From: Malacoraja senta
Taxonomy: Eukaryota
DNA: 64,000 nucleotides
Direction of reading: 5' to 3'
Assembly (NCBI GenBank): GCA_038087875.1
Contig: CM075985.1
Coordinates: 27,404,001-27,468,000, forward strand
How positions within the stretch are numbered: the first letter of the stretch is position 1; the number at the start of each line of letters is the position of its first letter. Both the position numbers and the translations under genes were made by a program. Shown in pieces: positions 1 to 64,000 of the stretch. Below the pieces are notes generated by a model, which did no database searches, had not been told where the DNA came from, and was given only the letters and a program-made list of their open reading frames with translations.

Positions 1-1177
1 ACCATGAACCTATGTCCTCTGGTCCTCGATTCCCCTACTCTCGGCAAAAGACTCTGTGCATCTACCCTATCTATTCCTCTCTTGATTTTGTATACCTCTA
101 TAAGATCTCCCCTCAACCTCCTGCGCTCCATGCTGCCTAAACCTCTCCCTATAGCTCACACCCTCCAGTCCTGGCAACATCCTTGTAAATCTCTTTTGAA
201 CCCTTTCAAGCTTGACCATATCTTTCCTATAACATGGTGCCCAGAACTGAACACCATATTCTTAATGAGGTCTCACCAACGTCTTATACAATTGCAACAT
301 GACCTCCCAACTTCTATACTCATTACTCTGACTGATGAAGGCCAAAGTGCCAAAAGCCTTTTTGACCACCTTATCTACCTGCGACTCGACCTTCAAGGAA
401 CCATGCACCTGTACTCCAAGATCCCTCAGCTCTACAACACTACTCAGAGGCCTACAATTTACTGTGTTGGTCCTGCCTTTGTTCGACATCGCAAAGTGCA
501 ACACCTCTTCTGTATTAAATTCCATCAACCATTCCTCCGCCCCCCTGGCCAATCGATCCAGATCCTGCTGCAATCTTTCACAACCATCTAAACTATCTGC
601 AAAACCACTAACTTTTGTATCATCAGCAAACTTTCTAATCTTGCCCTGTATTTTCTCGTCCAAATCATTGATGTCGGTGACAAACAGTAACGGGCCCAAC
701 ACCAAACCCTGAGGCACACGACTAGTCCACAGGCCTCCAGTCCGAGAAGCAACCTTCCATCATCAGTCCTAAATGGCCTGCGCTTTATTATTAAACTGTG
801 ACCCCTGGTTCTGGACTCCCCCAACATCGGGAACATTTTTCCTGCATCTACCCTGTCCAATCCTCTAAAAATTATATGTTTCTATAACATTCCCTCTCAT
901 CTTTCTAAATTCCAGCCAATACAAGCCCAGTCGACCCATTCTTTCATCATACCTCAGTCCCGCCATCCTGGGAATTAACCTACACTGCACTCCCTCAATA
1001 GCAATAATGTCCTTCCTCAAATTAGGAGACCAAAATTGCACACAATACTCCAGGTGCAGTCTCACAAGGGCCCTGTACAACAGCAGTAGGATCTCCTTAC
1101 TCCTAAACTCAAATCCTCTCGCAATGAAGGCCAACACACCATTGACTTTCTTCACTGCCTGCTATACCTGCATGCTT
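1..1177 (-). mobile_element. Decayed CR1 LINE 3' fragments (at least two, abutting)
   Basis: RT C-terminal peptides PQGLVLGPLLF, KFADDTK, LEYCVQFWSP; boundaries approximate. Confidence 0.88.
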
Positions 1178-1179
1178 AA

Positions 1180-2025
1180 AGCAGGGACTCTTCAGAAGGA
1201 CTTGGACAGGTTGGGAGAGTAGGCAGATGGAATACAGTGTAGCAAAGTGTGGAATCATGCATTTTGGTAGTAGGAATAAAGACGTTGACTATTTTCTAAA
1301 TGGGGAGAGAATTCAGAAATCAAAGGTGCAAAGGGGCTTGGGAGTGCTGGCACAGGATTCCAAAAAAATTAATTTGCAAGTCGGATCAGTGGTAAGGTAG
1401 GCAAATGTAATTTATTTCAAGAGGACTAGAATATAAAAACAGATGAAATGCTGAGGCTTTATGAGATACTGTCAGACCGCATTTGGAGTATTGTGAGCAA
1501 TTTTTGAACAATATCTGAGGAAGGATGTGCTAGCGCTGGAGAGGGTCCAGAGGAGGTTTACGAAAATGATCCCAGGAATGATTGAGTTAACATACGATGA
1601 GCATTTGACAGCTCTGCGCCTGTGCTCGCTGGTGTTTAGAAGGATGAGGGGGACATTATAGAAACTTACGGAATAGTAAAAGGCCTGGATAGAGTGGATT
1701 TGGAGAGAATGTTTCTACTAGTGGGAGAGACTAGGACCAGATGTAATAGCCTCAGAATAAAAGGAGGTACCTTTAGGAAGGAGATGAGGAGGAATTTCTT
1801 TAGTCAGAGGGTGGTGAATTCATGGAATTCATTGCCACAGATGGCTGTGGAAGCCGTCAATAGATATTTGAAGGCAGAGATTGATAGATTCTTGATTAGT
1901 ACAGGTGTCAGGGGCTATGGGGAGGAGGCAGAAGAATGGGGTTGAGAGGGAAAGGTAGATCAGCCATGATAGAGTGGCGGAGTAGACTTGATGGGCCGAA
2001 TGGCCTAATTCCGCTCCTATCACAT
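1180..2025 (+). mobile_element. Decayed CR1 LINE 3' end
   Basis: LQKDLDRLGE, RRNFFSQRVVNSWNSLP, CR1-type 3' UTR. Confidence 0.88.
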
Positions 2026-2689
2026 GAACTTTTCTGAATGATCTGTCTGATTTAGAATCTGACTATAGTGTATCAGAGGGTCTTTCTGGTCAGTTTCATG
2101 GGAACAATCCTTCTTAATCATGGAACATTGTGAGCATTCCCTCTAAAATGCAGCGAGACAGTGAAGATAGAGCGAACAGCAAAGACGATTCTGACTTTAT
2201 AATATAGTCATTATGTTTTTTTACTGTATTCTGTATTTACTGTGAAAACTCTTCATTTTCCTGGTGCATTTCCTGACCTTCTGTGGTGGATGACCTCATT
2301 CCTCCTCATCTATCAAATGCTGTGCCTAAAATTTGGCATCTTCTCTTGCCTATATTCAGTTATATTTCAGCAGATTCTAACAGTCTACATAGTGACTTCA
2401 ACCTCGTTTGTAATCACAAATTACCTATCGTTTAAGAGTTGCAGGCATTATCTCATTTTGCACCAACCAACAAATCAATTATTGCCATTCTTAAAATTAG
2501 AGCCACCTTTAATGCAGTAAGTTAATAATCATCCTGGTGAGCAGGAGTAGTTTACTGAAATTAAGTTAAATAATTGCTTTTTTGTTGTTGTTGTTGTATA
2601 TTCTCTAATACATTAAATGGGCAAAAGTTACTAAAGAGTATACCAAGGTATAAGATACACATGTATTTAGATGGGTAGGGGCTGATTGG

Positions 2690-3938
2690 GGATAGTCAGC
2701 CCAGTTTTGTAACTGGGTGATTGAGTTTTTTTTTGAAGATGTGACCAAGAAGGTTGATGGGGGCAGAGCTGTGGACACATATATAGATTTCAGCAAGGCA
2801 TTTGACAAGGTACCGCATGGTAGGATATCCTGGAATCCAAGGTCCATGGGATCCAAGGAGAGCTAGCCAACTGTATAGAGAATTAGTTTCATGGAAGGAA
2901 GCAGAGGGTGATGGTGGAAGGTTGTTTTTTTGGACTGGAGGCCTGTAACTAGTGGTGTGCCTCTGAGTTTGATGCTGGGACTATAGCTGTTTGTCATCTA
3001 TATCAATCGTTTGGATGAGAACATGCAATACATGATTAATGTTTGCAGATTACACTAAAGTGGGTGGTATTGTCGATAGCAAAAAATGTTGTCAAAAATT
3101 GCAGCAGGATCTCGATCAGTTAGGCAGGTGGGCTGAGGAATGGTTGATGGAATTTAATACAGAGAAGTGCGGGGTATTGCATATTGGAAAGTCTAACATT
3201 GAGCTAGATGTACACAGTGAGCGGCAGGACTCTGGGGAGTGTTGTGGAGCAGAGGGATCAAGGAGGTCAAGTGCATAGTTTCTTGAAAGTAGCATCACAG
3301 GTAGATGGGGTGGTCAAGTCAGAGTATTTGGTATAGAAGTTGCGAGGTCATGCTGCAGATGCATAATACATTGGTGAGGCCATATTTAGAGTGTTGTGTT
3401 CAGTTTTGATCACACTGTTCTAGGAACGATGTTGTTAAGCTGGAATTAATGTAGAGAAAATTTACCAGGATGGTGCTAGGACTCGAGGGCCTGAGCTAAA
3501 GAAAGAAGTTGAGCAGGTTAGGACTCTATTCCATGGAGCGCAGGGGTTTGAGGGGTGATCTTTTTGAGGTGCATAAGATCATGAGAGGATTAGATAGGGT
3601 AAATGCACAGAGTCTTTTAACCAGAGTACAGGAATCAAGAATCAGAGGTATAGGTTTAAGTGAGGGGATAAAGATTTAATAGGAACCTGAGGGCAACTTT
3701 TCTACACAAACGGTGGTACGTGTAGGTGTATGGAATGAGCTGCCAGGGGAAGCAGTAGAGGCAGGCTCAATCACAGAGTTAAAAAAAACATTTGGACTAT
3801 TGCATGGATAGGATAGATTTCAAAGGACATGGGTCAAACTCAGGCAGGTGGGACTAGTGTAGACAGGGCATGTTGGTCAGCATGGGAAAGTTGGGCCAAA
3901 GGGCCTGTTTCCATGCTGTACTACTCTTTGACTCTATG
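2690..3938 (+). mobile_element. Decayed CR1 LINE 3' portion
   Basis: DFSKAFDKVPH and FADYTK remnants; ends in actct(a/t)tg tail. Confidence 0.88.
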
Positions 3939-4147
3939 TTGATTGTATGCGATGGTTGTTTTATTATCCAATGTATGTCTCCACTCTTCCCCATTTTTGT
4001 CGGGCAAAAATTGATGTTGCACTGGAAGGATTTTGGTGCTGACCTGTGATCATGCTTGCAACTGGAAAATATTACTTATTTCTTTCTCCTGCTTACCTAT
4101 TGTATGGAAAGTAGATATTAAGCAAAATAATTTATTTTTATGTTCAG

Positions 4148-4349
4148 ATCTGTTTAGAAATCCCAACACTTTTCAAGTCGTGTTCTTCTGATGCCATCAA
4201 CAATAATTTCATGAAGATGTGTCGACTGGATAGTTGTGCTTGTGGAGGAGCACCCGACTGTCATTGTGCCAGCTTTGGAAGAGCCTCAAAGCAATGTGCA
4301 CATGTAAATCCATCAATTTGGAATGCATGGAGAGATTTGCACCAATGCA
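4148..4349 (+). CDS. Mucin exon, C8 module of D1 (ICLEIPTLFKSC...AWRDLHQC)
   Basis: ttcag acceptor, gtaagt donor, phase 0-1, C8 cysteine pattern. Confidence 0.88.
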
Positions 4350-4499
4350 GTAAGTTACTGTATTGGACAGTCAAAACTTGAATTAAACTCCTTTGAAGTG
4401 TAATGGATTCCTTGTTTCAACAAGATTTTGCTAATTATCTCCTTTGCTTAACTGCACTAAGCAGCTCTAATTATCAAATCAACAAATCTTTTCTTTCAG

Positions 4500-4625
4500 C
4501 ACGACCTACCTGTCCAGGGAATCAGGTTTACCAAGAGTGTGGTCCTGCCTGTATGCCTACCTGCGCTGATCCATATTCTCAACAGCAGTGTGATCAATGT
4601 ATTAATACATGTAGTTGTCCAGCAG
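4500..4625 (+). CDS. Mucin exon, TIL1 (RPTCPGNQVYQECGPACMPTC...CSCPA)
   Basis: tttcag / gtaatt, phase 1-1. Confidence 0.93.
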
Positions 4626-5727
4626 GTAATTATATTTAACAGTTACTTATGGTCCAAAGAACTTTTATCAAGCATTTTATTGAATATAATGGAGCAGACC
4701 ATTCTGGACCATGTCCACAAACTCAACACGTGTGCACTTTTTACAGATGCAGAGCCACCCTCTGCACCCGAAAGGCACCAGGCATGGTGAAACAGGCTTT
4801 AAAAGTCCAGTAGTTCTCAGGCTGCAATCCAAAGGCTTCATCCTCAGAACACCATGATAGTTTTGTGGGGTGTCATTGGCTATTTAACTGTTTTTTAATT
4901 TATCTGATAATTCAGCTAAATTTCAAAATTACCCCACTAGATGTTCCAAAAAAATGTTCAAAATGTGAACATGCTCTAAACTCAAAATGTTCAAATATTT
5001 ATTCAAAATAATATGATAAATGAATAAGGAAATGTAATTTTAAAACATTTAACAAAAAGTTTTATGTTTTGAATAACAAGAACACGAGCACTTACCTGAA
5101 TTTAGCTTTGTCTACAGGGATTGTGAGTTGCTGTTCATTTGCCAAACGTCCCTGCTGTCAGGCTGGGAGCTGGATGCTCAATGCGTTTGGACTTATGGGA
5201 GTACATCCACATTTTGAAGAGCAAGAATTCAGAGACAAACTGAGTTGTGAATGGCTGATAATTATCAGCTCCCTTCAGAGCTTCCAGCTACAGTCAATGC
5301 CTGTGTTCAACACAACTGCATTATTATTTTGGGAATGAAAGTGCTCATTTAACTGAAAGGATGGTTTTCTCAATTCCTTTTTGCAATAATCTATTAAAGG
5401 ACCATTTGATGTTTGGATATTTGGAGTATGATAAAGCACAGCAAAGATATCCTTTAAAAACCTTTGACAAGATAAACATTTCAACAGTTAATTTCCAGAC
5501 AAATTACATTGTTTTTTGACAGAAAGTTACATATTTCATCGCTAGTATCATTGTAAAAGAAAGTACTAAAACCAATGCTGACCAGTTGTCCATATGATGG
5601 ACAGTTTTCTTAAAGAATTTGTAATTTTTGGAAATGTGAAGAGTGTGGGAGTGTGCAGTCCACCATTAGTTTTTTTCCCTCTATAGAAATCAATTAATTT
5701 GTAATTCTGTCCTTTATGTAGCAATCG

Positions 5728-6250
5728 TTCAATTCAATGGTTCTTTATTGTCACAGATGCACAACAGTTAAATTCTTTTGCACAATCCACAAATGCACAG
5801 TCGCCATATTTTGGCGCCGTTTACAAAGAAAATGTCCAAAGTCCGGTTCACATTCCGGAAGTACCAGAGCGGCCCCGATCCAGGCTCCTGTAGGCCTGTG
5901 ACCCGAAGTCCCTCTCCTCTCCCAGTTGCCTTTACATCCCGGGGGCACCTCCTGCAGCTGACCTTGATGGAGCTGGAGGAAAAACACTGGTCCCTCTCCT
6001 ACAGGCCAACTTCTCATGCCTGTAGTTGCCAGCGGTTCTCTCCTCAACTCTCTGGTCTTTGGGCTTTCAAGCTTCCCCGTGTAGGCAGCGGCTTGCTGGG
6101 TCCTTCTTCGCAGTGGCGAACCAGACTTGTCACCGCCGCCAGGTCTTCGTTCACGTCGGCCGCCGTCCTTGAAGAGCCGTCAGTTGTTCACGGCGGCCGC
6201 TGGGTCCGTTCTTGTATTTCCCTTCTGTGCCGCGGGCAGGAGCAATCTCA
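5728..6250 (-). mobile_element. Unclassified GC-rich non-autonomous retroelement
   Basis: GC island in AT-rich intron; minus strand ends gtgacaataaa plus ttgaa repeats. Confidence 0.45.
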
Positions 6251-6365
6251 CTTCTCTGGGAACGTTAACTGTTCTTCAGAAAACTTTTCATAATCTTCAC
6301 ATGAAAGTTACAGACTGTTTTGCTTTGAAAAGATGAACTGAGGCATTTATTTCATTGTTCTTCAG

Positions 6366-6486
6366 GTACTGTTCTTGATAACCTAAGAGGTAATAACAGT
6401 TGCGTCAGGCAGATGGATTGTCCTTGTGAATATGACGGAAAACTTTATAGCTCTGGAGAAATAAGAAATTCTTCCTGCCTCTCATG
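6366..6486 (+). CDS. Mucin exon, TIL1 end/E1 (GTVLDNLRGNNSCV...CPCEYDG)
   Basis: ttcag / gtaatg, phase 1-2. Confidence 0.9.
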
Positions 6487-6579
6487 GTAATGACATCAAT
6501 CAAAAGCATATCTGTAAATTAATATTTGAATATTACAGCAGAGATAATGTGCTATAAATAAATTTCCTTATGATTTTAG

Positions 6580-6718
6580 CACCTGCAGAGATGGAATGTG
6601 GGAATGTACCGACCTTAACTGTGCTGCAACATGCAGCATTGTAGGAGGGACACATATAACAACATTTGATGGCACACAGTATAATTTGATCGGAGATTGT
6701 TCATACTATGCAGTAGTT
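6580..6718 (+). CDS. Mucin exon, E1 and VWD2 start (TCRDGMWEC...HITTFDGTQYNLIGDCSY)
   Basis: tttag / gtacgt, phase 2-0, TFDG motif. Confidence 0.9.
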
Positions 6719-6852
6719 GTACGTAAGCTTTTGCCTTGTCAACAGATTTTAATCATTCTTGTTTAATTTTTCAAAGATGCACTTTGTATCTATTACCTAG
6801 CATACCCAGGAAATTCATTTCTGAGTTTTGGATTTCAAATTGCTTTTCACAG

Positions 6853-6945
6853 ACACGGGACTGGTCAGTAAAAATTCAAATACATCCTTGTCAAGCAGCA
6901 TATGAACAGACATGTTTACAACAAGTTGCATTCATCATGTACCAG
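6853..6945 (+). CDS. Mucin exon, VWD2 (TRDWSVKIQIHPC...MYQ)
   Basis: cacag / gtacaa, phase 0-0. Confidence 0.85.
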
Positions 6946-7038
6946 GTACAATTCTGTGATTTTTTTTTTCATTCAGGAACTTTATGTTTGAGTTATTTTT
7001 TCAGATAAGTTTTACAAAAATGTTTTGTTCCATTCCAG

Positions 7039-7111
7039 AACACTTACACAATCAATACGAAAGGTATTTTTACTCAAAATGGAAATATGATGGGATTGCC
7101 TTTCAGAAACG
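7039..7111 (+). CDS. Mucin exon, VWD2 (NTYTINTKG...LPFRN)
   Basis: ttccag / gtaaat, phase 0-1. Confidence 0.85.
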
Positions 7112-7205
7112 GTAAATAGTTTTCTTTCAATTAACCAAACAACCTATTATACAAATAAACAGACAATAGTTAAAGTGTACTTAACCTATACCATTTTTTT
7201 GTCAG

Positions 7206-7343
7206 GTGATATAATAATATATCAACAGTCATCACATTACATTCATTTCCATGCCGTGTCTGGACTGAAGATGCAAATACAGATACTTCCCATCATGCAA
7301 CTTTACATCTCACTGCCCAGAGGTGCTGAGGGAAGTACAAAAG
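7206..7343 (+). CDS. Mucin exon, VWD2 (DIIIYQQSS...IMQLYISLP...STK)
   Basis: gtcag / gtacga, phase 1-1. Confidence 0.88.
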
Positions 7344-7825
7344 GTACGACTAATTATACAAATCTGTGGGAACAAAAATTATCGATTATGAACAGTGTTA
7401 TGAGATGAAGTCACCAGACATTTGCTGAAAAACAGTGCTCTGTTTCACTTGCTATTTTATACTTCTCAGTCACTTTTGCTCTTTCTGGAACAATGTTCCA
7501 ATCACATTCTTCATCAACACACTTTGTCTCTTTAGTTTATTTGCTTGTTTGACTTTGTTCATCGGCCAAATAAGGAAAATATTTAAACGTCAATCTATCT
7601 AGTATTAAAGCTGCATTCACTCAGAACCATAGGGTCTTAGAGGTGCACAACACAGGAACAGGCCCTTTAACCCATCATACCAACCAAGTTGGCATACTGG
7701 CCTAGTCCTATTTGCCTGCATTTACCCATACTTGCCCATAACACTCTAAATTCCCATCCATATATATGTCTTAATAGTCAAAATTGTATCTGCTTCTGTA
7801 GCTTTCTCTGGAAACACGTTCCATT

Positions 7826-8110
7826 GGGGCAGCACAGTGGTGTAGGGGTAGAGTTGCTGCCTTGCAGCACCAAAATCTCGGGTTCGATCCCGACTATGGG
7901 TGCTGTCCGCATGGAGATTGTACCTTCTCCATGTGACCACGTAGCTTTTCTCCAGGTGCTCTGGTTTCCTTCCACATTACAAAGACGTGCTGGCTTGTAG
8001 GTTAATTGGCTTCTGTACATTGTCCGTAGTGTGTCCGTAGCTGTATAGTTGATCACTGGTTGGTGCAGATTCGATGGACCGAAGCTGTATCTCTCAACTA
8101 AACTAAACTA
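7826..8110 (+). mobile_element. tRNA-derived V-SINE/HE1-like SINE
   Basis: A/B-box head (ggttcgatccc), V-domain-like core, (aacta)n tail. Confidence 0.8.
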
Positions 8111-8584
8111 TATATGGATTACCCTCTGAGTGATAGAGGTTTCCATGAGGCCCCTCTTAAATCTCTTCCCAAAGTTGAAAATTCTCCACCATGAGAAAAA
8201 GACTACTAATGTTCACTTTACCCATGTCGCTCATAGCCTTGTACACCTCGGCATGGTCACCCGTCAGCCTCCTTTGCTCCAAAAAATAGTACCAGCCATA
8301 AGACACAGGAGCAGAATTAAGCCATTCAGCCCATTGAGTCAACTACCATTTAATCACGGCTGATCTATTTTTCCCCTCTCAATTCCATTCTCCTTTCTCT
8401 TCATCTCCATTCTGAAGGTACATTATTTTATTCTGAGACTGCCATCTGGTTCTCGCTTCTCCCATTACTGGAAACATCCTTTTATTTATCATGTGCTTCC
8501 AAGTACCCCAAAACCTAAAAAATGTTACCAACCACAGATGTCAGACTAACCGGACTATTATTTCCTTCCTTTTGATCACCCTTC

Positions 8585-8840
8585 TTAAACGGTGGAGTTA
8601 CATTTTCGATTTTCCAGTCCTCTGCAATCATTCCTCACTAGTGGTTCTTGAAAAATCAAATCCACATTCACTACAGCTACCTCTTTCAGAACTCTGGGGT
8701 GTAGCCCATCTGGTCCAGGTGACTTAATCACCTTCAGACCTTTCATATTCCTAAGTACCTTCTCCTCAGGAATAGCGATTACAATCATTTCTGCCCCTGA
8801 TTCTCTTGAATTTCTGGCACATTGCTGATGTCTTCCACTT
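8585..8840 (-). mobile_element. CR1 ORF2 internal fragment
   Basis: KSPGPDGLHPRVLKEVA. Confidence 0.8.
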
Positions 8841-9799
8841 GGTTGTTCAGTGTCAGAGGATTTAAACAATATGTTGGGCCAAAAGGCTTGTTTCCATGCT
8901 GTATGACTCAATGATTAGAACCACAATGGTGGGGTTGGGATGTCTTCATTAATGGGTGCTGAAGTTTGGGTTGGATTGCAGGGACTGGGTCCTGTCAGAC
9001 AGGTCCCCATAAACTATCATTGGTTCTGACATTCATAGAAAAAAACTACAAGTGGCCCCAATTTGACAAAGTGAATTTGTGCAGATGGATCATTAGCTAC
9101 TCCTGTGCATCCGAGGGCACTCCATACATAATGCACATGGATGACCCGAAAGAAAAATCAAAAATTTGTAATGGATGTAATTCGCCCACGATCCTGCTCA
9201 GCAATTGGTTTTGTAATGTAATTTGCCACATAGTATGCATAAAGATTGCAATAAACAAAATAATTTCAAAACCAATATATTTTGATTCATATATAGGTTT
9301 AGGTGGGGACATTTTGAACTTTATATTGAATGCACTATTTATGAGGAAACAATAGCTTCAGAGTTTTGAATACCAGCTCCTGCATCAGCTCTTTCTGAAA
9401 AAAATCTAATATTGATTTCCTTGCTATTGATAGCGATTGGTGCACATATTTAACAAGCACGTAGCTTCACTGTCTGTAACCCAGGGATCAGTTGCTTTTG
9501 TAAAGCCTTCCTCTGATCTATATAAAAGCATCAGACCTTATTTTTTTAGAATAGGATCTGGAATTGTTCCATGTTTGAGATTTAGAGATGCAGCATGGGA
9601 ACAGGCCCTTTGTCCACTGAGACAAAGCCAAACATCTCTGATTACACTAGTTCTATGTAATCCCAATTTTTCATCCAATCCCTACACATTCGAGGCAATT
9701 TTAGAAGCCAATCAACTGACAATTTGCACGTCTTTTGGATATGGGAGGAAACAGGAGGAAACCCACATGGTCACAGGGAGAAGGTATACTGTATTTTGG

Positions 9800-10662
9800 T
9801 GTTGAGGAAGTAGGGAGTCTGCAGAAGGACTTGGGCAGATTGGGAGAGTGGACCAAGAAGTGGCAAAAGGAATACAGTGTAGGAAAGTGTACGATAATGC
9901 ACTTTGGTAGAAGGAATAAAGGGATCTAAATAAATGGGATTTAGATATCGGAGGTGCAAAGGGACTTGGGAGTGTTGGTGCGTGATTCCCAAAATGCTGA
10001 TTTACATGTTGAGCCGGTGGTAAGGAACAGCAGATGCAATGCGAGCAGTCATTTCGAGGGGACTAGAATACAAAAGCAAAGATGTGATGCTGAGGCTTTA
10101 CAAGGTGCTGGTGAGGCCGCATTTGGAATATTGTGAGCCGTTTTGCGCCCTATATGTGAGAAGGGATGTGCTTGTTTTGGAAAGGACCAGAGGAGTTTTA
10201 GGAGAATGATCCCAGGAATGATTGGATTAACATATACATTTGAAGGCTCTTGGCATGTACTCGCTGGGGTTTAGAAGGTACCAGATAATGAAACCTACCA
10301 GATAATGAAAGACCTAGATAAAGTGGATGGGAAAAGGATGTTTCCAGTAATGGGAGAGCCTATAACCTGAAGGAACAGCATCAAAATAAAGGAGGTATGT
10401 TTAGAATAGAGATAACGAGTATTTTATTTAGCTTGAGGATGGTAAATCTGTGGAATTAGCTGCCATAGACGGCAGTGGAGGCCAAGACATTGGGTAGTTT
10501 TACAGCGGAGATTGATAGGTTCTTGATTAGGAAGGGCATCAAAGGTTATGGGAAGAAGGCAAGAGAATGGGGTTTGAGAGGAAATATAGATCAGCCATGA
10601 TTGAATGGTACAGTAGACTCGACTGGCTAAATAGCCTAATTCTACTCCAATGTCTTATGGTC
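9800..10662 (+). mobile_element. Decayed CR1 3' end lying between minus-strand V-SINE pieces (~9576-9790 and ~10665-10745)
   Basis: LQKDLGRLGEW...MHFGRRN; SINE-like flanks. Confidence 0.8.
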
Positions 10663-11162
10663 ATACAGTCACAAGAATAACATGCAAACTCAACAAACAC
10701 AGATCAGGATCGAACGGAGATCTCTGGCAATTTGAGGCAATAGCTCTAAATGATGTCCTGCATCTCAGAAATCTATTAAGTGGTAGTTTAAACACGAGAA
10801 GTGAAAAGTCTCACTGAAGATTCCCATAAACAGGCTGTCAATAACTTCCAGATGACCAGCTTATCAAGAAACCAGCAAAATTGGATAGACTGTATACTGC
10901 TCTATTTCCCAATAATACATCTTATTGATTTTACTTCAAAATAAAATCAGGTAGAGTGTTGAACTACTTGAAGCATGAATTTGTCAACCTCCCAACCCAA
11001 AGTCATTTTAACGTGTCTGCTTTGGAAAAAATAATCTTTTCAACAATGTAATAATCTGTGGATTACTATTGAGATGATTTTTTAATTTCATTCTTCTCTC
11101 AGAACATATTACAAAAAACATAACTGCTCTCTTGTGTTGACCTGAATTGTTACTTCCTCCAG

Positions 11163-11318
11163 GTTTATGTGGCACCTTCAATGCTTGTGCAGACGATGAC
11201 TTTCTATCTGCCTATGGCATGTTGGAAAACACTTACTTTACATTTGCTGATTCGTGGAAAGACTCGGAGGGATGCCCTTCACCAAGAGTAAATCCCACAT
11301 GTGTCAGTTCAGAAAATG
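11163..11318 (+). CDS. Mucin exon, VWD2 end (GLCGTFNACADDDF...FADSWK)
   Basis: tccag / gtacgt, phase 1-1, GLCG motif. Confidence 0.93.
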
Positions 11319-12963
11319 GTACGTTTTAATGGAAAAACATTGTGTGATTAAACTGGTCAAGCAGCAATTTTCATTTGAATGTTAACTTGCAAAAAAACTT
11401 GACCCCACCGTCTCACAACTCCAATTTCTGCCTACATTATCATACAATAAAAATAGATCTAGATACCTATGCATAAGGCTCTGAGAGTTTAGTTTATTAT
11501 TGTCATATGTACTGAGGTACAGTGAAAAGCTTTTGTTGTGTGCTATCCAGTCAAAGGAAAGATGATACATGATTACAATCAAGCCATCCACAGTGTACAG
11601 ATAAAGTTTTAAGCTGACTGAAAACTGATTTCTTTTAATTAAAAAAAAATGAAGCTGGGAGGCTGGAAAGCAAACATTTATGGAAGATTCAGAATTTAAA
11701 GATAAATTGTCATTATCGTTTTGGAGAAAATATCAAAAATAGACATTCTTGAGAAACTCGGGCTTAAGAAACAATCAGAGAAAGCAGATCTATTATGTGC
11801 CCAGTGGATATTTCAGGTTAAAATATTGTTCTGAAATAACGAAAGATGGAAATTGTCCTCGTTTAATGATCACCGAAGCCAGAGCACCAGCTTCCTATGA
11901 TTTGGAGAAAAAAATCCAAATGTAAACTGGAAGGGGTCACCTTCAATCATGTGCTAAATGTAATTTCCAGATCACAGATCCAGATCACTGAAATTAAAAG
12001 AGCAAAATAAACTGGTTTATTACACATAAAATGTCAAAAAAAATTACCGTTAATTCTAATGAATTGCCCTTAAATTTAATTTATTTTCCTTCTTGCAACA
12101 TAATTTAAAATAAATCATGCATGTTATGCCTCTGATATAGGTCAATGTGACGTCAGTATTTATTAACAGTCTGAGCACAGTTTTAGTAAGTAGGAATTTC
12201 CTGTGTTTCCTATAAACCATAACATTTCTGAAACAACTCTTGTTCAAGCTTGCCTAGGTCTAACCTTTGTGGTTCAAGGATTGCTAGACTGAGCTGACAA
12301 TGGAAGTTAGCATTGAGTTAGCATACTCCAGAGTATGAGCTCCTTAGTAGTCTGTTCTTGTGTTCCAACAAATGAAGTCTAACATTAATGAGCCAAATTT
12401 TGGGACCAATAGTGATACTGAAGCTCACCCTTTCACCAGAGGGCCTTGTGCAATGGCAGTAACTTCTATGACATAATTGGGGGTGGGGATGCTCGCAGGC
12501 AAGAACATGACCCAGCAAATAGATAGCTAAAATAATGTTGACAGACTTGAGTTAATTGGTAGTTGAGGTTGCCAAACAAGTTTTTTAAAGTTTTGAATAA
12601 TATATTTTTTAACTTAATCCTCCGCAATTGTCCTCCATTGAAATCTATGAAAGTAAACTTCTTGTTTCAAGTCTAAGCTGGCCAAAGTGAGAACAATATT
12701 GTCCATACTAAGTGATAGGAATCTGAGTAACTGAATAAGGGACCAATGTCAAGGAGAATTCAGTGAAATGTGGATATTTGCTGACCAAATTAGGGCCTAT
12801 GGATGTGAATCTTGTCAAAGAACACTCATAATTTCCTTTAATCAAAGTCAGTTGGTACATGAGTAACATACAAATGCTTTGCACGCCTGTTTGTATAATC
12901 CTGGCTAATAGGTAAATAGATAATTCATATTTTATGTATTTATAACTTATGTTTGTTTTGCAG

Positions 12964-13058
12964 AAATCTTTGCCAAAGCACATTGTGCCCAGTTAAAAAA
13001 CCCTACAGGAGCTTTCTCCAAGTGTCATTCCACTGTAGAATTTAACAAGTATTATGAA
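12964..13058 (+). CDS. Mucin exon, C8-2 (IFAKAHCAQLKNPTGAFSKCH...YYE)
   Basis: tgcag / gtaagt, phase 1-0. Confidence 0.9.
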
Positions 13059-13247
13059 GTAAGTCAGAATTGTAAACATATTTCCGCAAATGATAATATG
13101 TTCAGCCAGATCATCCTGGACCTGGTCCACTATCTTGACTTGCTGCCCATGGTCCCCACCCACCTTTGTGAATGTAGAGGATTGGATAAGTGACCCGCTT
13201 CTTAAGTTTAAATAGAGCCGACATACAGTAAACCTGAGTAATCGGTA

Positions 13248-13478
13248 CACACAAAATGCTGGAGTAACTCAGCGGGACAGGCAGCATCTCTGGAGAGAAG
13301 AAATGGGTGACGTTTCAGGTCGAGACCCTTCTTCAGAGTCTGCCTGTTCCGCTGAGTTACTCGACCCGCAACAACACCCATTCCTTCTCTCCAAAGATTC
13401 TGCCTGTTCCGCTGAGTTACTCCAGCATTTGCATCTACCTTCGATATAAATCAGCATCTGCAGTTCTTTCCTACACAC
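13248..13478. mobile_element. Penelope-type palindromic element with minimal hammerhead-like core (minus strand ~13304-13340)
   Basis: Inverted arms tgctggagtaactcagcgg / ccgctgagttactccagca; minus strand CTGAAGA-AGGGTCTCGACCT-GAAACGTC. Confidence 0.7.
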
Positions 13479-14171
13479 TGTAATAGGTACATTATCTATG
13501 GTCTCCCCTCAGCAAGTTACTGCCCCAGTACTGAGCTCAATGATGCAGATAATCAGATGCACGTGATCTTCTGAACACCTTTCCAATTTCCTGGCATCTG
13601 CCTGGATCTCCAAGATATTTTGATTGGATGATAGTCAGTGGTTCCCTTGGAAAGCAGTGTTAACACTATTAGACCTGTGACAATCAAGCTACCACCTCAA
13701 TACTTCTTGGGAAATGACTTTTAATTAAACAAGGTCCATATCATTTAAATATGATTTTGTTTATGGTCCCAAATCTGAGGCATGTCAATTAAAACAAATC
13801 CATGGAGATCTTATCCTTGTTTTTGTTTCAAATAAAGTACAGAATTACAATTGAGATTACATCAAAATTGCTGTGTTAGAACAGAAGTAAGCATCTAAGA
13901 AGGCTTAGAATCAGATTGTGCTAACAATCATTCTGATACAAAACACTACCTATGAAAAAGATAATATGAGTAGAAGAATTACTAGAATTTTACAAGAACC
14001 TAAGTTGGCATTTTTTTATAATTTGTGTAAGAATTATGGCCTATGGATGGAATCAACTTTTTGGAAATATATTAAAATGTAAATGGCTGCTCCATTGCGA
14101 TGTTTATAAAGTAATCATGGTATTAATAATGGAGATATATAAAATTGTAACAAATGTGTTTTGTGTTTTAG

Positions 14172-14298
14172 ATGTGTAAAGCTGCCTCATGTAACTGTGA
14201 GAAGGTCAATGACTGTGTATGTGCTACAATGGGAGCATATGCCCATGATTGTGCTGCAAAGGGTGTCATCGTGAGGAACTGGAGAGGATCCGTGTGCA
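14172..14298 (+). CDS. Mucin exon, C8-2 (MCKAASCNCEKVNDCVC...WRGSVC)
   Basis: tttag / gtatgt, phase 0-1. Confidence 0.92.
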
Positions 14299-14929
14299 GT
14301 ATGTGATTTTTCATTATATGTTACATTATAATCACAGAAATATAATGGATAGAAGACTACTAAGAGTGGGAGGTGACCATTCAGTTATTGAGACACAGGT
14401 GATTGCAGATGCTGGCAAATTGCTGGCGGAACTCAGCGGGTCAGACAGCATCTGTGAAGGGAAGGGACAGGAGACATTTTGGGTTGGGACCCATCTTCAG
14501 ATTGATGAAGTAGGTGGGAGAAAGCTGGAGAATGGAGGTTGGGGTGGTGCAAAGATAGAGTTGGGGGGGGGAGGAGGTGGAGGATGATTAGCAGATGGGT
14601 GGAGATAATCATAGAGTCGTACAGCGTGGCAACTCTTGAAGCCCTTTCCTTGGAAACATTTATCAACTTTACACTTGCAAGCTCCATTGTCCCAGTATCC
14701 ATTGACTTTTCGGGAAGGAAATTCCAAATGTAACTGATAGTTAACTTTGTTTAGACTCTATTGCACTGTGGGATGAATACAGCATTACATTTTCTGTTAC
14801 CAGTTTGTCTTGATTTAATTCATTTAATCACTCGAATAAGATAATCTTGTAGAAACATGAAATCATTTGTTCACAGCAGTGTATTAAGAAGTGGACATCA
14901 TTGAACTTTTCATACATTGGCAGAGAAGT

Positions 14930-16330
14930 TCAAGAGGAATCCAAGGAGATTTTCTAAATATATTAGAATAACTAGGGAGAGAATAGGGCCTTTCAAAGAC
15001 CAAAAGGGAATCTATGTTTGGAGCTGCAGGAGATCAGCGAGGTCCTCAGTGAATATTTCTACTCTGTTTTTACTGTGAAGAAAAAAATGAAGACCAATGA
15101 ACTCACAAAGGATGTCTTAGGGTTCGACTGCATTACATTAGAGGAATTGTTGGACATCTTAAAATGTATGAAGATAGATTAATCACTGGGGTCTGATCAG
15201 ATATAATCAAAAACACCGTAGGAAGGTAAAGAAGAAATCGGAGATTCCCTGGATAAGATGTATGGTTCATCGTTAGCCACAAGTGAGGTGCCAGAAGACA
15301 TGAAATTTGATTGCATATTTTTGAAGAAGAAGGTCAATGAGGATTAAAAGCACATAGTTCCCTGAAAGTGATGTCACAGGTGGACAGAGTGATGAAGAAG
15401 GCTTTTAGCATGCTAGCCTTCATCAATGAGGGCAATGAGTAAAGAGTAAAGAAGATGGGGTGTTATGTTACACTTGTGCAATATTTTGGTGAGGATACAC
15501 TTGGAGTATTGTGTTCAGTTCCTGCTAAAGGGAAGATGCCATTAAGTGGAAAGAGTGAAGAAAATATTTATGAGGATGCTGCCAGGACTTGAGAGACTGA
15601 GTTATAGAGAGAGGTTGGGCATGCTAGAACTTTATTCCGTGGAGACTGGGGGATGATCTTACAGTGGTGTATAAAATCATGAGGGACATAGATAGGGTGA
15701 ATGGACAAAGTCTTTTTCCCAGAGTTGGGGAATCAAGAACCAGAGGGTTAGGTTTAATGTGAGAGGGGAAAGGTATAATAGGAACGACTTTTTCCACACC
15801 GAGGATGTTACTTTAAAGGAACATTTATGGAAGTAGTGAGGCAGATACAATAACAACATTTAAAGGCATTTGGATACGCATATGGACAGGAAGATTTTGA
15901 GGTATATGGGTCAAGGACAGACTAATGAGAATAACTACTTTGACGCATTTTGGCCAGCATGGACTAGTTGGTCCTGTTTCTGTGACTCTAAGACTCTAAG
16001 ACTCTGGAGCGTCAGAGGCTGAGGGGACCCATGATTAAAATATATAAAATTATGCGAGGCATGGACAGTCAGTGGATGGAACTGTCAAGTCATAGAAAGC
16101 ATAACTTTAAGATGTGAGGGGGAAAGTTTAAAGGAGATGTTCGGAGCAAGTCTTACACACAGAGTGATAGATTCTTGGAGGATACTGCCAGGAATAGTGA
16201 TGGAAGCAGATACGATTGTGACGTTTAAGAGGCTTTTTGATATACAAATAACCAATAATTGGCATCATGTTTGGCACAGATATTGTGGGCTGAAAGACCT
16301 GTCCATGTACTGCATTGTTCCATGATATAT
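14930..16330 (+). mobile_element. Highly decayed CR1 fragments
   Basis: ORF2 remnants (YFSSVFT-like, LEYCVQF), tail repeats; boundaries approximate. Confidence 0.7.
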
Positions 16331-16674
16331 GTTCTAACTAATAAGAATACTAAATGTGATGTTTGGTGAATTTTTCCTAATATAATGAGATTGCTCTCCA
16401 AGGAGAAATAAAAACAAATAGGGTATTGTTGGAAAAATGCTATTCATTCATTAGAACAATTAACAAGAGCCGAGTCTTATCTTAGAAATGTAAAACGTGT
16501 TTTTTTCCCCAATTGTTTGAAATAAGCATGGTTATCTGCAGTCAGAAAATTATTTCACGATACCTTTGCCAATTGAACGTCTTGAGCAATTAGCCATGCA
16601 ATTACTATTGTTCAATCATATTTGGAGTTTATAGCAAAAATTAAATGGCTTAATGGAATGTTTTTCCTTTTTAG

Positions 16675-16921
16675 GAGTAAATTGCCCAATAACACAGATT
16701 TTTCATCACGATATGAGAGCCTGTAACCGGATGTGCAGGTTTCTGTCAAATCCTGATTTCACATGTGAGCGTCAAGATGTTCAAGTTGATGGTTGCGGCT
16801 GTCCTGAGGGAAAGTACATGAATGATGAGAAAGCATGTGTGAGCAGATCAGAATGCCCTTGTTATGTTGATGGTATAAATCTGCCACCAGGACAAAGTCT
16901 TACTTTAAGTGGAATGAGATG
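16675..16921 (+). CDS. Mucin exon, TIL2/E2 (VNCPITQIF...VDGCGCPEG...CPCY)
   Basis: tttag / gtaagt, phase 1-2. Confidence 0.93.
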
Positions 16922-17003
16922 GTAAGTGCTTTACATTTTGCTTTGTTCATTTTGGATTAAAGTACTTGCAACTATAAAATAAGAAGTATGCTTTTTCTCT
17001 TAG

Positions 17004-17062
17004 TTCATGTCTCAATGGAGAGCTTTCGTGCCCTCAGGCAAAAAATCCACCAATCATACAAG
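17004..17062 (+). CDS. Mucin exon, E2 end (SCLNGELSCPQ)
   Basis: cttag / gtaaac, phase 2-1. Confidence 0.87.
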
Positions 17063-17169
17063 GTAAACAATGTTTAATCTATTTAAACAACTGAAGCACA
17101 CAATTTAACTTTGGAATTAAATGAATGCACTTTGGTTGCATTAAAAAATAATTCACTTTTTTTTGTTAG

Positions 17170-17255
17170 ATTGCCAGAAACAAAATAAAATATTTTCGAA
17201 TTGTGTCACTGCTGGTGCATGCAAGAAGACATGTGAAACGCTGTACAAACCATGT
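17170..17255 (+). CDS. Mucin exon, TIL' start (CQKQNKIFSNC...CKKTCETLYKPC)
   Basis: gttag / gtaagt, phase 1-0. Confidence 0.87.
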
Positions 17256-18339
17256 GTAAGTGAACATGAGCCAATATTCTGGGTCCATTTGTTCAAAATG
17301 AAAGGCCAATGGAGTCATGAATCTCAACATAATTTAGTTTAATAGGTGTCTGTCATGACACAAATGGTGATTCATTCTATTATTCTTTTTCTTAGGCAGT
17401 CCCTCAAGATCAAGCGAGATTTCATTCTATTTCGGTTTTGTGGGTTTTGAAATGGCAACTGAGCCCTTGTGGGAAACACATACTCTTTCACAGATGGGCA
17501 GATGCTGACTGACAGGGCAAGGGTAGTTTAAGTGATCTATTTCTTGCATCACAGTGACGCTGTTTTCCTGATACATGACCTCAACGTTTTCCATATCACC
17601 CGCAATGCTTTTTCCCCACATTGAGCGGTCACAGGCCAGAGAGTCCCAGGAATCAGTAAGATTGCTGCATTTCTCCAAGGTGCATTTGAGCACCTCCTCA
17701 GATCTTTTCCTATGTCTTCCTGGTAAATTGTTCCCATGCAGAGCTTGGAAAAGTACTAGGCATATGAAAGTCATCAGGCATATGAATGTTGAGGCCTGCC
17801 CATAGTAGCCACCTAAAAATAAGCAGGGTCTCAATACTGGGGTGGGGTGGGGGGGGGGGGGGGGTATCCTGGGAGATGACAATGATGTTGGTTCTTTAGT
17901 CCTTACAGCAAATTTTGCATTGGTATTCGTATTGGTTTATTATTGTTATATGTACTGAGATACAGTGAAAAGCTTGGTTTAAGCGCTAATGTCGAATACT
18001 GTACAAGTATAATTAAGCCACACACAAGCACAACAGGTAGTACAAAGAAAAAATAGCAGAGAGCTGAATATAGTGTTACAGTATTATAGCGTTACAGTCA
18101 CAGAGAAAAAGTTCAAGATTTGCAATGAGATAGGTTGGAAGATTGGGATTACACCTTAGCTTATGGGAGAATTGTGCAGCAGTCCACTGGCCATGGGGAA
18201 GAATCTGTATCTGAACCTGATGGTATGTGCTTTCAAGATTTTGCACCTTCTGCCCAAAGGGACAAGGGAGAAGAGGGAATGACTGAGCTATAAATGCTTT
18301 ACAATTTTGTTGACTGCTTTCCTGAACAACAGAAGTATA

Positions 18340-19060
18340 ACGGGATCTGGGGGTCCTTGTTCATCAGTCTATGAAAGTAAGCATGCAGGTACAGCAGGCA
18401 TTGAAGAAAGCGAATGGCATGTTGGCCTTCATAACAAGAAGAGTTGAGTATAGGAGCAAAGAGGTCCTTCTGCAGTTGTATAGGGCCCCAATGAGACCAC
18501 ACCTGGAGCATTGTGTGCAGTTTTGGTCCCCTAATTTAAGGAAGGACATTCTTGCTATTGAGGAAGTGCAGAGTAGGTTTACAAGGTTAATTCCCGGGAT
18601 GACGGGACAGTCATATGCTGAAAGAATGGACCGGCTGGGCTTGTATACTCTGGAGTTTAGTAGGATGAGAGGGGATCTTATTGAAACATATAAGATTATT
18701 AAGGGTTTGGACACGCTAGAGGCAGAAACATGTTCCCAATGTTGGGGGAGTCCAGAACCAGGGGCCACAGTTTAAGAATAAGGGGTAAGCCATTTACAAT
18801 GGAGACAAGGAAACGTTTTTTTCTCACAGAGGGTTGTGAGTCTGTGGAATTCTCTGCCTCAGAGGGCGGTGGAGGCCAGTTCACTGGATACTTTCAAAAG
18901 AGAGCTAGATAGAGCTCTTAAAGATAGTGGAGTCAGGGGATATGGGGAGAAGGCAGGAACGGGGTACTGATTGGGGATGATCAGCCATGATCACATTGAA
19001 TGGTGGTGCTGGCTCGAAGGGCCGAATGGCCTACTCCTGCACCTGTTGTCTATTGTCTAT
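18340..19060 (+). mobile_element. Relatively young 5'-truncated CR1 nested in an older minus-strand LINE remnant (~17930-19330)
   Basis: 134-aa open ORF2 C-terminus, 3' UTR, ctattgt tail repeats. Confidence 0.9.
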
Positions 19061-19629
19061 AGTCTAAGTGCAGCTGGGGTTGATAGTTGAGAGACTAGTT
19101 TGTATGATGGACTACATCTGAGAGATTGCAGTGAGTTGTGCTGCATCACAACTCTGCAATTTCTTATGGTCTTGGGTAGAACTGTTGCTCAACCAGACTG
19201 TGAGGCAACTAAGTTAGGATGCTTTCTACAGTGCATCTGTAGAAGGTAAGTTGTTGGAGCATGTTAAAATTTCTTAGTCTTCTGAGAAAATGTGGGCATC
19301 TGTATGCTTTTTTGCCCATAGCTTCAATGTGACTGTTCAAAGCGGGTGTAGATGCATTGAGTTAATCGGGAAGGGACCCATTGTTGCCAGCGATACTACC
19401 CGCCTTCACTTTGTAGCTTTATACCATACATGTCTTGTCACAATCTATGGGTATCTATGTCACTCCATCTATAATTCAATGCTTGTGCTGGACCTGCTCT
19501 GTATTGTCGAGAAAAAGTGTAGATTAGGTAACTGTTTTACAGAGCATGTGCACTGTCCACAGCAGTCATCTTGAGCTTCCAGTTGGATGTCTATTGAACT
19601 CTCCTCCCCATCCCAATACTGTCCTGCCT

Positions 19630-19750
19630 GCCTTCAGCCTCCTTCATTGCCACAGTGAAGCCAAGTGCAAACTAGAAGTACAATACCTCAGATTCTGCTT
19701 TGTTAGCTTATGCCCAAAAATATGAACATTGAATTTTCCATTCTCAGATA
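19630..19750 (+). mobile_element. Penelope-like GIY-YIG C-terminal remnant
   Basis: Translates LLHCHSEAKCKLEVQYLRFC...NMNIEF, resembling the end of the Penelope-like ORF. Confidence 0.55.
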
Positions 19751-20297
19751 ACTCTGACATCCTATATTATTTTCTAATCCCCACCATCCCTCCCAAGTTC
19801 TCTGTTCACCTTTTTCTTCCATTCCCCATGCTCCCTAATCTGGTTCCATCTGCTTATCATTTCCCCCCTCTTCTGGTTCAACCTATCACCTACTAGATCC
19901 TCAATGTGCTCTTCTGGTTCAAACTATCCTCTTCTGGTTCAACCTATCACCTACTAGATTCATCATTGTGCTTTTTTTTAACCATAGTCAACCCAATGGG
20001 GCTGATCCAGGACAAATTGTTGGTGATATTCATAGCTAAGAATTTTAAGCATTCAACCATCTCCACTTTGGGAACGTTAATGCTGATTTGAGGGTGTACT
20101 CCATAGCTTTTTCTGAAATAGCATTGGTAGTATTTTATCCTTTGCCTTAAGATACCTGTTGCGGGTAGTCCACGTCTCAGAAGCATATAGGACTGCAAGG
20201 TATATTTTAACTATGTGATGATGACGCATACATGCTGTCCAAGTATAGATCTTAATGCCAATTCTGCCAATTTTACAATGTTTTCTCCTTTATAAAG

Positions 20298-20446
20298 CCA
20301 AACCCATGTGTCCCGGGCTGTGTCTGCCCTGACGGTGTGGTGGAAGATTCCAGTGGAAGATGCATTGCACCATCTCAGTGTCCTTGTGTATTTGGAGGTG
20401 AAACCTTTGGGTCTGGAGAAACAATCAAAAGGGACTGCAATAAGTG
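20298..20446 (+). CDS. Mucin exon, TIL'/E' (PNPCVPGCVCPDG...RDCNK)
   Basis: aag acceptor after pyrimidine tract / gtgagc, phase 0-2. Confidence 0.88.
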
Positions 20447-20532
20447 GTGAGCCTAGACAAATGTCAAACAAAATAACAGCCCTTAACAGCATAGAATTGT
20501 AGAAAGATATTACTATGTCTTCTCTATTGTAG

Positions 20533-20671
20533 CACATGCAAAATTGGCACATGGGAATGTACCAATGATCCATGTCCAAAGACATGCCATGTTTATGGAG
20601 ATGGACATTACATGACCTTTGATGGAAAGCGATACACTTTTGATGGCAACTGTGAATATATCTTTGTTGAG
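20533..20671 (+). CDS. Mucin exon, VWD3 start (TCHVYGDGHYMTFDGKRYTFDGNCEY)
   Basis: tgtag / gtaaga, phase 2-0. Confidence 0.94.
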
Positions 20672-21509
20672 GTAAGATAGAGAACGTCATATTCAATGTG
20701 CATTTTTTTTCTTTTTCATTTAGTTGTAAACATATATGATAATACTTACATTTTAAATCTTTACATTCTTTCTAAGTTTAGGCAGACATGCAAAAGATTA
20801 TTGTTAATTGATATAATGATTGTAATCAGTCTATTAAAATATTTCACTGAAGTATTTATTAAAAATTTCTCCATAGTGTAATTTGTTCATTTAAAATGGA
20901 TCGGTCCTAGCAACTACTTTTGACATTTGGTCGGCCTTTGGTTGTTGTTATTGATGGCTGTTGGAGGAGAGGGAGTAATACATGTGTGCAACTGGAATTG
21001 TTCACACATTTGCTTGTTCAATCACTCAAAGAATTTCACACTTCAAAATTATGACAGATGACATTCTAAACATGAAGCAGCATATTAGATCGCATGTTTA
21101 AAAGTACAAATTGTCTCAGACACAATCAGCAAGAATGGTTTTGAGTGTAATCTGAAATCTCTGATATTGCTTCTGAGATATAAATGAGAAGGTAAAAATG
21201 AACAAAATGTATTAATCAGATTAAATGATCTGAGATTCTATAGTATGAATAGTTCTTCAGCAAACCTTAAATGCTTTTGAAAGTGTTAACTATCACTTGG
21301 TGCTAAGGGTTTCAAGAGCTGTTATTATGACCTTGTCTTTTTCCCTTCCTTTGTCCTTATATTTTCTTGAGCTCAGAGGATAATGAAAATATATATAAAT
21401 CTTGATGAACTATAAATTATACTGGAATTATTGAGCTGGCTCTGCCATGCCAGATTATGATTGGTTAAAATTATGCTGCACCAAATTAGTCAAGTTATCT
21501 TAATTTTAG

Positions 21510-21614
21510 GACCGATGTCTGCGAAAGATTGGCACATTCCAAATACTGACCGAGAGTGTTCCCTGCTGTGAAAATGGAGTGACATGTTCAAGAAACATCA
21601 GAATCATATTTGAG
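21510..21614 (+). CDS. Mucin exon, VWD3 ([19 protein letters not shown])
   Basis: tttag / gtatat, phase 0-0. Confidence 0.92.
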
Positions 21615-21755
21615 GTATATGCGCTTTGATTTATAACAATTAGAATGCGTAAGATGGCGTTTTAAAATAAAGCATCCAAATGGATCCTTGCAATGATTTA
21701 ATTTAGTTTATTCAGCATGTTATAAATCAATGTATTTTCAAATATATTCTTATAG

Positions 21756-21944
21756 GATAAAGAAATAGTTCTGTTGAGTGGAAATAGAGTGAGTGAAATA
21801 TCCCTTGGCAAAAACCAGTGCACGGAAAATTTATATACAATTCACAACGTTGGACTTTACTTAGTCATAACATTTTCCAATGGGATAACTGTGATATGGG
21901 ACAAAAATACAAGATTTTCAATCACATTGGACCCCAGATGGAAG
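21756..21944 (+). CDS. Mucin exon, VWD3 (VGLYLVITFSNGITVIWDKNTR)
   Basis: tatag / gtatgt, phase 0-0. Confidence 0.92.
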
Positions 21945-23489
21945 GTATGTATGATTGTAAATTAAAATGTTTCCTTAATTTCTGTTTATTGATAGAGAAA
22001 ACATAATGAGAAGTTGTAAAACAAAACTTGTGTGGCATAATTCATATGAGAAACGTGGATGTGGTGTGAAAAATGTTTAACTAAATGTTCGTAGACAATT
22101 GAGCTGTAGATGGAATGGACAACACAGAATTTGGTAATAAATGATGGACACATTCCCTGAGCAATGCAGCATTGGATTCAAAATAAATGAGATGAAACTA
22201 TGGTTTTTCATTTATTATTGGGCTCATTATCAGCTATTCAACTTTAAGAAGCAGCTGAACAATAACCTACATTTCTTTGTATGACAATATTAAATAGTAC
22301 TTAGAAGCATTACGAGCATTACCAGGAATTGTGAAAAGGGTAGGGAGCTGCATTGTTTAACAATAGAGGAAAACTGGCACAAAATAACTATGGAAAACGG
22401 AGTTGACCACAGATGTCCACAATTTTTTTTAAAGTAGCACTAGAATGGAAATAATGTGAGGGGCATAGTTATTATGGTCATTCTTCCATTATGTTAAAAT
22501 TCAGATGCATCCCTAGTCCTTGGTTGCACAAAATTAGGTATTGCACATGTTATCTTCACGTCAGCTTGATAGGTCTATCACATAATTGAGGGAAGCTCGA
22601 ATTAGAGATTTATTGACACTCTGGTGACATACTAACACTCTAGCAGATTTCATACATGTGGTGGTAAGAGGAAATGAGAAGGAAGAGAAGGGAAGGGATC
22701 AGAATGGTGCTATTATGCAGGGTAAGGGAAGGTTGAGACGAGCAGATGAAGGGTTGACAGAGTCCAATAAATCAGCTGAGAATGGATCATTGTGATGGGG
22801 AGAGGAGAGGGGGGTGGTGGTAGGGTTTTAATGCAGATTAAAGGGTCAGGGTATTAGTGGAGATCGACATTGGGTAGTACATTAAATTCAGCAGGTTTTA
22901 AGTCATTATCTGACTTTCATGCAGCTCTCCCGAAATAGCAAAATGGTAGAGAGGGTGTTGCCTTATTGAGTAAGGAGAATGTCACGGCATTAGTCCGAGA
23001 TGACATTACTGATAGTTAAAAAAAAAAAAATAAGAGTAAAAATGTTAAATATATATGAAGAGACATTTTGATAGGTACATGGATAGGATAGGTTTAGAAG
23101 GATATGCGCAAATGCCTTCTAAGTGTAGATGGAGCATGTTGGTCGGCGTGGGGAAGTTGGGCTGAAGAGGCCTATTTCCACATTGTATGACTCTATAACT
23201 CTAATAGAAACTAATGACCTCCTGTGTGGCTTTGGGACGAAATTGACATTGGGGTCACAAGACTGGATATTGACAGGAAATGTCCTATCAAATTCTCAAA
23301 ACAGTGAAAAATATTCCAGAAATTATTATCACACTTCCCTCATAGACAAAACTTCTCCATGTGCACAGATCGAATAAAACACCAACACGGAACTGGAGAT
23401 TTTTAAGCAAATATGTTTTTATGACATCTTTGGTATATAAGCTTCGGGATTTGTCAAGCTGGGAATAACCAATGTGAATCTAAAAAAAC

Positions 23490-23695
23490 TGAATATGCTG
23501 GAAAGTCTTAGCAGGTTAGGCAGCATCTGTGAAAAGTGAAGCAGTTAACATTTCAGGTCAAAGACCCATCTTCAGACCCTTCTTCAGCCTTTGACCTGAA
23601 AAATTAATTGTTTCTCTTTCCATTAGTGTCTCCTGACTTGTTGAGTTTTGGAGGATTTTGTTTTAGTTTCAGATTTCCAGTATCTTAAGTTTTTT
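23490..23695. mobile_element. Degenerate Penelope-type palindromic element
   Basis: Related to 13248-13478; inverted tttcaggtcaaag / ctttgacctgaaa. Confidence 0.55.
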
Positions 23696-24853
23696 GATTT
23701 TCATTTAATGTGAACCTGAAGCTCCCAATGCGGTGTTCCAGGATGTGACGAGAGGCCAAGGTGAAAACCTTCACTGGAACAATCCCAACTCAAAATCTTG
23801 TCTCTAAGTCAATTGGCAGTGTGGAAAGGCAAAACAGAATCCACATGGGTAGTGCAAAAGGCTTCCTCAAACCTGTCAAAAGGCTACCATTAAACATATG
23901 TATATATAAAGTAAAAGCTTTATATGAAATGATAAATCACTTAAATGAAAGCAAAAATACAAGAGGAATTGTTTTAAAATTACCGCTTTGATGCCATTTA
24001 ATTTCAAGAGTCTGCAAGTACTGTATATATTTAAAGACAACAGTTCACATACAGGTTTTGAATTAGAATTTATGAGGTTGACATTTCATTCAAAGGATGG
24101 CTTGATGCTTTGAGGTTAAACAGTAACAGTAGAAATGTGTACAATGTATGTATATGTGGTAAAGATCATGAGGATTCAAAGCCAAGAGTTTGTTGAAAAT
24201 AAGGAAGATGAAATATAATTGGATCAGATAGTCTTGAATTATTCTTCATTTTAAATTATACATTTAGCAGTTTAATTTTCTTTTATATACTTGTGCCATC
24301 TTTTATCATGAAAAGTTGTGACAATGGTGAAGGCCTTCAACCAATAGATTAGTTAATCAATCCAGGACTGCCCAAAATCCCCATATTGTATAATTTAGCA
24401 GTTTATTGAAAATACTTTGAATTTTCAACCATACTAATCCATAGGTAATGAGTGAAATAACTTGCTTTACTTATTTACAAACTAAATTATAACCTCTTTA
24501 TAGCTAATGTCTTTGGTTCTGGTTGTGATGTAAAACCCTCTTGATGCTTCGCTCTCTCTATGATTGCGTTTATTTTTGTAGTAAACAAAAGCTGTGCTTC
24601 TGAAGCGAGGAACTGAAAATTATACAAAAGATCAAAGACTAGGTCAAAAATTAATTAAATAATTGTAATGATTTAATTGATTAATTATGTTTGTATGGTG
24701 CCATATTGGATCTCAAGAAGAGACTAGGTGGTTTATTGCAATGAAAGATTGATAATTTTGACATTTGTATTGGGTTAACTAGGAAAAAGTAGGAAATTTG
24801 AATTGTACATTTAGAATAGTAACCATTATTTTTGCTTTTTTTACATACATAAG

Positions 24854-25093
24854 AATAAGGTTTGTGGCCTTTGTGGAAATTTCAATGAAAACATTGAAGA
24901 CGACTTAACAACGAAGGGGAACTCCTTGGTGACCAGCTTTATGGCCTTTGGGAACAGTTGGAAGTCCATGCAGTCATGCTCTGACACAGTCAATGAAATA
25001 TACCCATGTGATAACAATCCATATTGTTTAGCATGGGCTCAGAAGAGGTGCAGCATAATTAGTGGCCCAGTCTTTCAAGCTTGTCATAAAATG
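24854..25093 (+). CDS. Mucin exon, VWD3 end/C8-3 (NKVCGLCGNFN...FGNSWK...NPYCLAWA)
   Basis: aag acceptor (an in-frame alternative gives start 24860) / gtaaga; CGLCG motif. Confidence 0.92.
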
Positions 25094-25172
25094 GTAAGAT
25101 GCCAGTTAAATTTGAAATTTAAATATAATCCATAATGCAATCATGATTTCTGACATTGTGACTCTTTATCAG

Positions 25173-25329
25173 GTTAACCCAATCCCATTTTATGATGCTT
25201 GTGTCCAAGAAGCTTGTGTTTGTGATATGGAGGGAAAATACCAGGGTTTGTGTACTGCTATTGCTGTGTACGCAGAGGCTTGCAACAAAGCTGATGTTTG
25301 CATTCGCTGGAGAACCCCTGAATTCTGCC
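25173..25329 (+). CDS. Mucin exon, C8-3 ([21 protein letters not shown]...WRTPEFC)
   Basis: atcag / gtaagt, phase 0-1. Confidence 0.93.
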
Positions 25330-26583
25330 GTAAGTCTAAACTTCTGTATTCCTTGTAGAAAACAATTAAGGTATAAGGGTTCATCAACATACTTTTATAG
25401 ATAGCAGAACACATTGATCCACAGAGTACCATAATTATTCAGATTGTTGTTTCAGATTCCTGCATCTGCAGACTCTTGTGTTCTCAAAGTCCAGATTGAT
25501 GCTTGGTGCTGTTTAAAATCTGTGTCATTTTGATTGCAATTGTAATTGCAATAAAGAAACCATATTTCCTTCTTCAATTCCCTGTCTCTTTTGACACATG
25601 ATCCTCCATCTTCTACTTGGTTCAGTAAACAGTGCACAATTAATTATCCGAGAGTCTCCTCCAAATAGAATCAAGGTTTCAAGAAGATTGGCCTTTATTG
25701 CCTTCCATCACAGTGAAGATTGGGGGGAATCCGCTGTGGTGGATGTTTATGTTAACTTTTATGTAGTTGTGTGTCTTGTTGCTTTAAAAAAAAAATATGG
25801 CTGTATGGTAATTTGAATTTCACTGCACCTTAATTGGTACATGTGACAATAAACTGACCTTGATACCTTGATTCTGTTTGGAGGATACTCTGGGGTAATT
25901 ATTTGTGCACTGTTTACTGAACCACTTTTGGGCTCACGATGGATAATATATCAAAACTGATTTTGGTCCTTGCAAAGAAAGGCAGGTCATTTTGATCCTT
26001 TCAGTGAAAGGCAGGTCACTATCACTGTACACTTTTAATCCTTGATTCATCAAACAAAATACATTCAGAACCTCACGCAGCAGAATATTCCAACATCTGC
26101 TGATCTGCAACTAATCCACAATATTTGTTTCATTAAATCTCGTCTGTTTGCTTATTAAGGAGATTTGTGGCTATTAATTTGAAGATGATGTTCTGCCAAC
26201 ATTCAGTCTCTATCCTCCAAGTTTGGCATACACTTAAGAATAAATGCATATATCATTCCATCTATCAATGTTACTGTTGGTCCGCTTTATCTAAAAAAAG
26301 ATACTTTGCAGGTTGATTGTATTGGTGCTCATGACAATTCTCCTTTACCTACTACATAAGTCAACTCATTTATCAACATGTATACTCTTTGGAATAGGAG
26401 ATTAAATTTGTCCGAGTATCTGCCATGGTAAGGACAGATGTCTAAGAGTCCAACAATCCAGTTCACAGACCATTATCTATAAAATAAATATACAGTGACT
26501 ATTTGCCATGCAATATTGTGCTCATTTTGGGCAATGAATAACCAAACCAAAATCACAATTTGATTGTTTCTTTTATTTTCCAG

Positions 26584-26697
26584 CTGTATACTGTGACTAT
26601 TATAACAGTCTTGGTGACTGCAGTTGGCATTATCAGCCGTGTGGAACAACAACAACAAAAACATGCACAAGGAAAAATTACTCTGCAAATCTAGAAG
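26584..26697 (+). CDS. Mucin exon, TIL3 ([21 protein letters not shown])
   Basis: tccag / gtgctg, phase 1-1. Confidence 0.9.
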
Positions 26698-27016
26698 GTG
26701 CTGTTTAGAATTTATTCAAATATGTCACAATCATTTTACAATTTTTTAAAACAATACTTTTAGGTTAGACTAAGTTTCAGTTCTTAAATATAAAAATCAT
26801 AATAATCAATTCATTATGCAATTCATTACACATTATACTCAGTTAAAGTATCTATATATTTTTATAAATCTTCATAAAAAATTCATGCTTATATTGTCAT
26901 TTGTTGGAGATTTGTCCATATTTAGAATGGAGATACATTTTATTGTTGTCAAGATCTCCTGGATTTACAACATTCCTGTTTATCTTGATGGTCATTTTTA
27001 CTTCTCGCTGCTTTAG

Positions 27017-27158
27017 GTTGCTATGCCAAGTGCCCAGATAATGCTCCTTACTTGGATGAAAATATTATGAAATGTGTTACACTACGACAGTGCACATGTT
27101 ATAATGATGGGAGAATACTACAACCTAGTGAAACAACAATAAGTGATTGTGAAGAATG
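27017..27158 (+). CDS. Mucin exon, TIL3/E3 ([21 protein letters not shown])
   Basis: tttag / gtaaag, phase 1-2. Confidence 0.91.
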
Positions 27159-27977
27159 GTAAAGTAGTCATATCAGTAAATGTATTTAGCACTGTTCTAA
27201 TATTGAAAGAAAAAAACAAGATAAATGCCAAAAAATTGGTTATACAAATATTCCCTTAATAATGCCATAAATAATTTTTGAGGTTTAAATAGCGACATTA
27301 GCTATTTTAATAATTGAAATACAAAATGCAGTCTAGGATAATTTCACACCTGAACAAAGGCCAAAATAATTGTATTCAAATTCCTTCCCACCCACCACCC
27401 TCCCTCCCTCACCTACTTCAGTGACTTTAATCCACAGTTTGCAGTTATATTCATTTTCTGTTCCTTCTGCAAAAAGTTCTTCATTTTCTTTATTCTCTCT
27501 GTCCAACAATAATCAGTGACTATTCTATCTGAGAGTCCATCCCTTAATAATTATTCTTCATTATTACACTATATTGTAATATTTGTTGTGAATTATGAAC
27601 ATTAAGTGAAGGCTATTGCTCCTTTAAAGGTTAACTTCTCCATGAGTTGCAACAATAAAGTGTAGGTGGTCTGTGATTACCCATGAATAAACCAACAAAA
27701 TGTATTAAAGCTTCTTATGTCTCATTCTGCTATTAGTAAAGAATCTATTACCTTGACCATACATTGCCTCCATTACATTTATAAATCCTCCTGTGGACTA
27801 TGGTTTTTGGTGGTGATTTCAGAGCTAACAGAGTTTTTACCTTTCCAATTCTTGCTTTGTATCTATTTGTTGTCCATCTTTCCAGAGAGGTTGAACCATT
27901 GCAACACAATATGTCTTTAGACTAGTTTGTAGTTCTTTAGTTTGTTTTATTTGTAACATCTTTCTTTTTGTTGACAG

Positions 27978-28009
27978 TACATGCCATAATGGAATCACTA
28001 CTTGCCAAA
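27978..28009 (+). CDS. Mucin micro-exon, E3 end (TCHNGITTCQ)
   Basis: gacag / gtaagt, phase 2-1. Confidence 0.85.
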
Positions 28010-28189
28010 GTAAGTAATAACTTTCAGCATTCACCTGTTAAAAGAATGCATATTTGTAATTAATTATTGTTTTTCGATAAAGGAGAATGTTTGCTTATTT
28101 GCAGTACAATATTAATAGTATCAGCAGTTGTAGTTATATCTTCAGTTTAAATATTTCCAAAACACTACTTTTCAAATGCCAGATGTGAA

Positions 28190-28700
28190 TAATTAGCACA
28201 TCTGTAGAAGTTGGTGAGAGTTGTTGAAGACATGCCAAACTTGCTAAGCCTTCTGAGGAAGTAGAGGCATTGGTGTGCTTTCATGGCCTTTGCTTCAATA
28301 CGGCTAGTTCAGGACAAGTTGCTGGTGATATTTACTGCTAGGAACTTGAAGCTTTCAACCATCTCTATTTTGGCACTGTCAATGTATGCGTAGCACTTCG
28401 CCTGAATTCTGAAGTTGATCACTATCTCCTTTGTCTTGTTGACATTGAGAGAAAGGTTATTAACGTGACACCAGGTTACAAGGTTCTCAATGTCCTTCCT
28501 GTACTCCGTTTCATCATTATTTTGGTATCCGTGCCACTATGGTGGTGTCACCCATGAATTTGTAAATTGAGTTAAATTTGTACGAGGCTGCACAATCGTG
28601 GTGAATAAGGAGTAATGAAGGGAGCTGAGAACACATTCTTGCGGAGCACCCATATTGGGTATTATTGTAGAGGATGATTTGTCACCTACAACTTGTACTG
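28190..28700 (-). mobile_element. Rex1/L2-like LINE RT remnant
   Basis: GAPQECVLSSLHYSLFT motif. Confidence 0.7.
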
Positions 28701-29912
28701 AAGTTATAGCAAAGCTAAGAAACACTCATGCATGCAGGCGAAATGTACCCAACATTGATGACCCCTGCATTATAGAGTGATTGCATTTGCTGTAATCGTG
28801 ATTTTCTGCAACACAATCTCCTTTTCCTCTTGAATCCCACGTTATAAGTGGAGAATGTTTTTCTCTCATTTTAAACCAATTTATCAATGATGACAAGAGA
28901 AGCCACCATTCTTATTTAACATTTGAGACCAACATTAGACCCAGATGAAACAACAAGTCACTCAATATTGTATGGCAATAAGATTTGAACATGAGTCATT
29001 TTGTTGATTGGGTTAGGAGTCCCAGCTGAGGCGCCCACCTTTGTCATGCTCCCTCCAGTCCTATGATATGTGAACTCGTGTCTCAGACCGTAGCACTGCC
29101 GGGGATTAATTTGAAAGTCGTACTGTCTGATGCACAAGGCTCGCTGAACATGAAAGGGTTTACTAAGTGGGTTTATTTGGGAAAGGAATGGAATTCAAGG
29201 GTTGGGATTCATGGGAGAAAAGTGACGTAGAAGGAATTAATGGGGCAACACAGTGCTGTCTAAGTGAAGTCTGCTCACCTCCCTGTGACCACGTGGCTTT
29301 CCTCCGTGTCCTCCTACATCTCAAAGATGGGGGGTTTGCCTCTGTAAGTTGCTCCTAATGTGTAGGGAACAAATGAAAAAGTGGTATAACATAGAACTAA
29401 TGTTAATGGGTAATCGATGGTCAGCGTGGACTCGGTGAGCCGAAATGCCTGTTTCCATGCTGTATCTTTAAACTAAACGAATGAGTTAAAGCTCGGTGGC
29501 TGGGAGAAGTGGAGTAAACACTGAGGGATTACTTTAAGGAGATGGCCAGGGCTACTGCGACTCCCCACATTGCACTCACGGGTGAAGATCGCAGCAACAC
29601 TGCACTCTGAGACATCTGTTTATGTGTTTTTGGTCTGCAGAAGACATGGCTGTGACTGCCAACCCAATTGACACAGTGACAAAACATAACATTTGTTGTT
29701 TTGTTTGAATTTCTATATATATATTTATTTGTTTATTTTCCATTTTGGTAAGTGCAAATTTTAATCTATCTCAAATGTTTTGGTAGTTGATTACGAAATG
29801 GATAAGGGCAAATTTCTATTACTTAAATGACAGTAGCATGGTTGTTGCCTTGAGGAAATATCAGAAATAGATAAGGACTGAAGTTTTATTATGTACGTGT
29901 TCATAACAACAG

Positions 29913-30005
29913 GAATAAAGACCACAACTGTTCCATCTACAACACTGTTGACCACAACTCCACTTACATCAACTTCAACAATTTCTTCACCAATCACTAG
30001 CCCAG
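29913..30005 (+). CDS. First PTS exon (IKTTTVPSTTLLTTTPLTSTSTISSPITSP)
   Basis: aacag / gtaagg, 93 nt, phase 1-1. Confidence 0.85.
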
Positions 30006-31807
30006 GTAAGGTGATATTAGTTACAGGTTATGGCATGTAATATTTACAACATGGTAAGAACAGATTTCGAAAGATCAGAATTGAAACTGGACATTGGTAT
30101 GTCTGTACTTTTGGACATAAATGGGGTTCATAAGCAGGTTATCACTTTCCAACACGTTTCATGATGTTGACGATCAGTACCTTTAATCTGCATACTGCCC
30201 CTGGGTCTCAAAGAGATGACAAACATTGTGTAAAAAGGGCAAATGAGAGTCTCTCCTGGCTCCACAAGGCAAATGTATGATTCTGTCAAGTAGGTCTCAT
30301 CTCCATTCACATTCACAGCTCCTGCCTCATAGGAACAAGCCCAAAGCAACTGTAGGTGTAAGAGGCAATTTGTATGGATAAAGTCTGAGCTTTGGCTCAT
30401 GTTTTAAACTTGCTTGTGAAAAGCACATAAGGTCAGGGTTTCATGTTGCCAGCTTGGCTAAATGTTGATAAGAATAATGAATGTATATCGGGAACATCCT
30501 CACATAGAACAGTACAGCACAATAACAGGCCTTTTGATTCACACGATGCTCGGTTCAACTAATCTCCTCTGCCTGCAACTAATCTCTGCCTGCACAATTC
30601 ACCATTTTGTGGCTGGGCAATGTTTAGAGAGTGTGGTAGGTGTTGAGTGCCTGACCCACTGCTGAGGGTGGTGATGGAGGCAGATACAATTGTGGTGTTT
30701 AAGATTCTTTTGGATAGGCACCTGGATATGCAGGAAATGGAGGGTATGGATTATGTACTGGCAGATAAGGATTGGTCTTGGTATCATTGTTCAGCACAGA
30801 CATAGTGGGTTGATGGACCCGTACCTGTGCTGTATTGTTCTATGCTCTTTTTGAGTAAAATTGACAACCGAATATAATGTCTGTTTAATTATATTTAGCA
30901 ATTCTAAAACTGTTTTTTTTTTAAAGGGGTTAGTAAGATGGATTTTTCAGAAAGCATATTCAGAGAAATGTAAATTTTAGTTTTAAATATTCATCAGTTT
31001 TAACTTTGGGTTTTGTGTTATTTCAGTGGGGACCTACATTTCTGAGTGGCAGAAATCAGCCAATGCCCAGCCCCATCCACACTAGTACCACCTCTGCATT
31101 TGCCCATTTCCTTCTAAACCTATCCTATCTATGTACCTATCCAAATGTTTCTTAATATATTTTTTTAATTTTTACTTTTATTTGGGGTTTTTTAACTGTC
31201 AGTAACATCATCTCAGACTAATGCCATGACATTCTCCTTAATCAATAAGGCAACCCCTCTTCTACCATTTTGCTATTTTGGGAGAACTGCATGATTCTAT
31301 GACTAAATGTTGGATCTCAATGAAAATATGAAGTAAAACAGATGTGAGATCAAACTGGCTTTCTGCAATGTAAAGTTCATGAAATGATTTGTGATGCATG
31401 CCTTCTGTATACATTGTGGCCAATGATCTACCAGATACATACTAAAAAAGGGGTCCCAGGGTAATTGGCAAAAGAACCAAGGGCAAAATTAAAATATAAA
31501 TGACCTTAAACACAAATTTGCAATAATTTGGAATGTGCTGTTGGAAAGATATATTTTATGAGCAGATTCAAGTTTGCCTTTTAAAATGAAATTACAAAGT
31601 CTGATAATTACCTAAAACCTGCTGAATTTAATGTACTACCCAATGTCTTTGGTCTCCACTAATACCCTGACCCTTTAATCTGCAACAATGCTTAAATATA
31701 GTACCACTCGTGTGGCAACAGACGTTTATTTGCCTTGCTCGTACGCCACAATTTCTCGTCAGCAGTTCATGGGATGTTATCTCGTTTCAAAGACTTGATA
31801 TTCAAAC

Positions 31808-32085
31808 AGTGCAGCAACTGTAGGGTTGCTGCCTTACAATGCCAGAGACCCGGGTTCCATCCAGACAATGGGTGCAGTCTGTACGGAGATTGTACTTCCT
31901 CCCTGTGAGCGCATGGGTTTTCTCCTGGTGCTCCGATTTCCACTCCACTTTCCTAAGACTGCAGGTTAATTGGTTACTGTAAAAATTTCCCCTAGCTCAC
32001 AGAATAAAACTAGTGTATGGGGGATTGATGGACGTGCAGACTCGGTAGGCTGAAGGGCCTCTGTCTACGCTGTATATCTAAACCT
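31808..32085 (+). mobile_element. V-SINE-like SINE (another degenerate copy at ~29255-29480)
   Basis: Similar to 7826-8110. Confidence 0.7.
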
Positions 32086-32338
32086 ACACTAGAATGGTGC
32101 TTTGATACACCACAAAGGAAGGACAGTAATGCCCAAAGTAGGTCCAGAAGTCTAAGTTGAAACACATACAAATATTACCACTGAATGTAGTGTCGGTTGT
32201 AAATTTGCAGTGATTTGTTGACATTATTTTGCACAATCTATTTTAAGTTTATGCATTATATGCTGATTTTGTTACCACTCTCCCAAATGTGTCATTCTTC
32301 AAGTTGAATGTAAAGGCCGTGTATGCATTTGCTTACAG

Positions 32339-32407
32339 AAAAAACAACAACAACAACAACAACAACAGTGAGGACCACAACAGAATCTACCACCAGTCCC
32401 ACAACTG
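32339..32407 (+). CDS. PTS micro-exon (EKTTTTTTTTVRTTTESTTSPTT)
   Basis: tacag / gtgagt, 69 nt. Confidence 0.85.
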
Positions 32408-32632
32408 GTGAGTGATAACTTCTCGCAATGTACACTCATGGGGTTTTATATAACAGCTAAGCGCATATACATCACATACTTGTGTTCAGTAACAGGCCTT
32501 TCTCCTCCTTGCTTCAAGTCTTGCAATTTCTGCTCAGTAGCTCATGATCCCATTTCAGAATCATTATAGATGGTTCTCTGGTGTCGGATAGGAATAGTGC
32601 AGCACTGCCAAGACTGTGTTATTCTGCCATAG

Positions 32633-32687
32633 TTTTTTACAACTGTCCCCACGACTACAACTGAGTCTACCACCGGCCCCACAACTG
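32633..32687 (+). pseudogene. Truncated remnant resembling the 3' tail of a CysD exon
   Basis: Matches CysD-exon tail and donor context; nearest AG gives 55 nt, which would shift frame. Confidence 0.5.
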
Positions 32688-33081
32688 GTGAGTGACGCCT
32701 TCTCTCAGTACTTGTTAAAAGACATTTTAATGCAACTATGCTTAAATACAATACCACTTGCGAGTTGTAACTGCCTTGCTTTGTGCGCCATAATTTCACC
32801 TCAGCAGTTCATGAGATATCATCGCATTTCAAAGTCACCAGATCCAAACAAGAATGGAGATTTATTGCAGCACAAAGGAAAGCCAGTAATGCCTAATATA
32901 TGTCCCGCTTAATCTGGAGTTGAAACACTTACAAATATTACTGCTGAATGTAGTGTTGTAATGATATTGTTGATATTATATTTATTTTAATTTATACAAT
33001 GTATGCTGAGTTTGTTACTACTCTCTCAAGTGTGTTATTCTTCGAGTTGAATGTAAGAGCCGTGTATGCATTTGTTTACAG

Positions 33082-33135
33082 AAGAAACAACGACATCCAC
33101 AACCACAACAGAATCTACCACCTCTCCCACAACTG
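33082..33135 (+). CDS. PTS micro-exon with GC donor (EETTTSTTTTESTTSPTT)
   Basis: tacag / GCaagt, 54 nt. Confidence 0.6.
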
Positions 33136-33826
33136 GCAAGTGATAACTTCTCTCAATGTACACTCGTGGATTTTATATAACAGCTGAGTTCATACTCATC
33201 ACACACTCGTGTTCTGTAACAGGACTTTCTCCTCCCTGCTTCAAGTCTCAAAATTTCAGCCCAGTACCTCGTGATTACAATTCAGAATCCGTGGGTTCAG
33301 TTTGGATGGTCCTCTGGCGCAGGGTAGTATATACTGCAGCGCTGCCAATACTGTGCAATACATTTCAGCTTACCATATTTCACTACAATGTTTACTGAAA
33401 GTCCTCTGCATGATGGTCAAAATGGAGAGGTGCAAGAGAAAGTTTTGATGAGACTTCATAACCAGAAGGTTTTGTAAATGTAAGCATACAACTGAAATCT
33501 GAGACAGCATAATGGAGAGAGATTAAAAATCAAATGTGATATACAAAACCAGCTGATCATCTGAAACAGTTAAATTTACTCTTGGGTCCTAAAGCCATAT
33601 GCGTAGTTGGAAGATGAGGCACTGTACCTTACACTGAATACTGAACTTTATTGGAACTGTGTTGGAGATACAAAATGGATATGTAGGGAACATTTAAATG
33701 ACAGACACTTTAATTCTCATAATTAATATACACTACGGTAAATCTGTTTTGGTCCCCACTCTGCTGTGGACCTACCCTTCCCTTTTCTTATATACTCACT
33801 GCCATTCCTGATAATTTTTAGATTTT

Positions 33827-34466
33827 ACTAAACCAAGCACGGACCCGTTGGGCCCGAATACCCCAACGCTAAATTACTACTAACCTGTTCCCATTGTGAC
33901 GCGAGTCAAAATGGCGATCTCAAAATGGCGGCAGGCCCGGTAAGCTTTCCCCAACTGCGTAAGCGCAGATACCTGGCCCAGTGCGCAGGCGCAACTGCGG
34001 TGGTCAACGTTGTGCCGTTGATGGCAGAATTTCAGTTAAAGTTAATAAAGAAATAGAGGCCCATTGGAGGTGTTTGTAAAATAGGAAACTTACCCGTGGA
34101 GCCGCTGGGTCCCTGTTGTGACGCCAGGAAAGTACACGCGAAAAATAAAAGTGGCGATCTGAAAATTAGCAAAGGCCCCAGCTGCACAGGCATGGCTGAG
34201 GAACCGTTGAGTGCCATTGGTGACGCCAATCAAGTAAAGACAGCAAGTGGGGGGCATTGTTTGAATTTTAATTGTCAATAACTTGTAAAATATAACGTCA
34301 ATCTGAAGGGAAATTGATACTGCACATCACAGGACAATGGTGAGTAAGGTGGGCCAAAAATTGTAGCGCTATCGTGTATCGTTTTGGCTGTATTTCAGGC
34401 ACGCACACACATCGAAACAAACAAATAAACAAGATGAGAGATTTAGTGGTATATATAGATAGATAG
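33827..34466 (+). mobile_element. ~640-bp insertion without TSD; candidate non-autonomous Helitron/Helentron
   Basis: Absent from paralogous site at ~59226-59240; 5' subterminal hairpin; 3' end tatatagat(agat). Confidence 0.6.
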
Positions 34467-34798
34467 ATTTGTTTCTTTGCAGTAACACTTTTTCCAGACA
34501 TACCCCTTGTTCTTTCTTCTCCTTTCCTTCCATCTTTCAGTCACCATTTGGGTCACTCAATCTCCCCTGCTCTTTACATCCTCCCCTATTTCTCTGCACC
34601 GTAAATTTTGTTTCATTCTAAATTTTCCAGTACTTATCAAATATAATCATTCTCAAATGTTAATTCTTAACAGATGCTGCTTGACCTACCAAGTACTTCC
34701 AGTAGTTTCTGCTTTCATTTTTCTTATGTCTGAAATCTGCTTGAGTAGTATAAGAATTGAGTTGACTTTGTGATTTGAATTTGTTTGTTATTTTCCAG

Positions 34799-34843
34799 AA
34801 GAAGCATCAACTGTGACATCAACCAGCATTCCTTCCACAACAG
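34799..34843 (+). CDS. PTS micro-exon type H (EEASTVTSTSIPSTT)
   Basis: tccag / gtaagt, 45 nt. Confidence 0.82.
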
Positions 34844-36789
34844 GTAAGTGTTGGCTTTTTCAATATATATTTATTTTGCAACCTCAACTCATCACAATGA
34901 AAATCCATTTGTTTTCTTCTCTACCTTTTTGGTATACTCTCACAGGAGGTTATTGTCAAACATATTAAGTACAAACTGTTGCAAATTCTTTTAATAGATA
35001 AATTGAAACAATTTTCTTTTACTAAAAGGTATTAAAATCAGCAGAGGTTTTTAATGTGGGTGGCACCTGCTGATTCTATCAAAATACAGTTCATGCTTCT
35101 TTCTAGGTGCCTGTGCTAATATTATTTAGATTGCCATTATATATGTCTATAATCAATTATTCCTGATGTATTTTGCTTCAAACTGATAAAGTTGCCCATT
35201 TGAGGAACTTCACAACAATCATTCATTAATTTGGTCCAGCTTTTGAATGCCTCCATTTTTCTTCAAAATAAATACTTACTGCAATGGCAGTATTGACAAC
35301 TCCATTACTTTTCTAAACCACAGTTGTAATTTCTCCATGGGCAAACATTGGCTCAGACCTTATCCGTTTTCCCCATTTTTAATTTTATAAGTAAAATGTT
35401 CGGTCGCATACGTGCACGATGCCTTACAATGCTATGTACGACAGTGATCGCAACTTCTACGTGTGGATGGCCATTGGCTCGCTAGGAGCTCATCTGCCCT
35501 TTGACAAGTCTTGTTTTTGGTCCTGCAGGGGGTTCACTGCCCACTCCTCACCTGGCAAATCAGGTGGGGGAGACGGTTTAGTCGCCGACTATCCGACCAT
35601 GGAGCAGGTAGCACGGGATTTCATGGTACCCGTGGCGGGGGGTAATCCCCCCTATCTTCTCTGCCATTTTGATATATTAGACCCTGTTCCCTGTTCCCTG
35701 TTCCCCATTTTTACTTTCATAAGTAAAATGTTCGGTCGCTCACAATGGCAGCTACTTTTAACATCATGCAGGAATTTGAACTCACTTCTTTATAAGAATA
35801 TGATAGGTAACTTCTTTATTTGGGCATGCGAGGAGGCTGTTTGGCCCATTGGGTCCTTTTCAACTTCCAACAGTACAATGTCATGTCCCCTGCTTATTTC
35901 CCTGTAACTCTACAACATATTCTCTCCCACATCCACTCTCCTTTGATTCTTTTGGTATTGGTCTATACAAAGGGATAATTTACAATAGCCAATTAATCTA
36001 CCAGTATGTCTCTGGGTGACAGGAGGAACCCAAGGAAGTACAGGGAGCCAATATAAGCTCCATAAAAACAGCACCTTATATCAGGATTGAACTTGGATCT
36101 CTCAAGCTTTCAGGCAAAGGCGAGGCACAGCCTTCCACAGCTTATTGAGAGTGGTCTTCTTTTCATTATAATCTCTTTCCTGCTTTAACTCTTGGTTCTG
36201 TTTTATGAATTGACAGCAAACGTGTTCCTTTATCATATATTATCCTGGAGCAGCTACCATTTTGCCATTTCCCTCTTGCCCACCAATTAATCTCTTTCTG
36301 CATATATGGTATATATTTTCGCCATATACAGTAGGTAGCATGTTTAAAGGTAATATGGTGAGGCAGCGCAACTACTCCAATAATGTTCTTCAATAGCATG
36401 CTGAGGCCAACCCATCAAAGTGGAAAGAATATCTGGCTGTTAAAATCATGCAATTGTTAGTGCACAGCTGCAGTCAGCTGCCTGATAAGTGACATCTCAC
36501 ATTTGTGCTTTATGCTTTTTCCCCATTGTTCTGTTCTGCACTGGCAATGACTGTTTCCCTATCTGATACTTGAGGTTGTATCTCAATTCAGATCAATCAA
36601 CAGTTCCCCAAACATATTGTTATTATTCCCATTTTACTGTTCCCATTTTCATTTAAACTGTAATTTGGAAGATTCATTTTGATGCACAACCATGTTTCTC
36701 AAATCTTGTTTTTTATATTTATGTTTAGTTTTTCCACTTTGTATTGTTTTATACAAGTTTGCCTTATGTTTTCTTTCTTTACATTACAG

Positions 36790-37131
36790 GCCCATTCTGT
36801 TTGGGTGTATGGTCTCCTTGGTCTAATGAACATACACCAAAACCGTCATCTCCAAATGATTATGAATTGTTGAAACCATATGGCACTAAATTGTGCCCAT
36901 CTTCTTCTGATAAAATTACTAATATTCAGTGCCAATTTGCCGACCATCCTCAATGGCCACTAAGTTTATCGCCAGATCTTGTGACCTGCAATAAAGTCAT
37001 AGGATTGATCTGCAAGTTCTCTGGATATCCTTTAGGCCAATTTTGTAGTGACTACAGAATTAGAGTTTGCTGCGAGCCAACTGAGACTACAACTGTCCCC
37101 ACGATTACAACTACCACCAGTCCCACGATTG
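36790..37131 (+). CDS. CysD (WxxW) exon plus Thr tail, unit 1
   Basis: tacag / gtgagt, 342 nt, phase 1-1; WSPW...DYE...CSDYRIRVCC. Confidence 0.92.
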
Positions 37132-37398
37132 GTGAGTGATACCTTCTCCAGTACTTGTTAACAGTCATTTTAAAGGAAGGACAACAATGTCCAAAGTATG
37201 TCCAGCTTGTGCTGGAATTGAACCAAATACAAATGTTACTGCTGAATGTCGCGATGATTATAAATTTGCAGTGACTTGTGTTGAAGTTATTCCACAACAT
37301 CGTTTAATTTATGCAATATATGCTGATTTTGTTACTATTCTCCCAAATGTGCCTTTCTTGAAGTTGGATATAAAGAACATGTATGCATTTGTTTACAG

Positions 37399-37458
37399 AA
37401 GAAACAACAACAACAACAGCCACGACCACCACAGAATCTACCACCAGTCCGACAACTG
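37399..37458 (+). CDS. PTS micro-exon A1, unit 1
   Basis: tacag / gtaagt, 60 nt. Confidence 0.85.
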
Positions 37459-37590
37459 GTAAGTGATAACTTCTCTCAATGTACACTCATGTTTTTTTGT
37501 TATCACAGCTGAGCTCATACACTCATGTTCCCATCCTTGCTTCAAGTTTCGCAATTTCATGATCCCATTTTAGAGTCTGTGGGTTCAGTC

Positions 37591-38340
37591 CACTATCCAC
37601 TCTACTAGTTACATCCTCGAAAAATTCTATAAGATTCGTCAGACATGATTTACCTTTCGTAAATCCATGCTGACTTTGTCCAATGATTTCACCACTTTTC
37701 AAATGTGCTGCTATCCCATCTTTAATAACTGACTCTAACAGTTTCCCCACTACCGATGTTAGACTAACTGGTCTGTAATTCCCCGTTTTCTCTCTCCCTC
37801 CCTTTTTAAAAAGTGGATTTACATTAGCTACTCTCCAATCCTCAGGAACTACTCCAGAATCTAAAGAGTTTTGAAAAATTATCACTAATGCATCCACTAT
37901 TTCTGGAGCTACTTCCTTAAGTACTCTGGGATGCAGCCTATCTGGCCCTGGGGATTTATCGGCCTTTAATCCATTCAATTTACCTAACACCACTTGGCGG
38001 CTCACCTGGATTTCACTCAGTTCCTCCATCTCCTTTGACCCGCGGTCCCCTGCTATTTCCGGCAGATTATTTATGTCTTCCTTAGTGAAGACGGAACCAA
38101 AGTACTTATTCAATTGGTCCGCCATGTCCTTGTTCCCCATGATCAATTCACCTGTTTCTGACTGCAAGGGACCTACATTTGTTTTAACTAATCTCTTTCT
38201 CTTCACATATCTATAAAAACTTTTGCAGTCAGTTTTAATGTTCCCTGCCAGTTTTCTTTTATAATCTTTTTTCCCTTTCCTAATTAAGCCCTTTGTCCTC
38301 CTCTGCTGGTCTCTGAATTTCTCCCATTCCTCTGGTCGAC
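37591..38340 (-). mobile_element. Internal CR1 ORF2 fragment (copies at ~44636-45385 and ~51666-52415)
   Basis: Stop-free KSPGPD...GNYRPVSLTS...QHGF...SCLTNL; lacks both ends of the element. Confidence 0.93.
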
Positions 38341-38498
38341 TGCTGAATGTCGCGATGATTATAAATTTGCAGTGACTTGTGTTGAAGTTATTCCAAAACA
38401 TCTTTAATTTATGCAATATATGCTGATTTTGTAACTACACTCCCAAATGTGCCTTTCTTCAAGTTGAATATTAAGGACATGTATGCATTTGTTTACAG

Positions 38499-38567
38499 AA
38501 GAAACAACAACAACAACAACAACAACACCCACGACCACCACAGAATCTACCACCAGTCTGACAACTG
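38499..38567 (+). CDS. PTS micro-exon A2, unit 1
   Basis: tacag / gtaagt, 69 nt. Confidence 0.82.
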
Positions 38568-39148
38568 GTAAGTGATAACTTCTCTCAATGTACACTCATG
38601 TTTTTTTTTTATCACAGCTGAGCTCATACACTCATGTTCCCATCCTTGCTTCAAGTTCCGCAATTTCATGATTCCATTTTAGAGTCTGTGGGTTCAGTCT
38701 TGATGGTCCTCTGATGCAGGATAGAGATAGTGCAGCACTGACAATACTGTGCTATTCTGCTTGAGACTTTGAGCTGGGTTTGTGAGTGTGCTGTCGTGAC
38801 TGCGGTTTATCTTGTGGCCAATAGCAAAGAACAGAAAAATCTCTCCACTACCATGAATAATAACGATAATTACAACAACATTTCTCAGGAAATATTTTCA
38901 AGCTCTATAGTTTATACGATGAAGATATGAATAAGTAGTTTATGATGTTCCCTACATTTCAGCTGTGACCATATTTTAGTACAATTTCTTGCTGTAAGTC
39001 CTTTGCAAGATAGGAAGTAATTAAAGCAGTTTATCTCCACTTTACACAATCTCTTTTGAAATAGTCCAATTACCTGCATTTGTTGGTCATTCAAAATCTA
39101 CGATTCAACATGGATGATTTAATTGTCCATGAATTTGTTTCTCTTTAG

Positions 39149-39202
39149 AAGAAACATCTACAACAACTAGCACAACTGAGTCCACAACCACTTTCACAAC
39201 TG
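39149..39202 (+). CDS. PTS micro-exon B, unit 1
   Basis: tttag / gtgggt, 54 nt. Confidence 0.8.
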
Positions 39203-39293
39203 GTGGGTGGTGATATTTTCATTTGCAAATCTTTTTAACACAAGCTCCCCTATACATATACATATATCACATAATTCAAAACAAATGTAATGC

Positions 39294-39506
39294 TTTGGCA
39301 GACAAAAATGCTGGAGAAACTCAGCGGGTGCAGCAGCATCTATGGAGCGAAGGAAATAGGCAATGTTTCGTGCCGAAACGGGTCTGAAGAAGGGTTCGGC
39401 CTGAAACATTGCCTATTTCCTTCGCTCCATAGATGCTGCTGCACCCACTGAGTTTCTCCAGCATTTTTGTATATCTTCGATTTTCCAGCATCTACAGTTT
39501 CTTCTT
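39294..39506. mobile_element. Penelope-type hairpin element with 15-bp TSD (copies at ~46339-46551 and ~53372-53584)
   Basis: ~70-bp inverted arms; aaacaaatgtaatgc at 39279-39293 and 39507-39521; empty site in units 4 and 5. Confidence 0.8.
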
Positions 39507-39537
39507 AAACAAATGTAATGCCTTTATTATTTTCCAG

Positions 39538-39588
39538 AAGAAACAACTCCCACGGTGACACCAAGCACCACCATCACCTACACAACAG
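39538..39588 (+). CDS. PTS micro-exon C, unit 1
   Basis: tccag / gtgagt, 51 nt. Confidence 0.83.
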
Positions 39589-39709
39589 GTGAGTGATCAC
39601 CTCTGTCAGTAGGTTATTACCAGCCGTTACGTTCAGTCATTCAATTTCAACTTCCGCTTGCCCTCAGTTGAATCATTCTTCAAGTTGCATGTGATGCTTT
39701 CATTTGCAG

Positions 39710-39769
39710 AAAAAACAACAACAACAACAGAGCCAACCACAAACGAGTCTACCACCAGCCCCACAACTG
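39710..39769 (+). CDS. PTS micro-exon D, unit 1 (contains N-E-S sequon)
   Basis: tgcag / gtgagt, 60 nt. Confidence 0.83.
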
Positions 39770-40171
39770 GTGAGTAATGCCTTTTATCAATCATTTTAAC
39801 ACAAATATGGTCAAATACATTACCACTCGCAGGTTGTGACAATGTTGATCACTCTTGCCTTGTGCAACACAATTTTACCTCAGCAGCTCATGTGATGTTA
39901 TCGAATTTCAAAGTCTTGAGATTCAAACAAGAATGGTGCTTTAATGCAATGCAAAGGAATGACAGTAATGCCCAAAGTATGTGCTGTAGTTGAAACACGT
40001 ACAAATATTACTGCTGAATATAGTATGGATTGTATATTTGCAGTGATTATGTTGAAATATTATTCCACAACTTCTTTTAATTTGTGCAATATATGTTCAT
40101 TTTGTTACTCCTCTCTCAAATGTGTAATTCTTCAAGTTGAATGTAAAGGCCGTGTATGTATGTGTTTACAG

Positions 40172-40228
40172 AAAAAACTACAACAACAGCGACAACAACA
40201 ACAGAATCTACCACCAGTCCCACAACTG
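40172..40228 (+). CDS. PTS micro-exon E, unit 1
   Basis: tacag / gtgagt, 57 nt. Confidence 0.83.
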
Positions 40229-41535
40229 GTGAGTGATAACTACTCTCAATGTAAACCCATGGGTTTTTATATCACAGCTAAGCTCATAAACATCATTTTC
40301 AGTTGCACTCCTTTCCCCTCCTTTCTTCAATTTCACTTCATCCATAACAGGTGAGTGATCGCCTCTGTCAGTATGTACTTACTGGCTGTTGGGTTTGGTT
40401 GTTCAATTAAAACTTCCACTCATCTTCAGTAAAAGTCTAATAATTTGACCTATCCACTACAATTTCCAATAACAAGCATTGGTCTAAATATTGAATGAAG
40501 GGTCCTGAAATTTATTTCTGCAGACAATTATTAGAATCCTCTTCTTTAAGTGATGGCTACCATGATGATCAGCCAGCTTGAGTGAGATGGAGTAAAGCAT
40601 CTCTCATGGGTAATTAACCTCGGTAATTCATAATAAAAGTGCAATGGTAGGCTTTTTAGTGATTGCCATAAATAAGTGGGTACACCATACTGAAATGCAT
40701 TGAGGTCTTGCGAGGGAATGAAAACTGAGAATAAATCGTGCAGGACTATACTATTTTGTTGCTGCTGCATCTCCACTCGTGATGGTTCTGCAGAGAAGAA
40801 AATAATTTTTCCATGTCTAAATTGTTTTCACATTTCTCAATAATTTCTCAGCATTACACTTGAAAGTTCCAAGTGATCAACAGTATGTTAAATGCAGTTA
40901 ACCCTCTTGCTCACAAAATGATGTTCTTTTGAAAGTAGAGTTTACTTGTGATGCAGATAAATCACCCAGCAAATTTTATTGAGGTCTTGCGAGGGAATGA
41001 AAACTGAGAATAAATCGTATGGTTATAATTTTGAAGCCATTTGCTGAAATTATTTTACACAATCATTTATCGGGTTAATTTTCTACTGCCTCAGTTGTGC
41101 CATTCATCAAGTTGAATGGTCATGAATGCTTTTACTTACTTGAGAAATAATAACAGAGTCAACTATAACTGCGTTTACCACCAGTCACATAACTGGTGGG
41201 TGATGCCTGCATTCAATATTAATTCATGGATATTTTAACGCAACTATCCTTTTAAGCACTGTAAGCTTGAACTTTATTGGCTTGCCACAATCGTTTCAGT
41301 TTCAGCGCAGTAGAGTTCTATCCTTCTCCAGAACCTTAAGGGTTCACTCGAGGTTGGTGATATGATACAGAACAGATCAAAGATATCTCCTTCGTTAACC
41401 TTCGGAATTATTTCTGTATCGAGCACCAAAGATACCTTTTCAGATCATTTACCTCTAACACATTTTTTTAAATTGAAATTATTTAAGGTTTTAATTTGCA
41501 AGAGAAAGTTTTGATGAGACTTCATAACCAGAGGT

Positions 41536-42250
41536 TTTCAAGTTCAAGTTTACATTTATTGTCACATGCACCAATTGGTACAGTGAAATTTGGGTTGCCA
41601 TACAGCCATATGAATAAAAAAGGAACACAACACATGATAGAATTTAACATAGACATCCCCACACAGCAGAATCAACATTTCCCACTGTGAGGGAAGGCAA
41701 TAAAGTTGAGCCATCTTCCTCTTTGTTCACCCGTGGTTGGGGCCCCCGATGTTCAGGCCCTACCGGAGACCGCGGCTCCCGAAGTCCACAGGCCGTGCTG
41801 GGCGGAGATTCCCACTGGCGCCCTCGGCAAAGGGACCACCAGGCCTCCGCGATGTTGTTCAGCACCGCCCACGGCTAGAAGCTCTGCAACCACAGATCTA
41901 CGATGTTAAAACAGCAGGTCCAACACTCCAGAGCTTCAACAAACGATCCCCAGTAAGGCACAGCCCGCTCCGCGGTGTTAATTCAGTGCTGCGTCGCTGT
42001 TGCAGCTCTGGTCGGCCGCCGGCAGGAAAGGCCACGCCAATCCAGTTGGTAGGCCGCGAGGAGGGGGCAAAGATGCGACTCGGAGAATAGTCGCGTCCTC
42101 GACAGGAAGAGACTGAGAAACGGTTTCCCCCTTTACCCTGCCCCCTTCTCCCACATAATAAGACTAAGAAAACCTCCAAAACATACTTTTAAACAGACAA
42201 AAAATAACAAAAAGATGAAAAAAAACACACAGACTTCAAATTGCGCCCCA
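41536..42250 (-). mobile_element. GC-rich non-autonomous retroelement (copies at ~48581-49295, ~55426-56140 and from ~63856; related 3' fragment at 25690-25870 on +)
   Basis: Minus strand ends gtgacaataaa...(cttgaa)n; absent from the ~33470 and ~58870 paralogous sites. Confidence 0.65.
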
Positions 42251-42302
42251 TTAATTCTCATAATTAATATATACTACAGTAAATATGTTTGTTATTTTCC
42301 AG

Positions 42303-42347
42303 AAGAAACATCAACTGTGACATCAACCAGCATTCCTTCCACAACAG
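42303..42347 (+). CDS. PTS micro-exon H, unit 1
   Basis: tccag / gtaact, 45 nt. Confidence 0.78.
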
Positions 42348-42427
42348 GTAACTGTTGGCTTTTTCAATATATATTTAATTTGCAACCTCAACTGATCACA
42401 ATGAAAATCCATTTGTTTTCTTCTCTA

Positions 42428-42695
42428 TCATCATCATCATCGTTGAAAACATCAACGTGCACGATGCCTTACAATGCTATGTACGACAGTGATCGCAACT
42501 TCTACGTGTGGATGGCCATTGGCTCGCTAGGAGCTCATCTGCCCTTTGACAGGTCTTGTTTTTGGTCCTGCAGGGGGTTCACTGCCCACTCCTCACCTGG
42601 CAAATCAGGTGGGGGAGACGGTTTAGTCGCCGACTATCCGACCATGGAGCAGGTAGCACGGGATTTCATGGTACCCGTGGCGGGGGGTAATCCCC
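42428..42695 (-). mobile_element. Putative SINE-like element with (GAT)n tail, one per unit
   Basis: GC-richer block preceded by (tca)n; family not identified. Confidence 0.4.
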
Positions 42696-43834
42696 CCTAT
42701 CTTCTCTGCCATTTTGATATATTAGACCCTGTTCCCTGTTCCCTGTTCCCCATTTTTACTTTCATAAGTAAAATGTTCGGTCGCTCACAATGGCAGCTAC
42801 TTTTAACATCATGCAGGAATTTGAACTCACTTCTTTATAAGAATATGATAGGTAACTTCTTTATTTGGGCATGCGAGGAGGCTGTTTGGCCCATTGGGTC
42901 CTTTTCAACTTCCAACAGTACAATGTCATGTCCCCTGCTTATTTCCCTGTAACTCTACAACATATTCTCTCCCACATCCACTCTCCTTTGATTCTTTTGG
43001 TATTGGTCTATACAAAGGGATAATTTACAATAGCCAATTAATCTACCAGTATGTCTCTGGGTGACAGGAGGAACCCAAGGAAGTACAGGGAGCCAATATA
43101 AGCTCCATAAAAACAGCACCTTATATCAGGATTGAACTTGGATCTCTCAAGCTTTCAGGCAAAGGCGAGGCACAGCCTTCCACAGCTTATTGAGAGTGGT
43201 CTTCTTTTCATTATAATCTCTTTCCTGCTTTAACTCTTGGTTCTGTTTTATGAATTGACAGCAAACGTGTTCCTTTATCATATATTATCCTGGAGCAGCT
43301 ACCATTTTGCCATTTCCCTCTTGCCCACCAATTAATCTCTTTCTGCATATATGGTATATATTTTCGCCATATACAGTAGGTAGCATGTTTAAAGGTAATA
43401 TGGTGAGGCAGCGCAACTACTCCAATAATGTTCTTCAATAGCATGCTGAGGCCAACCCATCAAAGTGGAAAGAATATCTGGCTGTTAAAATCATGCAATT
43501 GTTAGTGCACAGCTGCAGTCAGCTGCCTGATAAGTGACATCTCACGTTTGTGCTTTATGCTTTTTCCCCATTGTTCTGTTCTGCACTGGCAATGACTGTT
43601 TCCCTATCTGATACTTGAGGTTGTATCTCAATTCAGATCAATCAACAGTTCCCCAAACATATTGTTATTATTCCCATTTTACTGTTCCCATTTTCATTTA
43701 AACTGTAATTTGGAAGATTCATTTTGATGCACAACCATGTTTCTCAAATCTTGTTTTTTATATTTATGTTTAGTTTTTCCACTTTGTATTGTTTTATACA
43801 AGTTTGCCTTATGTTTTCTTTCTTTACATTACAG

Positions 43835-44176
43835 GCCCATTCTGTTTGGGTGTATGGTCTCCTTGGTCTAATGAACATACACCAAAACCGTCATCTCCAA
43901 ATGATTATGAATTGTTGAAACCATATGGCACTAAATTGTGCCCATCTTCTTCTGATAAAATTACTAATATTCAGTGCCAATTTGCCGACCATCCTCAATG
44001 GCCACTAAGTTTATCGCCAGATCTTGTGACCTGCAATAAAGTCATAGGATTGATCTGCAAGTTCACTGGATATCCTTTAGGCCAATTTTGTAGTGACTAC
44101 AGAATTAGAGTTTGCTGCGAGCCAACTGAGACTACAACTGTCCCCACGATTACAACTACCACCAGTCCCACGATTG
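43835..44176 (+). CDS. CysD exon, unit 2
   Basis: Copy of 36790-37131 at +7045, with one S to T change. Confidence 0.92.
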
Positions 44177-44443
44177 GTGAGTGATACCTTCTCCAGTACT
44201 TGTTAACAGTCATTTTAAAGGAAGGACAACAATGTCTAAAGTATGTCCAGCTTGTGCTGGAATTGAACCAAATACAAATGTTACTGCTGAATGTCGCGAT
44301 GATTATAAATTTGCAGTGACTTGTGTTGAAGTTATTCCACAACATCGTTTAATTTATGCAATATATGCTGATTTTGTTACTATTCTCCCAAATGTGCCTT
44401 TCTTGAAGTTGGATATAAAGAACATGTATGCATTTGTTTACAG

Positions 44444-44503
44444 AAGAAACAACAACAACAACAGCCACGACCACCACAGAATCTACCACCAGTCCGACAA
44501 CTG
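44444..44503 (+). CDS. PTS micro-exon A1, unit 2
   Basis: AG/GT, 60 nt. Confidence 0.85.
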
Positions 44504-45543
44504 GTAAGTGATAACTTCTCTCAATGTACACTCATGTTTTTTTGTTATCACAGCTGAGCTCATACACTCATGTTCCCATCCTTGCTTCAAGTTTCGCAAT
44601 TTCATGATCCCATTTTAGAGTCTGTGGGTTCAGTCCACTATCCACTCTACTAGTTACATCCTCGAAAAATTCTATAAGATTCGTCAGACATGATTTACCT
44701 TTCGTAAATCCATGCTGACTTTGTCCAATGATTTCACCACTTTTCAAATGTGCTGCTATCCCATCTTTAATAACTGACTCTAACAGTTTCCCCACTACCG
44801 ATGTTAGACTAACTGGTCTGTAATTCCCCGTTTTCTCTCTCCCTCCCTTTTTAAAAAGTGGAGTTACATTAGCTACTCTCCAATCCTCAGGAACTACTCC
44901 AGAATCTAAAGAGTTTTGAAAAATTATCACTAATGCATCCACTATTTCTGGAGCTACTTCCTTAAGTACTCTGGGATGCAGCCTATCTGGCCCTGGGGAT
45001 TTATCGGCCTTTAATCCATTCAATTTACCTAACACCACTTGGCGGCTCACCTGGATTTCACTCAGTTCCTCCATCTCCTTTGACCCGCGGTCCCCTGCTA
45101 TTTCCGGCAGATTATTTATGTCTTCCTTAGTGAAGACGGAACCAAAGTACTTATTCAATTGGTCCGCCATGTCCTTGTTCCCCATGATCAATTCACCTGT
45201 TTCTGACTGCAAGGGACCTACATTTGTTTTAACTAATCTCTTTCTCTTCACATATCTACAAAAACTTTTGCAGTCAGTTTTAATGTTCCCTGCCAGTTTT
45301 CTTTTATAATCTTTTTTCCCTTTCCTAATTAAGCCCTTTGTCCTCCTCTGCTGGTCTCTGAATTTCTCCCATTCCTCTGGTCGACTGCTGAATGTCGCGA
45401 TGATTATAAATTTGCAGTGACTTGTGTTGAAGTTATTCCACAACATCTTTAATTTATGCAATATATGCTGATTTTGTAACTACACTCCCAAATGTGCCTT
45501 TCTTCAAGTTGAATATTAAGGACATGTATGCATTTGTTTACAG

Positions 45544-45612
45544 AAGAAACAACAACAACAACAACAACAACACCCACGACCACCACAGAATCTACCACCA
45601 GTCCGACAACTG
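45544..45612 (+). CDS. PTS micro-exon A2, unit 2
   Basis: AG/GT, 69 nt. Confidence 0.82.
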
Positions 45613-46193
45613 GTAAGTGATAACTTCTCTCAATGTACACTCATGTTTTTTTTTTATCACAGCTGAGCTCATACACTCATGTTCCCATCCTTGCTTCAAG
45701 TTCCGCAATTTCATGATTCCATTTTAGAGTCTGTGGGTTCAGTCTTGATGGTCCTCTGATGCAGGATAGAGATAGTGCAGCACTGACAATACTGTGCTAT
45801 TCTGCTTGAGACTTTGAGCTGGGTTTGTGAGTGTGCTGTCGTGACTGCGGTTTATCTTGTGGCCAATAGCAAAGAACAGAAAAATCTCTCCACTACCATG
45901 AATAATAACGATAATTACAACAACATTTCTCAGGAAATATTTTCAAGCTCTATAGTTTATACGATGAAGATATGAATAAGTAGTTTATGATGTTCCCTAC
46001 ATTTCAGCTGTGACCATATTTTAGTACAATTTCTTGCTGTAAGTCCTTTGCAAGATAGGAAGTAATTAAAGCAGTTTATCTCCACTTTACACAATCTCTT
46101 TTGAAATAGTCCAATTACCTGCATTTGTTGGTCATTCAAAATCTACGATTCAACATGGATGATTTAATTGTCCATGAATTTGTTTCTCTTTAG

Positions 46194-46247
46194 AAGAAAC
46201 ATCTACAACAACTAGCACAACTGAGTCCACAACCACTTTCACAACTG
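46194..46247 (+). CDS. PTS micro-exon B, unit 2
   Basis: AG/GT, 54 nt. Confidence 0.8.
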
Positions 46248-46582
46248 GTGGGTGGTGATATTTTGATTTGCAAATCTTTTTAACACAAGCTCCCCTATAC
46301 ATATACATATATCACATAATTCAAAATAAATGTAATGCTTTGGCAGACAAAAATGCTGGAGAAACTCAGCGGGTGCAGCAGCATCTATGGAGCGAAGGAA
46401 ATAGGCAATGTTTCGTGCCGAAACGGGTCTGAAGAAGGGTTCGGCCTGAAACATTGCCTATTTCCTTCGCTCCATAGATGCTGCTGCACCCACTGAGATT
46501 CTCCAGCATTTTTGTATATCTTCGATTTTCCAGCATCTACAGTTTCTTCTTAAACAAATGTAATGCCTTTATTATTTTCCAG

Positions 46583-46633
46583 AAGAAACAACTCCCACGG
46601 TGACACCAAGCACCACCATCACCTACACAACAG
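46583..46633 (+). CDS. PTS micro-exon C, unit 2
   Basis: AG/GT, 51 nt. Confidence 0.83.
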
Positions 46634-46754
46634 GTGAGTGATCACCTCTGTCAGTAGGTTATTACCAGCCGTTACGTTCAGTCATTCAATTTCAACTTCC
46701 GCTTGCCCTCAGTTGAATCATTCTTCAAGTTGCATGTGATGCTTTCATTTGCAG

Positions 46755-46814
46755 AAAAAACAACAACAACAACAGAGCCAACCACAAACGAGTCTACCAC
46801 CAGCCCCACAACTG
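46755..46814 (+). CDS. PTS micro-exon D, unit 2
   Basis: AG/GT, 60 nt. Confidence 0.83.
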
Positions 46815-47216
46815 GTGAGTAATGCCTTTTATCAATCATTTTAACACAAATATGGTCAAATACAGTACCACTCGCAGGTTGTGACAATGTTGATCACTCT
46901 TGCCTTGTGCAACACAATTTTACCTCAGCAGCTCATGTGATGTTATCGAATTTCAAAGTCTTGAGATTCAAACAAGAATGGTGCTTTAATGCAATGCAAA
47001 GGAATGACAGTAATGCCCAAAGTATGTGCTGTAGTTGAAACACGTACAAATATTACTGCTGAATATAGTATGGATTGTATATTTGCAGTGATTATGTTGA
47101 AATATTATTCCACAACTTCTTTTAATTTGTGCAATATATGTTCATTTTGTTACTCCTCTCTCAAATGTGTAATTCTTCAAGTTGAATGTAAAGGCCGTGT
47201 ATGTATGTGTTTACAG

Positions 47217-47273
47217 AAAAAACTACAACAACAGCGACAACAACAACAGAATCTACCACCAGTCCCACAACTG
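47217..47273 (+). CDS. PTS micro-exon E, unit 2
   Basis: AG/GT, 57 nt. Confidence 0.83.
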
Positions 47274-49347
47274 GTGAGTGATAACTACTCTCAATGTAAA
47301 CCCATGGGTTTTTATATCACAGCTAAGCTCATAAACATCATTTTCAGTTGCACTCCTTTCCCCTCCTTTCTTCAATTTCACTTCATCCATAACAGGTGAG
47401 TGATCGCCTCTGTCAGTATGTACTTACTGGCTGTTGGGTTTGGTTGTTCAATTAAAACTTCCACTCATCTTCAGTAAAAGTCTAATAATTTGACCTATCC
47501 ACTACAATTTCCAATAACAAGCATTGGTCTAAATATTGAATGAAGGGTCCTGAAATTTATTTCTGCAGACAATTATTAGAATCCTCTTCTTTAAATGATG
47601 GCTACCATGATGATCAGCCAGCTTGAGTGAGATGGAGTAAAGCATCTCTCATGGGTAATTAACCTCGGTAATTCATAATAAAAGTGCAATGGTAGGCTTT
47701 TTAGTGATTGCCATAAATAAGTGGGTACACCATACTGAAATGCATTGAGGTCTTGCGAGGGAATGAAAACTGAGAATAAATCGTGCAGGACTATACTATT
47801 TTGTTGCTGCTGCATCTCCACTCGTGATGGTTCTGCAGAGAAGAAAATAATTTTTCCATGTCTAAATTGTTTTCACATTTCTCAATAATTTCTCAGCATT
47901 ACACTTGAAAGTTCCAAGTGATCAACAGTATGTTAAATGCAGTTAACCCTCTTGCTCACAAAATGATGTTCTTTTGAAAGTAGAGTTTACTTGTGATGCA
48001 GATAAATCACCCAGCAAATTTTATTGAGGTCTTGCGAGGGAATGAAAACTGAGAATAAATCGTATGGTTATAATTTTGAAGCCATTTGCTGAAATTATTT
48101 TACACAATCATTTATCGGGTTAATTTTCTACTGCCTCAGTTGTGCCATTCATCAAGTTGAATGGTCATGAATGCTTTTACTTACTTGAGAAATAATAACA
48201 GAGTCAACTATAACTGCGTTTACCACCAGTCACATAACTGGTGGGTGATGCCTGCATTCAATATTAATTCATGGATATTTTAACGCAACTATCCTTTTAA
48301 GCACTGTAAGCTTGAACTTTATTGGCTTGCCACAATCGTTTCAGTTTCAGCGCAGTAGAGTTCTATCCTTCTCCAGAACCTTAAGGGTTCACTCGAGGTT
48401 GGTGATATGATACAGAACAGATCAAAGATATCTCCTTCGTTAACCTTCGGAATTATTTCTGTATCGAGCACCAAAGATACCTTTTCAGATCATTTACCTC
48501 TAACACATTTTTTTAAATTGAAATTATTTAAGGTTTTAATTTGCAAGAGAAAGTTTTGATGAGACTTCATAACCAGAGGTTTTCAAGTTCAAGTTTACAT
48601 TTATTGTCACATGCACCAATTGGTACAGTGAAATTTGGGTTGCCATACAGCCATATGAATAAAAAAGGAACACAACACATGATAGAATTTAACATAGACA
48701 TCCCCACACAGCAGAATCAACATTTCCCACTGTGAGGGAAGGCAATAAAGTTGAGCCATCTTCCTCTTTGTTCACCCGTGGTTGGGGCCCCCGATGTTCA
48801 GGCCCTACCGGAGACCGCGGCTCCCGAAGTCCACAGGCCGTGCTGGGCGGAGATTCCCACTGGCGCCCTCGGCAAAGGGACCACCAGGCCTCCGCGATGT
48901 TGTTCAGCACCGCCCACGGCTAGAAGCTCTGCAACCACAGATCTACGATGTTAAAACAGCAGGTCCAACACTCCAGAGCTTCAACAAACGATCCCCAGTA
49001 AGGCACAGCCCGCTCCGCGGTGTTAATTCAGTGCTGCGTCGCTGTTGCAGCTCTGGTCGGCCGCCGGCAGGAAAGGCCACGCCAATCCAGTTGGTAGGCC
49101 GCGAGGAGGGGGCAAAGATGCGACTCGGAGAATAGTCGCGTCCTCGACAGGAAGAGACTGAGAAACGGTTTCCCCCTTTACCCTGCCCCCTTCTCCCACA
49201 TAATAAGACTAAGAAAACCTCCAAAACATACTTTTAAACAGACAAAAAATAACAAAAAGATGAAAAAAAACACACAGACTTCAAATTGCGCCCCATTAAT
49301 TCTCATAATTAATATATACTACAGTAAATATGTTTGTTATTTTCCAG

Positions 49348-49392
49348 AAGAAACATCAACTGTGACATCAACCAGCATTCCTTCCACAACAG
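49348..49392 (+). CDS. PTS micro-exon H, unit 2
   Basis: AG/GT, 45 nt. Confidence 0.78.
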
Positions 49393-50864
49393 GTAACTGT
49401 TGGCTTTTTCAATATATATTTAATTTGCAACCTCAACTGATCACAATGAAAATCCATTTGTTTTCTTCTCTATCATCATCATCATCGTTGAAAACATCAA
49501 CGTGCACGATGCCTTACAATGCTATGTACGACAGTGATCGCAACTTCTACGTGTGGATGGCCATTGGCTCGCTAGGAGCTCATCTGCCCTTTGACAGGTC
49601 TTGTTTTTGGTCCTGCAGGGGGTTCACTGCCCACTCCTCACCTGGCAAATCAGGTGGGGGAGACGGTTTAGTCGCCGACTATCCGACCATGGAGCAGGTA
49701 GCACGGGATTTCATGGTACCCGTGGCGGGGGGTAATCCCCCCTATCTTCTCTGCCATTTTGATATATTAGACCCTGTTCCCTGTTCCCTGTTCCCCATTT
49801 TTACTTTCATAAGTAAAATGTTCGGTCGCTCACAATGGCAGCTACTTTTAACATCATGCAGGAATTTGAACTCACTTCTTTATAAGAATATGATAGGTAA
49901 CTTCTTTATTTGGGCATGCGAGGAGGCTGTTTGGCCCATTGGGTCCTTTTCAACTTCCAACAGTACAATGTCATGTCCCCTGCTTATTTCCCTGTAACTC
50001 TACAACATATTCTCTCCCACATCCACTCTCCTTTGATTCTTTTGGTATTGGTCTATACAAAGGGATAATTTACAATAGCCAATTAATCTACCAGTATGTC
50101 TCTGGGTGACAGGAGGAACCCAAGGAAGTACAGGGAGCCAATATAGGCTCCATAAAAACAGCACCTTATATCAGGATTGAACTTGGATCTCTCAAGCTTT
50201 CAGGCAAAGGCGAGGCACAGCCTTCCACAGCTTATTGAGAGTGGTCTTCTTTTCATTATAATCTCTTTCCTGCTTTAACTCTTGGTTCTGTTTTATGAAT
50301 TGACAGCAAACGTGTTCCTTTATCATATATTATCCTGGAGCAGCTACCATTTTGCCATTTCCCTCTTGCCCACCAATTAATCTCTTTCTGCATATATGGT
50401 ATATATTTTCGCCATATACAGTAGGTAGCATGTTTAAAGGTAATATGGTGAGGCAGCGCAACTACTCCAATAATGTTCTTCAATAGCATGCTAAGTGGAA
50501 AGAATATCTGGCTGTTAAAATCATGCAATTGTTAGTGCACAGCTGCAGTCAGCTGCCTGATAAGTGACATCTCACGTTTGTGCTTTATGCTTTTTCCCCA
50601 TTGTTCTGTTCTGCACTGGCAATGACTGTTTCCCTATCTGATACTTGAGGTTGTATCTCAATTCAGATCAATCAACAGTTCCCCAAACATATTGTTATTA
50701 TTCCCATTTTACTGTTCCCATTTTCATTTAAACTGTAATTTGGAAGATTCATTTTGATGCACAACCATGTTTCTCAAATCTTGTTTTTTATATTTATGTT
50801 TAGTTTTTCCACTTTGTATTGTTTTATACAAGTTTGCCTTATGTTTTCTTTCTTTACATTACAG

Positions 50865-51206
50865 GCCCATTCTGTTTGGGTGTATGGTCTCCTTGGTCTA
50901 ATGAACATACACCAAAACCGTCATCTCCAAATGATTATGAATTGTTGAAACCATATGGCACTAAATTGTGCCCATCTTCTTCTGATAAAATTACTAATAT
51001 TCAGTGCCAATTTGCCGACCATCCTCAATGGCCACTAAGTTTATCGCCAGATCTTGTGACCTGCAATAAAGTCATAGGATTGATCTGCAAGTTCTCTGGA
51101 TATCCTTTAGGCCAATTTTGTAGTGACTACAGAATTAGAGTTTGCTGCGAGCCAACTGAGACTACAACTGTCCCCACGATTACAACTACCACCAGTCCCA
51201 CGATTG
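50865..51206 (+). CDS. CysD exon, unit 3
   Basis: AG/GT, 342 nt, same peptide as unit 1. Confidence 0.92.
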
Positions 51207-51473
51207 GTGAGTGATACCTTCTCCAGTACTTGTTAACAGTCATTTTAAAGGAAGGACAACAATGTCCAAAGTATGTCCAGCTTGTGCTGGAATTGAACCA
51301 AATACAAATGTTACTGCTGAATGTCGCGATGATTATAAATTTGCAGTGACTTGTGTTGAAGTTATTCCACAACATCGTTTAATTTATGCAATATATGCTG
51401 ATTTTGTTACTATTCTCCCAAATGTGCCTTTCTTGAAGTTGGATATAAAGAATATGTATGCATTTGTTTACAG

Positions 51474-51533
51474 AAGAAACAACAACAACAACAGCCACGA
51501 CCACCACAGAATCTACCACCAGTCCGACAACTG
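51474..51533 (+). CDS. PTS micro-exon A1, unit 3
   Basis: AG/GT, 60 nt. Confidence 0.85.
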
Positions 51534-52573
51534 GTAAGTGATAACTTCTCTCAATGTACACTCATGTTTTTTTGTTATCACAGCTGAGCTCATACACTCA
51601 TGTTCCCATCCTTGCTTCAAGTTTCGCAATTTCATGATCCCATTTTAGAGTCTGTGGGTTCAGTCCACTATCCACTCTACTAGTTACATCCTCGAAAAAT
51701 TCTATAAGATTCGTCAGACATGATTTACCTTTCGTAAATCCATGCTGACTTTGTCCAATGATTTCACCACTTTTCAAATGTGCTGCTATCCCATCTTTAA
51801 TAACTGACTCTAACAGTTTCCCCACTACCGATGTTAGACTAACTGGTCTGTAATTCCCCGTTTTCTCTCTCCCTCCCTTTTTAAAAAGTGGATTTACATT
51901 AGCTACTCTCCAATCCTCAGGAACTACTCCAGAATCTAAAGAGTTTTGAAAAATTATCACTAATGCATCCACTATTTCTGGAGCTACTTCCTTAAGTACT
52001 CTGGGATGCAGCCTATCTGGCCCTGGGGATTTATCGGCCTTTAATCCATTCAATTTACCTAACACCACTTGGCGGCTCACCTGGATTTCACTCAGTTCCT
52101 CCATCTCCTTTGACCCGCGGTCCCCTGCTATTTCCGGCAGATTATTTATGTCTTCCTTAGTGAAGACGGAACCAAAGTACTTATTCAATTGGTCCGCCAT
52201 GTCCTTGTTCCCCATGATCAATTCACCTGTTTCTGACTGCAAGGGACCTACATTTGTTTTAACTAATCTCTTTCTCTTCACATATCTATAAAAACTTTTG
52301 CAGTCAGTTTTAATGTTCCCTGCCAGTTTTCTTTTATAATCTTTTTTCCCTTTCCTAATTAAGCCCTTTGTCCTCCTCTGCTGGTCTCTGAATTTCTCCC
52401 ATTCCTCTGGTCGACTGCTGAATGTCGCGATGATTATAAATTTGCAGTGACTTGTGTTGAAGTTATTCCACAACATCTTTAATTTATGCAATATATGCTG
52501 ATTTTGTAACTACACTCCCAAATGTGCCTTTCTTCAAGTTGAATATTAAGGACATGTATGCATTTGTTTACAG

Positions 52574-52645
52574 AAGAAACAACAACAACAACAACAACAA
52601 CAACACCCACGACCACCACAGAATCTACCACCAGTCCGACAACTG
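52574..52645 (+). CDS. PTS micro-exon A2, unit 3 (one extra ACA codon)
   Basis: AG/GT, 72 nt. Confidence 0.82.
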
Positions 52646-53226
52646 GTAAGTGATAACTTCTCTCAATGTACACTCATGTTTTTTTTTTATCACAGCTGAG
52701 CTCATACACTCATGTTCCCATCCTTGCTTCAAGTTCCGCAATTTCATGATTCCATTTTAGAGTCTGTGGGTTCAGTCTTGATGGTCCTCTGATGCAGGAT
52801 AGAGATAGTGCAGCACTGACAATACTGTGCTATTCTGCTTGAGACTTTGAGCTGGGTTTGTGAGTGTGCTGTCGTGACTGCGGTTTATCTTGTGGCCAAT
52901 AGCAAAGAACAGAAAAATCTCTCCACTACCATGAATAATAACGATAATTACAACAACATTTCTCAGGAAATATTTTCAAGCTCTATAGTTTATACGATGA
53001 AGATATGAATAAGTAGTTTATGATGTTCCCTACATTTCAGCTGTGACCATATTTTAGTACAATTTCTTGCTGTAAGTCCTTTGCAAGATAGGAAGTAATT
53101 AAAGCAGTTTATCTCCACTTTACACAATCTCTTTTGAAATAGTCCAATTACCTGCATTTGTTGGTCATTCAAAATCTACGATTCAACATGGATGATTTAA
53201 TTGTCCATGAATTTGTTTCTCTTTAG

Positions 53227-53280
53227 AAGAAACATCTACAACAACTAGCACAACTGAGTCCACAACCACTTTCACAACTG
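53227..53280 (+). CDS. PTS micro-exon B, unit 3
   Basis: AG/GT, 54 nt. Confidence 0.8.
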
Positions 53281-53615
53281 GTGGGTGGTGATATTTTCAT
53301 TTGCAAATCTTTTTAACACAAGCTCCCCTATACATATACATATATCACATAATTCAAAACAAATGTAATGCTTTGGCAGACAAAAATGCTGGAGAAACTC
53401 AGCGGGTGCAGCAGCATCTATGGAGCGAAGGAAATAGGCAATGTTTCGTGCCGAAACGGGTCTGAAGAAGGGTTCGGCCTGAAACATTGCCTATTTCCTT
53501 CGCTCCATAGATGCTGCTGCACCCCCTGAGTTTCTCCAGCATTTTTGTATATCTTCGATTTTCCAGCATCTACAGTTTCTTCTTAAACAAATGTAATGCC
53601 TTTATTATTTTCCAG

Positions 53616-53666
53616 AAGAAACAACTCCCACAGTGACACCAAGCACCACCATCACCTACACAACAG
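53616..53666 (+). CDS. PTS micro-exon C, unit 3
   Basis: AG/GT, 51 nt. Confidence 0.83.
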
Positions 53667-53787
53667 GTGAGTGATCACCTCTGTCAGTAGGTTATTACCA
53701 GCCGTTACGTTCAGTCATTCAATTTCAACTTCCGCTTGCCCTCAGTTGAATCATTCTTCAAGTTGCATGTGATGCTTTCATTTGCAG

Positions 53788-53847
53788 AAAAAACAACAAC
53801 AACAACAGAGCCAACCACAAACAAGGCTACCACCCGCCCCACAACTG
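53788..53847 (+). CDS. PTS micro-exon D, unit 3, weakened donor (possibly skipped)
   Basis: 60 nt; donor is GTGTAA instead of GTGAGT. Confidence 0.45.
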
Positions 53848-54061
53848 GTGTAATGTCTTTTATCAATCATTTTAACACAAATATGCTCAAATACAGTATA
53901 TATTTGAATATAGTATGGATTGTATATTTGCAGTGATTATGTTGAAATATTATTCCACAACTTCTTTTAATTTGTGCAATATATGTTCATTTTGTTACTC
54001 CTCTCTCAAATGTGTAATTCTTCAAGTTGAATGTAAAGGCCGTGTATGTATGTGTTTACAG

Positions 54062-54118
54062 AAAAAACTACAACAACAGCGACAACAACAACAGAATCTA
54101 CCACCAGTCCCACAACTG
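54062..54118 (+). CDS. PTS micro-exon E, unit 3
   Basis: AG/GT, 57 nt. Confidence 0.83.
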
Positions 54119-56192
54119 GTGAGTGATAACTACTCTCAATGTAAACCCAGGGGTTTTTATATCACAGCTAAGCTCATAAACATCATTTTCAGTTGCACTC
54201 CTTTCCCCTCCTTTCTTCAATTTCACTTCCTCCATAACAGGTGAGTGATCGCCTCTGTCAGTATGTACTTACTGGCTGTTGGGTTTGGTTGTTCAATTAA
54301 AACTTCCACTCATCTTCAGTAAAAGTCTAATAATTTGACCTTTCCACTACTATTTCCAATAACAAGCATTGGTTTAAATATTGAATGAAGGGTCCTGAAA
54401 TTTATTTCTGCAGACAATTATTAGAATCCTCTTCTTTAAATGATGGCTACCATGATGATCAGCCAGCTTGAGTGAGATGGAGTAAAGCATCTCTCATGGG
54501 TAATTAACCTAGGTAATTCATAATAAAAGTGCAATGGTAGGCTTTTTAGTGATTGCCATAAATAAGTGGGTACACCATACTGAAATGCATTGAGGTCTTG
54601 CGAGGGAATGAAAACTGAGAATAAATCGTGCAGGACTATACTATTTTGTTGCTGCTGCATCTCCACTCGTGATGGTTCTGCAGAGAAGAAAATAATTTTT
54701 CCATGTCTAAATTGTTTTCACATTTCTCAATAATTTCTCAGCATTACACTTGAAAGTTCCAAGTGATCAACAGTATGTTAAATGCAGTTAACCCTCTTGC
54801 TCACAAAATGATGTTCTTTTGAAAGTAGAGTTTACTTGTGATGCAGATAAATCACCCAGCAAATTTTATTGAGGTCTTGCGAGGGAATGAAAACTGAGAA
54901 TAAATCGTATGGTTATAATTTTGAAGCCATTTGCTGAAATTATTTTACACAATCATTTATCGGGTTAATTTTCTACTGCCTCAGTTGTGCCATTCATCAA
55001 GTTGAATGGTCATGAATGCTTTTATTTACTTGAGAAATAATAACAGAGTCAACTATAACTGCGTTTACCACCAGTCACATAACTGGTGGGTGATGCCTTC
55101 ATTCAATATTAATTCATGGATATTTTAACGCAACTATCCTTTTAAGCACTGTAAGCTTGAACTTTATTGGCTTGCCACAATCGTTTCAATTTCAGCGCAG
55201 TAGAGTTCTATCCTTCTCCAGAACCTTAAGGGTTCACTCGAGGTTGGTGATATGATACAGAACAGATCAAAGATATCTCCTTCGTTAACATTCGGAATTA
55301 TTTCTGTATCGAGCACCAAAGATACCTTTTCAGATCATTTACCTTTAACAAATTTTTTTTAATTGAAATTATTTAAGGTTTTAATTTGCAAGAGAAAGTT
55401 TTGATGAGACTTCATAACCAGAGGTTTTAAAGTTCAAGTTTACATTTATTGTCACATGCGCCAATTGGTACAGTGAAATTTGGGTTGCCATACAGCCATA
55501 TGAATAAAAAAGGAACACAACACACGATAGAATTTAACATAGACATCCCCACACAGCAGAATCAACATTTCCCACTGTGAGGGAAGGCAATAAAGTTGAG
55601 CCATCTTCCTCTTTGTTCACCCGTGGTTGGGGCCCCCGATGTTCAGGCCCTACCGGAGACCGCGGCTCCCGAAGTCCACAGGCCGTGCTGGGCGGAGATT
55701 CCCACTGGCGCCCTCGGCAAAGGGACCACCAGGCCTCCGCGATGTTGTTCAGCACCGCCCACGGCTAGAAGCTCCGCAACCACAAATCTACGATGTTAAA
55801 ACAGCAGGTCCAACACTCCAGAGCTTCAACAAACGATCCCCAGTAAGGCACAGCCCGCTCCGCGGTGTTAATTCAGTGCTGCGTCGCTGTTGCAGCTCTG
55901 GTCGGCTGCCGGCAGGAAAGGCCATGCCAATCCAGTTGGTAGGCCGCGAGGAGGGGGCAAAGATGCGACTCGGAGAATAGTCGCATCCTCAACAGGAAGA
56001 GACTGAGAAACGGTTTCCCCCTTTACCCTGCTCCCTTCTCCCACATAATAAGACGAAGAAAACCTCCAAAACATACTTTTAAACAGACAAAAAATAACAT
56101 AAAGATGAAAAAAAACATACAGACTTCAAATTGCGCCCCATTAATTCTCATAATTAATATATACTACAGTAAATATGTTTGTTATTTTCCAG

Positions 56193-56237
56193 AAGAAACA
56201 TCAACTGTGACATCAACCAGCATTTCTTCCACAACAG
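56193..56237 (+). CDS. PTS micro-exon H, unit 3
   Basis: AG/GT, 45 nt. Confidence 0.78.
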
Positions 56238-57720
56238 GTAACTGTTGGCTTTTTCAAAATATATTTAATTTGCAACCTCAACTGATCACAATGAAAATCC
56301 ATTTGTTTTCTTCTCTATCATCATCATCATCATCGTTGAAAACATCAACGTGCACGATGCCTTACAATGCTATGTACGACAGTGATCGCAACTTCTACGT
56401 GTGGATGGCCGTTGGCTCGCTAGGAGCTCATCTGCCCTTTGACAGGTCTTGTTTTTGGTCCTGCAGAGGGTTCACTGCCCACTCCTCACCTGGCAAATCA
56501 GGTGGGGGAGACGGTTTAGTCGCCGACTATCCGTCCATGGAGCAGGTAGCATGGGATTTCATGGTACCCGTGGCGGGGGGGGTAAACCCCCCTATCTTCT
56601 CTGCCATTTTGATATATTAGACCCTGTTCCCTGTTCCCTGTTCCCCATTTTTACTTTCATAAGTAAAATGTTCGGTCGCTCACAATGGCAGCTACTTTTA
56701 ACATCATGTGGGAATTTGAACTCACTTCTTTATAAGAATATGATAGGTAACTTCTTTATTTGGGCATGCGAGGAGGCTGTTTGGCCCATTGGGTCCTTTT
56801 CAACTTCCAACAGTACAATGTCATGTCCCCTGCTTATTTCCCTGTAACTCTACAACATATTCTCTCCCACATCTACTCTCCTTTGATTCTTTTGGTATTG
56901 GTCTATACAAAGGGATAATTTACAATAGCCAATTAATCTACCAGTATGTCTCTGGGTGACAGGAGGAACCCAAGGAAGTCAATATAAGTTCCATACAAAC
57001 AGCACCTAATATCAGGATTGAACTTGGATCTCTCAAGCGTTCAGGCAAAGGCGAGGCACAGCCTTCCACAGCTTATTGAGAGTGGTCTTCTTTTCATTAT
57101 AATCTCTTTCCTGCTTTAACTCTTGGTTCTGTTTAATGAATTGACAGCAAACGTGTTCCTTTATCATATAATATCCTGGAGCAGCTACCTTTTTGCCATT
57201 TCCCTCTTGCCCACCAATTAATCTCTTCTGCATATATGGTATATCTTTTTACCATATATAGTACGTAGCATGTTTAAAGGTGATATGGTGATTCAGAGCA
57301 ACTACTCCAATAATGTTCTTCAATAGCACGCTGAGACCTGCCCATCAAAGTGGAAAGAATATCCAGCTGTTAAAATCATGCAATAGTTAGTGCACAGCTG
57401 CAGTCAGCTGCCTGATAAGTGACATCTCATGTTTGTGCTTTATGCTTTTTCCCCATTGTTCTGTTCTGCGCTGGCAATTGCTGTTTCCCTATCTGATACT
57501 TGAGGTTGTATATTAATTCAGATCAATCAACAGTTCCCCAAACATATTGTTATTATTCCCGTTTTACTGTTCCCATTTTCATTTAAACTGTAATTTGGAA
57601 GATTCATTTTGATGCACAACCATGTTTCTCAAATCTTGTTTTTTATATTTATGTTTAGATTTTCCACTTTGTATTGTTTTATACAAGTTTGCCTTATGTT
57701 TTCTTTCTTTTCCATTACAG

Positions 57721-58068
57721 TGCCAGTCTGTTCAGGTGTATGGTCCCATTGGCAGAATAAACATAAACCATCATCTTCATCTCCGGATGATTATGAATTG
57801 TTGAAAACATATGGCCCTACAATTTGCCCATCTTCTTCCGATGAAATTACTAATATTCAGTGCCAATTTGCCGACCATCCTCAATGGCCACTAAGTGTAT
57901 CGCCAGATCCTGTGATCTGCAATATAGACATAGGATTGATCTGCAAGTTCTCTGGATATCCTTATGGCCACTTTTGTAGTGACTACAGAATTAGAGTTTG
58001 CTGTGAGCCAACTGAGCCTACAACTGTCCCCACGACTACAACTGAGTTTACAACCAGTCCCACAACTG
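57721..58068 (+). CDS. CysD exon, unit 4 (type B, WSHW)
   Basis: tacag / gtgagt, 348 nt. Confidence 0.92.
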
Positions 58069-58320
58069 GTGAGTACTTGTGAATGGTCATTTTAAAGGAA
58101 GGACAACAATGTCCAAAGTATGTCCAGCTTGTGCTGGAATTGAACCACATGCAAATGTTACTGCTGAATGTCGCGATGATTATAAATTTGCAGTGGCTTT
58201 TGTTCAAGTTATTCCACAACTTCTTTTAATTTATGTAATATATGCTGATTTTGTTACTACTCTCTCAAATGTGCCTTTCTTCAAGTTGAATATAAAGGAC
58301 ATGTATGCATTTGTTTACAG

Positions 58321-58383
58321 AAGAAACAACAACAACAACAACAGCCACGACCACAACAGAATCTATCACCAGTCCTACAACTG
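58321..58383 (+). CDS. PTS micro-exon A, unit 4
   Basis: AG/GT, 63 nt. Confidence 0.84.
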
Positions 58384-58661
58384 GTAAGTGATAACCTCTC
58401 TCAATGTACACTCATGTGGGTTTTTTTTTATCACAGCTGAGCTCATACACTCATGTTCCCATCCTTGCTTCAAGTTTTGCAATTTCATGATCCCATTTCA
58501 GAGTCTATGTGTTCAGTCTCGATGGTCCTCTGATACAGGATAGTGATAGTGCAGCACTGACAAATACTGTGCTATTCTGCAAATCTTTTTACAAAAGCTC
58601 CCCATTACACATACATATTATTTTTATTCAAAACAAATGTAATGCCTTTATTATTTTCCAG

Positions 58662-58702
58662 AAGAAACAACTCCCACGTTGCCAACAAGCACCACCATAT
58701 GA
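58662..58702 (+). pseudogene. Broken type C exon: acceptor intact, 3' end deleted, runs into TGA
   Basis: EETTPTLPTSTTI-stop fused to downstream intron sequence. Confidence 0.7.
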
Positions 58703-59571
58703 CACAGAACAGATCAAAGATATCTCCTTCGTTAACATTCAGAATTATTTCTGTGTCAAGCACCAAAGATATCTTTTCAGATCATTTACCTTTGTTAACA
58801 AATTTAAAAAATTGAAATTATTTAAGGTTATAAGTTGCAAGAGAAGGTTTTGATGAGATTTCATAACCAGAAGTTTTGTAAATGTTATCATACAACTGAA
58901 ATCTGAGACACCATATTGGAGAGAGTTTAAAGACCAAATGTAATATACAAAACCAGCTGATTATCTGAAACAGTTAAATTTACTCTTAGGTCCTAAAGCC
59001 ATAGGCGTAGTTGGAAGATGAGGCACTGTCACTTACACTGAGTACTAAACTTTATTGGAACTGTGTTGGAGATACAAAGTGGAAATGTAGGGAACATTTA
59101 AATGACAGACACTTTAATTCTCATAATTAATATATACTACAGTAAATCTGTTTTGGTCTCCACTCTGCTGTGGACCTTCCCTTCCCTTTTCTTGTATACT
59201 CACTGCCTTTCCTGATTATTGTTTAGATTTTATTTGTTGCTTTGCAGTAACACTTTTTCCAGACATACCCCTTGTTCTTTCTTCTCCTTTGCTTCCATCT
59301 TTCAGTCACCATTTGGGTCACTCAATCTCTCCTGATCTCCAGCCCGTCACATCATCCCCTATTTTTCTGCACCGTAAATATTTTTTAATTCTAAATTTTC
59401 CAGTACTTATAAAATAGAATCAGTCTCAAATGTTAATTCTTAACAGATGCTGCTTGACCTACCAAGTACTTCCAGTCATTTCTGCTTTCATTTTTCTTGT
59501 GTCTGAAATCTGCTTGAGTGGTATAAGAATTGAGTTGACTTTGTGATTTGAATTTGTTTGTTATTTTCCAG

Positions 59572-59616
59572 AAGAAACATCAACTGTGACATCAACCAGC
59601 ATTCCTTCCACAACAG
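59572..59616 (+). CDS. PTS micro-exon H, unit 4
   Basis: tccag / gtaagt, 45 nt. Confidence 0.82.
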
Positions 59617-60484
59617 GTAAGTGTTGGCTTTTTCAATACATATTTATTTTGCAACCTCAACTGATCACAATGAAAATCCATTTGTTTTCTTCTCTATCTT
59701 CATCATCATCATCGTTGAAAACATCAATGTGCACGGTGCCTTACAATGCTATGTACGACAGTGATCGTAACTTCTCCTGAAGTGTGGATGGCCGTTGGCT
59801 CGCTAGGAGCTCTTCCGCCCTTTGACAGGTCTTGTTTTTGGTCCTGCAGGGGTTCACAGCCCCCTCCTCACCTGGCAAATCAGGTGGGGGAGACGGTTTA
59901 GTCTCCGACTGTCCGACCATGGAGCAGGTAGCACGGGATTACATGGTACCCGTGGCGGGGGGAACTCCCCCCGATTTTCTCTACCTTTTTTGTATATTAG
60001 ACCCTGTTCCCTGTTCCCCATTTTGATTTTGATAAGTAAAATCTTTACACAATCTCTTTTGAAATAGTCCAATTACCGTCTGCATTTGTTGGTCATTCAA
60101 AATCTACGATTCAACATGGATGATTTAATTGTCCATGAATCATGCAATAGTTAGTGCACAGCTGCAGTCAGCTGCCTGATAAGTGACATCTCATGTTTGT
60201 GCTTTATGCTTTTTCCCCATTGTTCTGTTCTGCACTGGCAATTGCTGTTTCCCTATCTGATACTTGAGGTTGTATCTTAATTCAGATCAATCAACAGTTC
60301 CCCAAACATATTGTTATTATTCCCATTTTACTGTTCCCATTTTCATTTAAACTGTAATTTGGAAGATTCATTTTGATGCACAACCATGTTTCTAAAATCT
60401 TGTTTTTTACAGTTATGTTTATATTTTCCACTTTGTATTGTTTTATACAAGTTTGCCTTATGTTTTCTTTCTTTTCCATTACAG

Positions 60485-60832
60485 TGCCAGTCTGTTCAGG
60501 TGTATGGTCTCATTGGCATAATAAACATAAACCATCATCTTCATCTCCAGATGATTATGAATTGTTGAAAACATATGGCCCTACAATTTGCCCATCTTCT
60601 ACCGATGAAATTACTAATATTCAGTGCCAATTTGCCGACCATCCTCAATGGCCACTAAGTGTATCGCCAGATCTTGTGATCTGCAATAAAGACATAGGAT
60701 TGATCTGCGAGTTCTCTGGATATCCTTTTGGCCACTTTTGTAGTGACTACAGAATTAGAGTTTGCTGTGAGCCAACTGAGACTACAACTGTCCCCACGAC
60801 TACAACTGAGTCTACAACCAGTCCCACAACTG
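60485..60832 (+). CDS. CysD exon, unit 5 (type B)
   Basis: tacag / gtgagt, 348 nt. Confidence 0.92.
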
Positions 60833-61084
60833 GTGAGTACTTGTGAACGGTCATTTTAAAGGAAGGACAACAATGTCCAAAGTATGTCCAGCTTGTGCTG
60901 GAATTGAACCACATGCAAATGTTACTGCTCAATGTCGCGATGATTATAAATTTGCAGTGGCTTTTGTTCAAGTTATTCCACAACTTCTTTTAATTTATGT
61001 AATATATGCTGATTTTGTTACTACTCTCTCAAATGTGCCTTTCTTCAAGTTGAATATAAAGGACATGTATGCATTTGTTTACAG

Positions 61085-61153
61085 AAGAAACAACAACAAC
61101 AACAACAACAACAGCCACGACCACAACAGAATCTACCACCAGTCCTACAACTG
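61085..61153 (+). CDS. PTS micro-exon A, unit 5
   Basis: AG/GT, 69 nt. Confidence 0.84.
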
Positions 61154-61731
61154 GTAAGTGATAACCTCTCTCAATGTACACTCATGTGGGGGTTTTTTAA
61201 TCACAGCTGAGCTCATACACTCATGTTCCCATCCTTGCTTCAAGTTTTGCAATTTCATGATCCCATTTCAGAGTCTATGTGTTCAGTCTCGATGGTCCTC
61301 TGATACAGGATAGTGATAGTGCAGCACTGACAAATACTGTGCTATTCTGCTTGAGATTTTGAGCTGGGTTAGTGAGTGTGCTGTCGTGACTGCAGATTAT
61401 CTTGTGCCCAATGGCACCGAACAGAAAAATCTCTCCACTACCATGAATAATAACGATAATTACAACAAAATTTCTCAGAAAATATTTTTAAGCTTTATAG
61501 TTTATACGGTGAAGATATGAATAAGTAGGTTATTCATTTCAGCTGTGACCATAATTTAGTACAATTTCTGGCTGTAAATCCTTTGCAAGATAGGAAGTAA
61601 TTAAAGGAGTTTATCTCCACTTTACACAATCTCTTTTGAAATAGTCCAATTACCGTCTGCATTTGTTGGTCGTTCAAAATCTACGATTCAACATGGATGA
61701 TTTAATTGTCCATGAATTTGTTTCTCTTTAG

Positions 61732-61785
61732 AAGAAACATCTACAACAACCAGCACAACTGAGTCCACTACCACTTCCACAACTG
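61732..61785 (+). CDS. PTS micro-exon B, unit 5
   Basis: AG/GT, 54 nt. Confidence 0.8.
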
Positions 61786-61890
61786 GTGGGTGGTGATATT
61801 TTCATTTGCAAATCTTTTTACAAAAGCTCCCCTATACACATACATATTATTTTTATTCAAAACAAATGTAATGCCTTTATTATTTTCCAG

Positions 61891-61941
61891 AAGAAACAAC
61901 TCCCACGTTGCCAACAAGCACCACCACCACCTACACAACAG
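61891..61941 (+). CDS. PTS micro-exon C, unit 5
   Basis: AG/GT, 51 nt. Confidence 0.83.
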
Positions 61942-62062
61942 GTGAGTGATCACCTCTGTCAGTAGGTTATTACCAGCCTTTACGTTCAGTCATTCAATTT
62001 CAACTTCCGCTTGCCATCAGTTGAATCATTCTTCAAGTTGCATGTGATGCCTTTATTTGCAG

Positions 62063-62116
62063 AAAAAACAACAACAGAGCCAACCACAACCACGTCTACC
62101 ACCAGCCCCACAACTG
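62063..62116 (+). CDS. PTS micro-exon D, unit 5
   Basis: AG/GT, 54 nt. Confidence 0.83.
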
Positions 62117-62513
62117 GTGAGTAATGCCTTTTATCAGTCATTTTAACGCAAATATGCTCAAATACAGTACCACTCGCAGGTTGTGACAATGTTGATCACT
62201 CTTGCCATGTGCAACACAATTTTACCTCAGCATCTCATGGGATGTTATCGAATTTCAAAGTCTTGAGATTCAAACTAGAATGGTGCTTTAATGCAATGCA
62301 AAGGAATGACAGTAATGCCCAAAGTATGTGCTGGTGGAAACACATACAAATATTACTGCTGAATGTAGTTTGGATTGTATATTTACTGTAATTATGTTGA
62401 AATATTATTGCACAACTTTTAATTTGTGTAATATATGTTCATTTTGTTACTACTCTCTCAAATGTGTAATTCTTCAAGTTGAATGTAAAGGCTGTGTATG
62501 TATGTGTTTACAG

Positions 62514-62570
62514 AAAAAACGACAACAACAGCGACAACAACAACAGAATCTACCACCAGTCCCACAACTG
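62514..62570 (+). CDS. PTS micro-exon E, unit 5
   Basis: AG/GT, 57 nt. Confidence 0.83.
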
Positions 62571-64000
62571 GTGAGTGATAACTACTCTCAATGTAAACCC
62601 AGGGGTTTTTATATCACAGCTAAGCTCATAAACATCATTTTCAGTTGCACTCCTTTCCCCTCCTTTCTTCAATTTCACTTCATCCATAACAGGTGAGTGA
62701 TCGCCTCTGTCAGTATGTACTTACTGGCTGTTGGGTTTGGTTGTTCAATTAAAACTTCCACTCATCTTCAGTAAAAGTCTAATAATTTCCAATAACAAGC
62801 ATTGGTCTAAATATTGAATGAAGGGTCCTGAAATTTATTTCTGCAGACAATTATTAGAATCCTCTTCTTTAAATGATGGCTACCATGATGATCAGCCAGC
62901 TTGAGTGAGATGGAGTAAAGCATCTCTCATGGGTAATTAACCTAGGTAATTCATAATAAAAGTGCAATGGTAGGCTTTTTAGTGATTGCCATAAATAAGT
63001 GGGTACACCATACTGAAATGCATTGAGGTCTTGCGAGGGAATGAAAACTGAGAATAAATCGTGCAGGACTATACTATTTTGTTGCTGCTGCATCTCCACT
63101 CGTGATGGTTCTGCAGAGAAGAAAATAATGTTTCCATGTCTAAATTGTTTTCACATTTCTCAATAATTTCTCAGCATTACACTTGAAAGTTCCAAGTGAT
63201 CAACAGTATGTTAAATGCAGTTAACCCTCTTGCTCACAAAATGATGTTCTTTTGAAAGTAGAGTTTACTTGTGATGCAGATAAATCACCCAGCAAATTTT
63301 ATTGAGGTCTTGCGAGGGAATGAAAACTGAGAATAAATCGTATGGTTATAATTTTGAAGCCATTTGCTGAAATTATTTTACACAATCATTTATCGGGTTA
63401 ATTTTCTACTGCCTCAGTTGTGCCATTCATCAAGTTGAATGGTCATGAATGCTTTTACTTACTTGAGAAATAATAACAGAGTCAACTATAACTGCGTTTA
63501 CCACCAGTCACATAACTGGTGGGTGATGCCTTCATTCAATATTAATTCATGGATATTTTAACGCAACTATCCTTTTAAGCACTGTAAGCTTGAACTTTAT
63601 TGGCTTGCCACAATCGTTTCAATTTCAGCGCAGTAGAGTTCTATCCTTCTCCAGAACCTTAAGGGTTCACTCGAGGTTGGTGATATGATACAGAACAGAT
63701 CAAAGATATCTCCTTCGTTAACATTCGGAATTATTTCTGTATCGAGCACCAAAGATACCTTTTCAGATCATTTACCTTTAACAAATTTTTTTTAATTGAA
63801 ATTATTTAAGGTTTTAATTTGCAAGAGAAAGTTTTGATGAGACTTCATAACCAGAGGTTTTAAAGTTCAAGTTTACATTTATTGTCACATGCGCCAATTG
63901 GTACAGTGAAATTTGGGTTGCCATACAGCCATATGAATAAAAAAGGAACACAACACACGATAGAATTTAACATAGACATCCCCACACAGCAGAATCAAGC

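What the first reader, a model, noticed from the sequence alone, without database searches (positions are those of the whole stretch)
20533..37131. MUC19-like D3 joined to CysD domains
Seen: D3 motifs ESVPCC, WDKNTR, NPYCxAWA, CDMEGKY and APYLDEN, followed by WxxW CysD exons. From memory these D3 motifs match MUC19/porcine submaxillary mucin rather than MUC2 or MUC5, and mammalian MUC19 is described as lacking CysD. Inference: either the MUC19-type ancestor had CysD and later lost it, or a phase 1-1 CysD exon was shuffled in.
Basis: partly seen in the sequence, partly recalled or inferred. Interest (0 to 1): 0.72.

Follow-up and report, generated by a model that had tools for sequence, protein, structure and literature searches.

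The report
Skate MUC19-type mucin carrying CysD domains
This window holds most of the front half of an intact mucus-protein gene from a skate-like fish: its head belongs to the MUC19 family, but its middle carries CysD domains usually credited only to MUC2/MUC5 mucins, which suggests the early MUC19 gene had them and later lineages lost them.

Summary
All five D3 motifs and the WxxW exons lie on the + strand at the stated coordinates.

- **Gene model.** I built a 22-exon, all GT-AG model (4148-28009) that encodes D1(C8)-D2-D'-D3 without a stop. It ends in phase 1. Downstream come phase 1-1 PTS mini-exons and five phase 1-1 CysD+PTS exons, the first at 36790-37131, arranged in roughly 7-kb tandem genomic repeats.
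- **Family.** In a maximum-likelihood tree the N-terminus falls in a chondrichthyan clade (100/100) that is sister to bony-vertebrate MUC19; the joint clade also has 100/100 support. An AU test rejects placement with MUC2/MUC5 (p = 3.5e-10). The protein shares human MUC19's loss of the MUC2 C1088/C1090 cysteines.
- **CysD distribution.** CysD is common in this clade: 40 of 58 chondrichthyan protein models have it. It also occurs in the Polypterus MUC19 gene next to LRRK2.
- **CysD origin.** CysD domains from the two lineages group together (96/81), which favours inheritance from a common ancestor. An AU test does not exclude the alternative (p = 0.26).

These genes are already in RefSeq under inconsistent names. 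This scan reached the same conclusion earlier on another piece of this genome (s1-175009). I found no paper describing it.

The parts
4148..4349 (+). Exon: D1 C8 module. This is the first coding exon in the window; the D1 VWD exons lie upstream of the window.
   Evidence: tblastn against P0168 and P0010; acceptor at 4148, GT donor.
4500..4625 (+). Exon: D1 TIL.
   Evidence: Junction optimisation against P0010.
6366..6486 (+). Exon: end of D1 TIL and the E module.
6580..6718 (+). Exon: start of the D2 VWD.
6853..6945 (+). Exon: D2 VWD.
7039..7111 (+). Exon: D2 VWD.
7206..7343 (+). Exon: D2 VWD.
11163..11318 (+). Exon: end of the D2 VWD.
   Evidence: Weak Pfam VWD match.
12964..13058 (+). Exon: C8-2.
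14172..14298 (+). Exon: C8-2.
16675..16921 (+). Exon: TIL-2.
   Evidence: Pfam TIL, E = 2.6e-6.
17004..17062 (+). Exon: E-2, a small exon found by eye.
   Evidence: It matches the corresponding P0010 segment.
17170..17255 (+). Exon: D' TIL'.
20298..20446 (+). Exon: D' E'.
   Evidence: Pfam TIL; 83% identical to P0010.
20533..20671 (+). Exon: start of the D3 VWD.
   Evidence: Pfam VWD, E = 2.9e-9; 89% identical to P0010.
21510..21614 (+). Exon: D3 VWD. It contains ESVPCC, whose second cysteine is specific to the MUC19 clade.
21756..21944 (+). Exon: D3 VWD, containing WDKNTR.
24854..25093 (+). Exon: end of the D3 VWD and start of C8-3. It contains CGLCGN and NPYCLAWA, the latter with a MUC19-clade-specific cysteine.
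25173..25329 (+). Exon: C8-3, containing CDMEGKY. The equivalents of MUC2 C1088 and C1090 are replaced here by Y and G.
   Evidence: Pfam C8, E = 5.6e-15; PDB alignment to MUC2; Javitt 2019, PMC6739602.
26584..26697 (+). Exon: start of TIL-3. The equivalent of MUC2 C1130 is retained (the cysteine in GDCSWHY).
   Evidence: Ungapped match to MUC2 chain residues 1099-1129.
27017..27158 (+). Exon: TIL-3, containing APYLDEN.
27978..28009 (+). Exon: end of D3 (E-3). It ends in phase 1.
32339..32407 (+). PTS mini-exon, phase 1-1.
34799..34843 (+). PTS mini-exon (EEASTVTSTSIPSTT), the conserved unit that precedes each CysD exon.
   Evidence: the same unit appears in the orthologue model P0168.
36790..37131 (+). 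CysD+PTS exon 1: 342 bp, phase 1-1, WSPW motif, 8 cysteines.
   Evidence: Pfam PF13330, E = 2e-13; PDB MUC5B CysD, E = 5.8e-10; boundaries.
37399..42347 (+). Seven PTS mini-exons of repeat unit 1: 37399-37458, 38499-38567, 39149-39202, 39538-39588, 39710-39769, 40172-40228 and 42303-42347. All are in phase 1-1.
43835..44176 (+). CysD+PTS exon 2.
44444..49392 (+). Seven PTS mini-exons of repeat unit 2: 44444-44503, 45544-45612, 46194-46247, 46583-46633, 46755-46814, 47217-47273 and 49348-49392.
50865..51206 (+). CysD+PTS exon 3.
51474..56237 (+). PTS mini-exons of repeat unit 3: 51474-51533, 52574-52645, 53227-53280, 53616-53666, 53788-53847, 54062-54118 and 56193-56237.
57721..58068 (+). CysD+PTS exon 4, a diverged copy with a WSHW motif.
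   Evidence: Pfam, E = 1.9e-13.
58321..59616 (+). PTS mini-exons 58321-58383 and 59572-59616.
60485..60832 (+). CysD+PTS exon 5.
61085..62570 (+). PTS mini-exons 61085-61153, 61732-61785, 61891-61941, 62063-62116 and 62514-62570. The gene continues past the end of the window.
35410..64000 (+). Tandem genomic repeat that carries the CysD/PTS exon cassette. The period is 7,045 bp at 99.6% identity, followed by 2,764-bp units at 97.6% identity.
   Evidence: Self-BLAST of the window.

Best explanation
The window holds the 5' and central part of an intact secreted gel-forming mucin gene on the + strand, from a skate or close relative. The gene is one of several tandemly clustered chondrichthyan co-orthologues of MUC19.

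What is shown:
- The N-terminus, D1(C8)-D2-D'-D3, belongs to the MUC19 family.
- It keeps all 75 cysteine columns shared with polymerising mucins and VWF.
- Like human MUC19, it lacks the C8-3 intersubunit cysteine (the MUC2 C1088 equivalent) but keeps the TIL-3 one (the C1130 equivalent).
- After D3 the coding sequence continues in phase 1 through mini-exons of 45-72 bp encoding Thr/Ser/Pro-rich stretches.
- Once per ~7-kb genomic repeat unit there is a 342-348-bp exon encoding a CysD (WxxW) domain plus a short PTS tail.
- Every central exon is in phase 1-1, so cassettes can be duplicated or deleted without breaking the reading frame.

What is inferred from the known behaviour of these domain families:
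- The protein dimerises at its C-terminus and multimerises through D3, probably by a single disulfide.
- The PTS parts are O-glycosylated.
- The CysD beads add non-covalent cross-links that stiffen the gel.

Evolutionary inference: the jawed-vertebrate MUC19 ancestor already had CysD and a fourth VWD, that is, a MUC2/MUC5-like layout. CysD was kept in cartilaginous fishes and polypterids and was lost in teleosts and in the tetrapods sampled here (mammals and one squamate).
For: Gene model:
- 22 exons, all GT-AG, encode an open 947-aa frame that ends in phase 1; a further 29 residues come from extending exon 1 to 4148.
- The CysD and PTS exons are all in phase 1-1.
- The conceptual splice parallels the RefSeq model of the orthologue P0168, which is 87.9% identical.
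- The orthologous Rhinoraja locus has the same periodic CysD array, with phase 1-1 exons. Two subclade-D paralogue loci, in Rhinoraja and Pristis, also encode CysD as single phase 1-1 exons.

Family assignment:
- Careful ML tree: MUC19 plus the chondrichthyan clade has 100/100 support on a stem of 0.43.
- The AU test rejects a MUC2/5 affinity, p = 3.5e-10.
- A tree from D'D3 columns alone gives SH-aLRT 100 for the same clade.
- The five motif columns match the MUC19 clade.
- The C1088/C1090 equivalents are lost, as published for MUC19, and the C1130 equivalent is kept.

CysD:
- Pfam PF13330, E = 2e-13; PDB MUC5B CysD, E = 5.8e-10.
- Present in 40 of 58 chondrichthyan MUC19-type models and in 4 polypterid models; absent from 125 MUC6 models and from mammalian MUC19 models up to 4,205 aa.
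- Polypterus P0159, which has a CysD, lies next to LRRK2.
- In the CysD domain tree the chondrichthyan and polypterid CysDs form a clade with 96/81 support.
Against: - Splicing of D3 to the CysD exons rests on phase compatibility and on the orthologue's gene model.
- The 3' end of the gene (D4, C-terminal domains) lies outside the window.
- The AU test on the short CysD alignment does not reject placing chondrichthyan CysDs with MUC2/5 CysDs (p = 0.26).
- No verified chondrichthyan MUC2/MUC5 CysDs were in the comparison set.
- Synteny of the chondrichthyan cluster with LRRK2/CNTN1 was not seen within 10-kb flanks.
- Gar, bowfin, coelacanth, lungfish and amphibian MUC19 were not sampled.
Confidence: 0.8

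Rival explanations
1. Exon shuffling. The MUC19-type ancestor had no CysD. A phase 1-1 CysD exon was copied from a MUC2/MUC5-type gene into a chondrichthyan MUC19-type gene and then amplified, with a separate acquisition in polypterids.
For: All central exons are symmetric in phase 1-1, and D3 ends in phase 1, so such an insertion would keep the reading frame. The AU test does not reject chondrichthyan CysDs grouping with MUC2/5 CysDs (p = 0.26).
Against: - The best CysD tree joins chondrichthyan and polypterid MUC19-type CysDs (96/81) and separates them from the MUC2/5 CysDs.
- CysD is present in all four chondrichthyan subclades and in an LRRK2-adjacent bony-fish MUC19 gene.
- This scenario would need two independent insertions that also converge in sequence, or one insertion before the split of cartilaginous and bony fishes. 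The latter is the same as saying the ancestor had CysD.
Confidence: 0.1
2. Hidden paralogy. The chondrichthyan clade is an ancient sister paralogue of MUC19 that bony vertebrates lost, rather than a set of MUC19 co-orthologues.
For: Chondrichthyan synteny with LRRK2/CNTN1 was not demonstrated. Support for the bony-vertebrate MUC19 clade is only 90/76.
Against: All chondrichthyan sequences retrieved, including Callorhinchus, form one clade (100/100) that is sister to bony-vertebrate MUC19. No chondrichthyan sequence nests inside the bony clade. The branching mirrors the species tree, and the clade shares the MUC19-specific cysteine changes.
Confidence: 0.06
3. The gene is a MUC2, MUC5AC or MUC6 orthologue, as the automatic RefSeq names of its relatives suggest.
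For: Relatives are named mucin-2-like, mucin-5AC-like or mucin-6-like. The CysD and D4 architecture looks like MUC2/MUC5.
Against: - The AU test gives p = 3.5e-10 against a MUC2/5 affinity.
- MUC6 forms a separate 100/100 clade.
- The C1088 equivalent is absent.
- The same clade also carries the name mucin-19-like, so these names are not evidence.
Confidence: 0.01
4. The downstream CysD/PTS array is not part of a working gene: it could be an assembly duplication, a pseudogene or untranscribed DNA.
For: The repeat copies are 99.6% identical, and there is no RNA evidence.
Against: - Every CysD and PTS exon is open and has canonical splice sites.
- The copies differ at a few sites: one S/T change in the CysD, and a 69-bp versus a 72-bp PTS exon.
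- An independent assembly of another skate shows the same array with intact exons.
Confidence: 0.03

Closest known systems
Mammalian MUC19 (including porcine submaxillary mucin)
   Same: - Same clade in the ML tree (100/100), at 44-46% identity over 947 aa.
- Shares the D3 motifs ESVPCC, NPYCxAWA, CDMEGKY and APYLDEN.
- Shares the loss of the MUC2 C1088/C1090 equivalents.
   Different: - Mammalian MUC19 models up to 4,205 aa have neither CysD nor a fourth VWD (Lang 2016, PMC4948705).
- The window has at least five CysD exons, and close relatives have D4.
- Chondrichthyans have several clustered paralogues rather than one gene.
Rhinoraja longicauda 'mucin-6-like' (P0168), the apparent orthologue
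   Same: - 87.9% identity over the N-terminus.
- Same order of domains: D3, PTS, then the conserved mini-exon followed by CysD.
- Same periodic genomic array of CysD exons in phase 1-1.
   Different: - The CysD domains are only about 63% identical between the two species, although they are nearly identical within each array.
- The RefSeq model stops inside the array.
Polypterid MUC19 (Polypterus P0159/P0160/P0050, Erpetoichthys P0224)
   Same: - Falls in the MUC19 clade.
- Carries CysD (Pfam E = 1e-13 to 2.6e-14).
- P0224 has four VWD domains.
- P0159 lies next to LRRK2.
- Its CysD is sister to the chondrichthyan CysDs.
   Different: These models have a single CysD rather than an amplified array. 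They are 47% identical to the window in the N-terminus.
MUC5AC / MUC5B / MUC2
   Same: Same overall layout, D1-D2-D'D3 followed by PTS interspersed with CysD, with D4 in relatives. The CysD matches solved MUC5B, MUC5AC and MUC2 CysD structures.
   Different: - Separate clade, about 40% identical.
- They keep C1088 and C1090.
- Their CysDs form a different clade.
Teleost MUC19-type mucins (spiggin relatives)
   Same: They fall in the MUC19 clade, and many keep a fourth VWD. This was also noted by Lang 2016.
   Different: No CysD was detected in any teleost model retrieved.

Membership tests
MUC19 family | The N-terminal D1-D2-D'D3 groups with MUC19 in a phylogeny and is distinct from MUC2, MUC5 and MUC6. 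| tested here: met
   Careful ML tree gives 100/100. The AU test rejects a MUC2/5 affinity, p = 3.5e-10. A D'D3-only tree gives SH-aLRT 100.
MUC19 family | D3 lacks the cysteines equivalent to MUC2 C1088 (an intersubunit disulfide) and C1090 (Javitt 2019, PMC6739602). | tested here: met
   The window reads CDMEGK-Y-Q-G where MUC2 reads CDTGGD-C-E-C. PDB alignment; alignment columns; paper text.
MUC19 family | Diagnostic D3 sequence motifs. | tested here: met
   All five motif columns match the MUC19 clade and differ in MUC5, MUC2, MUC6 and the outgroups.
MUC19 family | Genomic position next to LRRK2 / CNTN1. | tested here: inconclusive
   The window contains only this gene. No neighbouring gene lies within 10 kb of seven chondrichthyan relatives. 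Polypterus MUC19 does lie next to LRRK2.
MUC19 family | Architecture described for mammalian members: no CysD and no fourth VWD. | tested here: not met
   The window has five CysD exons, and relatives have four VWD domains. This feature describes the mammalian members rather than defining the orthology group.
CysD domain (Pfam Mucin2_WxxW, PF13330) | The profile match exceeds the Pfam gathering score over the full domain length. | tested here: met
   51.2 bits against a cut-off of 22.4, covering profile positions 1-88 of 88.
CysD domain (Pfam Mucin2_WxxW, PF13330) | WxxW motif, a conserved cysteine framework, and similarity to solved CysD structures. | tested here: met
   WSPW or WSHW motif and 8 cysteines per exon. 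MUC5B CysD E = 5.8e-10, MUC5AC 9.1e-8, MUC2 1.4e-5.
MUC2 / MUC5 family | The N-terminus groups with MUC2/MUC5, and the C1088 equivalent is retained. | tested here: not met
MUC6 family | The N-terminus groups with MUC6. | tested here: not met
   MUC6, anchored by named bird and mammal sequences, forms a separate 100/100 clade.
Polymerising gel-forming mucin | A C-terminal cystine knot for dimerisation. | not testable with these tools
   The 3' end of the gene lies beyond the window. No D4 or C-terminal exons were found in the window or in the orthologous locus L002.

The most novel reading that the evidence does not exclude
The MUC19 gene of the last common ancestor of jawed vertebrates had the full MUC2/MUC5-like layout: D1-D3, PTS interspersed with CysD, and D4. 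The simple mammalian MUC19 is a secondarily reduced form. CysD was lost in teleosts and tetrapods, and D4 was lost later in tetrapods. In cartilaginous fishes this family, rather than only MUC5/MUC2, expanded into a cluster of CysD-rich gel mucins whose D3 probably links through a single disulfide.
Probability: 0.65. Interest if true: 0.5.

Novelty: new variant of a known kind. Interest (0 to 1): 0.4.

Why it matters
Reviews and the main evolutionary survey (Lang 2016) treat CysD as a mark of MUC2/MUC5-type mucins and describe MUC19 as a simpler protein. This gene and its relatives change that picture.

- **Family history.** The MUC19 lineage carried CysD, and a fourth VWD, early in jawed vertebrates. 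That alters how the history of the gel-forming mucin family is drawn, and it shows domain loss rather than gain along the line to mammals.
- **Annotation.** One clade in about 20 cartilaginous-fish genomes is named mucin-2-like, -5AC-like, -6-like or -19-like almost at random. This can mislead work such as shark skin-mucus proteomics.
- **A natural experiment.** These genes combine a D3 that lacks the C1088 interface cysteine with many CysD cross-linkers.

The advance is incremental. The genes are standard mucin parts in a new family context, and they are already present in public annotation.

Tried and rejected
- **Tandem Repeats Finder** found nothing, because the repeat period of about 7 kb exceeds its 500-bp limit. 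A self-BLAST of the window replaced it.
- **The one exhaustive protein search** was partly crowded by proteins with many VWD domains, as expected. The useful hits were recovered by re-ranking against the full spliced model.
- **P0109** was tested as a possible MUC2 anchor. It is closer to MUC5AC, so no verified mammalian MUC2 is in the trees.
- **Synteny:** Seven chondrichthyan loci showed no neighbouring gene within 10 kb.
- **Polypterid CysD exon structure:** P0224 and P0050 are not on record, and the P0159 gene is too long for its DNA to be returned.
- **AU test on the CysD tree:** not decisive.
- **Automatic exon-boundary heuristic:** it was off by 1-2 nt in other loci and was corrected by reading the junctions directly.
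- **Pfam on six other long ORFs** in introns or on the minus strand found nothing.
- **The protein atlas** only reconfirmed the WxxW domain.
- **Rejected reading:** the Cys-rich and Gln-rich ORFs that overlap the PTS exons in other frames or on the minus strand are by-products of the ACA/ACC-rich coding repeats.

Full report
**The observation.** Pfam assigns VWD, C8 and TIL to the D3 exons and Mucin2_WxxW (E = 2e-13) to the WxxW exons. The WxxW exon also matches solved CysD structures of MUC5B (E = 5.8e-10), MUC5AC and MUC2. The window has 39% G+C, no N, and five CysD-type exons.

**Gene model.** I used the stingray protein P0010 as a guide and optimised each junction for canonical splice sites and frame continuity.
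- The result is 22 exons from 4148 to 28009, all AG...GT.
- They encode an open frame from the D1 C8 module through D2 and D' to the end of D3.
- The D1 VWD exons lie upstream of the window.
- The last D3 exon ends in phase 1.
- Downstream, every coding exon is in phase 1-1. There are Thr/Ser/Pro mini-exons of 45-72 bp and CysD exons of 342-348 bp that include a short PTS tail.

**The repeat.** From 35410 onward the exon cassette, one CysD exon plus seven PTS mini-exons, is carried on a 7,045-bp tandem genomic repeat at 99.6% identity. Shorter units of 2,764 bp follow.

**What the gene is.**
- The exhaustive search and the named searches returned only cartilaginous-fish proteins as close relatives. 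NCBI names them inconsistently as mucin-2-like, -5AC-like, -6-like or -19-like.
- The nearest is P0168 from the skate Rhinoraja longicauda, 87.9% identical over 947 aa, with three CysDs by Pfam.
- The next tier, at 44-49% identity, is MUC19 of mammals, a squamate (Rhineura), paddlefish, sturgeon, bichir and reedfish.
- MUC5AC, MUC5B and MUC2-like proteins are about 40% identical.

**The tree.** I built a careful ML tree of 65 sequences over 972 columns (LG+C20, VWF and otogelin-like sequences as outgroups).
- All chondrichthyan paralogues form one clade (100/100).
- That clade is sister to bony-vertebrate MUC19 (90/76).
- The joint clade has 100/100 support on a long stem of 0.43.
- MUC6 is anchored by named bird and mammal sequences and forms a separate clade, as does the MUC2/MUC5 group.
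- Forcing the chondrichthyan clade together with MUC2/MUC5 costs 216.6 log-likelihood units; the AU test gives p = 3.5e-10.
- A tree built from the D'D3 columns alone gives the same placement.

At those alignment columns the MUC19 clade has ESVPCC, NPYC.AWA, C[DE]xEG.. and .PYLDEN. MUC5, MUC2 and MUC6 have EN.PCG, NPYR.AWA, CDSGGDC and .PYFDE..
- Three of these changes add or remove cysteines.
- The Y and G in CDMEGK-Y-Q-G align with MUC2 C1088 and C1090.
- Javitt et al. 2019 report that human MUC19, alone among the gel-forming mucins, lacks exactly these two cysteines, and C1088 forms an intersubunit disulfide (PMC6739602).
- The second interface cysteine, the C1130 equivalent, is retained.
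- All 75 cysteine columns that are conserved across the whole data set are kept.
- I therefore infer that the protein polymerises like other gel-forming mucins but with one D3 disulfide instead of two.

The indirect evidence is of three kinds.
- The exon phases are compatible throughout.
- Conceptual splicing reproduces the order in the RefSeq model of the orthologue: end of D3, PTS, then the conserved mini-exon EE.STVTSTSI.STT followed by CysD. That mini-exon precedes every CysD in both species.
- The orthologous Rhinoraja locus carries the same array, with CysD exons every ~6.6 kb running past the end of the annotated gene.
- In that locus and in two paralogue loci the CysD is again a single phase 1-1 exon of 339-342 bp.

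**Was CysD ancestral or shuffled in?**
- Among the retrieved proteins, classified by their best match, 40 of 58 chondrichthyan MUC19-type models have CysD and 37 have a fourth VWD.
- None of the 125 MUC6 models has either.
- Among 116 bony-vertebrate MUC19 models, only the four polypterid ones have CysD.
- 44 of those 116, mostly teleosts, keep a fourth VWD.
- The mammalian models, up to 4,205 aa, have neither.
- The Polypterus gene with a CysD lies directly next to LRRK2, the conserved neighbour of MUC19, so it is a positional orthologue.
- In a tree of 102 CysD domains, the chondrichthyan MUC19-type CysDs form one clade (100/86). That clade is sister to the polypterid MUC19 CysDs (96/81), and both are separate from the MUC2/MUC5 CysDs (88/62).
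- This pattern is what vertical inheritance predicts.
- The alignment has only about 100 columns, however, and the AU test does not reject grouping chondrichthyan CysDs with MUC2/5 CysDs (p = 0.26).
- No verified chondrichthyan MUC2/5 CysDs were available for comparison.
- I put the ancestral-CysD reading at about 0.65-0.7.

**Genomic context.** Family members are clustered on one chromosome. In Pristis three of them lie within 0.8 Mb. In Rhinoraja the window's orthologue and a subclade-D paralogue are 1.8 Mb apart. No LRRK2 or CNTN1 was seen within 10 kb of any chondrichthyan gene I probed, so synteny on that side remains open.

**What is already known.** Lang et al. 2016 (PMC4948705) describe CysD as characteristic of MUC2/MUC5. 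They record Muc19 in fishes, including Callorhinchus, and note that some spiggins have a fourth VWD, but they do not mention CysD in the Muc19 group. I found no paper on CysD in MUC19-type mucins of cartilaginous or basal ray-finned fishes. Shark skin proteomics uses the automatic names. The gene models are public in RefSeq. This scan had already reached the same conclusion for a paralogue on another piece of this genome (s1-175009), and it noted MUC19-type micro-exon arrays about 2 Mb upstream on this piece. I read those notes after my own trees were finished and used them only as context.

**Verdict.** The finding is a correct and modestly interesting point about domain history in a known protein family. 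It is not a new kind of system.

Noticed in passing
window 35410-64000; L002 54547-81223: The CysD domains are nearly identical within an array: 99.6% DNA identity between 7-kb units in the window, and three identical CysDs in P0168. Between the two skate orthologues they are only about 63% identical, although the N-termini of the same proteins are 88-91% identical. This suggests concerted evolution within arrays together with fast divergence between species.
   Followed up: partly
window 21552-21569, 25016-25039, 25221-25245, 26650-26660: D3 of the MUC19 clade has a rewired cysteine pattern. Two cysteines are gained (the second C of ESVPCC and the C of NPYC). Three are lost (the equivalents of MUC2 C1088, C1090 and about C1141). 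Which new disulfide forms is unknown.
   Followed up: partly
Proteins P0010-P0222: RefSeq names one monophyletic chondrichthyan clade mucin-2-like, mucin-5AC-like, mucin-6-like, mucin-19-like or uncharacterized. The name seems to depend on how much of the protein the gene model includes.
   Followed up: yes
CysD tree: for example P0173 d3513, P0177 d2221, P0028 d2509, P0019 d1510: In subclade-D paralogues the last CysD, just before D4, groups apart from the amplified internal CysDs across species. So there appear to be two old CysD types within these genes.
   Followed up: no
window 362-2011, 2909-3317, 9808-10642, 18378-18796: Interspersed repeat copies at 73-82% identity, some of them inverted, lie in the introns. 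The ORF at 3036-3275 looks like a fragment of a reverse transcriptase from a retroelement, but it has no Pfam match.
   Followed up: partly
window 32114-32474, 32848-33289, 37172-37590, 38339-38699, 39980-40300: Sub-repeats of about 355 bp at 80-94% identity each carry one PTS mini-exon plus flanking intron. The mini-exons therefore multiplied as units of exon plus intron. The copy at 32848-33289 did not pass my splice-site filter.
   Followed up: partly
P0119 (used as an outgroup): The protein that groups with the otogelin-like P0088 carries four CysD-like domains according to my broad HMM, so it may not be otogelin. This does not affect the rooting, because a VWF identified by its three VWA domains is also in the outgroup.
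   Followed up: no
Teleost proteins P0279-P0329: Teleost MUC19-type genes keep a fourth VWD but show no CysD and often no Pfam TIL hit. Their names are equally inconsistent: mucin-2, mucin-5B-like, mucin-6 and mucin-19.
   Followed up: no

What the first reader, a model, noticed from the sequence alone, without database searches (positions are those of the whole stretch)
29913..63518. Mucin PTS domain encoded as a cassette library of symmetrical micro-exons interleaved with CysD exons
Seen: about 32 Thr-rich exons of 45-93 nt and 5 CysD exons. All are multiples of 3 and phase 1-1, and nearly all PTS exons start G|AA so the junction makes Glu. Known: MUC2, MUC5AC and MUC5B keep most PTS and CysD sequence in one huge exon, while MUC19 and frog FIM-B.1 use many small exons. 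Inference: any subset of exons can be skipped, duplicated or lost in frame. One gene could therefore tune glycosylated spacer length and CysD number by splicing and by copy number.
Basis: partly seen in the sequence, partly recalled or inferred. Interest (0 to 1): 0.8.

Follow-up and report, generated by a model that had tools for sequence, protein, structure and literature searches.

The report
Skate MUC19-type mucin micro-exon array
This is the sugar-carrying middle of a skate or ray mucus-protein gene of the MUC19 family, written as 32 tiny frame-compatible exons and 5 CysD exons that multiplied as 7-kb genomic repeats; the layout is real but already known, and mix-and-match splicing is not shown.

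Summary
On the + strand, 29913-62570 holds 32 Thr-rich exons of 45-93 nt and 5 CysD exons of 342-348 nt. All are multiples of 3 and phase 1-1. 31 of the 32 start AA, and all 37 end in G. Joined, they give 1189 codons with no stop.

The exons are not 37 independent cassettes. They form three ~7045-bp genomic units that are 99.3-99.8% identical, introns included, plus two shorter diverged units.

Spliced RNA contigs from a related species join the exons at the predicted GT..AG sites. RefSeq models from a sister skate and a sawfish use the same layout.

By D3 phylogeny the gene belongs to the MUC19 clade, not MUC2/MUC5. A mammalian MUC19 also has phase 1-1 micro-exons after D3, and the bichir MUC19 ortholog has a CysD. 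The design is therefore ancestral and already known.

In-frame gain and loss by copy number is well supported. Tuning by combinatorial splicing is possible by arithmetic but not shown. This scan found the same kind of array several times elsewhere in this genome.

Verdict: new member of a known kind, modest interest.

The parts
4142..28010 (+). Upstream exons of the same gene: C8 and TIL (end of D1), VWD-C8-TIL (D2), TIL' and VWD-C8-TIL (D3). The last one (about 27977-28010) ends in phase 1.
   Evidence: Pfam VWD/C8/TIL hits on ORF translations; tblastn against P0010; junction read
29913..30005 (+). First PTS exon (type P), 93 nt, cag|GA...CAG|gtaagg
   Evidence: same peptide at the same place in the Rhinoraja model P0169
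32339..32407 (+). PTS exon type A, 69 nt
   Evidence: not present between P and G in the P0169 model, so its use is uncertain
32633..32687 (+). 5'-truncated relic of a CysD exon tail, 55 nt, out of phase; probably not an exon
   Evidence: resembles the 3' end of the CysD exons
33082..33135 (+). PTS exon type A, 54 nt, with GC donor (CTG|gcaagt)
   Evidence: use uncertain
34799..34843 (+). PTS exon type G, 45 nt
35410..42454 (+). Genomic unit U1 (7045 bp): CysD exon, 7 PTS exons and introns carrying high-copy repeats
   Evidence: self-blastn; MAFFT of the units
36790..37131 (+). CysD exon 1, 342 nt, phase 1-1, with a PTS tail
   Evidence: PF13330 E=3.6e-13; RNA joints 42347>36792/36797
37399..37458 (+). 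PTS exon A, 60 nt
   Evidence: donor used in RNA joints 37457>39151
38499..38567 (+). PTS exon A', 69 nt, a duplicate of A across a high-copy repeat
39149..39202 (+). PTS exon B, 54 nt; RNA uses the distal AAG acceptor at 39152
39538..39588 (+). PTS exon C, 51 nt; RNA uses the acceptor at 39541
39710..39769 (+). PTS exon D, 60 nt
40172..40228 (+). PTS exon E, 57 nt
   Evidence: RNA joints 39768>40171 and 40227>42302; same peptide in P0169
41157..41195 (+). Doubtful exon type F (39 nt, or 51 nt from 41145)
   Evidence: weak acceptor; zero depth and skipped in RNA; absent from P0169
42303..42347 (+). PTS exon G, 45 nt
   Evidence: RNA joints into 42303 and from 42347 to the CysD exon
42455..49499 (+). 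Genomic unit U2 (7045 bp), 13 substitutions and no indels against U1
43835..44176 (+). CysD exon 2, 342 nt
44444..44503 (+). PTS exon A, 60 nt
45544..45612 (+). PTS exon A', 69 nt
46194..46247 (+). PTS exon B, 54 nt
46583..46633 (+). PTS exon C, 51 nt
46755..46814 (+). PTS exon D, 60 nt
47217..47273 (+). PTS exon E, 57 nt
48202..48240 (+). Doubtful exon type F
   Evidence: copy of 41157-41195
49348..49392 (+). PTS exon G, 45 nt
49500..56347 (+). Genomic unit U3 (6848 bp), 99.3% identical to U1/U2, with intron deletions of 15 and about 186 bp
50865..51206 (+). CysD exon 3, 342 nt
51474..51533 (+). PTS exon A, 60 nt
52574..52645 (+). PTS exon A', 72 nt (one more ACA codon)
53227..53280 (+). PTS exon B, 54 nt
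53616..53666 (+). PTS exon C, 51 nt
53788..53847 (+). PTS exon D, 60 nt, with a weakened donor (CTG|gtgtaa) next to the intron deletion
54062..54118 (+). PTS exon E, 57 nt
55047..55085 (+). Doubtful exon type F
   Evidence: copy of 41157-41195
56193..56237 (+). PTS exon G, 45 nt
56348..59550 (+). Short diverged unit U4 (CysD, A, G), 91-96% identical to U1-U3
57721..58068 (+). CysD exon 4, 348 nt
   Evidence: PF13330 E=4.8e-13; borders
58321..58383 (+). PTS exon A, 63 nt
59572..59616 (+). PTS exon G, 45 nt
59551..64000 (+). Unit U5, cut off by the end of the window; the array goes on beyond it
60485..60832 (+). CysD exon 5, 348 nt
61085..61153 (+). PTS exon A, 69 nt
61732..61785 (+). PTS exon B, 54 nt
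61891..61941 (+). PTS exon C, 51 nt
62063..62116 (+). PTS exon D, 54 nt
62514..62570 (+). PTS exon E, 57 nt
63480..63518 (+).
   Evidence: copy of 41157-41195

Best explanation
The region is the central mucin domain of a secreted gel-forming mucin of the MUC19 clade in a skate or ray. After D1-D2-D'-D3, the protein alternates CysD domains with O-glycosylated Thr-rich rods of about 130 residues. In the DNA each rod is split into 7 micro-exons of 15-24 codons, and each CysD is one 342-348-nt exon. Every exon is phase 1-1, ends in G and (for PTS exons) starts AA. This layout is inherited from the ancestral MUC19-type gene. It makes every unequal crossover between exon-plus-intron modules frame-neutral. 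The array has therefore grown at three scales: ACA-codon slippage within exons, ~350-bp exon-plus-intron modules, and ~7-kb super-units, of which three copies are almost identical. Copy number of the 7-kb unit is therefore likely to vary between individuals. Shown here: the exon structure, the splicing at the predicted sites in a related species, the hierarchical duplication and the MUC19 kinship. Inferred: the exons are by default all included, with small heterogeneity of one Glu at NAGNAG acceptors. Exon skipping, if it happens, is tolerated noise rather than a regulated code.
For: Exon table and open 1189-codon chain. CysD Pfam hits. VWD/C8/TIL exons upstream. Unit identities of 99.82% and 99.3% with equal divergence in exons and introns. 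Module alignment showing (ACA)n length variants. GT..AG joints in RNA contigs of run X5 at 37458, 39152, 39541, 39769>40172, 40228>42303 and 42347>36790. The sister-skate model P0169 (D3 88.7% identical) has the same exon types in the order E, G, CysD. The sawfish gene L001 has 60-nt ag|AA...G|gt PTS exons and separate CysD exons. In the D3 tree the window falls with MUC19 (SH-aLRT 100), apart from MUC5/MUC2. Hyena MUC19 has 33-48-nt phase 1-1 S/T-rich exons after D3. The bichir MUC19-like gene lies next to LRRK2 and has a CysD.
Against: No RNA from the source species was available, so inclusion of each exon in this genome is inferred from relatives. The near-identity of U1-U3 could not be checked against raw long reads. 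The X5 contigs also show non-adjacent joints (37457>39540, 39768>42302, 40228>36797), and RefSeq lists up to 39 isoforms for relatives. Real exon skipping is therefore not excluded.
Confidence: 0.85

Rival explanations
1. Regulated combinatorial splicing: cells choose subsets of PTS and CysD exons, so one gene makes mucins of different spacer length and CysD valency.
For: All exons are symmetrical, so any skip is in frame. Non-adjacent joints occur in RNA contigs of a relative. Bichir MUC19-like isoforms X1-X3 differ by exactly one 12-residue and one 13-residue PTS unit. Relatives have many RefSeq isoforms. Published precedents or proposals exist for chicken Muc13, chicken MUC2, FIM-C.1 and SmPoMuc (PMC1552070, PMC3549977, PMC7177656, PMC2576457).
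Against: The joints have only 21-30 nt on the shorter side, and exon types A, A', D and E share nearly the same 3' end. The RNA is from another species, whose unit make-up is unknown. Isoform models across 99%-identical units are prone to mis-joined reads; the catshark isoforms differ by blocks of 426-443 residues. Splice sites of the 37 exons are canonical and fairly strong. No tissue-specific data exist.
Confidence: 0.12
2. Assembly artefact: the three near-identical 7-kb units are one or two real units over-expanded by the assembler, or a collapse of many more, so the exon count is not real.
For: 13 substitutions in 7045 bp between U1 and U2 and no indels; such repeats are hard to assemble.
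Against: U3 carries its own 15-bp and about 186-bp deletions, a 3-bp codon gain and about 47 substitutions. U4 and U5 are clearly different units. DNA runs of organism F hold 0.82-0.97 of the sampled words. Relatives have the same repeated protein architecture.
Confidence: 0.08
3. Decaying or unexpressed paralog: one of many tandem mucin genes in this genome whose array is no longer used.
For: The scan notes list several similar arrays 1.8-2.5 Mb away. There are four dead F-type exons, a truncated CysD relic and one GC donor. No RNA of the source species is available.
Against: 1189 codons run across 37 exons without a stop and with intact splice sites. The N-terminal exons are intact. Spliced RNA at about 95% identity exists in a relative, and there is an orthologous gene model in a sister skate.
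Confidence: 0.05

Closest known systems
MUC19 (mammals; checked on Hyaena hyaena mucin-19, P0270/L002)
   Same: The D3 domain groups with MUC19 in the tree. The S/T-rich region directly after D3 is split into 33-48-nt phase 1-1 exons ending G|gt.
   Different: Human MUC19 also has a ~12-kb VNTR exon (PMC10557577). No CysD was found by Pfam in the two mammalian MUC19 models scanned, which are partial. D3 identity is only 53-55%.
Chondrichthyan RefSeq models: Rhinoraja longicauda 'mucin-6-like' (P0169), Pristis pectinata 'mucin-2-like' XP_051890192.1 (P0019, locus L001), Hypanus sabinus 'mucin-2-like' XP_059842765.1 (P0010)
   Same: They share the same N-terminus (D3 identity 88.7%, 67% and 76%), the same ag|AA...G|gt micro-exons and the same separate CysD exons. 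P0169 has the same exon peptides.
   Different: The automatic names (mucin-2, -5AC, -6, -19-like) are inconsistent. Unit make-up and number differ. The Pristis exons are a uniform 60 nt with 2-7-kb introns and no near-identical super-units.
Polypterus senegalus mucin-19-like (P0155, next to LRRK2)
   Same: It is a MUC19 ortholog by synteny, with Thr-rich units starting with Glu followed by a CysD. Its isoforms differ by whole units.
   Different: The model has one CysD and no DNA could be fetched, so its exon borders are untested.
Human MUC5AC / MUC5B / MUC2
   Same: The protein plan is the same: D1-D3, then CysD domains alternating with PTS stretches in super-repeats.
   Different: In these genes the whole mucin domain is one exon (PMC9712336). 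The D3 here is only 44-48% identical to the MUC5/MUC2 group and falls in another clade.
Chicken MUC2 and chicken Muc13
   Same: Chicken MUC2 has PTS repeats spread over exons 32-45 with interspersed CysD, and one in-frame alternative splice in the PTS (PMC3549977). Chicken Muc13 has one repeat per exon, and length control by splicing was already proposed for it (PMC1552070).
   Different: They belong to other mucin families. The chicken MUC2 repeat is 69 residues, and Muc13 is membrane-bound.
Schistosoma mansoni SmPoMuc and Xenopus FIM mucins
   Same: In SmPoMuc the repeats are ~1-kb genomic units, each with a 27-bp exon, and transcripts vary by splicing (PMC2576457). FIM-C.1 is described as polymorphic through alternative splicing (PMC7177656).
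   Different: These proteins are unrelated. In those systems the variation was shown on cDNA of single individuals; here it was not.

Membership tests
Gel-forming (VWD-type) mucin | N-terminal VWD-C8-TIL assemblies (D1-D2-D'-D3) | tested here: met
   Pfam VWD, C8 and TIL hits on exons from 4115 to 25355; 60% identity over 1131 residues to P0010. The window starts inside D1.
Gel-forming (VWD-type) mucin | Pro/Thr/Ser-rich central domain | tested here: met
   T 36%, S 12% and P 9% over the 1189-residue exon chain
Gel-forming (VWD-type) mucin | C-terminal VWC/CK dimerisation part and signal peptide | not testable with these tools
   Both lie outside the window. Relatives P0010 and P0019 have a D4-like VWD and a cystine-knot end (read from their sequences).
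CysD (Mucin2_WxxW) domain | Match to PF13330 over its full length | tested here: met
   E 3.6e-13 and 4.8e-13, profile positions 1-88 of 88
MUC19 clade | D3 groups with MUC19 rather than MUC2/MUC5 | tested here: met
   IQ-TREE, 62 rows: the branch joining the chondrichthyan group with mammalian and ray-finned MUC19 has SH-aLRT 100; the MUC5/MUC2 group is separate at 98. This was a quick search on D3 only. MUC6 and VWF were not labelled in the tree.
MUC19 clade | Synteny with LRRK2 | not testable with these tools
   No LRRK2 in the window. It was seen for the bichir gene.
MUC19 clade | Post-D3 region in many small symmetrical exons | tested here: met
   Window, sawfish, hyena MUC19
Combinatorial cassette-exon systems (SmPoMuc, FIM-C.1 type) | All cassettes symmetrical, so that any subset stays in frame | tested here: met
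Combinatorial cassette-exon systems (SmPoMuc, FIM-C.1 type) | Different exon combinations in transcripts of one individual | tested here: inconclusive
   Only contigs from a related species could be laid, and their sides are short and ambiguous. RefSeq isoforms of relatives are ambiguous.

The most novel reading that the evidence does not exclude
The symmetrical micro-exons and CysD exons are used as a regulated cassette set. Tissues such as skin, gill or gut would include different subsets, giving one MUC19-type gene a range of rod lengths and cross-link valencies, on top of a copy-number polymorphism of the 7-kb unit.
Probability: 0.12. Interest if true: 0.6.

Novelty: new member of a known kind. 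Interest (0 to 1): 0.3.

Why it matters
It is a clean, fully resolved example of how a gel-forming mucin can lengthen its glycosylated core by duplicating exon-plus-intron modules instead of expanding one giant exon. Together with the bichir and hyena comparisons, it suggests that the ancestral jawed-vertebrate MUC19 had phase 1-1 micro-exons and CysD domains, and that mammals later lost the CysD. It also warns annotators about three things: automatic names for these shark and ray genes (mucin-2, -5AC, -6, -19-like) are unreliable; isoform counts across 99%-identical units are suspect; and some candidate micro-exons are dead. It does not open a new mechanism.

Tried and rejected
1. RNA runs X1-X3 held only high-copy intronic repeats (37594-38330 and 39296-39510) and gave no exon evidence. 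Only X5 was informative.

2. A second run search with the CysD exon alone showed that no RNA run holds more than 0.15 of its words, so RNA of the source species is not available.

3. I first took the gene for MUC2/MUC5 type, because of the CysD domains and the RefSeq names. Identity ranking and the D3 tree rejected this.

4. I considered the multiple-of-3 exon lengths as evidence of selection on frame. I set this aside because the length variants are (ACA)n slippage, which gives multiples of 3 anyway.

5. I considered the RefSeq isoform numbers of relatives as proof of alternative splicing, but kept them only as a hint.

6. DNA for the Hypanus, Mustelus, Cetorhinus, Chiloscyllium and Polypterus genes could not be fetched, because the gene range exceeded 100 kb or the file was too large.

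7. The MUC19 cloning paper PMC3175562 is not held. The statement that human MUC19 has well over 100 exons therefore rests on my own knowledge. The hyena locus was used as a direct check instead.

8. The PDB sequence search could not separate the mucin families.

9. The 299-codon ORF at 42053-42949, which runs through exon G, has no Pfam match. It is intronic repeat sequence read through by chance.

Full report
**What is there**

The window has no N runs. Thr-rich open stretches occur only on the + strand, from about 29.9 kb to the end of the window.

Enumerating AG...GT-bounded, stop-free segments in phase 1-1 and tabulating them gives:
- 32 Thr-rich exons of 45-93 nt;
- 5 exons of 342-348 nt that match Pfam PF13330 (Mucin2_WxxW, the CysD domain) over the whole profile, at E about 4e-13.

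Every length is a multiple of 3. 31 of the 32 PTS exons begin AA. All 37 exons end in G, so each junction reads GAA (Glu). The exceptions are the junctions into CysD exons, which read Gly or Val.

Joined in genomic order, the 37 exons give 1189 codons without a stop (T 36%, S 12%, P 9%, E 8%). The preceding exon (about 27977-28010) leaves phase 1, so the chain is continuous with the D3 end.

**Corrections to the observation**

- Dead candidates. Four further candidates (ends 41195, 48240, 55085, 63518; 39 or 51 nt) have a poor acceptor and a degenerate peptide. They had zero depth and were skipped in the only RNA run that covered the other exons. They are absent from the sister-skate gene model, where E joins G directly. 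I count them as dead exons.
- Other imperfect sites. A 55-nt relic of a CysD exon tail sits at 32633-32687, out of phase. Exon 33082-33135 has a GC donor.
- NAGNAG acceptors. 22 of the 36 PTS candidates carry a tandem CAG|AAG acceptor. The RNA contigs use the distal site at 39152 and 39541 and the proximal one at 42303.

**The exons are not independent**

Self-comparison and alignment of the units show three tandem genomic units of about 7045 bp: 35410-42454, 42455-49499 and 49500-56347.
- U1 and U2 differ by 13 substitutions and no indel (99.82% identical).
- U3 is 99.3% identical and carries its own deletions of 15 and about 186 bp, plus one extra ACA codon.
- Divergence is the same in exons and introns, so the duplication or homogenisation is very recent.
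- Two shorter, diverged units follow: 56348-59550 with CysD, A and G, and 59551 to the window end. The array continues beyond the window.

Inside the units, exon types A, A' and E and the two U0 exons belong to ~350-bp exon-plus-intron modules that are about 80-94% identical. These differ mainly by (ACA)n copy number. Types B, C, D and G share the same first seven and last six bases. Most PTS exons therefore probably descend from one ancestral exon, and the uniform phase and G|AA start are inherited.

The introns carry high-copy repeats at 37594-38330 and 39296-39510, seen at enormous depth in runs of several organisms.

**Evidence that the exons are used**

- Which runs hold the DNA. The DNA runs of organism F hold 0.82-0.97 of the sampled words. 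RNA runs hold only 0.06-0.15. No RNA of the source species is available, and the RNA evidence comes from relatives.
- Spliced contigs. In run X5 (organism B), contigs about 95% identical to the window join exon to exon with GT..AG ends at the predicted borders: 37458>39152, 39769>40172, 40228>42303, 42347>36790, and others.
- Sister skate. The D3 region is 88.7% identical to a Rhinoraja longicauda model, P0169. Its central part reads: P exon, G type, CysD, five PTS exons (the last two of types E and G), CysD, and so on.
- Sawfish. Mapping the Pristis pectinata protein P0019 exactly onto its 94-kb gene (L001) shows 60-nt exons of the form ag|AA...G|gt, one with a GC donor, and separate CysD exons.
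- Gene sizes. The genes are very large for their products: 110 kb for the 2506-residue Hypanus protein, 229 kb for the 3182-residue Mustelus protein and 159 kb for the 4340-residue Cetorhinus protein. This fits the same split layout.

**Which mucin it is**

Upstream exons encode C8, TIL and VWD domains of D1 to D3.

An exhaustive protein search with a D3 exon returned cartilaginous-fish proteins with inconsistent automatic names (mucin-2, -5AC, -6 and -19-like). Next came MUC19 of mammals, bichir, paddlefish and killifish. MUC5/MUC2 proteins came only after those.

In a D3 tree of 62 rows the window is sister to a stingray protein. The chondrichthyan group joins the MUC19 group on a branch with SH-aLRT 100, apart from MUC5/MUC2 at 98. 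This was a quick search, and MUC6 and VWF were not labelled.

The bichir mucin-19-like gene lies beside LRRK2, as human MUC19 does (the human arrangement is from my own knowledge). It has a CysD at E 1e-13.

A hyena MUC19 locus has 33-48-nt phase 1-1 S/T-rich exons straight after D3.

The micro-exon layout is therefore a trait of the MUC19 family, and the CysD is probably ancestral to it.

**How it works**

Shown:
- a polymerising mucin whose rod is a chain of CysD domains and short glycosylated spacers;
- every coding module is symmetrical;
- expansion happened by tandem duplication at three scales.

Inferred:
- unequal crossover between 99.8%-identical units makes copy number variable between individuals;
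- splicing is by default constitutive, with heterogeneity of plus or minus one Glu at NAGNAG sites.

**The combinatorial reading**

It is allowed by arithmetic and has hints in its favour.
- X5 shows non-adjacent joints: 37457>39540, 39768>42302 and 40228>36797. However, the shorter side is only 21-30 nt. Types A, A', D and E share almost the same 3' end, and the RNA is from another species.
- Bichir isoforms X1-X3 differ by exactly one 12-residue and one 13-residue unit.
- RefSeq lists up to 39 isoforms for catshark relatives. These differ by blocks of 9, 89, 426 and 443 residues. That is also what reads mis-joined between near-identical units would produce.

I put regulated combinatorial use at about 0.12.

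**What is already known**

- Human MUC2, MUC5AC, MUC5B and MUC6 have the mucin domain in one exon (PMC9712336).
- Multi-exon PTS domains were described for chicken Muc13, with the explicit proposal that splicing could set PTS length (PMC1552070).
- In chicken MUC2 the repeats span exons 32-45, with four CysD domains and one in-frame splice variant (PMC3549977).
- In SmPoMuc the repeats are ~1-kb units, each with a 27-bp exon (PMC2576457).
- FIM-C.1 is reported as polymorphic through alternative splicing (PMC7177656).
- Lang et al. 2016 counted three Muc19 paralogs in the elephant shark (PMC4948705).

Earlier notes of this scan report the same kind of array several times, 1.8-2.5 Mb away in this genome, with the same verdict. 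I treated these notes as leads and tested the main points myself.

**Verdict**

This is a new member of a known kind, with interest 0.3.

Noticed in passing
window 37396-37401, 39146-39151, 39535-39540, 42300-42305 and their copies: Tandem CAG|AAG (NAGNAG) acceptors at 22 of the 36 PTS exon candidates. RNA contigs of a relative use the distal site at exons B and C and the proximal one at exon G, so the protein may vary by single Glu residues.
   Followed up: partly
window 33135-33141: GC donor (CTG|gcaagt) on an otherwise intact A-type exon. The sawfish gene L001 also has one GC donor, at 41923.
   Followed up: partly
window 32633-32687: 5'-truncated copy of the PTS tail of a CysD exon with an intact donor but the wrong phase. 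It is a relic of an older unit in the first, irregular part of the array.
   Followed up: partly
window 53845-53905: In unit U3 a 2-bp and an approximately 186-bp deletion directly after exon D change its donor from gtgagt to gtgtaa. This copy of exon D may be spliced less well than its twins.
   Followed up: no
window 37594-38330 and 39296-39510: Intronic high-copy repeats with word depths of 10^4 to 10^6 in runs of several organisms.
   Followed up: partly
window 42053-42949, 49098-49994, 55943-56617, 35395-35904: A 170-299-codon open frame that runs through exon G and the repeat-rich intron after it. It has no Pfam match and is probably a chance reading of an interspersed repeat.
   Followed up: partly
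window 1-3700, 9800-10650, 18378-18796: Scattered direct and inverted copies, 74-82% identical, of interspersed repeats in the introns of the N-terminal part.
   Followed up: no
P0199, P0197, P0196 (Scyliorhinus canicula isoforms): RefSeq gives this catshark relative at least 39 isoforms, which differ by blocks of up to 443 residues in the PTS/CysD region. Either large-scale exon skipping is real there, or the models are artefacts of repeat units.
   Followed up: partly

What the first reader, a model, noticed from the sequence alone, without database searches (positions are those of the whole stretch)
36790..60832. CysD copies diverge almost only by amino-acid changes
Hand alignment of the ~97-codon CysD part: unit 1 vs unit 5 differs at 22 amino acids with 1 purely synonymous codon; unit 1 vs unit 4 differs at 22 amino acids with 4 synonymous codons. 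All 8 Cys and the WxxW motif are kept, and the adjacent upstream intron looks clearly more similar than the exon. Inference: diversifying selection on CysD surfaces (self-association specificity or microbe/protease contact), or gene conversion homogenising introns but not exons.
Basis: partly seen in the sequence, partly recalled or inferred. Interest (0 to 1): 0.7.

Follow-up and report, generated by a model that had tools for sequence, protein, structure and literature searches.

The report
Fast-evolving CysD loops in skate mucin
Five copies of a small disulfide-locked "CysD" domain in a skate mucus-protein gene change their amino acids two to three times faster than neighbouring non-coding DNA while keeping their cysteine scaffold.

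Summary
All 8 Cys and WxxW are kept.

The counts do not show dN/dS above 1. About 79% of sites are nonsynonymous, so pairwise dN/dS is 1.05 and 1.64 (p 0.48, 0.26) and the ML average is 1.47 (p 0.21). The two comparisons are really one: units 1-3 are near-identical and units 4-5 are sisters.

The exon-versus-intron contrast is real and is the stronger signal.
- **Within the window:** upstream intron 3.3% diverged, exon 5' third about 20%, exon 3' part about 5%.
- **Against the orthologous Rhinoraja longicauda locus:** 20,370 intron columns differ by 8.4% and D-domain dS is 0.089. The CysD exon differs by 19% (dN 0.235, dS 0.15).
- **Site models:** they favour about 46% of codons at omega about 3.5 (p 0.009; 0 of 40 bootstraps; p 0.018 allowing multi-nucleotide hits).
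- **Location:** variable sites lie mostly in loops and recur at the same positions.

Best reading (about 0.6): recurrent positive selection on CysD loops, on top of concerted evolution of a 7-kb tandem array. Intron homogenisation alone cannot explain the between-species result. Other notes of this scan describe this skate's mucin genes, but none that I saw addresses selection.

The parts
36790..37131 (+). CysD exon, unit 1 (A type). The CysD core of 96 codons is 36792-37079. A Thr-rich tail runs to the GTGAGT donor.
   Evidence: PF13330, E 2e-13. PDB MUC5B CysD 8oer, E 5.6e-10.
43835..44176 (+). CysD exon, unit 2 (A type). It differs from unit 1 by one nonsynonymous change (Ser to Thr at codon 77).
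50865..51206 (+). CysD exon, unit 3 (A type). The core is identical to unit 1.
57721..58068 (+). CysD exon, unit 4 (B type).
60485..60832 (+). CysD exon, unit 5 (B type). It differs from unit 4 by 6 amino acids and 2 synonymous codons.
36790..36912 (+). Hot cluster of A/B differences, 19-20% diverged. It encodes the N-terminal stretch, the WxxW strand, the loop between invariant N12 and D23, and the loop before Cys35.
36444..36789 (+). Upstream intron segment shared by all five units and by Rhinoraja. It is 3.2-3.5% diverged between A and B types and 6.3-7.5% between species. I used it as the linked neutral reference.
35410..56347 (+). Three tandem 7,045-bp units (starting at 35410, 42455 and 49500), 99.2-99.6% identical. 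Each carries one A-type CysD exon and several PTS micro-exons.
53905..58523 (+). Hybrid unit that carries unit 4. About 3.3 kb on its left is roughly 99% identical to A-type units. From about 350-400 bp upstream of the CysD exon onward it is B type, so a crossover or conversion junction lies near 57300-57400.
4148..30004 (+). D1-D3 (VWD/C8/TIL) exons of the same gene. I used them as the coding control: 971 codons against Rhinoraja give dN 0.053, dS 0.089, omega 0.59.

Best explanation
What it is. The five exons encode CysD domains of a skate gel-forming mucin with a MUC19-like head. They sit in a tandem array together with Thr-rich micro-exons.

Two processes act on the array.

(1) Concerted evolution. 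Unequal crossing-over or gene conversion keeps whole units nearly identical (units 1-3). It also creates hybrid units such as unit 4.

(2) Fast amino-acid replacement. In about half of the CysD codons, mostly in surface loops, replacements have been fixed faster than the neutral rate. This happened on at least three lineages: A type, B type and the Rhinoraja array. The scaffold stays fixed: 8 Cys, the two Trp, and the invariant N12, D23, E25, D87 and Y88, which I take to be the Ca-site residues. The variable sites include the Cys74-Cys85 loop, which corresponds to the docking loop of human MUC2 CysD1.

What I infer. The most likely cause is recurrent positive (diversifying) selection on exposed CysD loops. 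These are the only protein surfaces in the mucin core that are not covered by glycans.

Shown here: the rates, the affected sites, and the conservation of the fold.
Inferred, not shown: the selective agent. It could be microbial adhesins or proteases, or co-evolving partners of the mucin itself.
For: Orthologue. The Rhinoraja longicauda locus L001 is collinear with the window.

Neutral references.
- 20,370 aligned intron columns are 8.43% diverged.
- D-domain exons give dS 0.089 over 971 codons.

CysD exon rates between species.
- The exon is 19.0% diverged. That exceeds all 67 intron windows of 290 bp (maximum 12.6%).
- It is the only stretch of its repeat unit with three consecutive 100-bp windows at 16-21%.
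- Unit 1 vs R2: 35 of 96 residues differ, dN 0.235, dS 0.151.
- Nd/N vs introns p 2.5e-8; Sd/S vs introns p 0.15; Nd:Sd contrast with the D domains p 0.016.

Models.
- Joint MG94+HKY model sharing branch lengths with the adjacent intron: a neutral exon is rejected (LRT 35, p 3e-9). Omega above 1 holds even with a free exon rate (p 0.048).
- Site models: M2a vs M1a LRT 9.52, p 0.0086, with 46% of sites at omega 3.5.
- 0 of 40 parametric bootstraps reach that LRT.
- With multi-nucleotide changes allowed, LRT 8.04, p 0.018.

Pattern of change.
- Multi-hit codons are 13.5%, against 2.3% of intron triplets (p 6e-7).
- 13 sites show three different residues in A, B and Rhinoraja.
- Sites that vary within the gene coincide with sites that vary between species (16 observed, 8.4 expected, p 2e-4).
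- 32 of 42 variable sites lie in predicted loops (p 0.012).
- ts:tv is 0.46 in the exon against 1.25 in introns (p 7e-4).

Against borrowed sequence. No paralogue resembles the derived sequences. The best match is 53% for the Rhinoraja type and 63% for the A type.

Within the window. Nd/N exceeds flank divergence (p 3e-4 and 2.7e-3).

Not a general property of CysD. Other elasmobranch pairs show a CysD/D-region divergence ratio of only 0.85-1.9, against 3.3 here.
Against: - Average omega is not significantly above 1: pairwise 1.05-1.85, ML 1.47 with p 0.21.
- Synonymous divergence in the exon is also raised. It is 0.15-0.25 against 0.089, and significant for unit 4 vs Rhinoraja (p 0.0035). The joint model fits 'exon 3x faster, omega = 1' about as well as 'omega = 3' (lnL -1457.8 vs -1457.5). 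Its best fit splits the effect: rho 1.9, omega 1.8.
- Only three effective lineages and 96 codons are available.
- The likelihood code is my own, not codeml or HyPhy.
- Paralogous repeats that undergo conversion violate the single-tree assumption.
- If multi-hit codons are set aside, single-hit nonsynonymous divergence (22 of 226 sites) is close to the neutral rate.
- Acceleration is uneven. It is strongest in Rhinoraja and the B type, and the A type is fairly conservative.
Confidence: 0.6

Rival explanations
1. Mosaic history or an exon-targeted mutational process. Short patches of the CysD exon are overwritten by micro gene conversion from diverged CysD copies elsewhere (further along the array, in neighbouring mucin genes, or in pseudogenes). 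Alternatively the exon is a local mutation hot spot. Either way, synonymous and nonsynonymous sites both jump while the introns keep the true, younger divergence.
For: - Exon synonymous divergence is raised (rho 1.9 in the joint model, p 0.066; unit 4 vs Rhinoraja Sd/S p 0.0035).
- Changes are clustered: 13 multi-hit codons, and a 123-bp hot patch between the A and B types.
- Conversion and crossover tracts demonstrably exist in the array.
- According to other notes of this scan, the genome holds a cluster of mucin genes with CysD exons.
Against: - The derived sequences are less, not more, similar to every known CysD (47-53% for the Rhinoraja type). No donor was found among 356 collected proteins, which include the Rhinoraja neighbour P0152.
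- A dS of 0.15 is far below what an old paralogue would give.
- The boundary of the fast zone coincides with the splice acceptor in two independent comparisons.
- The substitution spectrum differs from the neutral one (ts:tv 0.46 vs 1.25).
- Omega above 1 survives a free exon rate (p 0.048) and a multi-hit model (p 0.018).
- The scaffold residues are untouched.
Confidence: 0.2
2. Relaxed constraint plus intron homogenisation. The CysD loops are simply unconstrained (omega about 1), and conversion has erased intron differences between units. The exon then only looks fast.
For: - Pairwise dN/dS is 1.05-1.64 and within-window changes are 28 N: 6 S, indistinguishable from neutrality.
- The upstream intron is a low-divergence patch compared with the downstream intron (3.3% vs 6%).
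- The left part of the unit-4 repeat is about 99% identical to A-type units.
Against: - Neutral sequence cannot diverge faster than introns between species. The exon is 19% diverged against 8.4% (z about 6, no intron window reaches it), and dN of 0.235 is 2.6x the locus dS.
- Homogenisation within an array does not lower divergence between species.
- About half of the codons are under constraint, so the remainder must run well above neutral.
Confidence: 0.12
3. Artefact. Repeat mis-assembly, or misalignment in the low-complexity loop (compensating 6-bp indels), inflates the apparent substitutions.
For: - Units 1-3 are 99.2-99.6% identical over 7 kb, which is hard to assemble.
- The loop HTPKPSSPND / HKPSSSSPDD can be aligned in another way, with two 6-bp indels (my reading of the sequence).
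Against: - All ten exons (five here, five in Rhinoraja) are intact, of equal core length, and have canonical splice sites.
- The ungapped alignment keeps P16, S19 and P21 in all three types.
- Two independent assemblies show the same architecture.
- The NCBI gene model P0160 includes the Rhinoraja CysDs.
Confidence: 0.05

Closest known systems
CysD domains of human MUC2, MUC5AC and MUC5B (Pfam PF13330; PDB 6tm6, 8s03, 8ov0, 8oer)
   Same: Same domain family. Pfam E is 2e-13 and the profile matches the PDB chains at E 1e-15 to 1e-18. The predicted six-strand beta-sandwich has solved CysD structures as its top eight matches. It has the WxxW motif and lies between PTS stretches. The Cys74-Cys85 loop aligns with the MUC2 CysD1 loop between C1365 and C1379, which docks onto the filament bead (PMC11912381).
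   Different: These copies are encoded by separate small exons in a 7-kb tandem array, not by one giant central exon. They sit in a gene with a MUC19-like head. Their loops are hypervariable, whereas the comparable MUC5AC CysD1 loop is reported as highly conserved among vertebrate orthologues (PMC11912381). Only 8 Cys lie in the exon, whereas the human domains are described with five disulfides.
Accelerated evolution of exons relative to introns on a fixed disulfide scaffold (snake venom PLA2 and three-finger toxins, conotoxins). Cited from my own knowledge; no paper was read here.
   Same: Exons diverge faster than the flanking introns. dN is at or above dS. Cysteines are conserved and loops are replaced. 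Multi-hit codons and transversions are in excess.
   Different: This is a structural mucus glycoprotein domain, not a secreted toxin. The copies lie inside one gene and are also subject to concerted evolution. The evidence rests on two species.
Concerted evolution of tandem coding repeats (mucin VNTR/PTS arrays)
   Same: Units 1-3 are 99.2-99.6% identical. The Rhinoraja copies R1-R5 are near-identical to each other yet 19% different from the window's copies. Internal CysD copies are identical within several shark genes.
   Different: Homogenisation is incomplete. The A and B types coexist, and the hybrid unit keeps a B-type exon next to 3.3 kb of A-type sequence.
MUC19-family mucins of cartilaginous fishes that carry CysD domains (NCBI models P0160 'mucin-6-like' of Rhinoraja, P0164 of Hemitrygon, P0036 of Hypanus)
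   Same: P0160 is the orthologue. Its D-domain exons are 85-94% identical in protein and its introns about 91.6% identical in DNA.
   Different: Its CysD domains are only 63.5% (A type) or 59.4% (B type) identical to those of the window.

Membership tests
CysD / Mucin2_WxxW domain (Pfam PF13330) | Significant match to the family profile over its full length | tested here: met
   All three exon types score 51-52 bits against a cut-off of 22.4, E about 2e-13, covering profile positions 1-88 of 88.
CysD / Mucin2_WxxW domain (Pfam PF13330) | WxxW motif and conserved cysteine pattern | tested here: met
   The motif is WSPW or WSHW. Eight Cys lie at invariant or near-invariant columns in 37 chondrichthyan CysDs. 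The human domains are described with five disulfides (PMC11912381). A fifth pair was not found inside this exon.
CysD / Mucin2_WxxW domain (Pfam PF13330) | [quoted passage not shown] | tested here: met
   The AF2 model has pLDDT 75 and six strands. The top eight Foldseek matches are all CysD structures, with TM 0.42-0.56 and probability 0.66-1.0. Model quality is moderate.
CysD / Mucin2_WxxW domain (Pfam PF13330) | Two bound calcium ions | not testable with these tools
   N12, D23, E25 and D87 are invariant, which is consistent with a metal site as described for MUC2 CysD1 (PMC7599080). Binding was not tested.
Gene or domain under positive (diversifying) selection | Average dN/dS significantly above 1 | tested here: not met
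   Pairwise 1.05-1.85 with p 0.11-0.48. ML M0 omega is 1.47 with p 0.21.
Gene or domain under positive (diversifying) selection | A class of sites with omega above 1 (M2a vs M1a) | tested here: met
   LRT 9.52, p 0.0086, omega2 3.5 in 46% of sites. 0 of 40 bootstraps reach it. With multi-hit changes allowed, LRT 8.04, p 0.018. This used my own code and three effective lineages.
Gene or domain under positive (diversifying) selection | Nonsynonymous rate above an independent neutral rate (introns; dS of other exons) | tested here: met
   dN is 0.235, against intron divergence of 0.084 and D-domain dS of 0.089. p is 2.5e-8 and 4.6e-6. Joint model LRT is 35.
Gene or domain under positive (diversifying) selection | Synonymous rate in the same exon not elevated, so that mutation or history is excluded | tested here: inconclusive
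   Unit 1 vs R2 Sd/S is 13.7% against 8.4% (p 0.15). Unit 4 vs R2 is 21% (p 0.0035). Rho is 1.9 with p 0.066.
Gene or domain under positive (diversifying) selection | Excess of fixed replacements relative to polymorphism (McDonald-Kreitman test) | not testable with these tools
   No population data are available.
Tandem array under concerted evolution | Copies more alike within a species than between species | tested here: met
   Units 1-3 differ by 1% or less. R1-R5 differ by 0-2%. A type vs Rhinoraja differs by 19% in the exon and 6.6% in the intron. The B type is a partial exception.

The most novel reading that the evidence does not exclude
The CysD loops of this skate mucin form a hypervariable recognition or decoy surface in an arms race with microbes, for example with mucus-degrading proteases or adhesins. 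On this reading, selection also opposes homogenisation of the exons, so that one mucin polymer displays several CysD specificities (A and B types) on a constant disulfide scaffold. That would be a germline-encoded 'variable domain' inside a gel-forming mucin.
Probability: 0.2. Interest if true: 0.8.

Novelty: new member of a known kind. Interest (0 to 1): 0.6.

Why it matters
CysD domains are usually treated as conserved cross-linking or organising modules of gel-forming mucins. If their loops evolve adaptively in a fish mucus protein, then the naked protein islands between the glycan brushes are themselves contact surfaces under pressure, from microbes, from proteases, or from co-evolving partners within the mucin. 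Nature would in effect have run a mutational scan of which CysD positions tolerate or favour change.

The case also shows that counting amino-acid versus silent differences by eye misleads. The real signal came from introns and from an orthologue.

The idea is directly testable. One could express the A, B and Rhinoraja CysDs and compare their self-association, calcium binding, protease sensitivity and microbe binding.

Tried and rejected
- **Word-index search with the 113-aa exon product.** It found nothing, as expected from that tool's length window. The exhaustive HMMER search and region searches with P0036 and P0160 gave the relatives instead.
- **More skate orthologues.** None closer than Rhinoraja appeared. 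The Leucoraja and Amblyraja hits are paralogues, 68-75% identical in D3.
- **Independent replicate in stingrays.** The DNA of the Hypanus and Hemitrygon loci could not be fetched because the gene ranges exceed 100 kb. Only a protein-level comparison was possible: CysD 11.6% diverged against D-region 6.2%.
- **Compensating 6-bp indels in the loop at codons 13-22.** I considered these as an explanation for clustered changes and rejected them. The ungapped alignment keeps P16, S19 and P21 in all three types.
- **Conversion from a paralogue.** I looked for a donor among 356 collected proteins and found none.
- **A universal property of CysD.** Rejected, since other elasmobranch pairs show divergence ratios of only 0.85-1.9.
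- **First M1a/M2a run.** It timed out and was redone with eigen-decomposition.
- **Mapping onto 3D coordinates.** Only secondary structure and the alignment to solved CysDs were used.

Full report
**1. What is there**

The window holds the head and the start of the central region of a gel-forming mucin gene on the + strand. D1-D3 exons (VWD/C8/TIL) lie between about 4,100 and 30,000. From about 32,000 onward, short Thr-rich exons of 42-72 nt in phase 1-1 alternate with five CysD exons.

The CysD exons are at 36790-37131, 43835-44176, 50865-51206, 57721-58068 and 60485-60832. Each is bounded by AG and GTGAGT. The finding's start and end are the first base of exon 1 and the last base of exon 5.

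Each exon product matches Pfam PF13330 (Mucin2_WxxW) at E about 2e-13 over the whole profile. By sequence they match the solved CysD domains of MUC5B, MUC5AC and MUC2. An AlphaFold2 model (pLDDT 75) has six strands, and its top eight Foldseek matches are all solved CysD structures.

**2. Array structure**

Units 1-3 belong to a 7,045-bp tandem repeat whose copies are 99.2-99.6% identical. Their CysD cores are identical except for one Ser/Thr change in unit 2.

Units 4 and 5 are a second type (B). They are 97.6% identical to each other and 91-93% identical to type A.

The repeat that carries unit 4 is a hybrid. About 3.3 kb on its left is roughly 99% identical to A-type units. The B-type sequence begins some 350-400 bp upstream of the exon.

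**3. The observation**

The counts are right. There are 21 amino-acid differences in the 96 full codons, plus one in the split first codon. There are 4 (1 vs 4) and 1 (1 vs 5) purely synonymous codons. All 8 Cys and WxxW are retained.

The inference from these counts is not valid.
- There are 227 nonsynonymous and 60 synonymous sites.
- Synonymous steps inside multi-hit codons must be counted too. The differences are then 25.5 N : 6.5 S and 24 N : 4 S.
- This gives dN/dS = 1.05 and 1.64 (one-sided Fisher p 0.48 and 0.26).
- Polarising with the outgroup gives 28 N: 6 S for all changes within the window, against a neutral expectation of about 3.8: 1.

The statement about the intron holds.

| Segment (A vs B) | Divergence |
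|---|---|
| 346 bp upstream intron | 3.2-3.5% |
| First 123 bp of the exon | 19-20% |
| Remaining 167 bp of the core | 4-5% |
| Downstream intron | about 6% |

Nd/N exceeds the pooled flanks (p 3e-4 and 2.7e-3). Sd/S does not (p 0.07 and 0.36).

**4. An orthologue makes the test possible**

An exhaustive HMMER search with the CysD core found chondrichthyan mucins. The D-domain exons of the window are 85-94% identical in protein to P0160, 'mucin-6-like' of the skate Rhinoraja longicauda. Its locus (L001) is collinear with the window, introns included. So the window comes from a skate. The scan's other notes say the same.

Rhinoraja has the same architecture with a 6.6-kb period. Its five CysD copies (R1-R5) are nearly identical to each other.

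Neutral references between the two species:
- 20,370 aligned intron columns differ by 8.43%.
- The 346-bp intron next to the CysD exon differs by 6.3-7.5%.
- The 971 D-domain codons give dS 0.089, dN 0.053, omega 0.59.

Against this background the CysD exon differs by 19.0%.
- That is more than any of 67 intron windows of the same size (maximum 12.6%).
- It is the only segment of its repeat unit with three consecutive 100-bp windows at 16-21%. The PTS micro-exons behave like introns.
- 35 of 96 residues differ. dN is 0.235 and dS 0.151 for unit 1 vs R2.
- Nd/N exceeds the intron rate (p 2.5e-8) and the D-domain dS (p 4.6e-6). Sd/S does not (p 0.15 and 0.17). The N:S contrast with the D domains gives p 0.016.

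Homogenisation of introns within an array cannot reduce divergence between species.

**5. Likelihood models (my own GY94/MG94 code; seven distinct sequences; tree A, B, Rhinoraja)**

- **One ratio:** omega 1.47, not different from 1 (p 0.21).
- **Site classes:** M2a beats M1a (LRT 9.52, p 0.0086), with 54% of sites at omega 0.33 and 46% at omega 3.5.
- **Bootstrap:** none of 40 data sets simulated under M1a reaches this LRT (maximum 5.45).
- **Multi-nucleotide changes:** allowing instantaneous double and triple changes leaves LRT 8.04, p 0.018.
- **Joint model:** here the adjacent intron (HKY) and the exon (MG94) share branch lengths.
  - 'Exon neutral at the intron rate' is rejected (LRT 35, p 3e-9).
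  - 'Omega = 3, same rate' and 'three-fold rate, omega = 1' fit about equally well.
  - With both free, rho is 1.9 and omega 1.8.
  - Omega above 1 has p 0.048, and rho above 1 has p 0.066.

**6. Pattern of the changes**

- Multi-hit codons are 13 of 96. The figure is 2.3% for intron triplets and 1.3% for D-domain codons (p 6e-7).
- Thirteen sites carry three different residues in A, B and Rhinoraja.
- Sites that vary between A and B coincide with sites that vary between species (16 observed, 8.4 expected, p 2e-4).
- 32 of 42 variable sites lie in predicted loops (p 0.012).
- Invariant residues across 37 chondrichthyan CysDs include the Cys, both Trp, N12, D23, E25, D87, Y88 and R91.
- Candidate selected sites (posterior above 0.8) are 2, 4, 9, 11, 15, 17, 18, 20, 22, 28, 29, 33, 34, 41, 54, 55, 59, 63, 65, 75, 76, 81 and 83.
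- Four of these lie in the Cys74-Cys85 loop. By alignment this is the loop between C1365 and C1379 of human MUC2 CysD1, which docks onto the filament bead and differs between MUC2 and MUC5AC (PMC11912381, PMC7599080).
- The substitution spectrum of the exon is rich in transversions (17 ts: 37 tv). Introns show 955: 762 (p 7e-4). This argues against a faster version of the same mutational process.

**7. Where the change happened**

With stingray CysDs as outgroups, the Rhinoraja type has 12-15 unique residues against 3-4 for the A type (p 0.02-0.035). The B type has 7-10 against 3 (not significant).

The derived types are less similar to every other CysD than the A type is. The Rhinoraja type is at most 53% identical, the B type about 59% and the A type 63%. 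No paralogue looks like a donor.

Other elasmobranch species pairs show a ratio of CysD divergence to D-region divergence of only 0.85-1.9, against 3.3 here. The acceleration is therefore episodic and specific to this skate gene, not a general laxity of CysD.

**8. Reading**

The best-supported account combines two processes.
- Concerted evolution of the 7-kb units.
- Repeated fixation of amino-acid changes in exposed CysD loops at a rate above neutral, on a conserved disulfide/Trp/acidic scaffold.

I put this at about 0.6.

The main reservation is that synonymous sites in the exon are also somewhat fast. Patchy conversion from unseen donors, or a local mutational process, may therefore contribute (about 0.2).

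Pure relaxation combined with intron homogenisation is largely excluded by the between-species data (about 0.12). Assembly or alignment artefacts are unlikely (about 0.05).

The selective agent is not shown. Microbial proteases or adhesins, or co-evolving contacts within the mucin, are inferences from what CysD domains do in mammals (PMC7599080, PMC11912381).

**9. Novelty**

The one search I made for CysD, mucin and positive selection returned a single paper. It concerns selection on human MUC5AC haplotypes, not on CysD codons.

Lang et al. treat CysD as a mark of MUC2/MUC5-type mucins (PMC4948705). Here the head is closest to mammalian MUC19 (55-56% identity, against 45-48% for MUC5AC and MUC2). 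Other notes of this scan already describe that architecture.

Exons that evolve faster than introns on a fixed cysteine scaffold are well known from toxins; I cite that from my own knowledge. This is therefore a new instance of a known kind, in a domain where it had not been described in the papers searched.

Noticed in passing
window 35410-56347: Three tandem 7,045-bp units are 99.2-99.6% identical over more than 11 kb. This means very recent duplication or homogenisation, or a stretch that is hard to assemble. Each unit holds one CysD exon and five or six PTS micro-exons.
   Followed up: partly
window 53905-58523: The repeat that carries CysD unit 4 is a hybrid. About 3.3 kb is roughly 99% identical to A-type units. 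Then comes a 200-bp zone of 8% divergence, then B-type sequence. The crossover or conversion junction lies about 350-400 bp upstream of the exon, so the exon kept its B type next to homogenised DNA.
   Followed up: partly
window 20298-27156 (D3 exons): The D3 region of the orthologue P0160 is closest to mammalian MUC19 (55-56% identity) rather than MUC5AC or MUC2 (45-48%). Yet the gene carries CysD domains, which mammalian MUC19 lacks. The NCBI name for the orthologue is 'mucin-6-like'.
   Followed up: partly
window 32339-62570: The PTS region is encoded by many symmetrical phase-1 micro-exons of 42-72 nt rather than by one large exon. Between species they diverge like introns (3-12%), unlike the CysD exon.
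   Followed up: partly
L001 56513-56683, 63033-63203, 69661-69831, 76288-76458, 82915-83085; window 18893-19063 (minus strand): A repeat element of about 170 bp, 92-93% identical to a copy in a D-region intron of the window, sits once in every Rhinoraja repeat unit. It is absent at that place in the window's units. The insertion was spread through the Rhinoraja array after the species split.
   Followed up: no
L001 54880-55637 and equivalent places: Rhinoraja has about 750 bp of extra sequence directly downstream of each CysD exon, compared with the window. The downstream intron therefore could not serve as a between-species neutral control.
   Followed up: no
window 4148-30004 vs L001: The D-domain exons have a rather high omega of 0.59 (971 codons). 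Intron ts:tv is only 1.25 between the two skates.
   Followed up: no
P0001 (Cetorhinus), P0002 (Mustelus), P0151 (Heterodontus), P0153 (Carcharodon): In several shark mucins the internal CysD copies are identical or nearly so within a gene, while the first and last copies differ. This is a textbook edge effect of concerted evolution.
   Followed up: no
window codons 17-18 of each CysD (36840-36845 and equivalents): The loop residues are Lys-Pro in the A type, Ser-Ser in the B type and Thr-Thr in Rhinoraja. The derived types gain potential O-glycosylation sites in the most variable loop.
   Followed up: no
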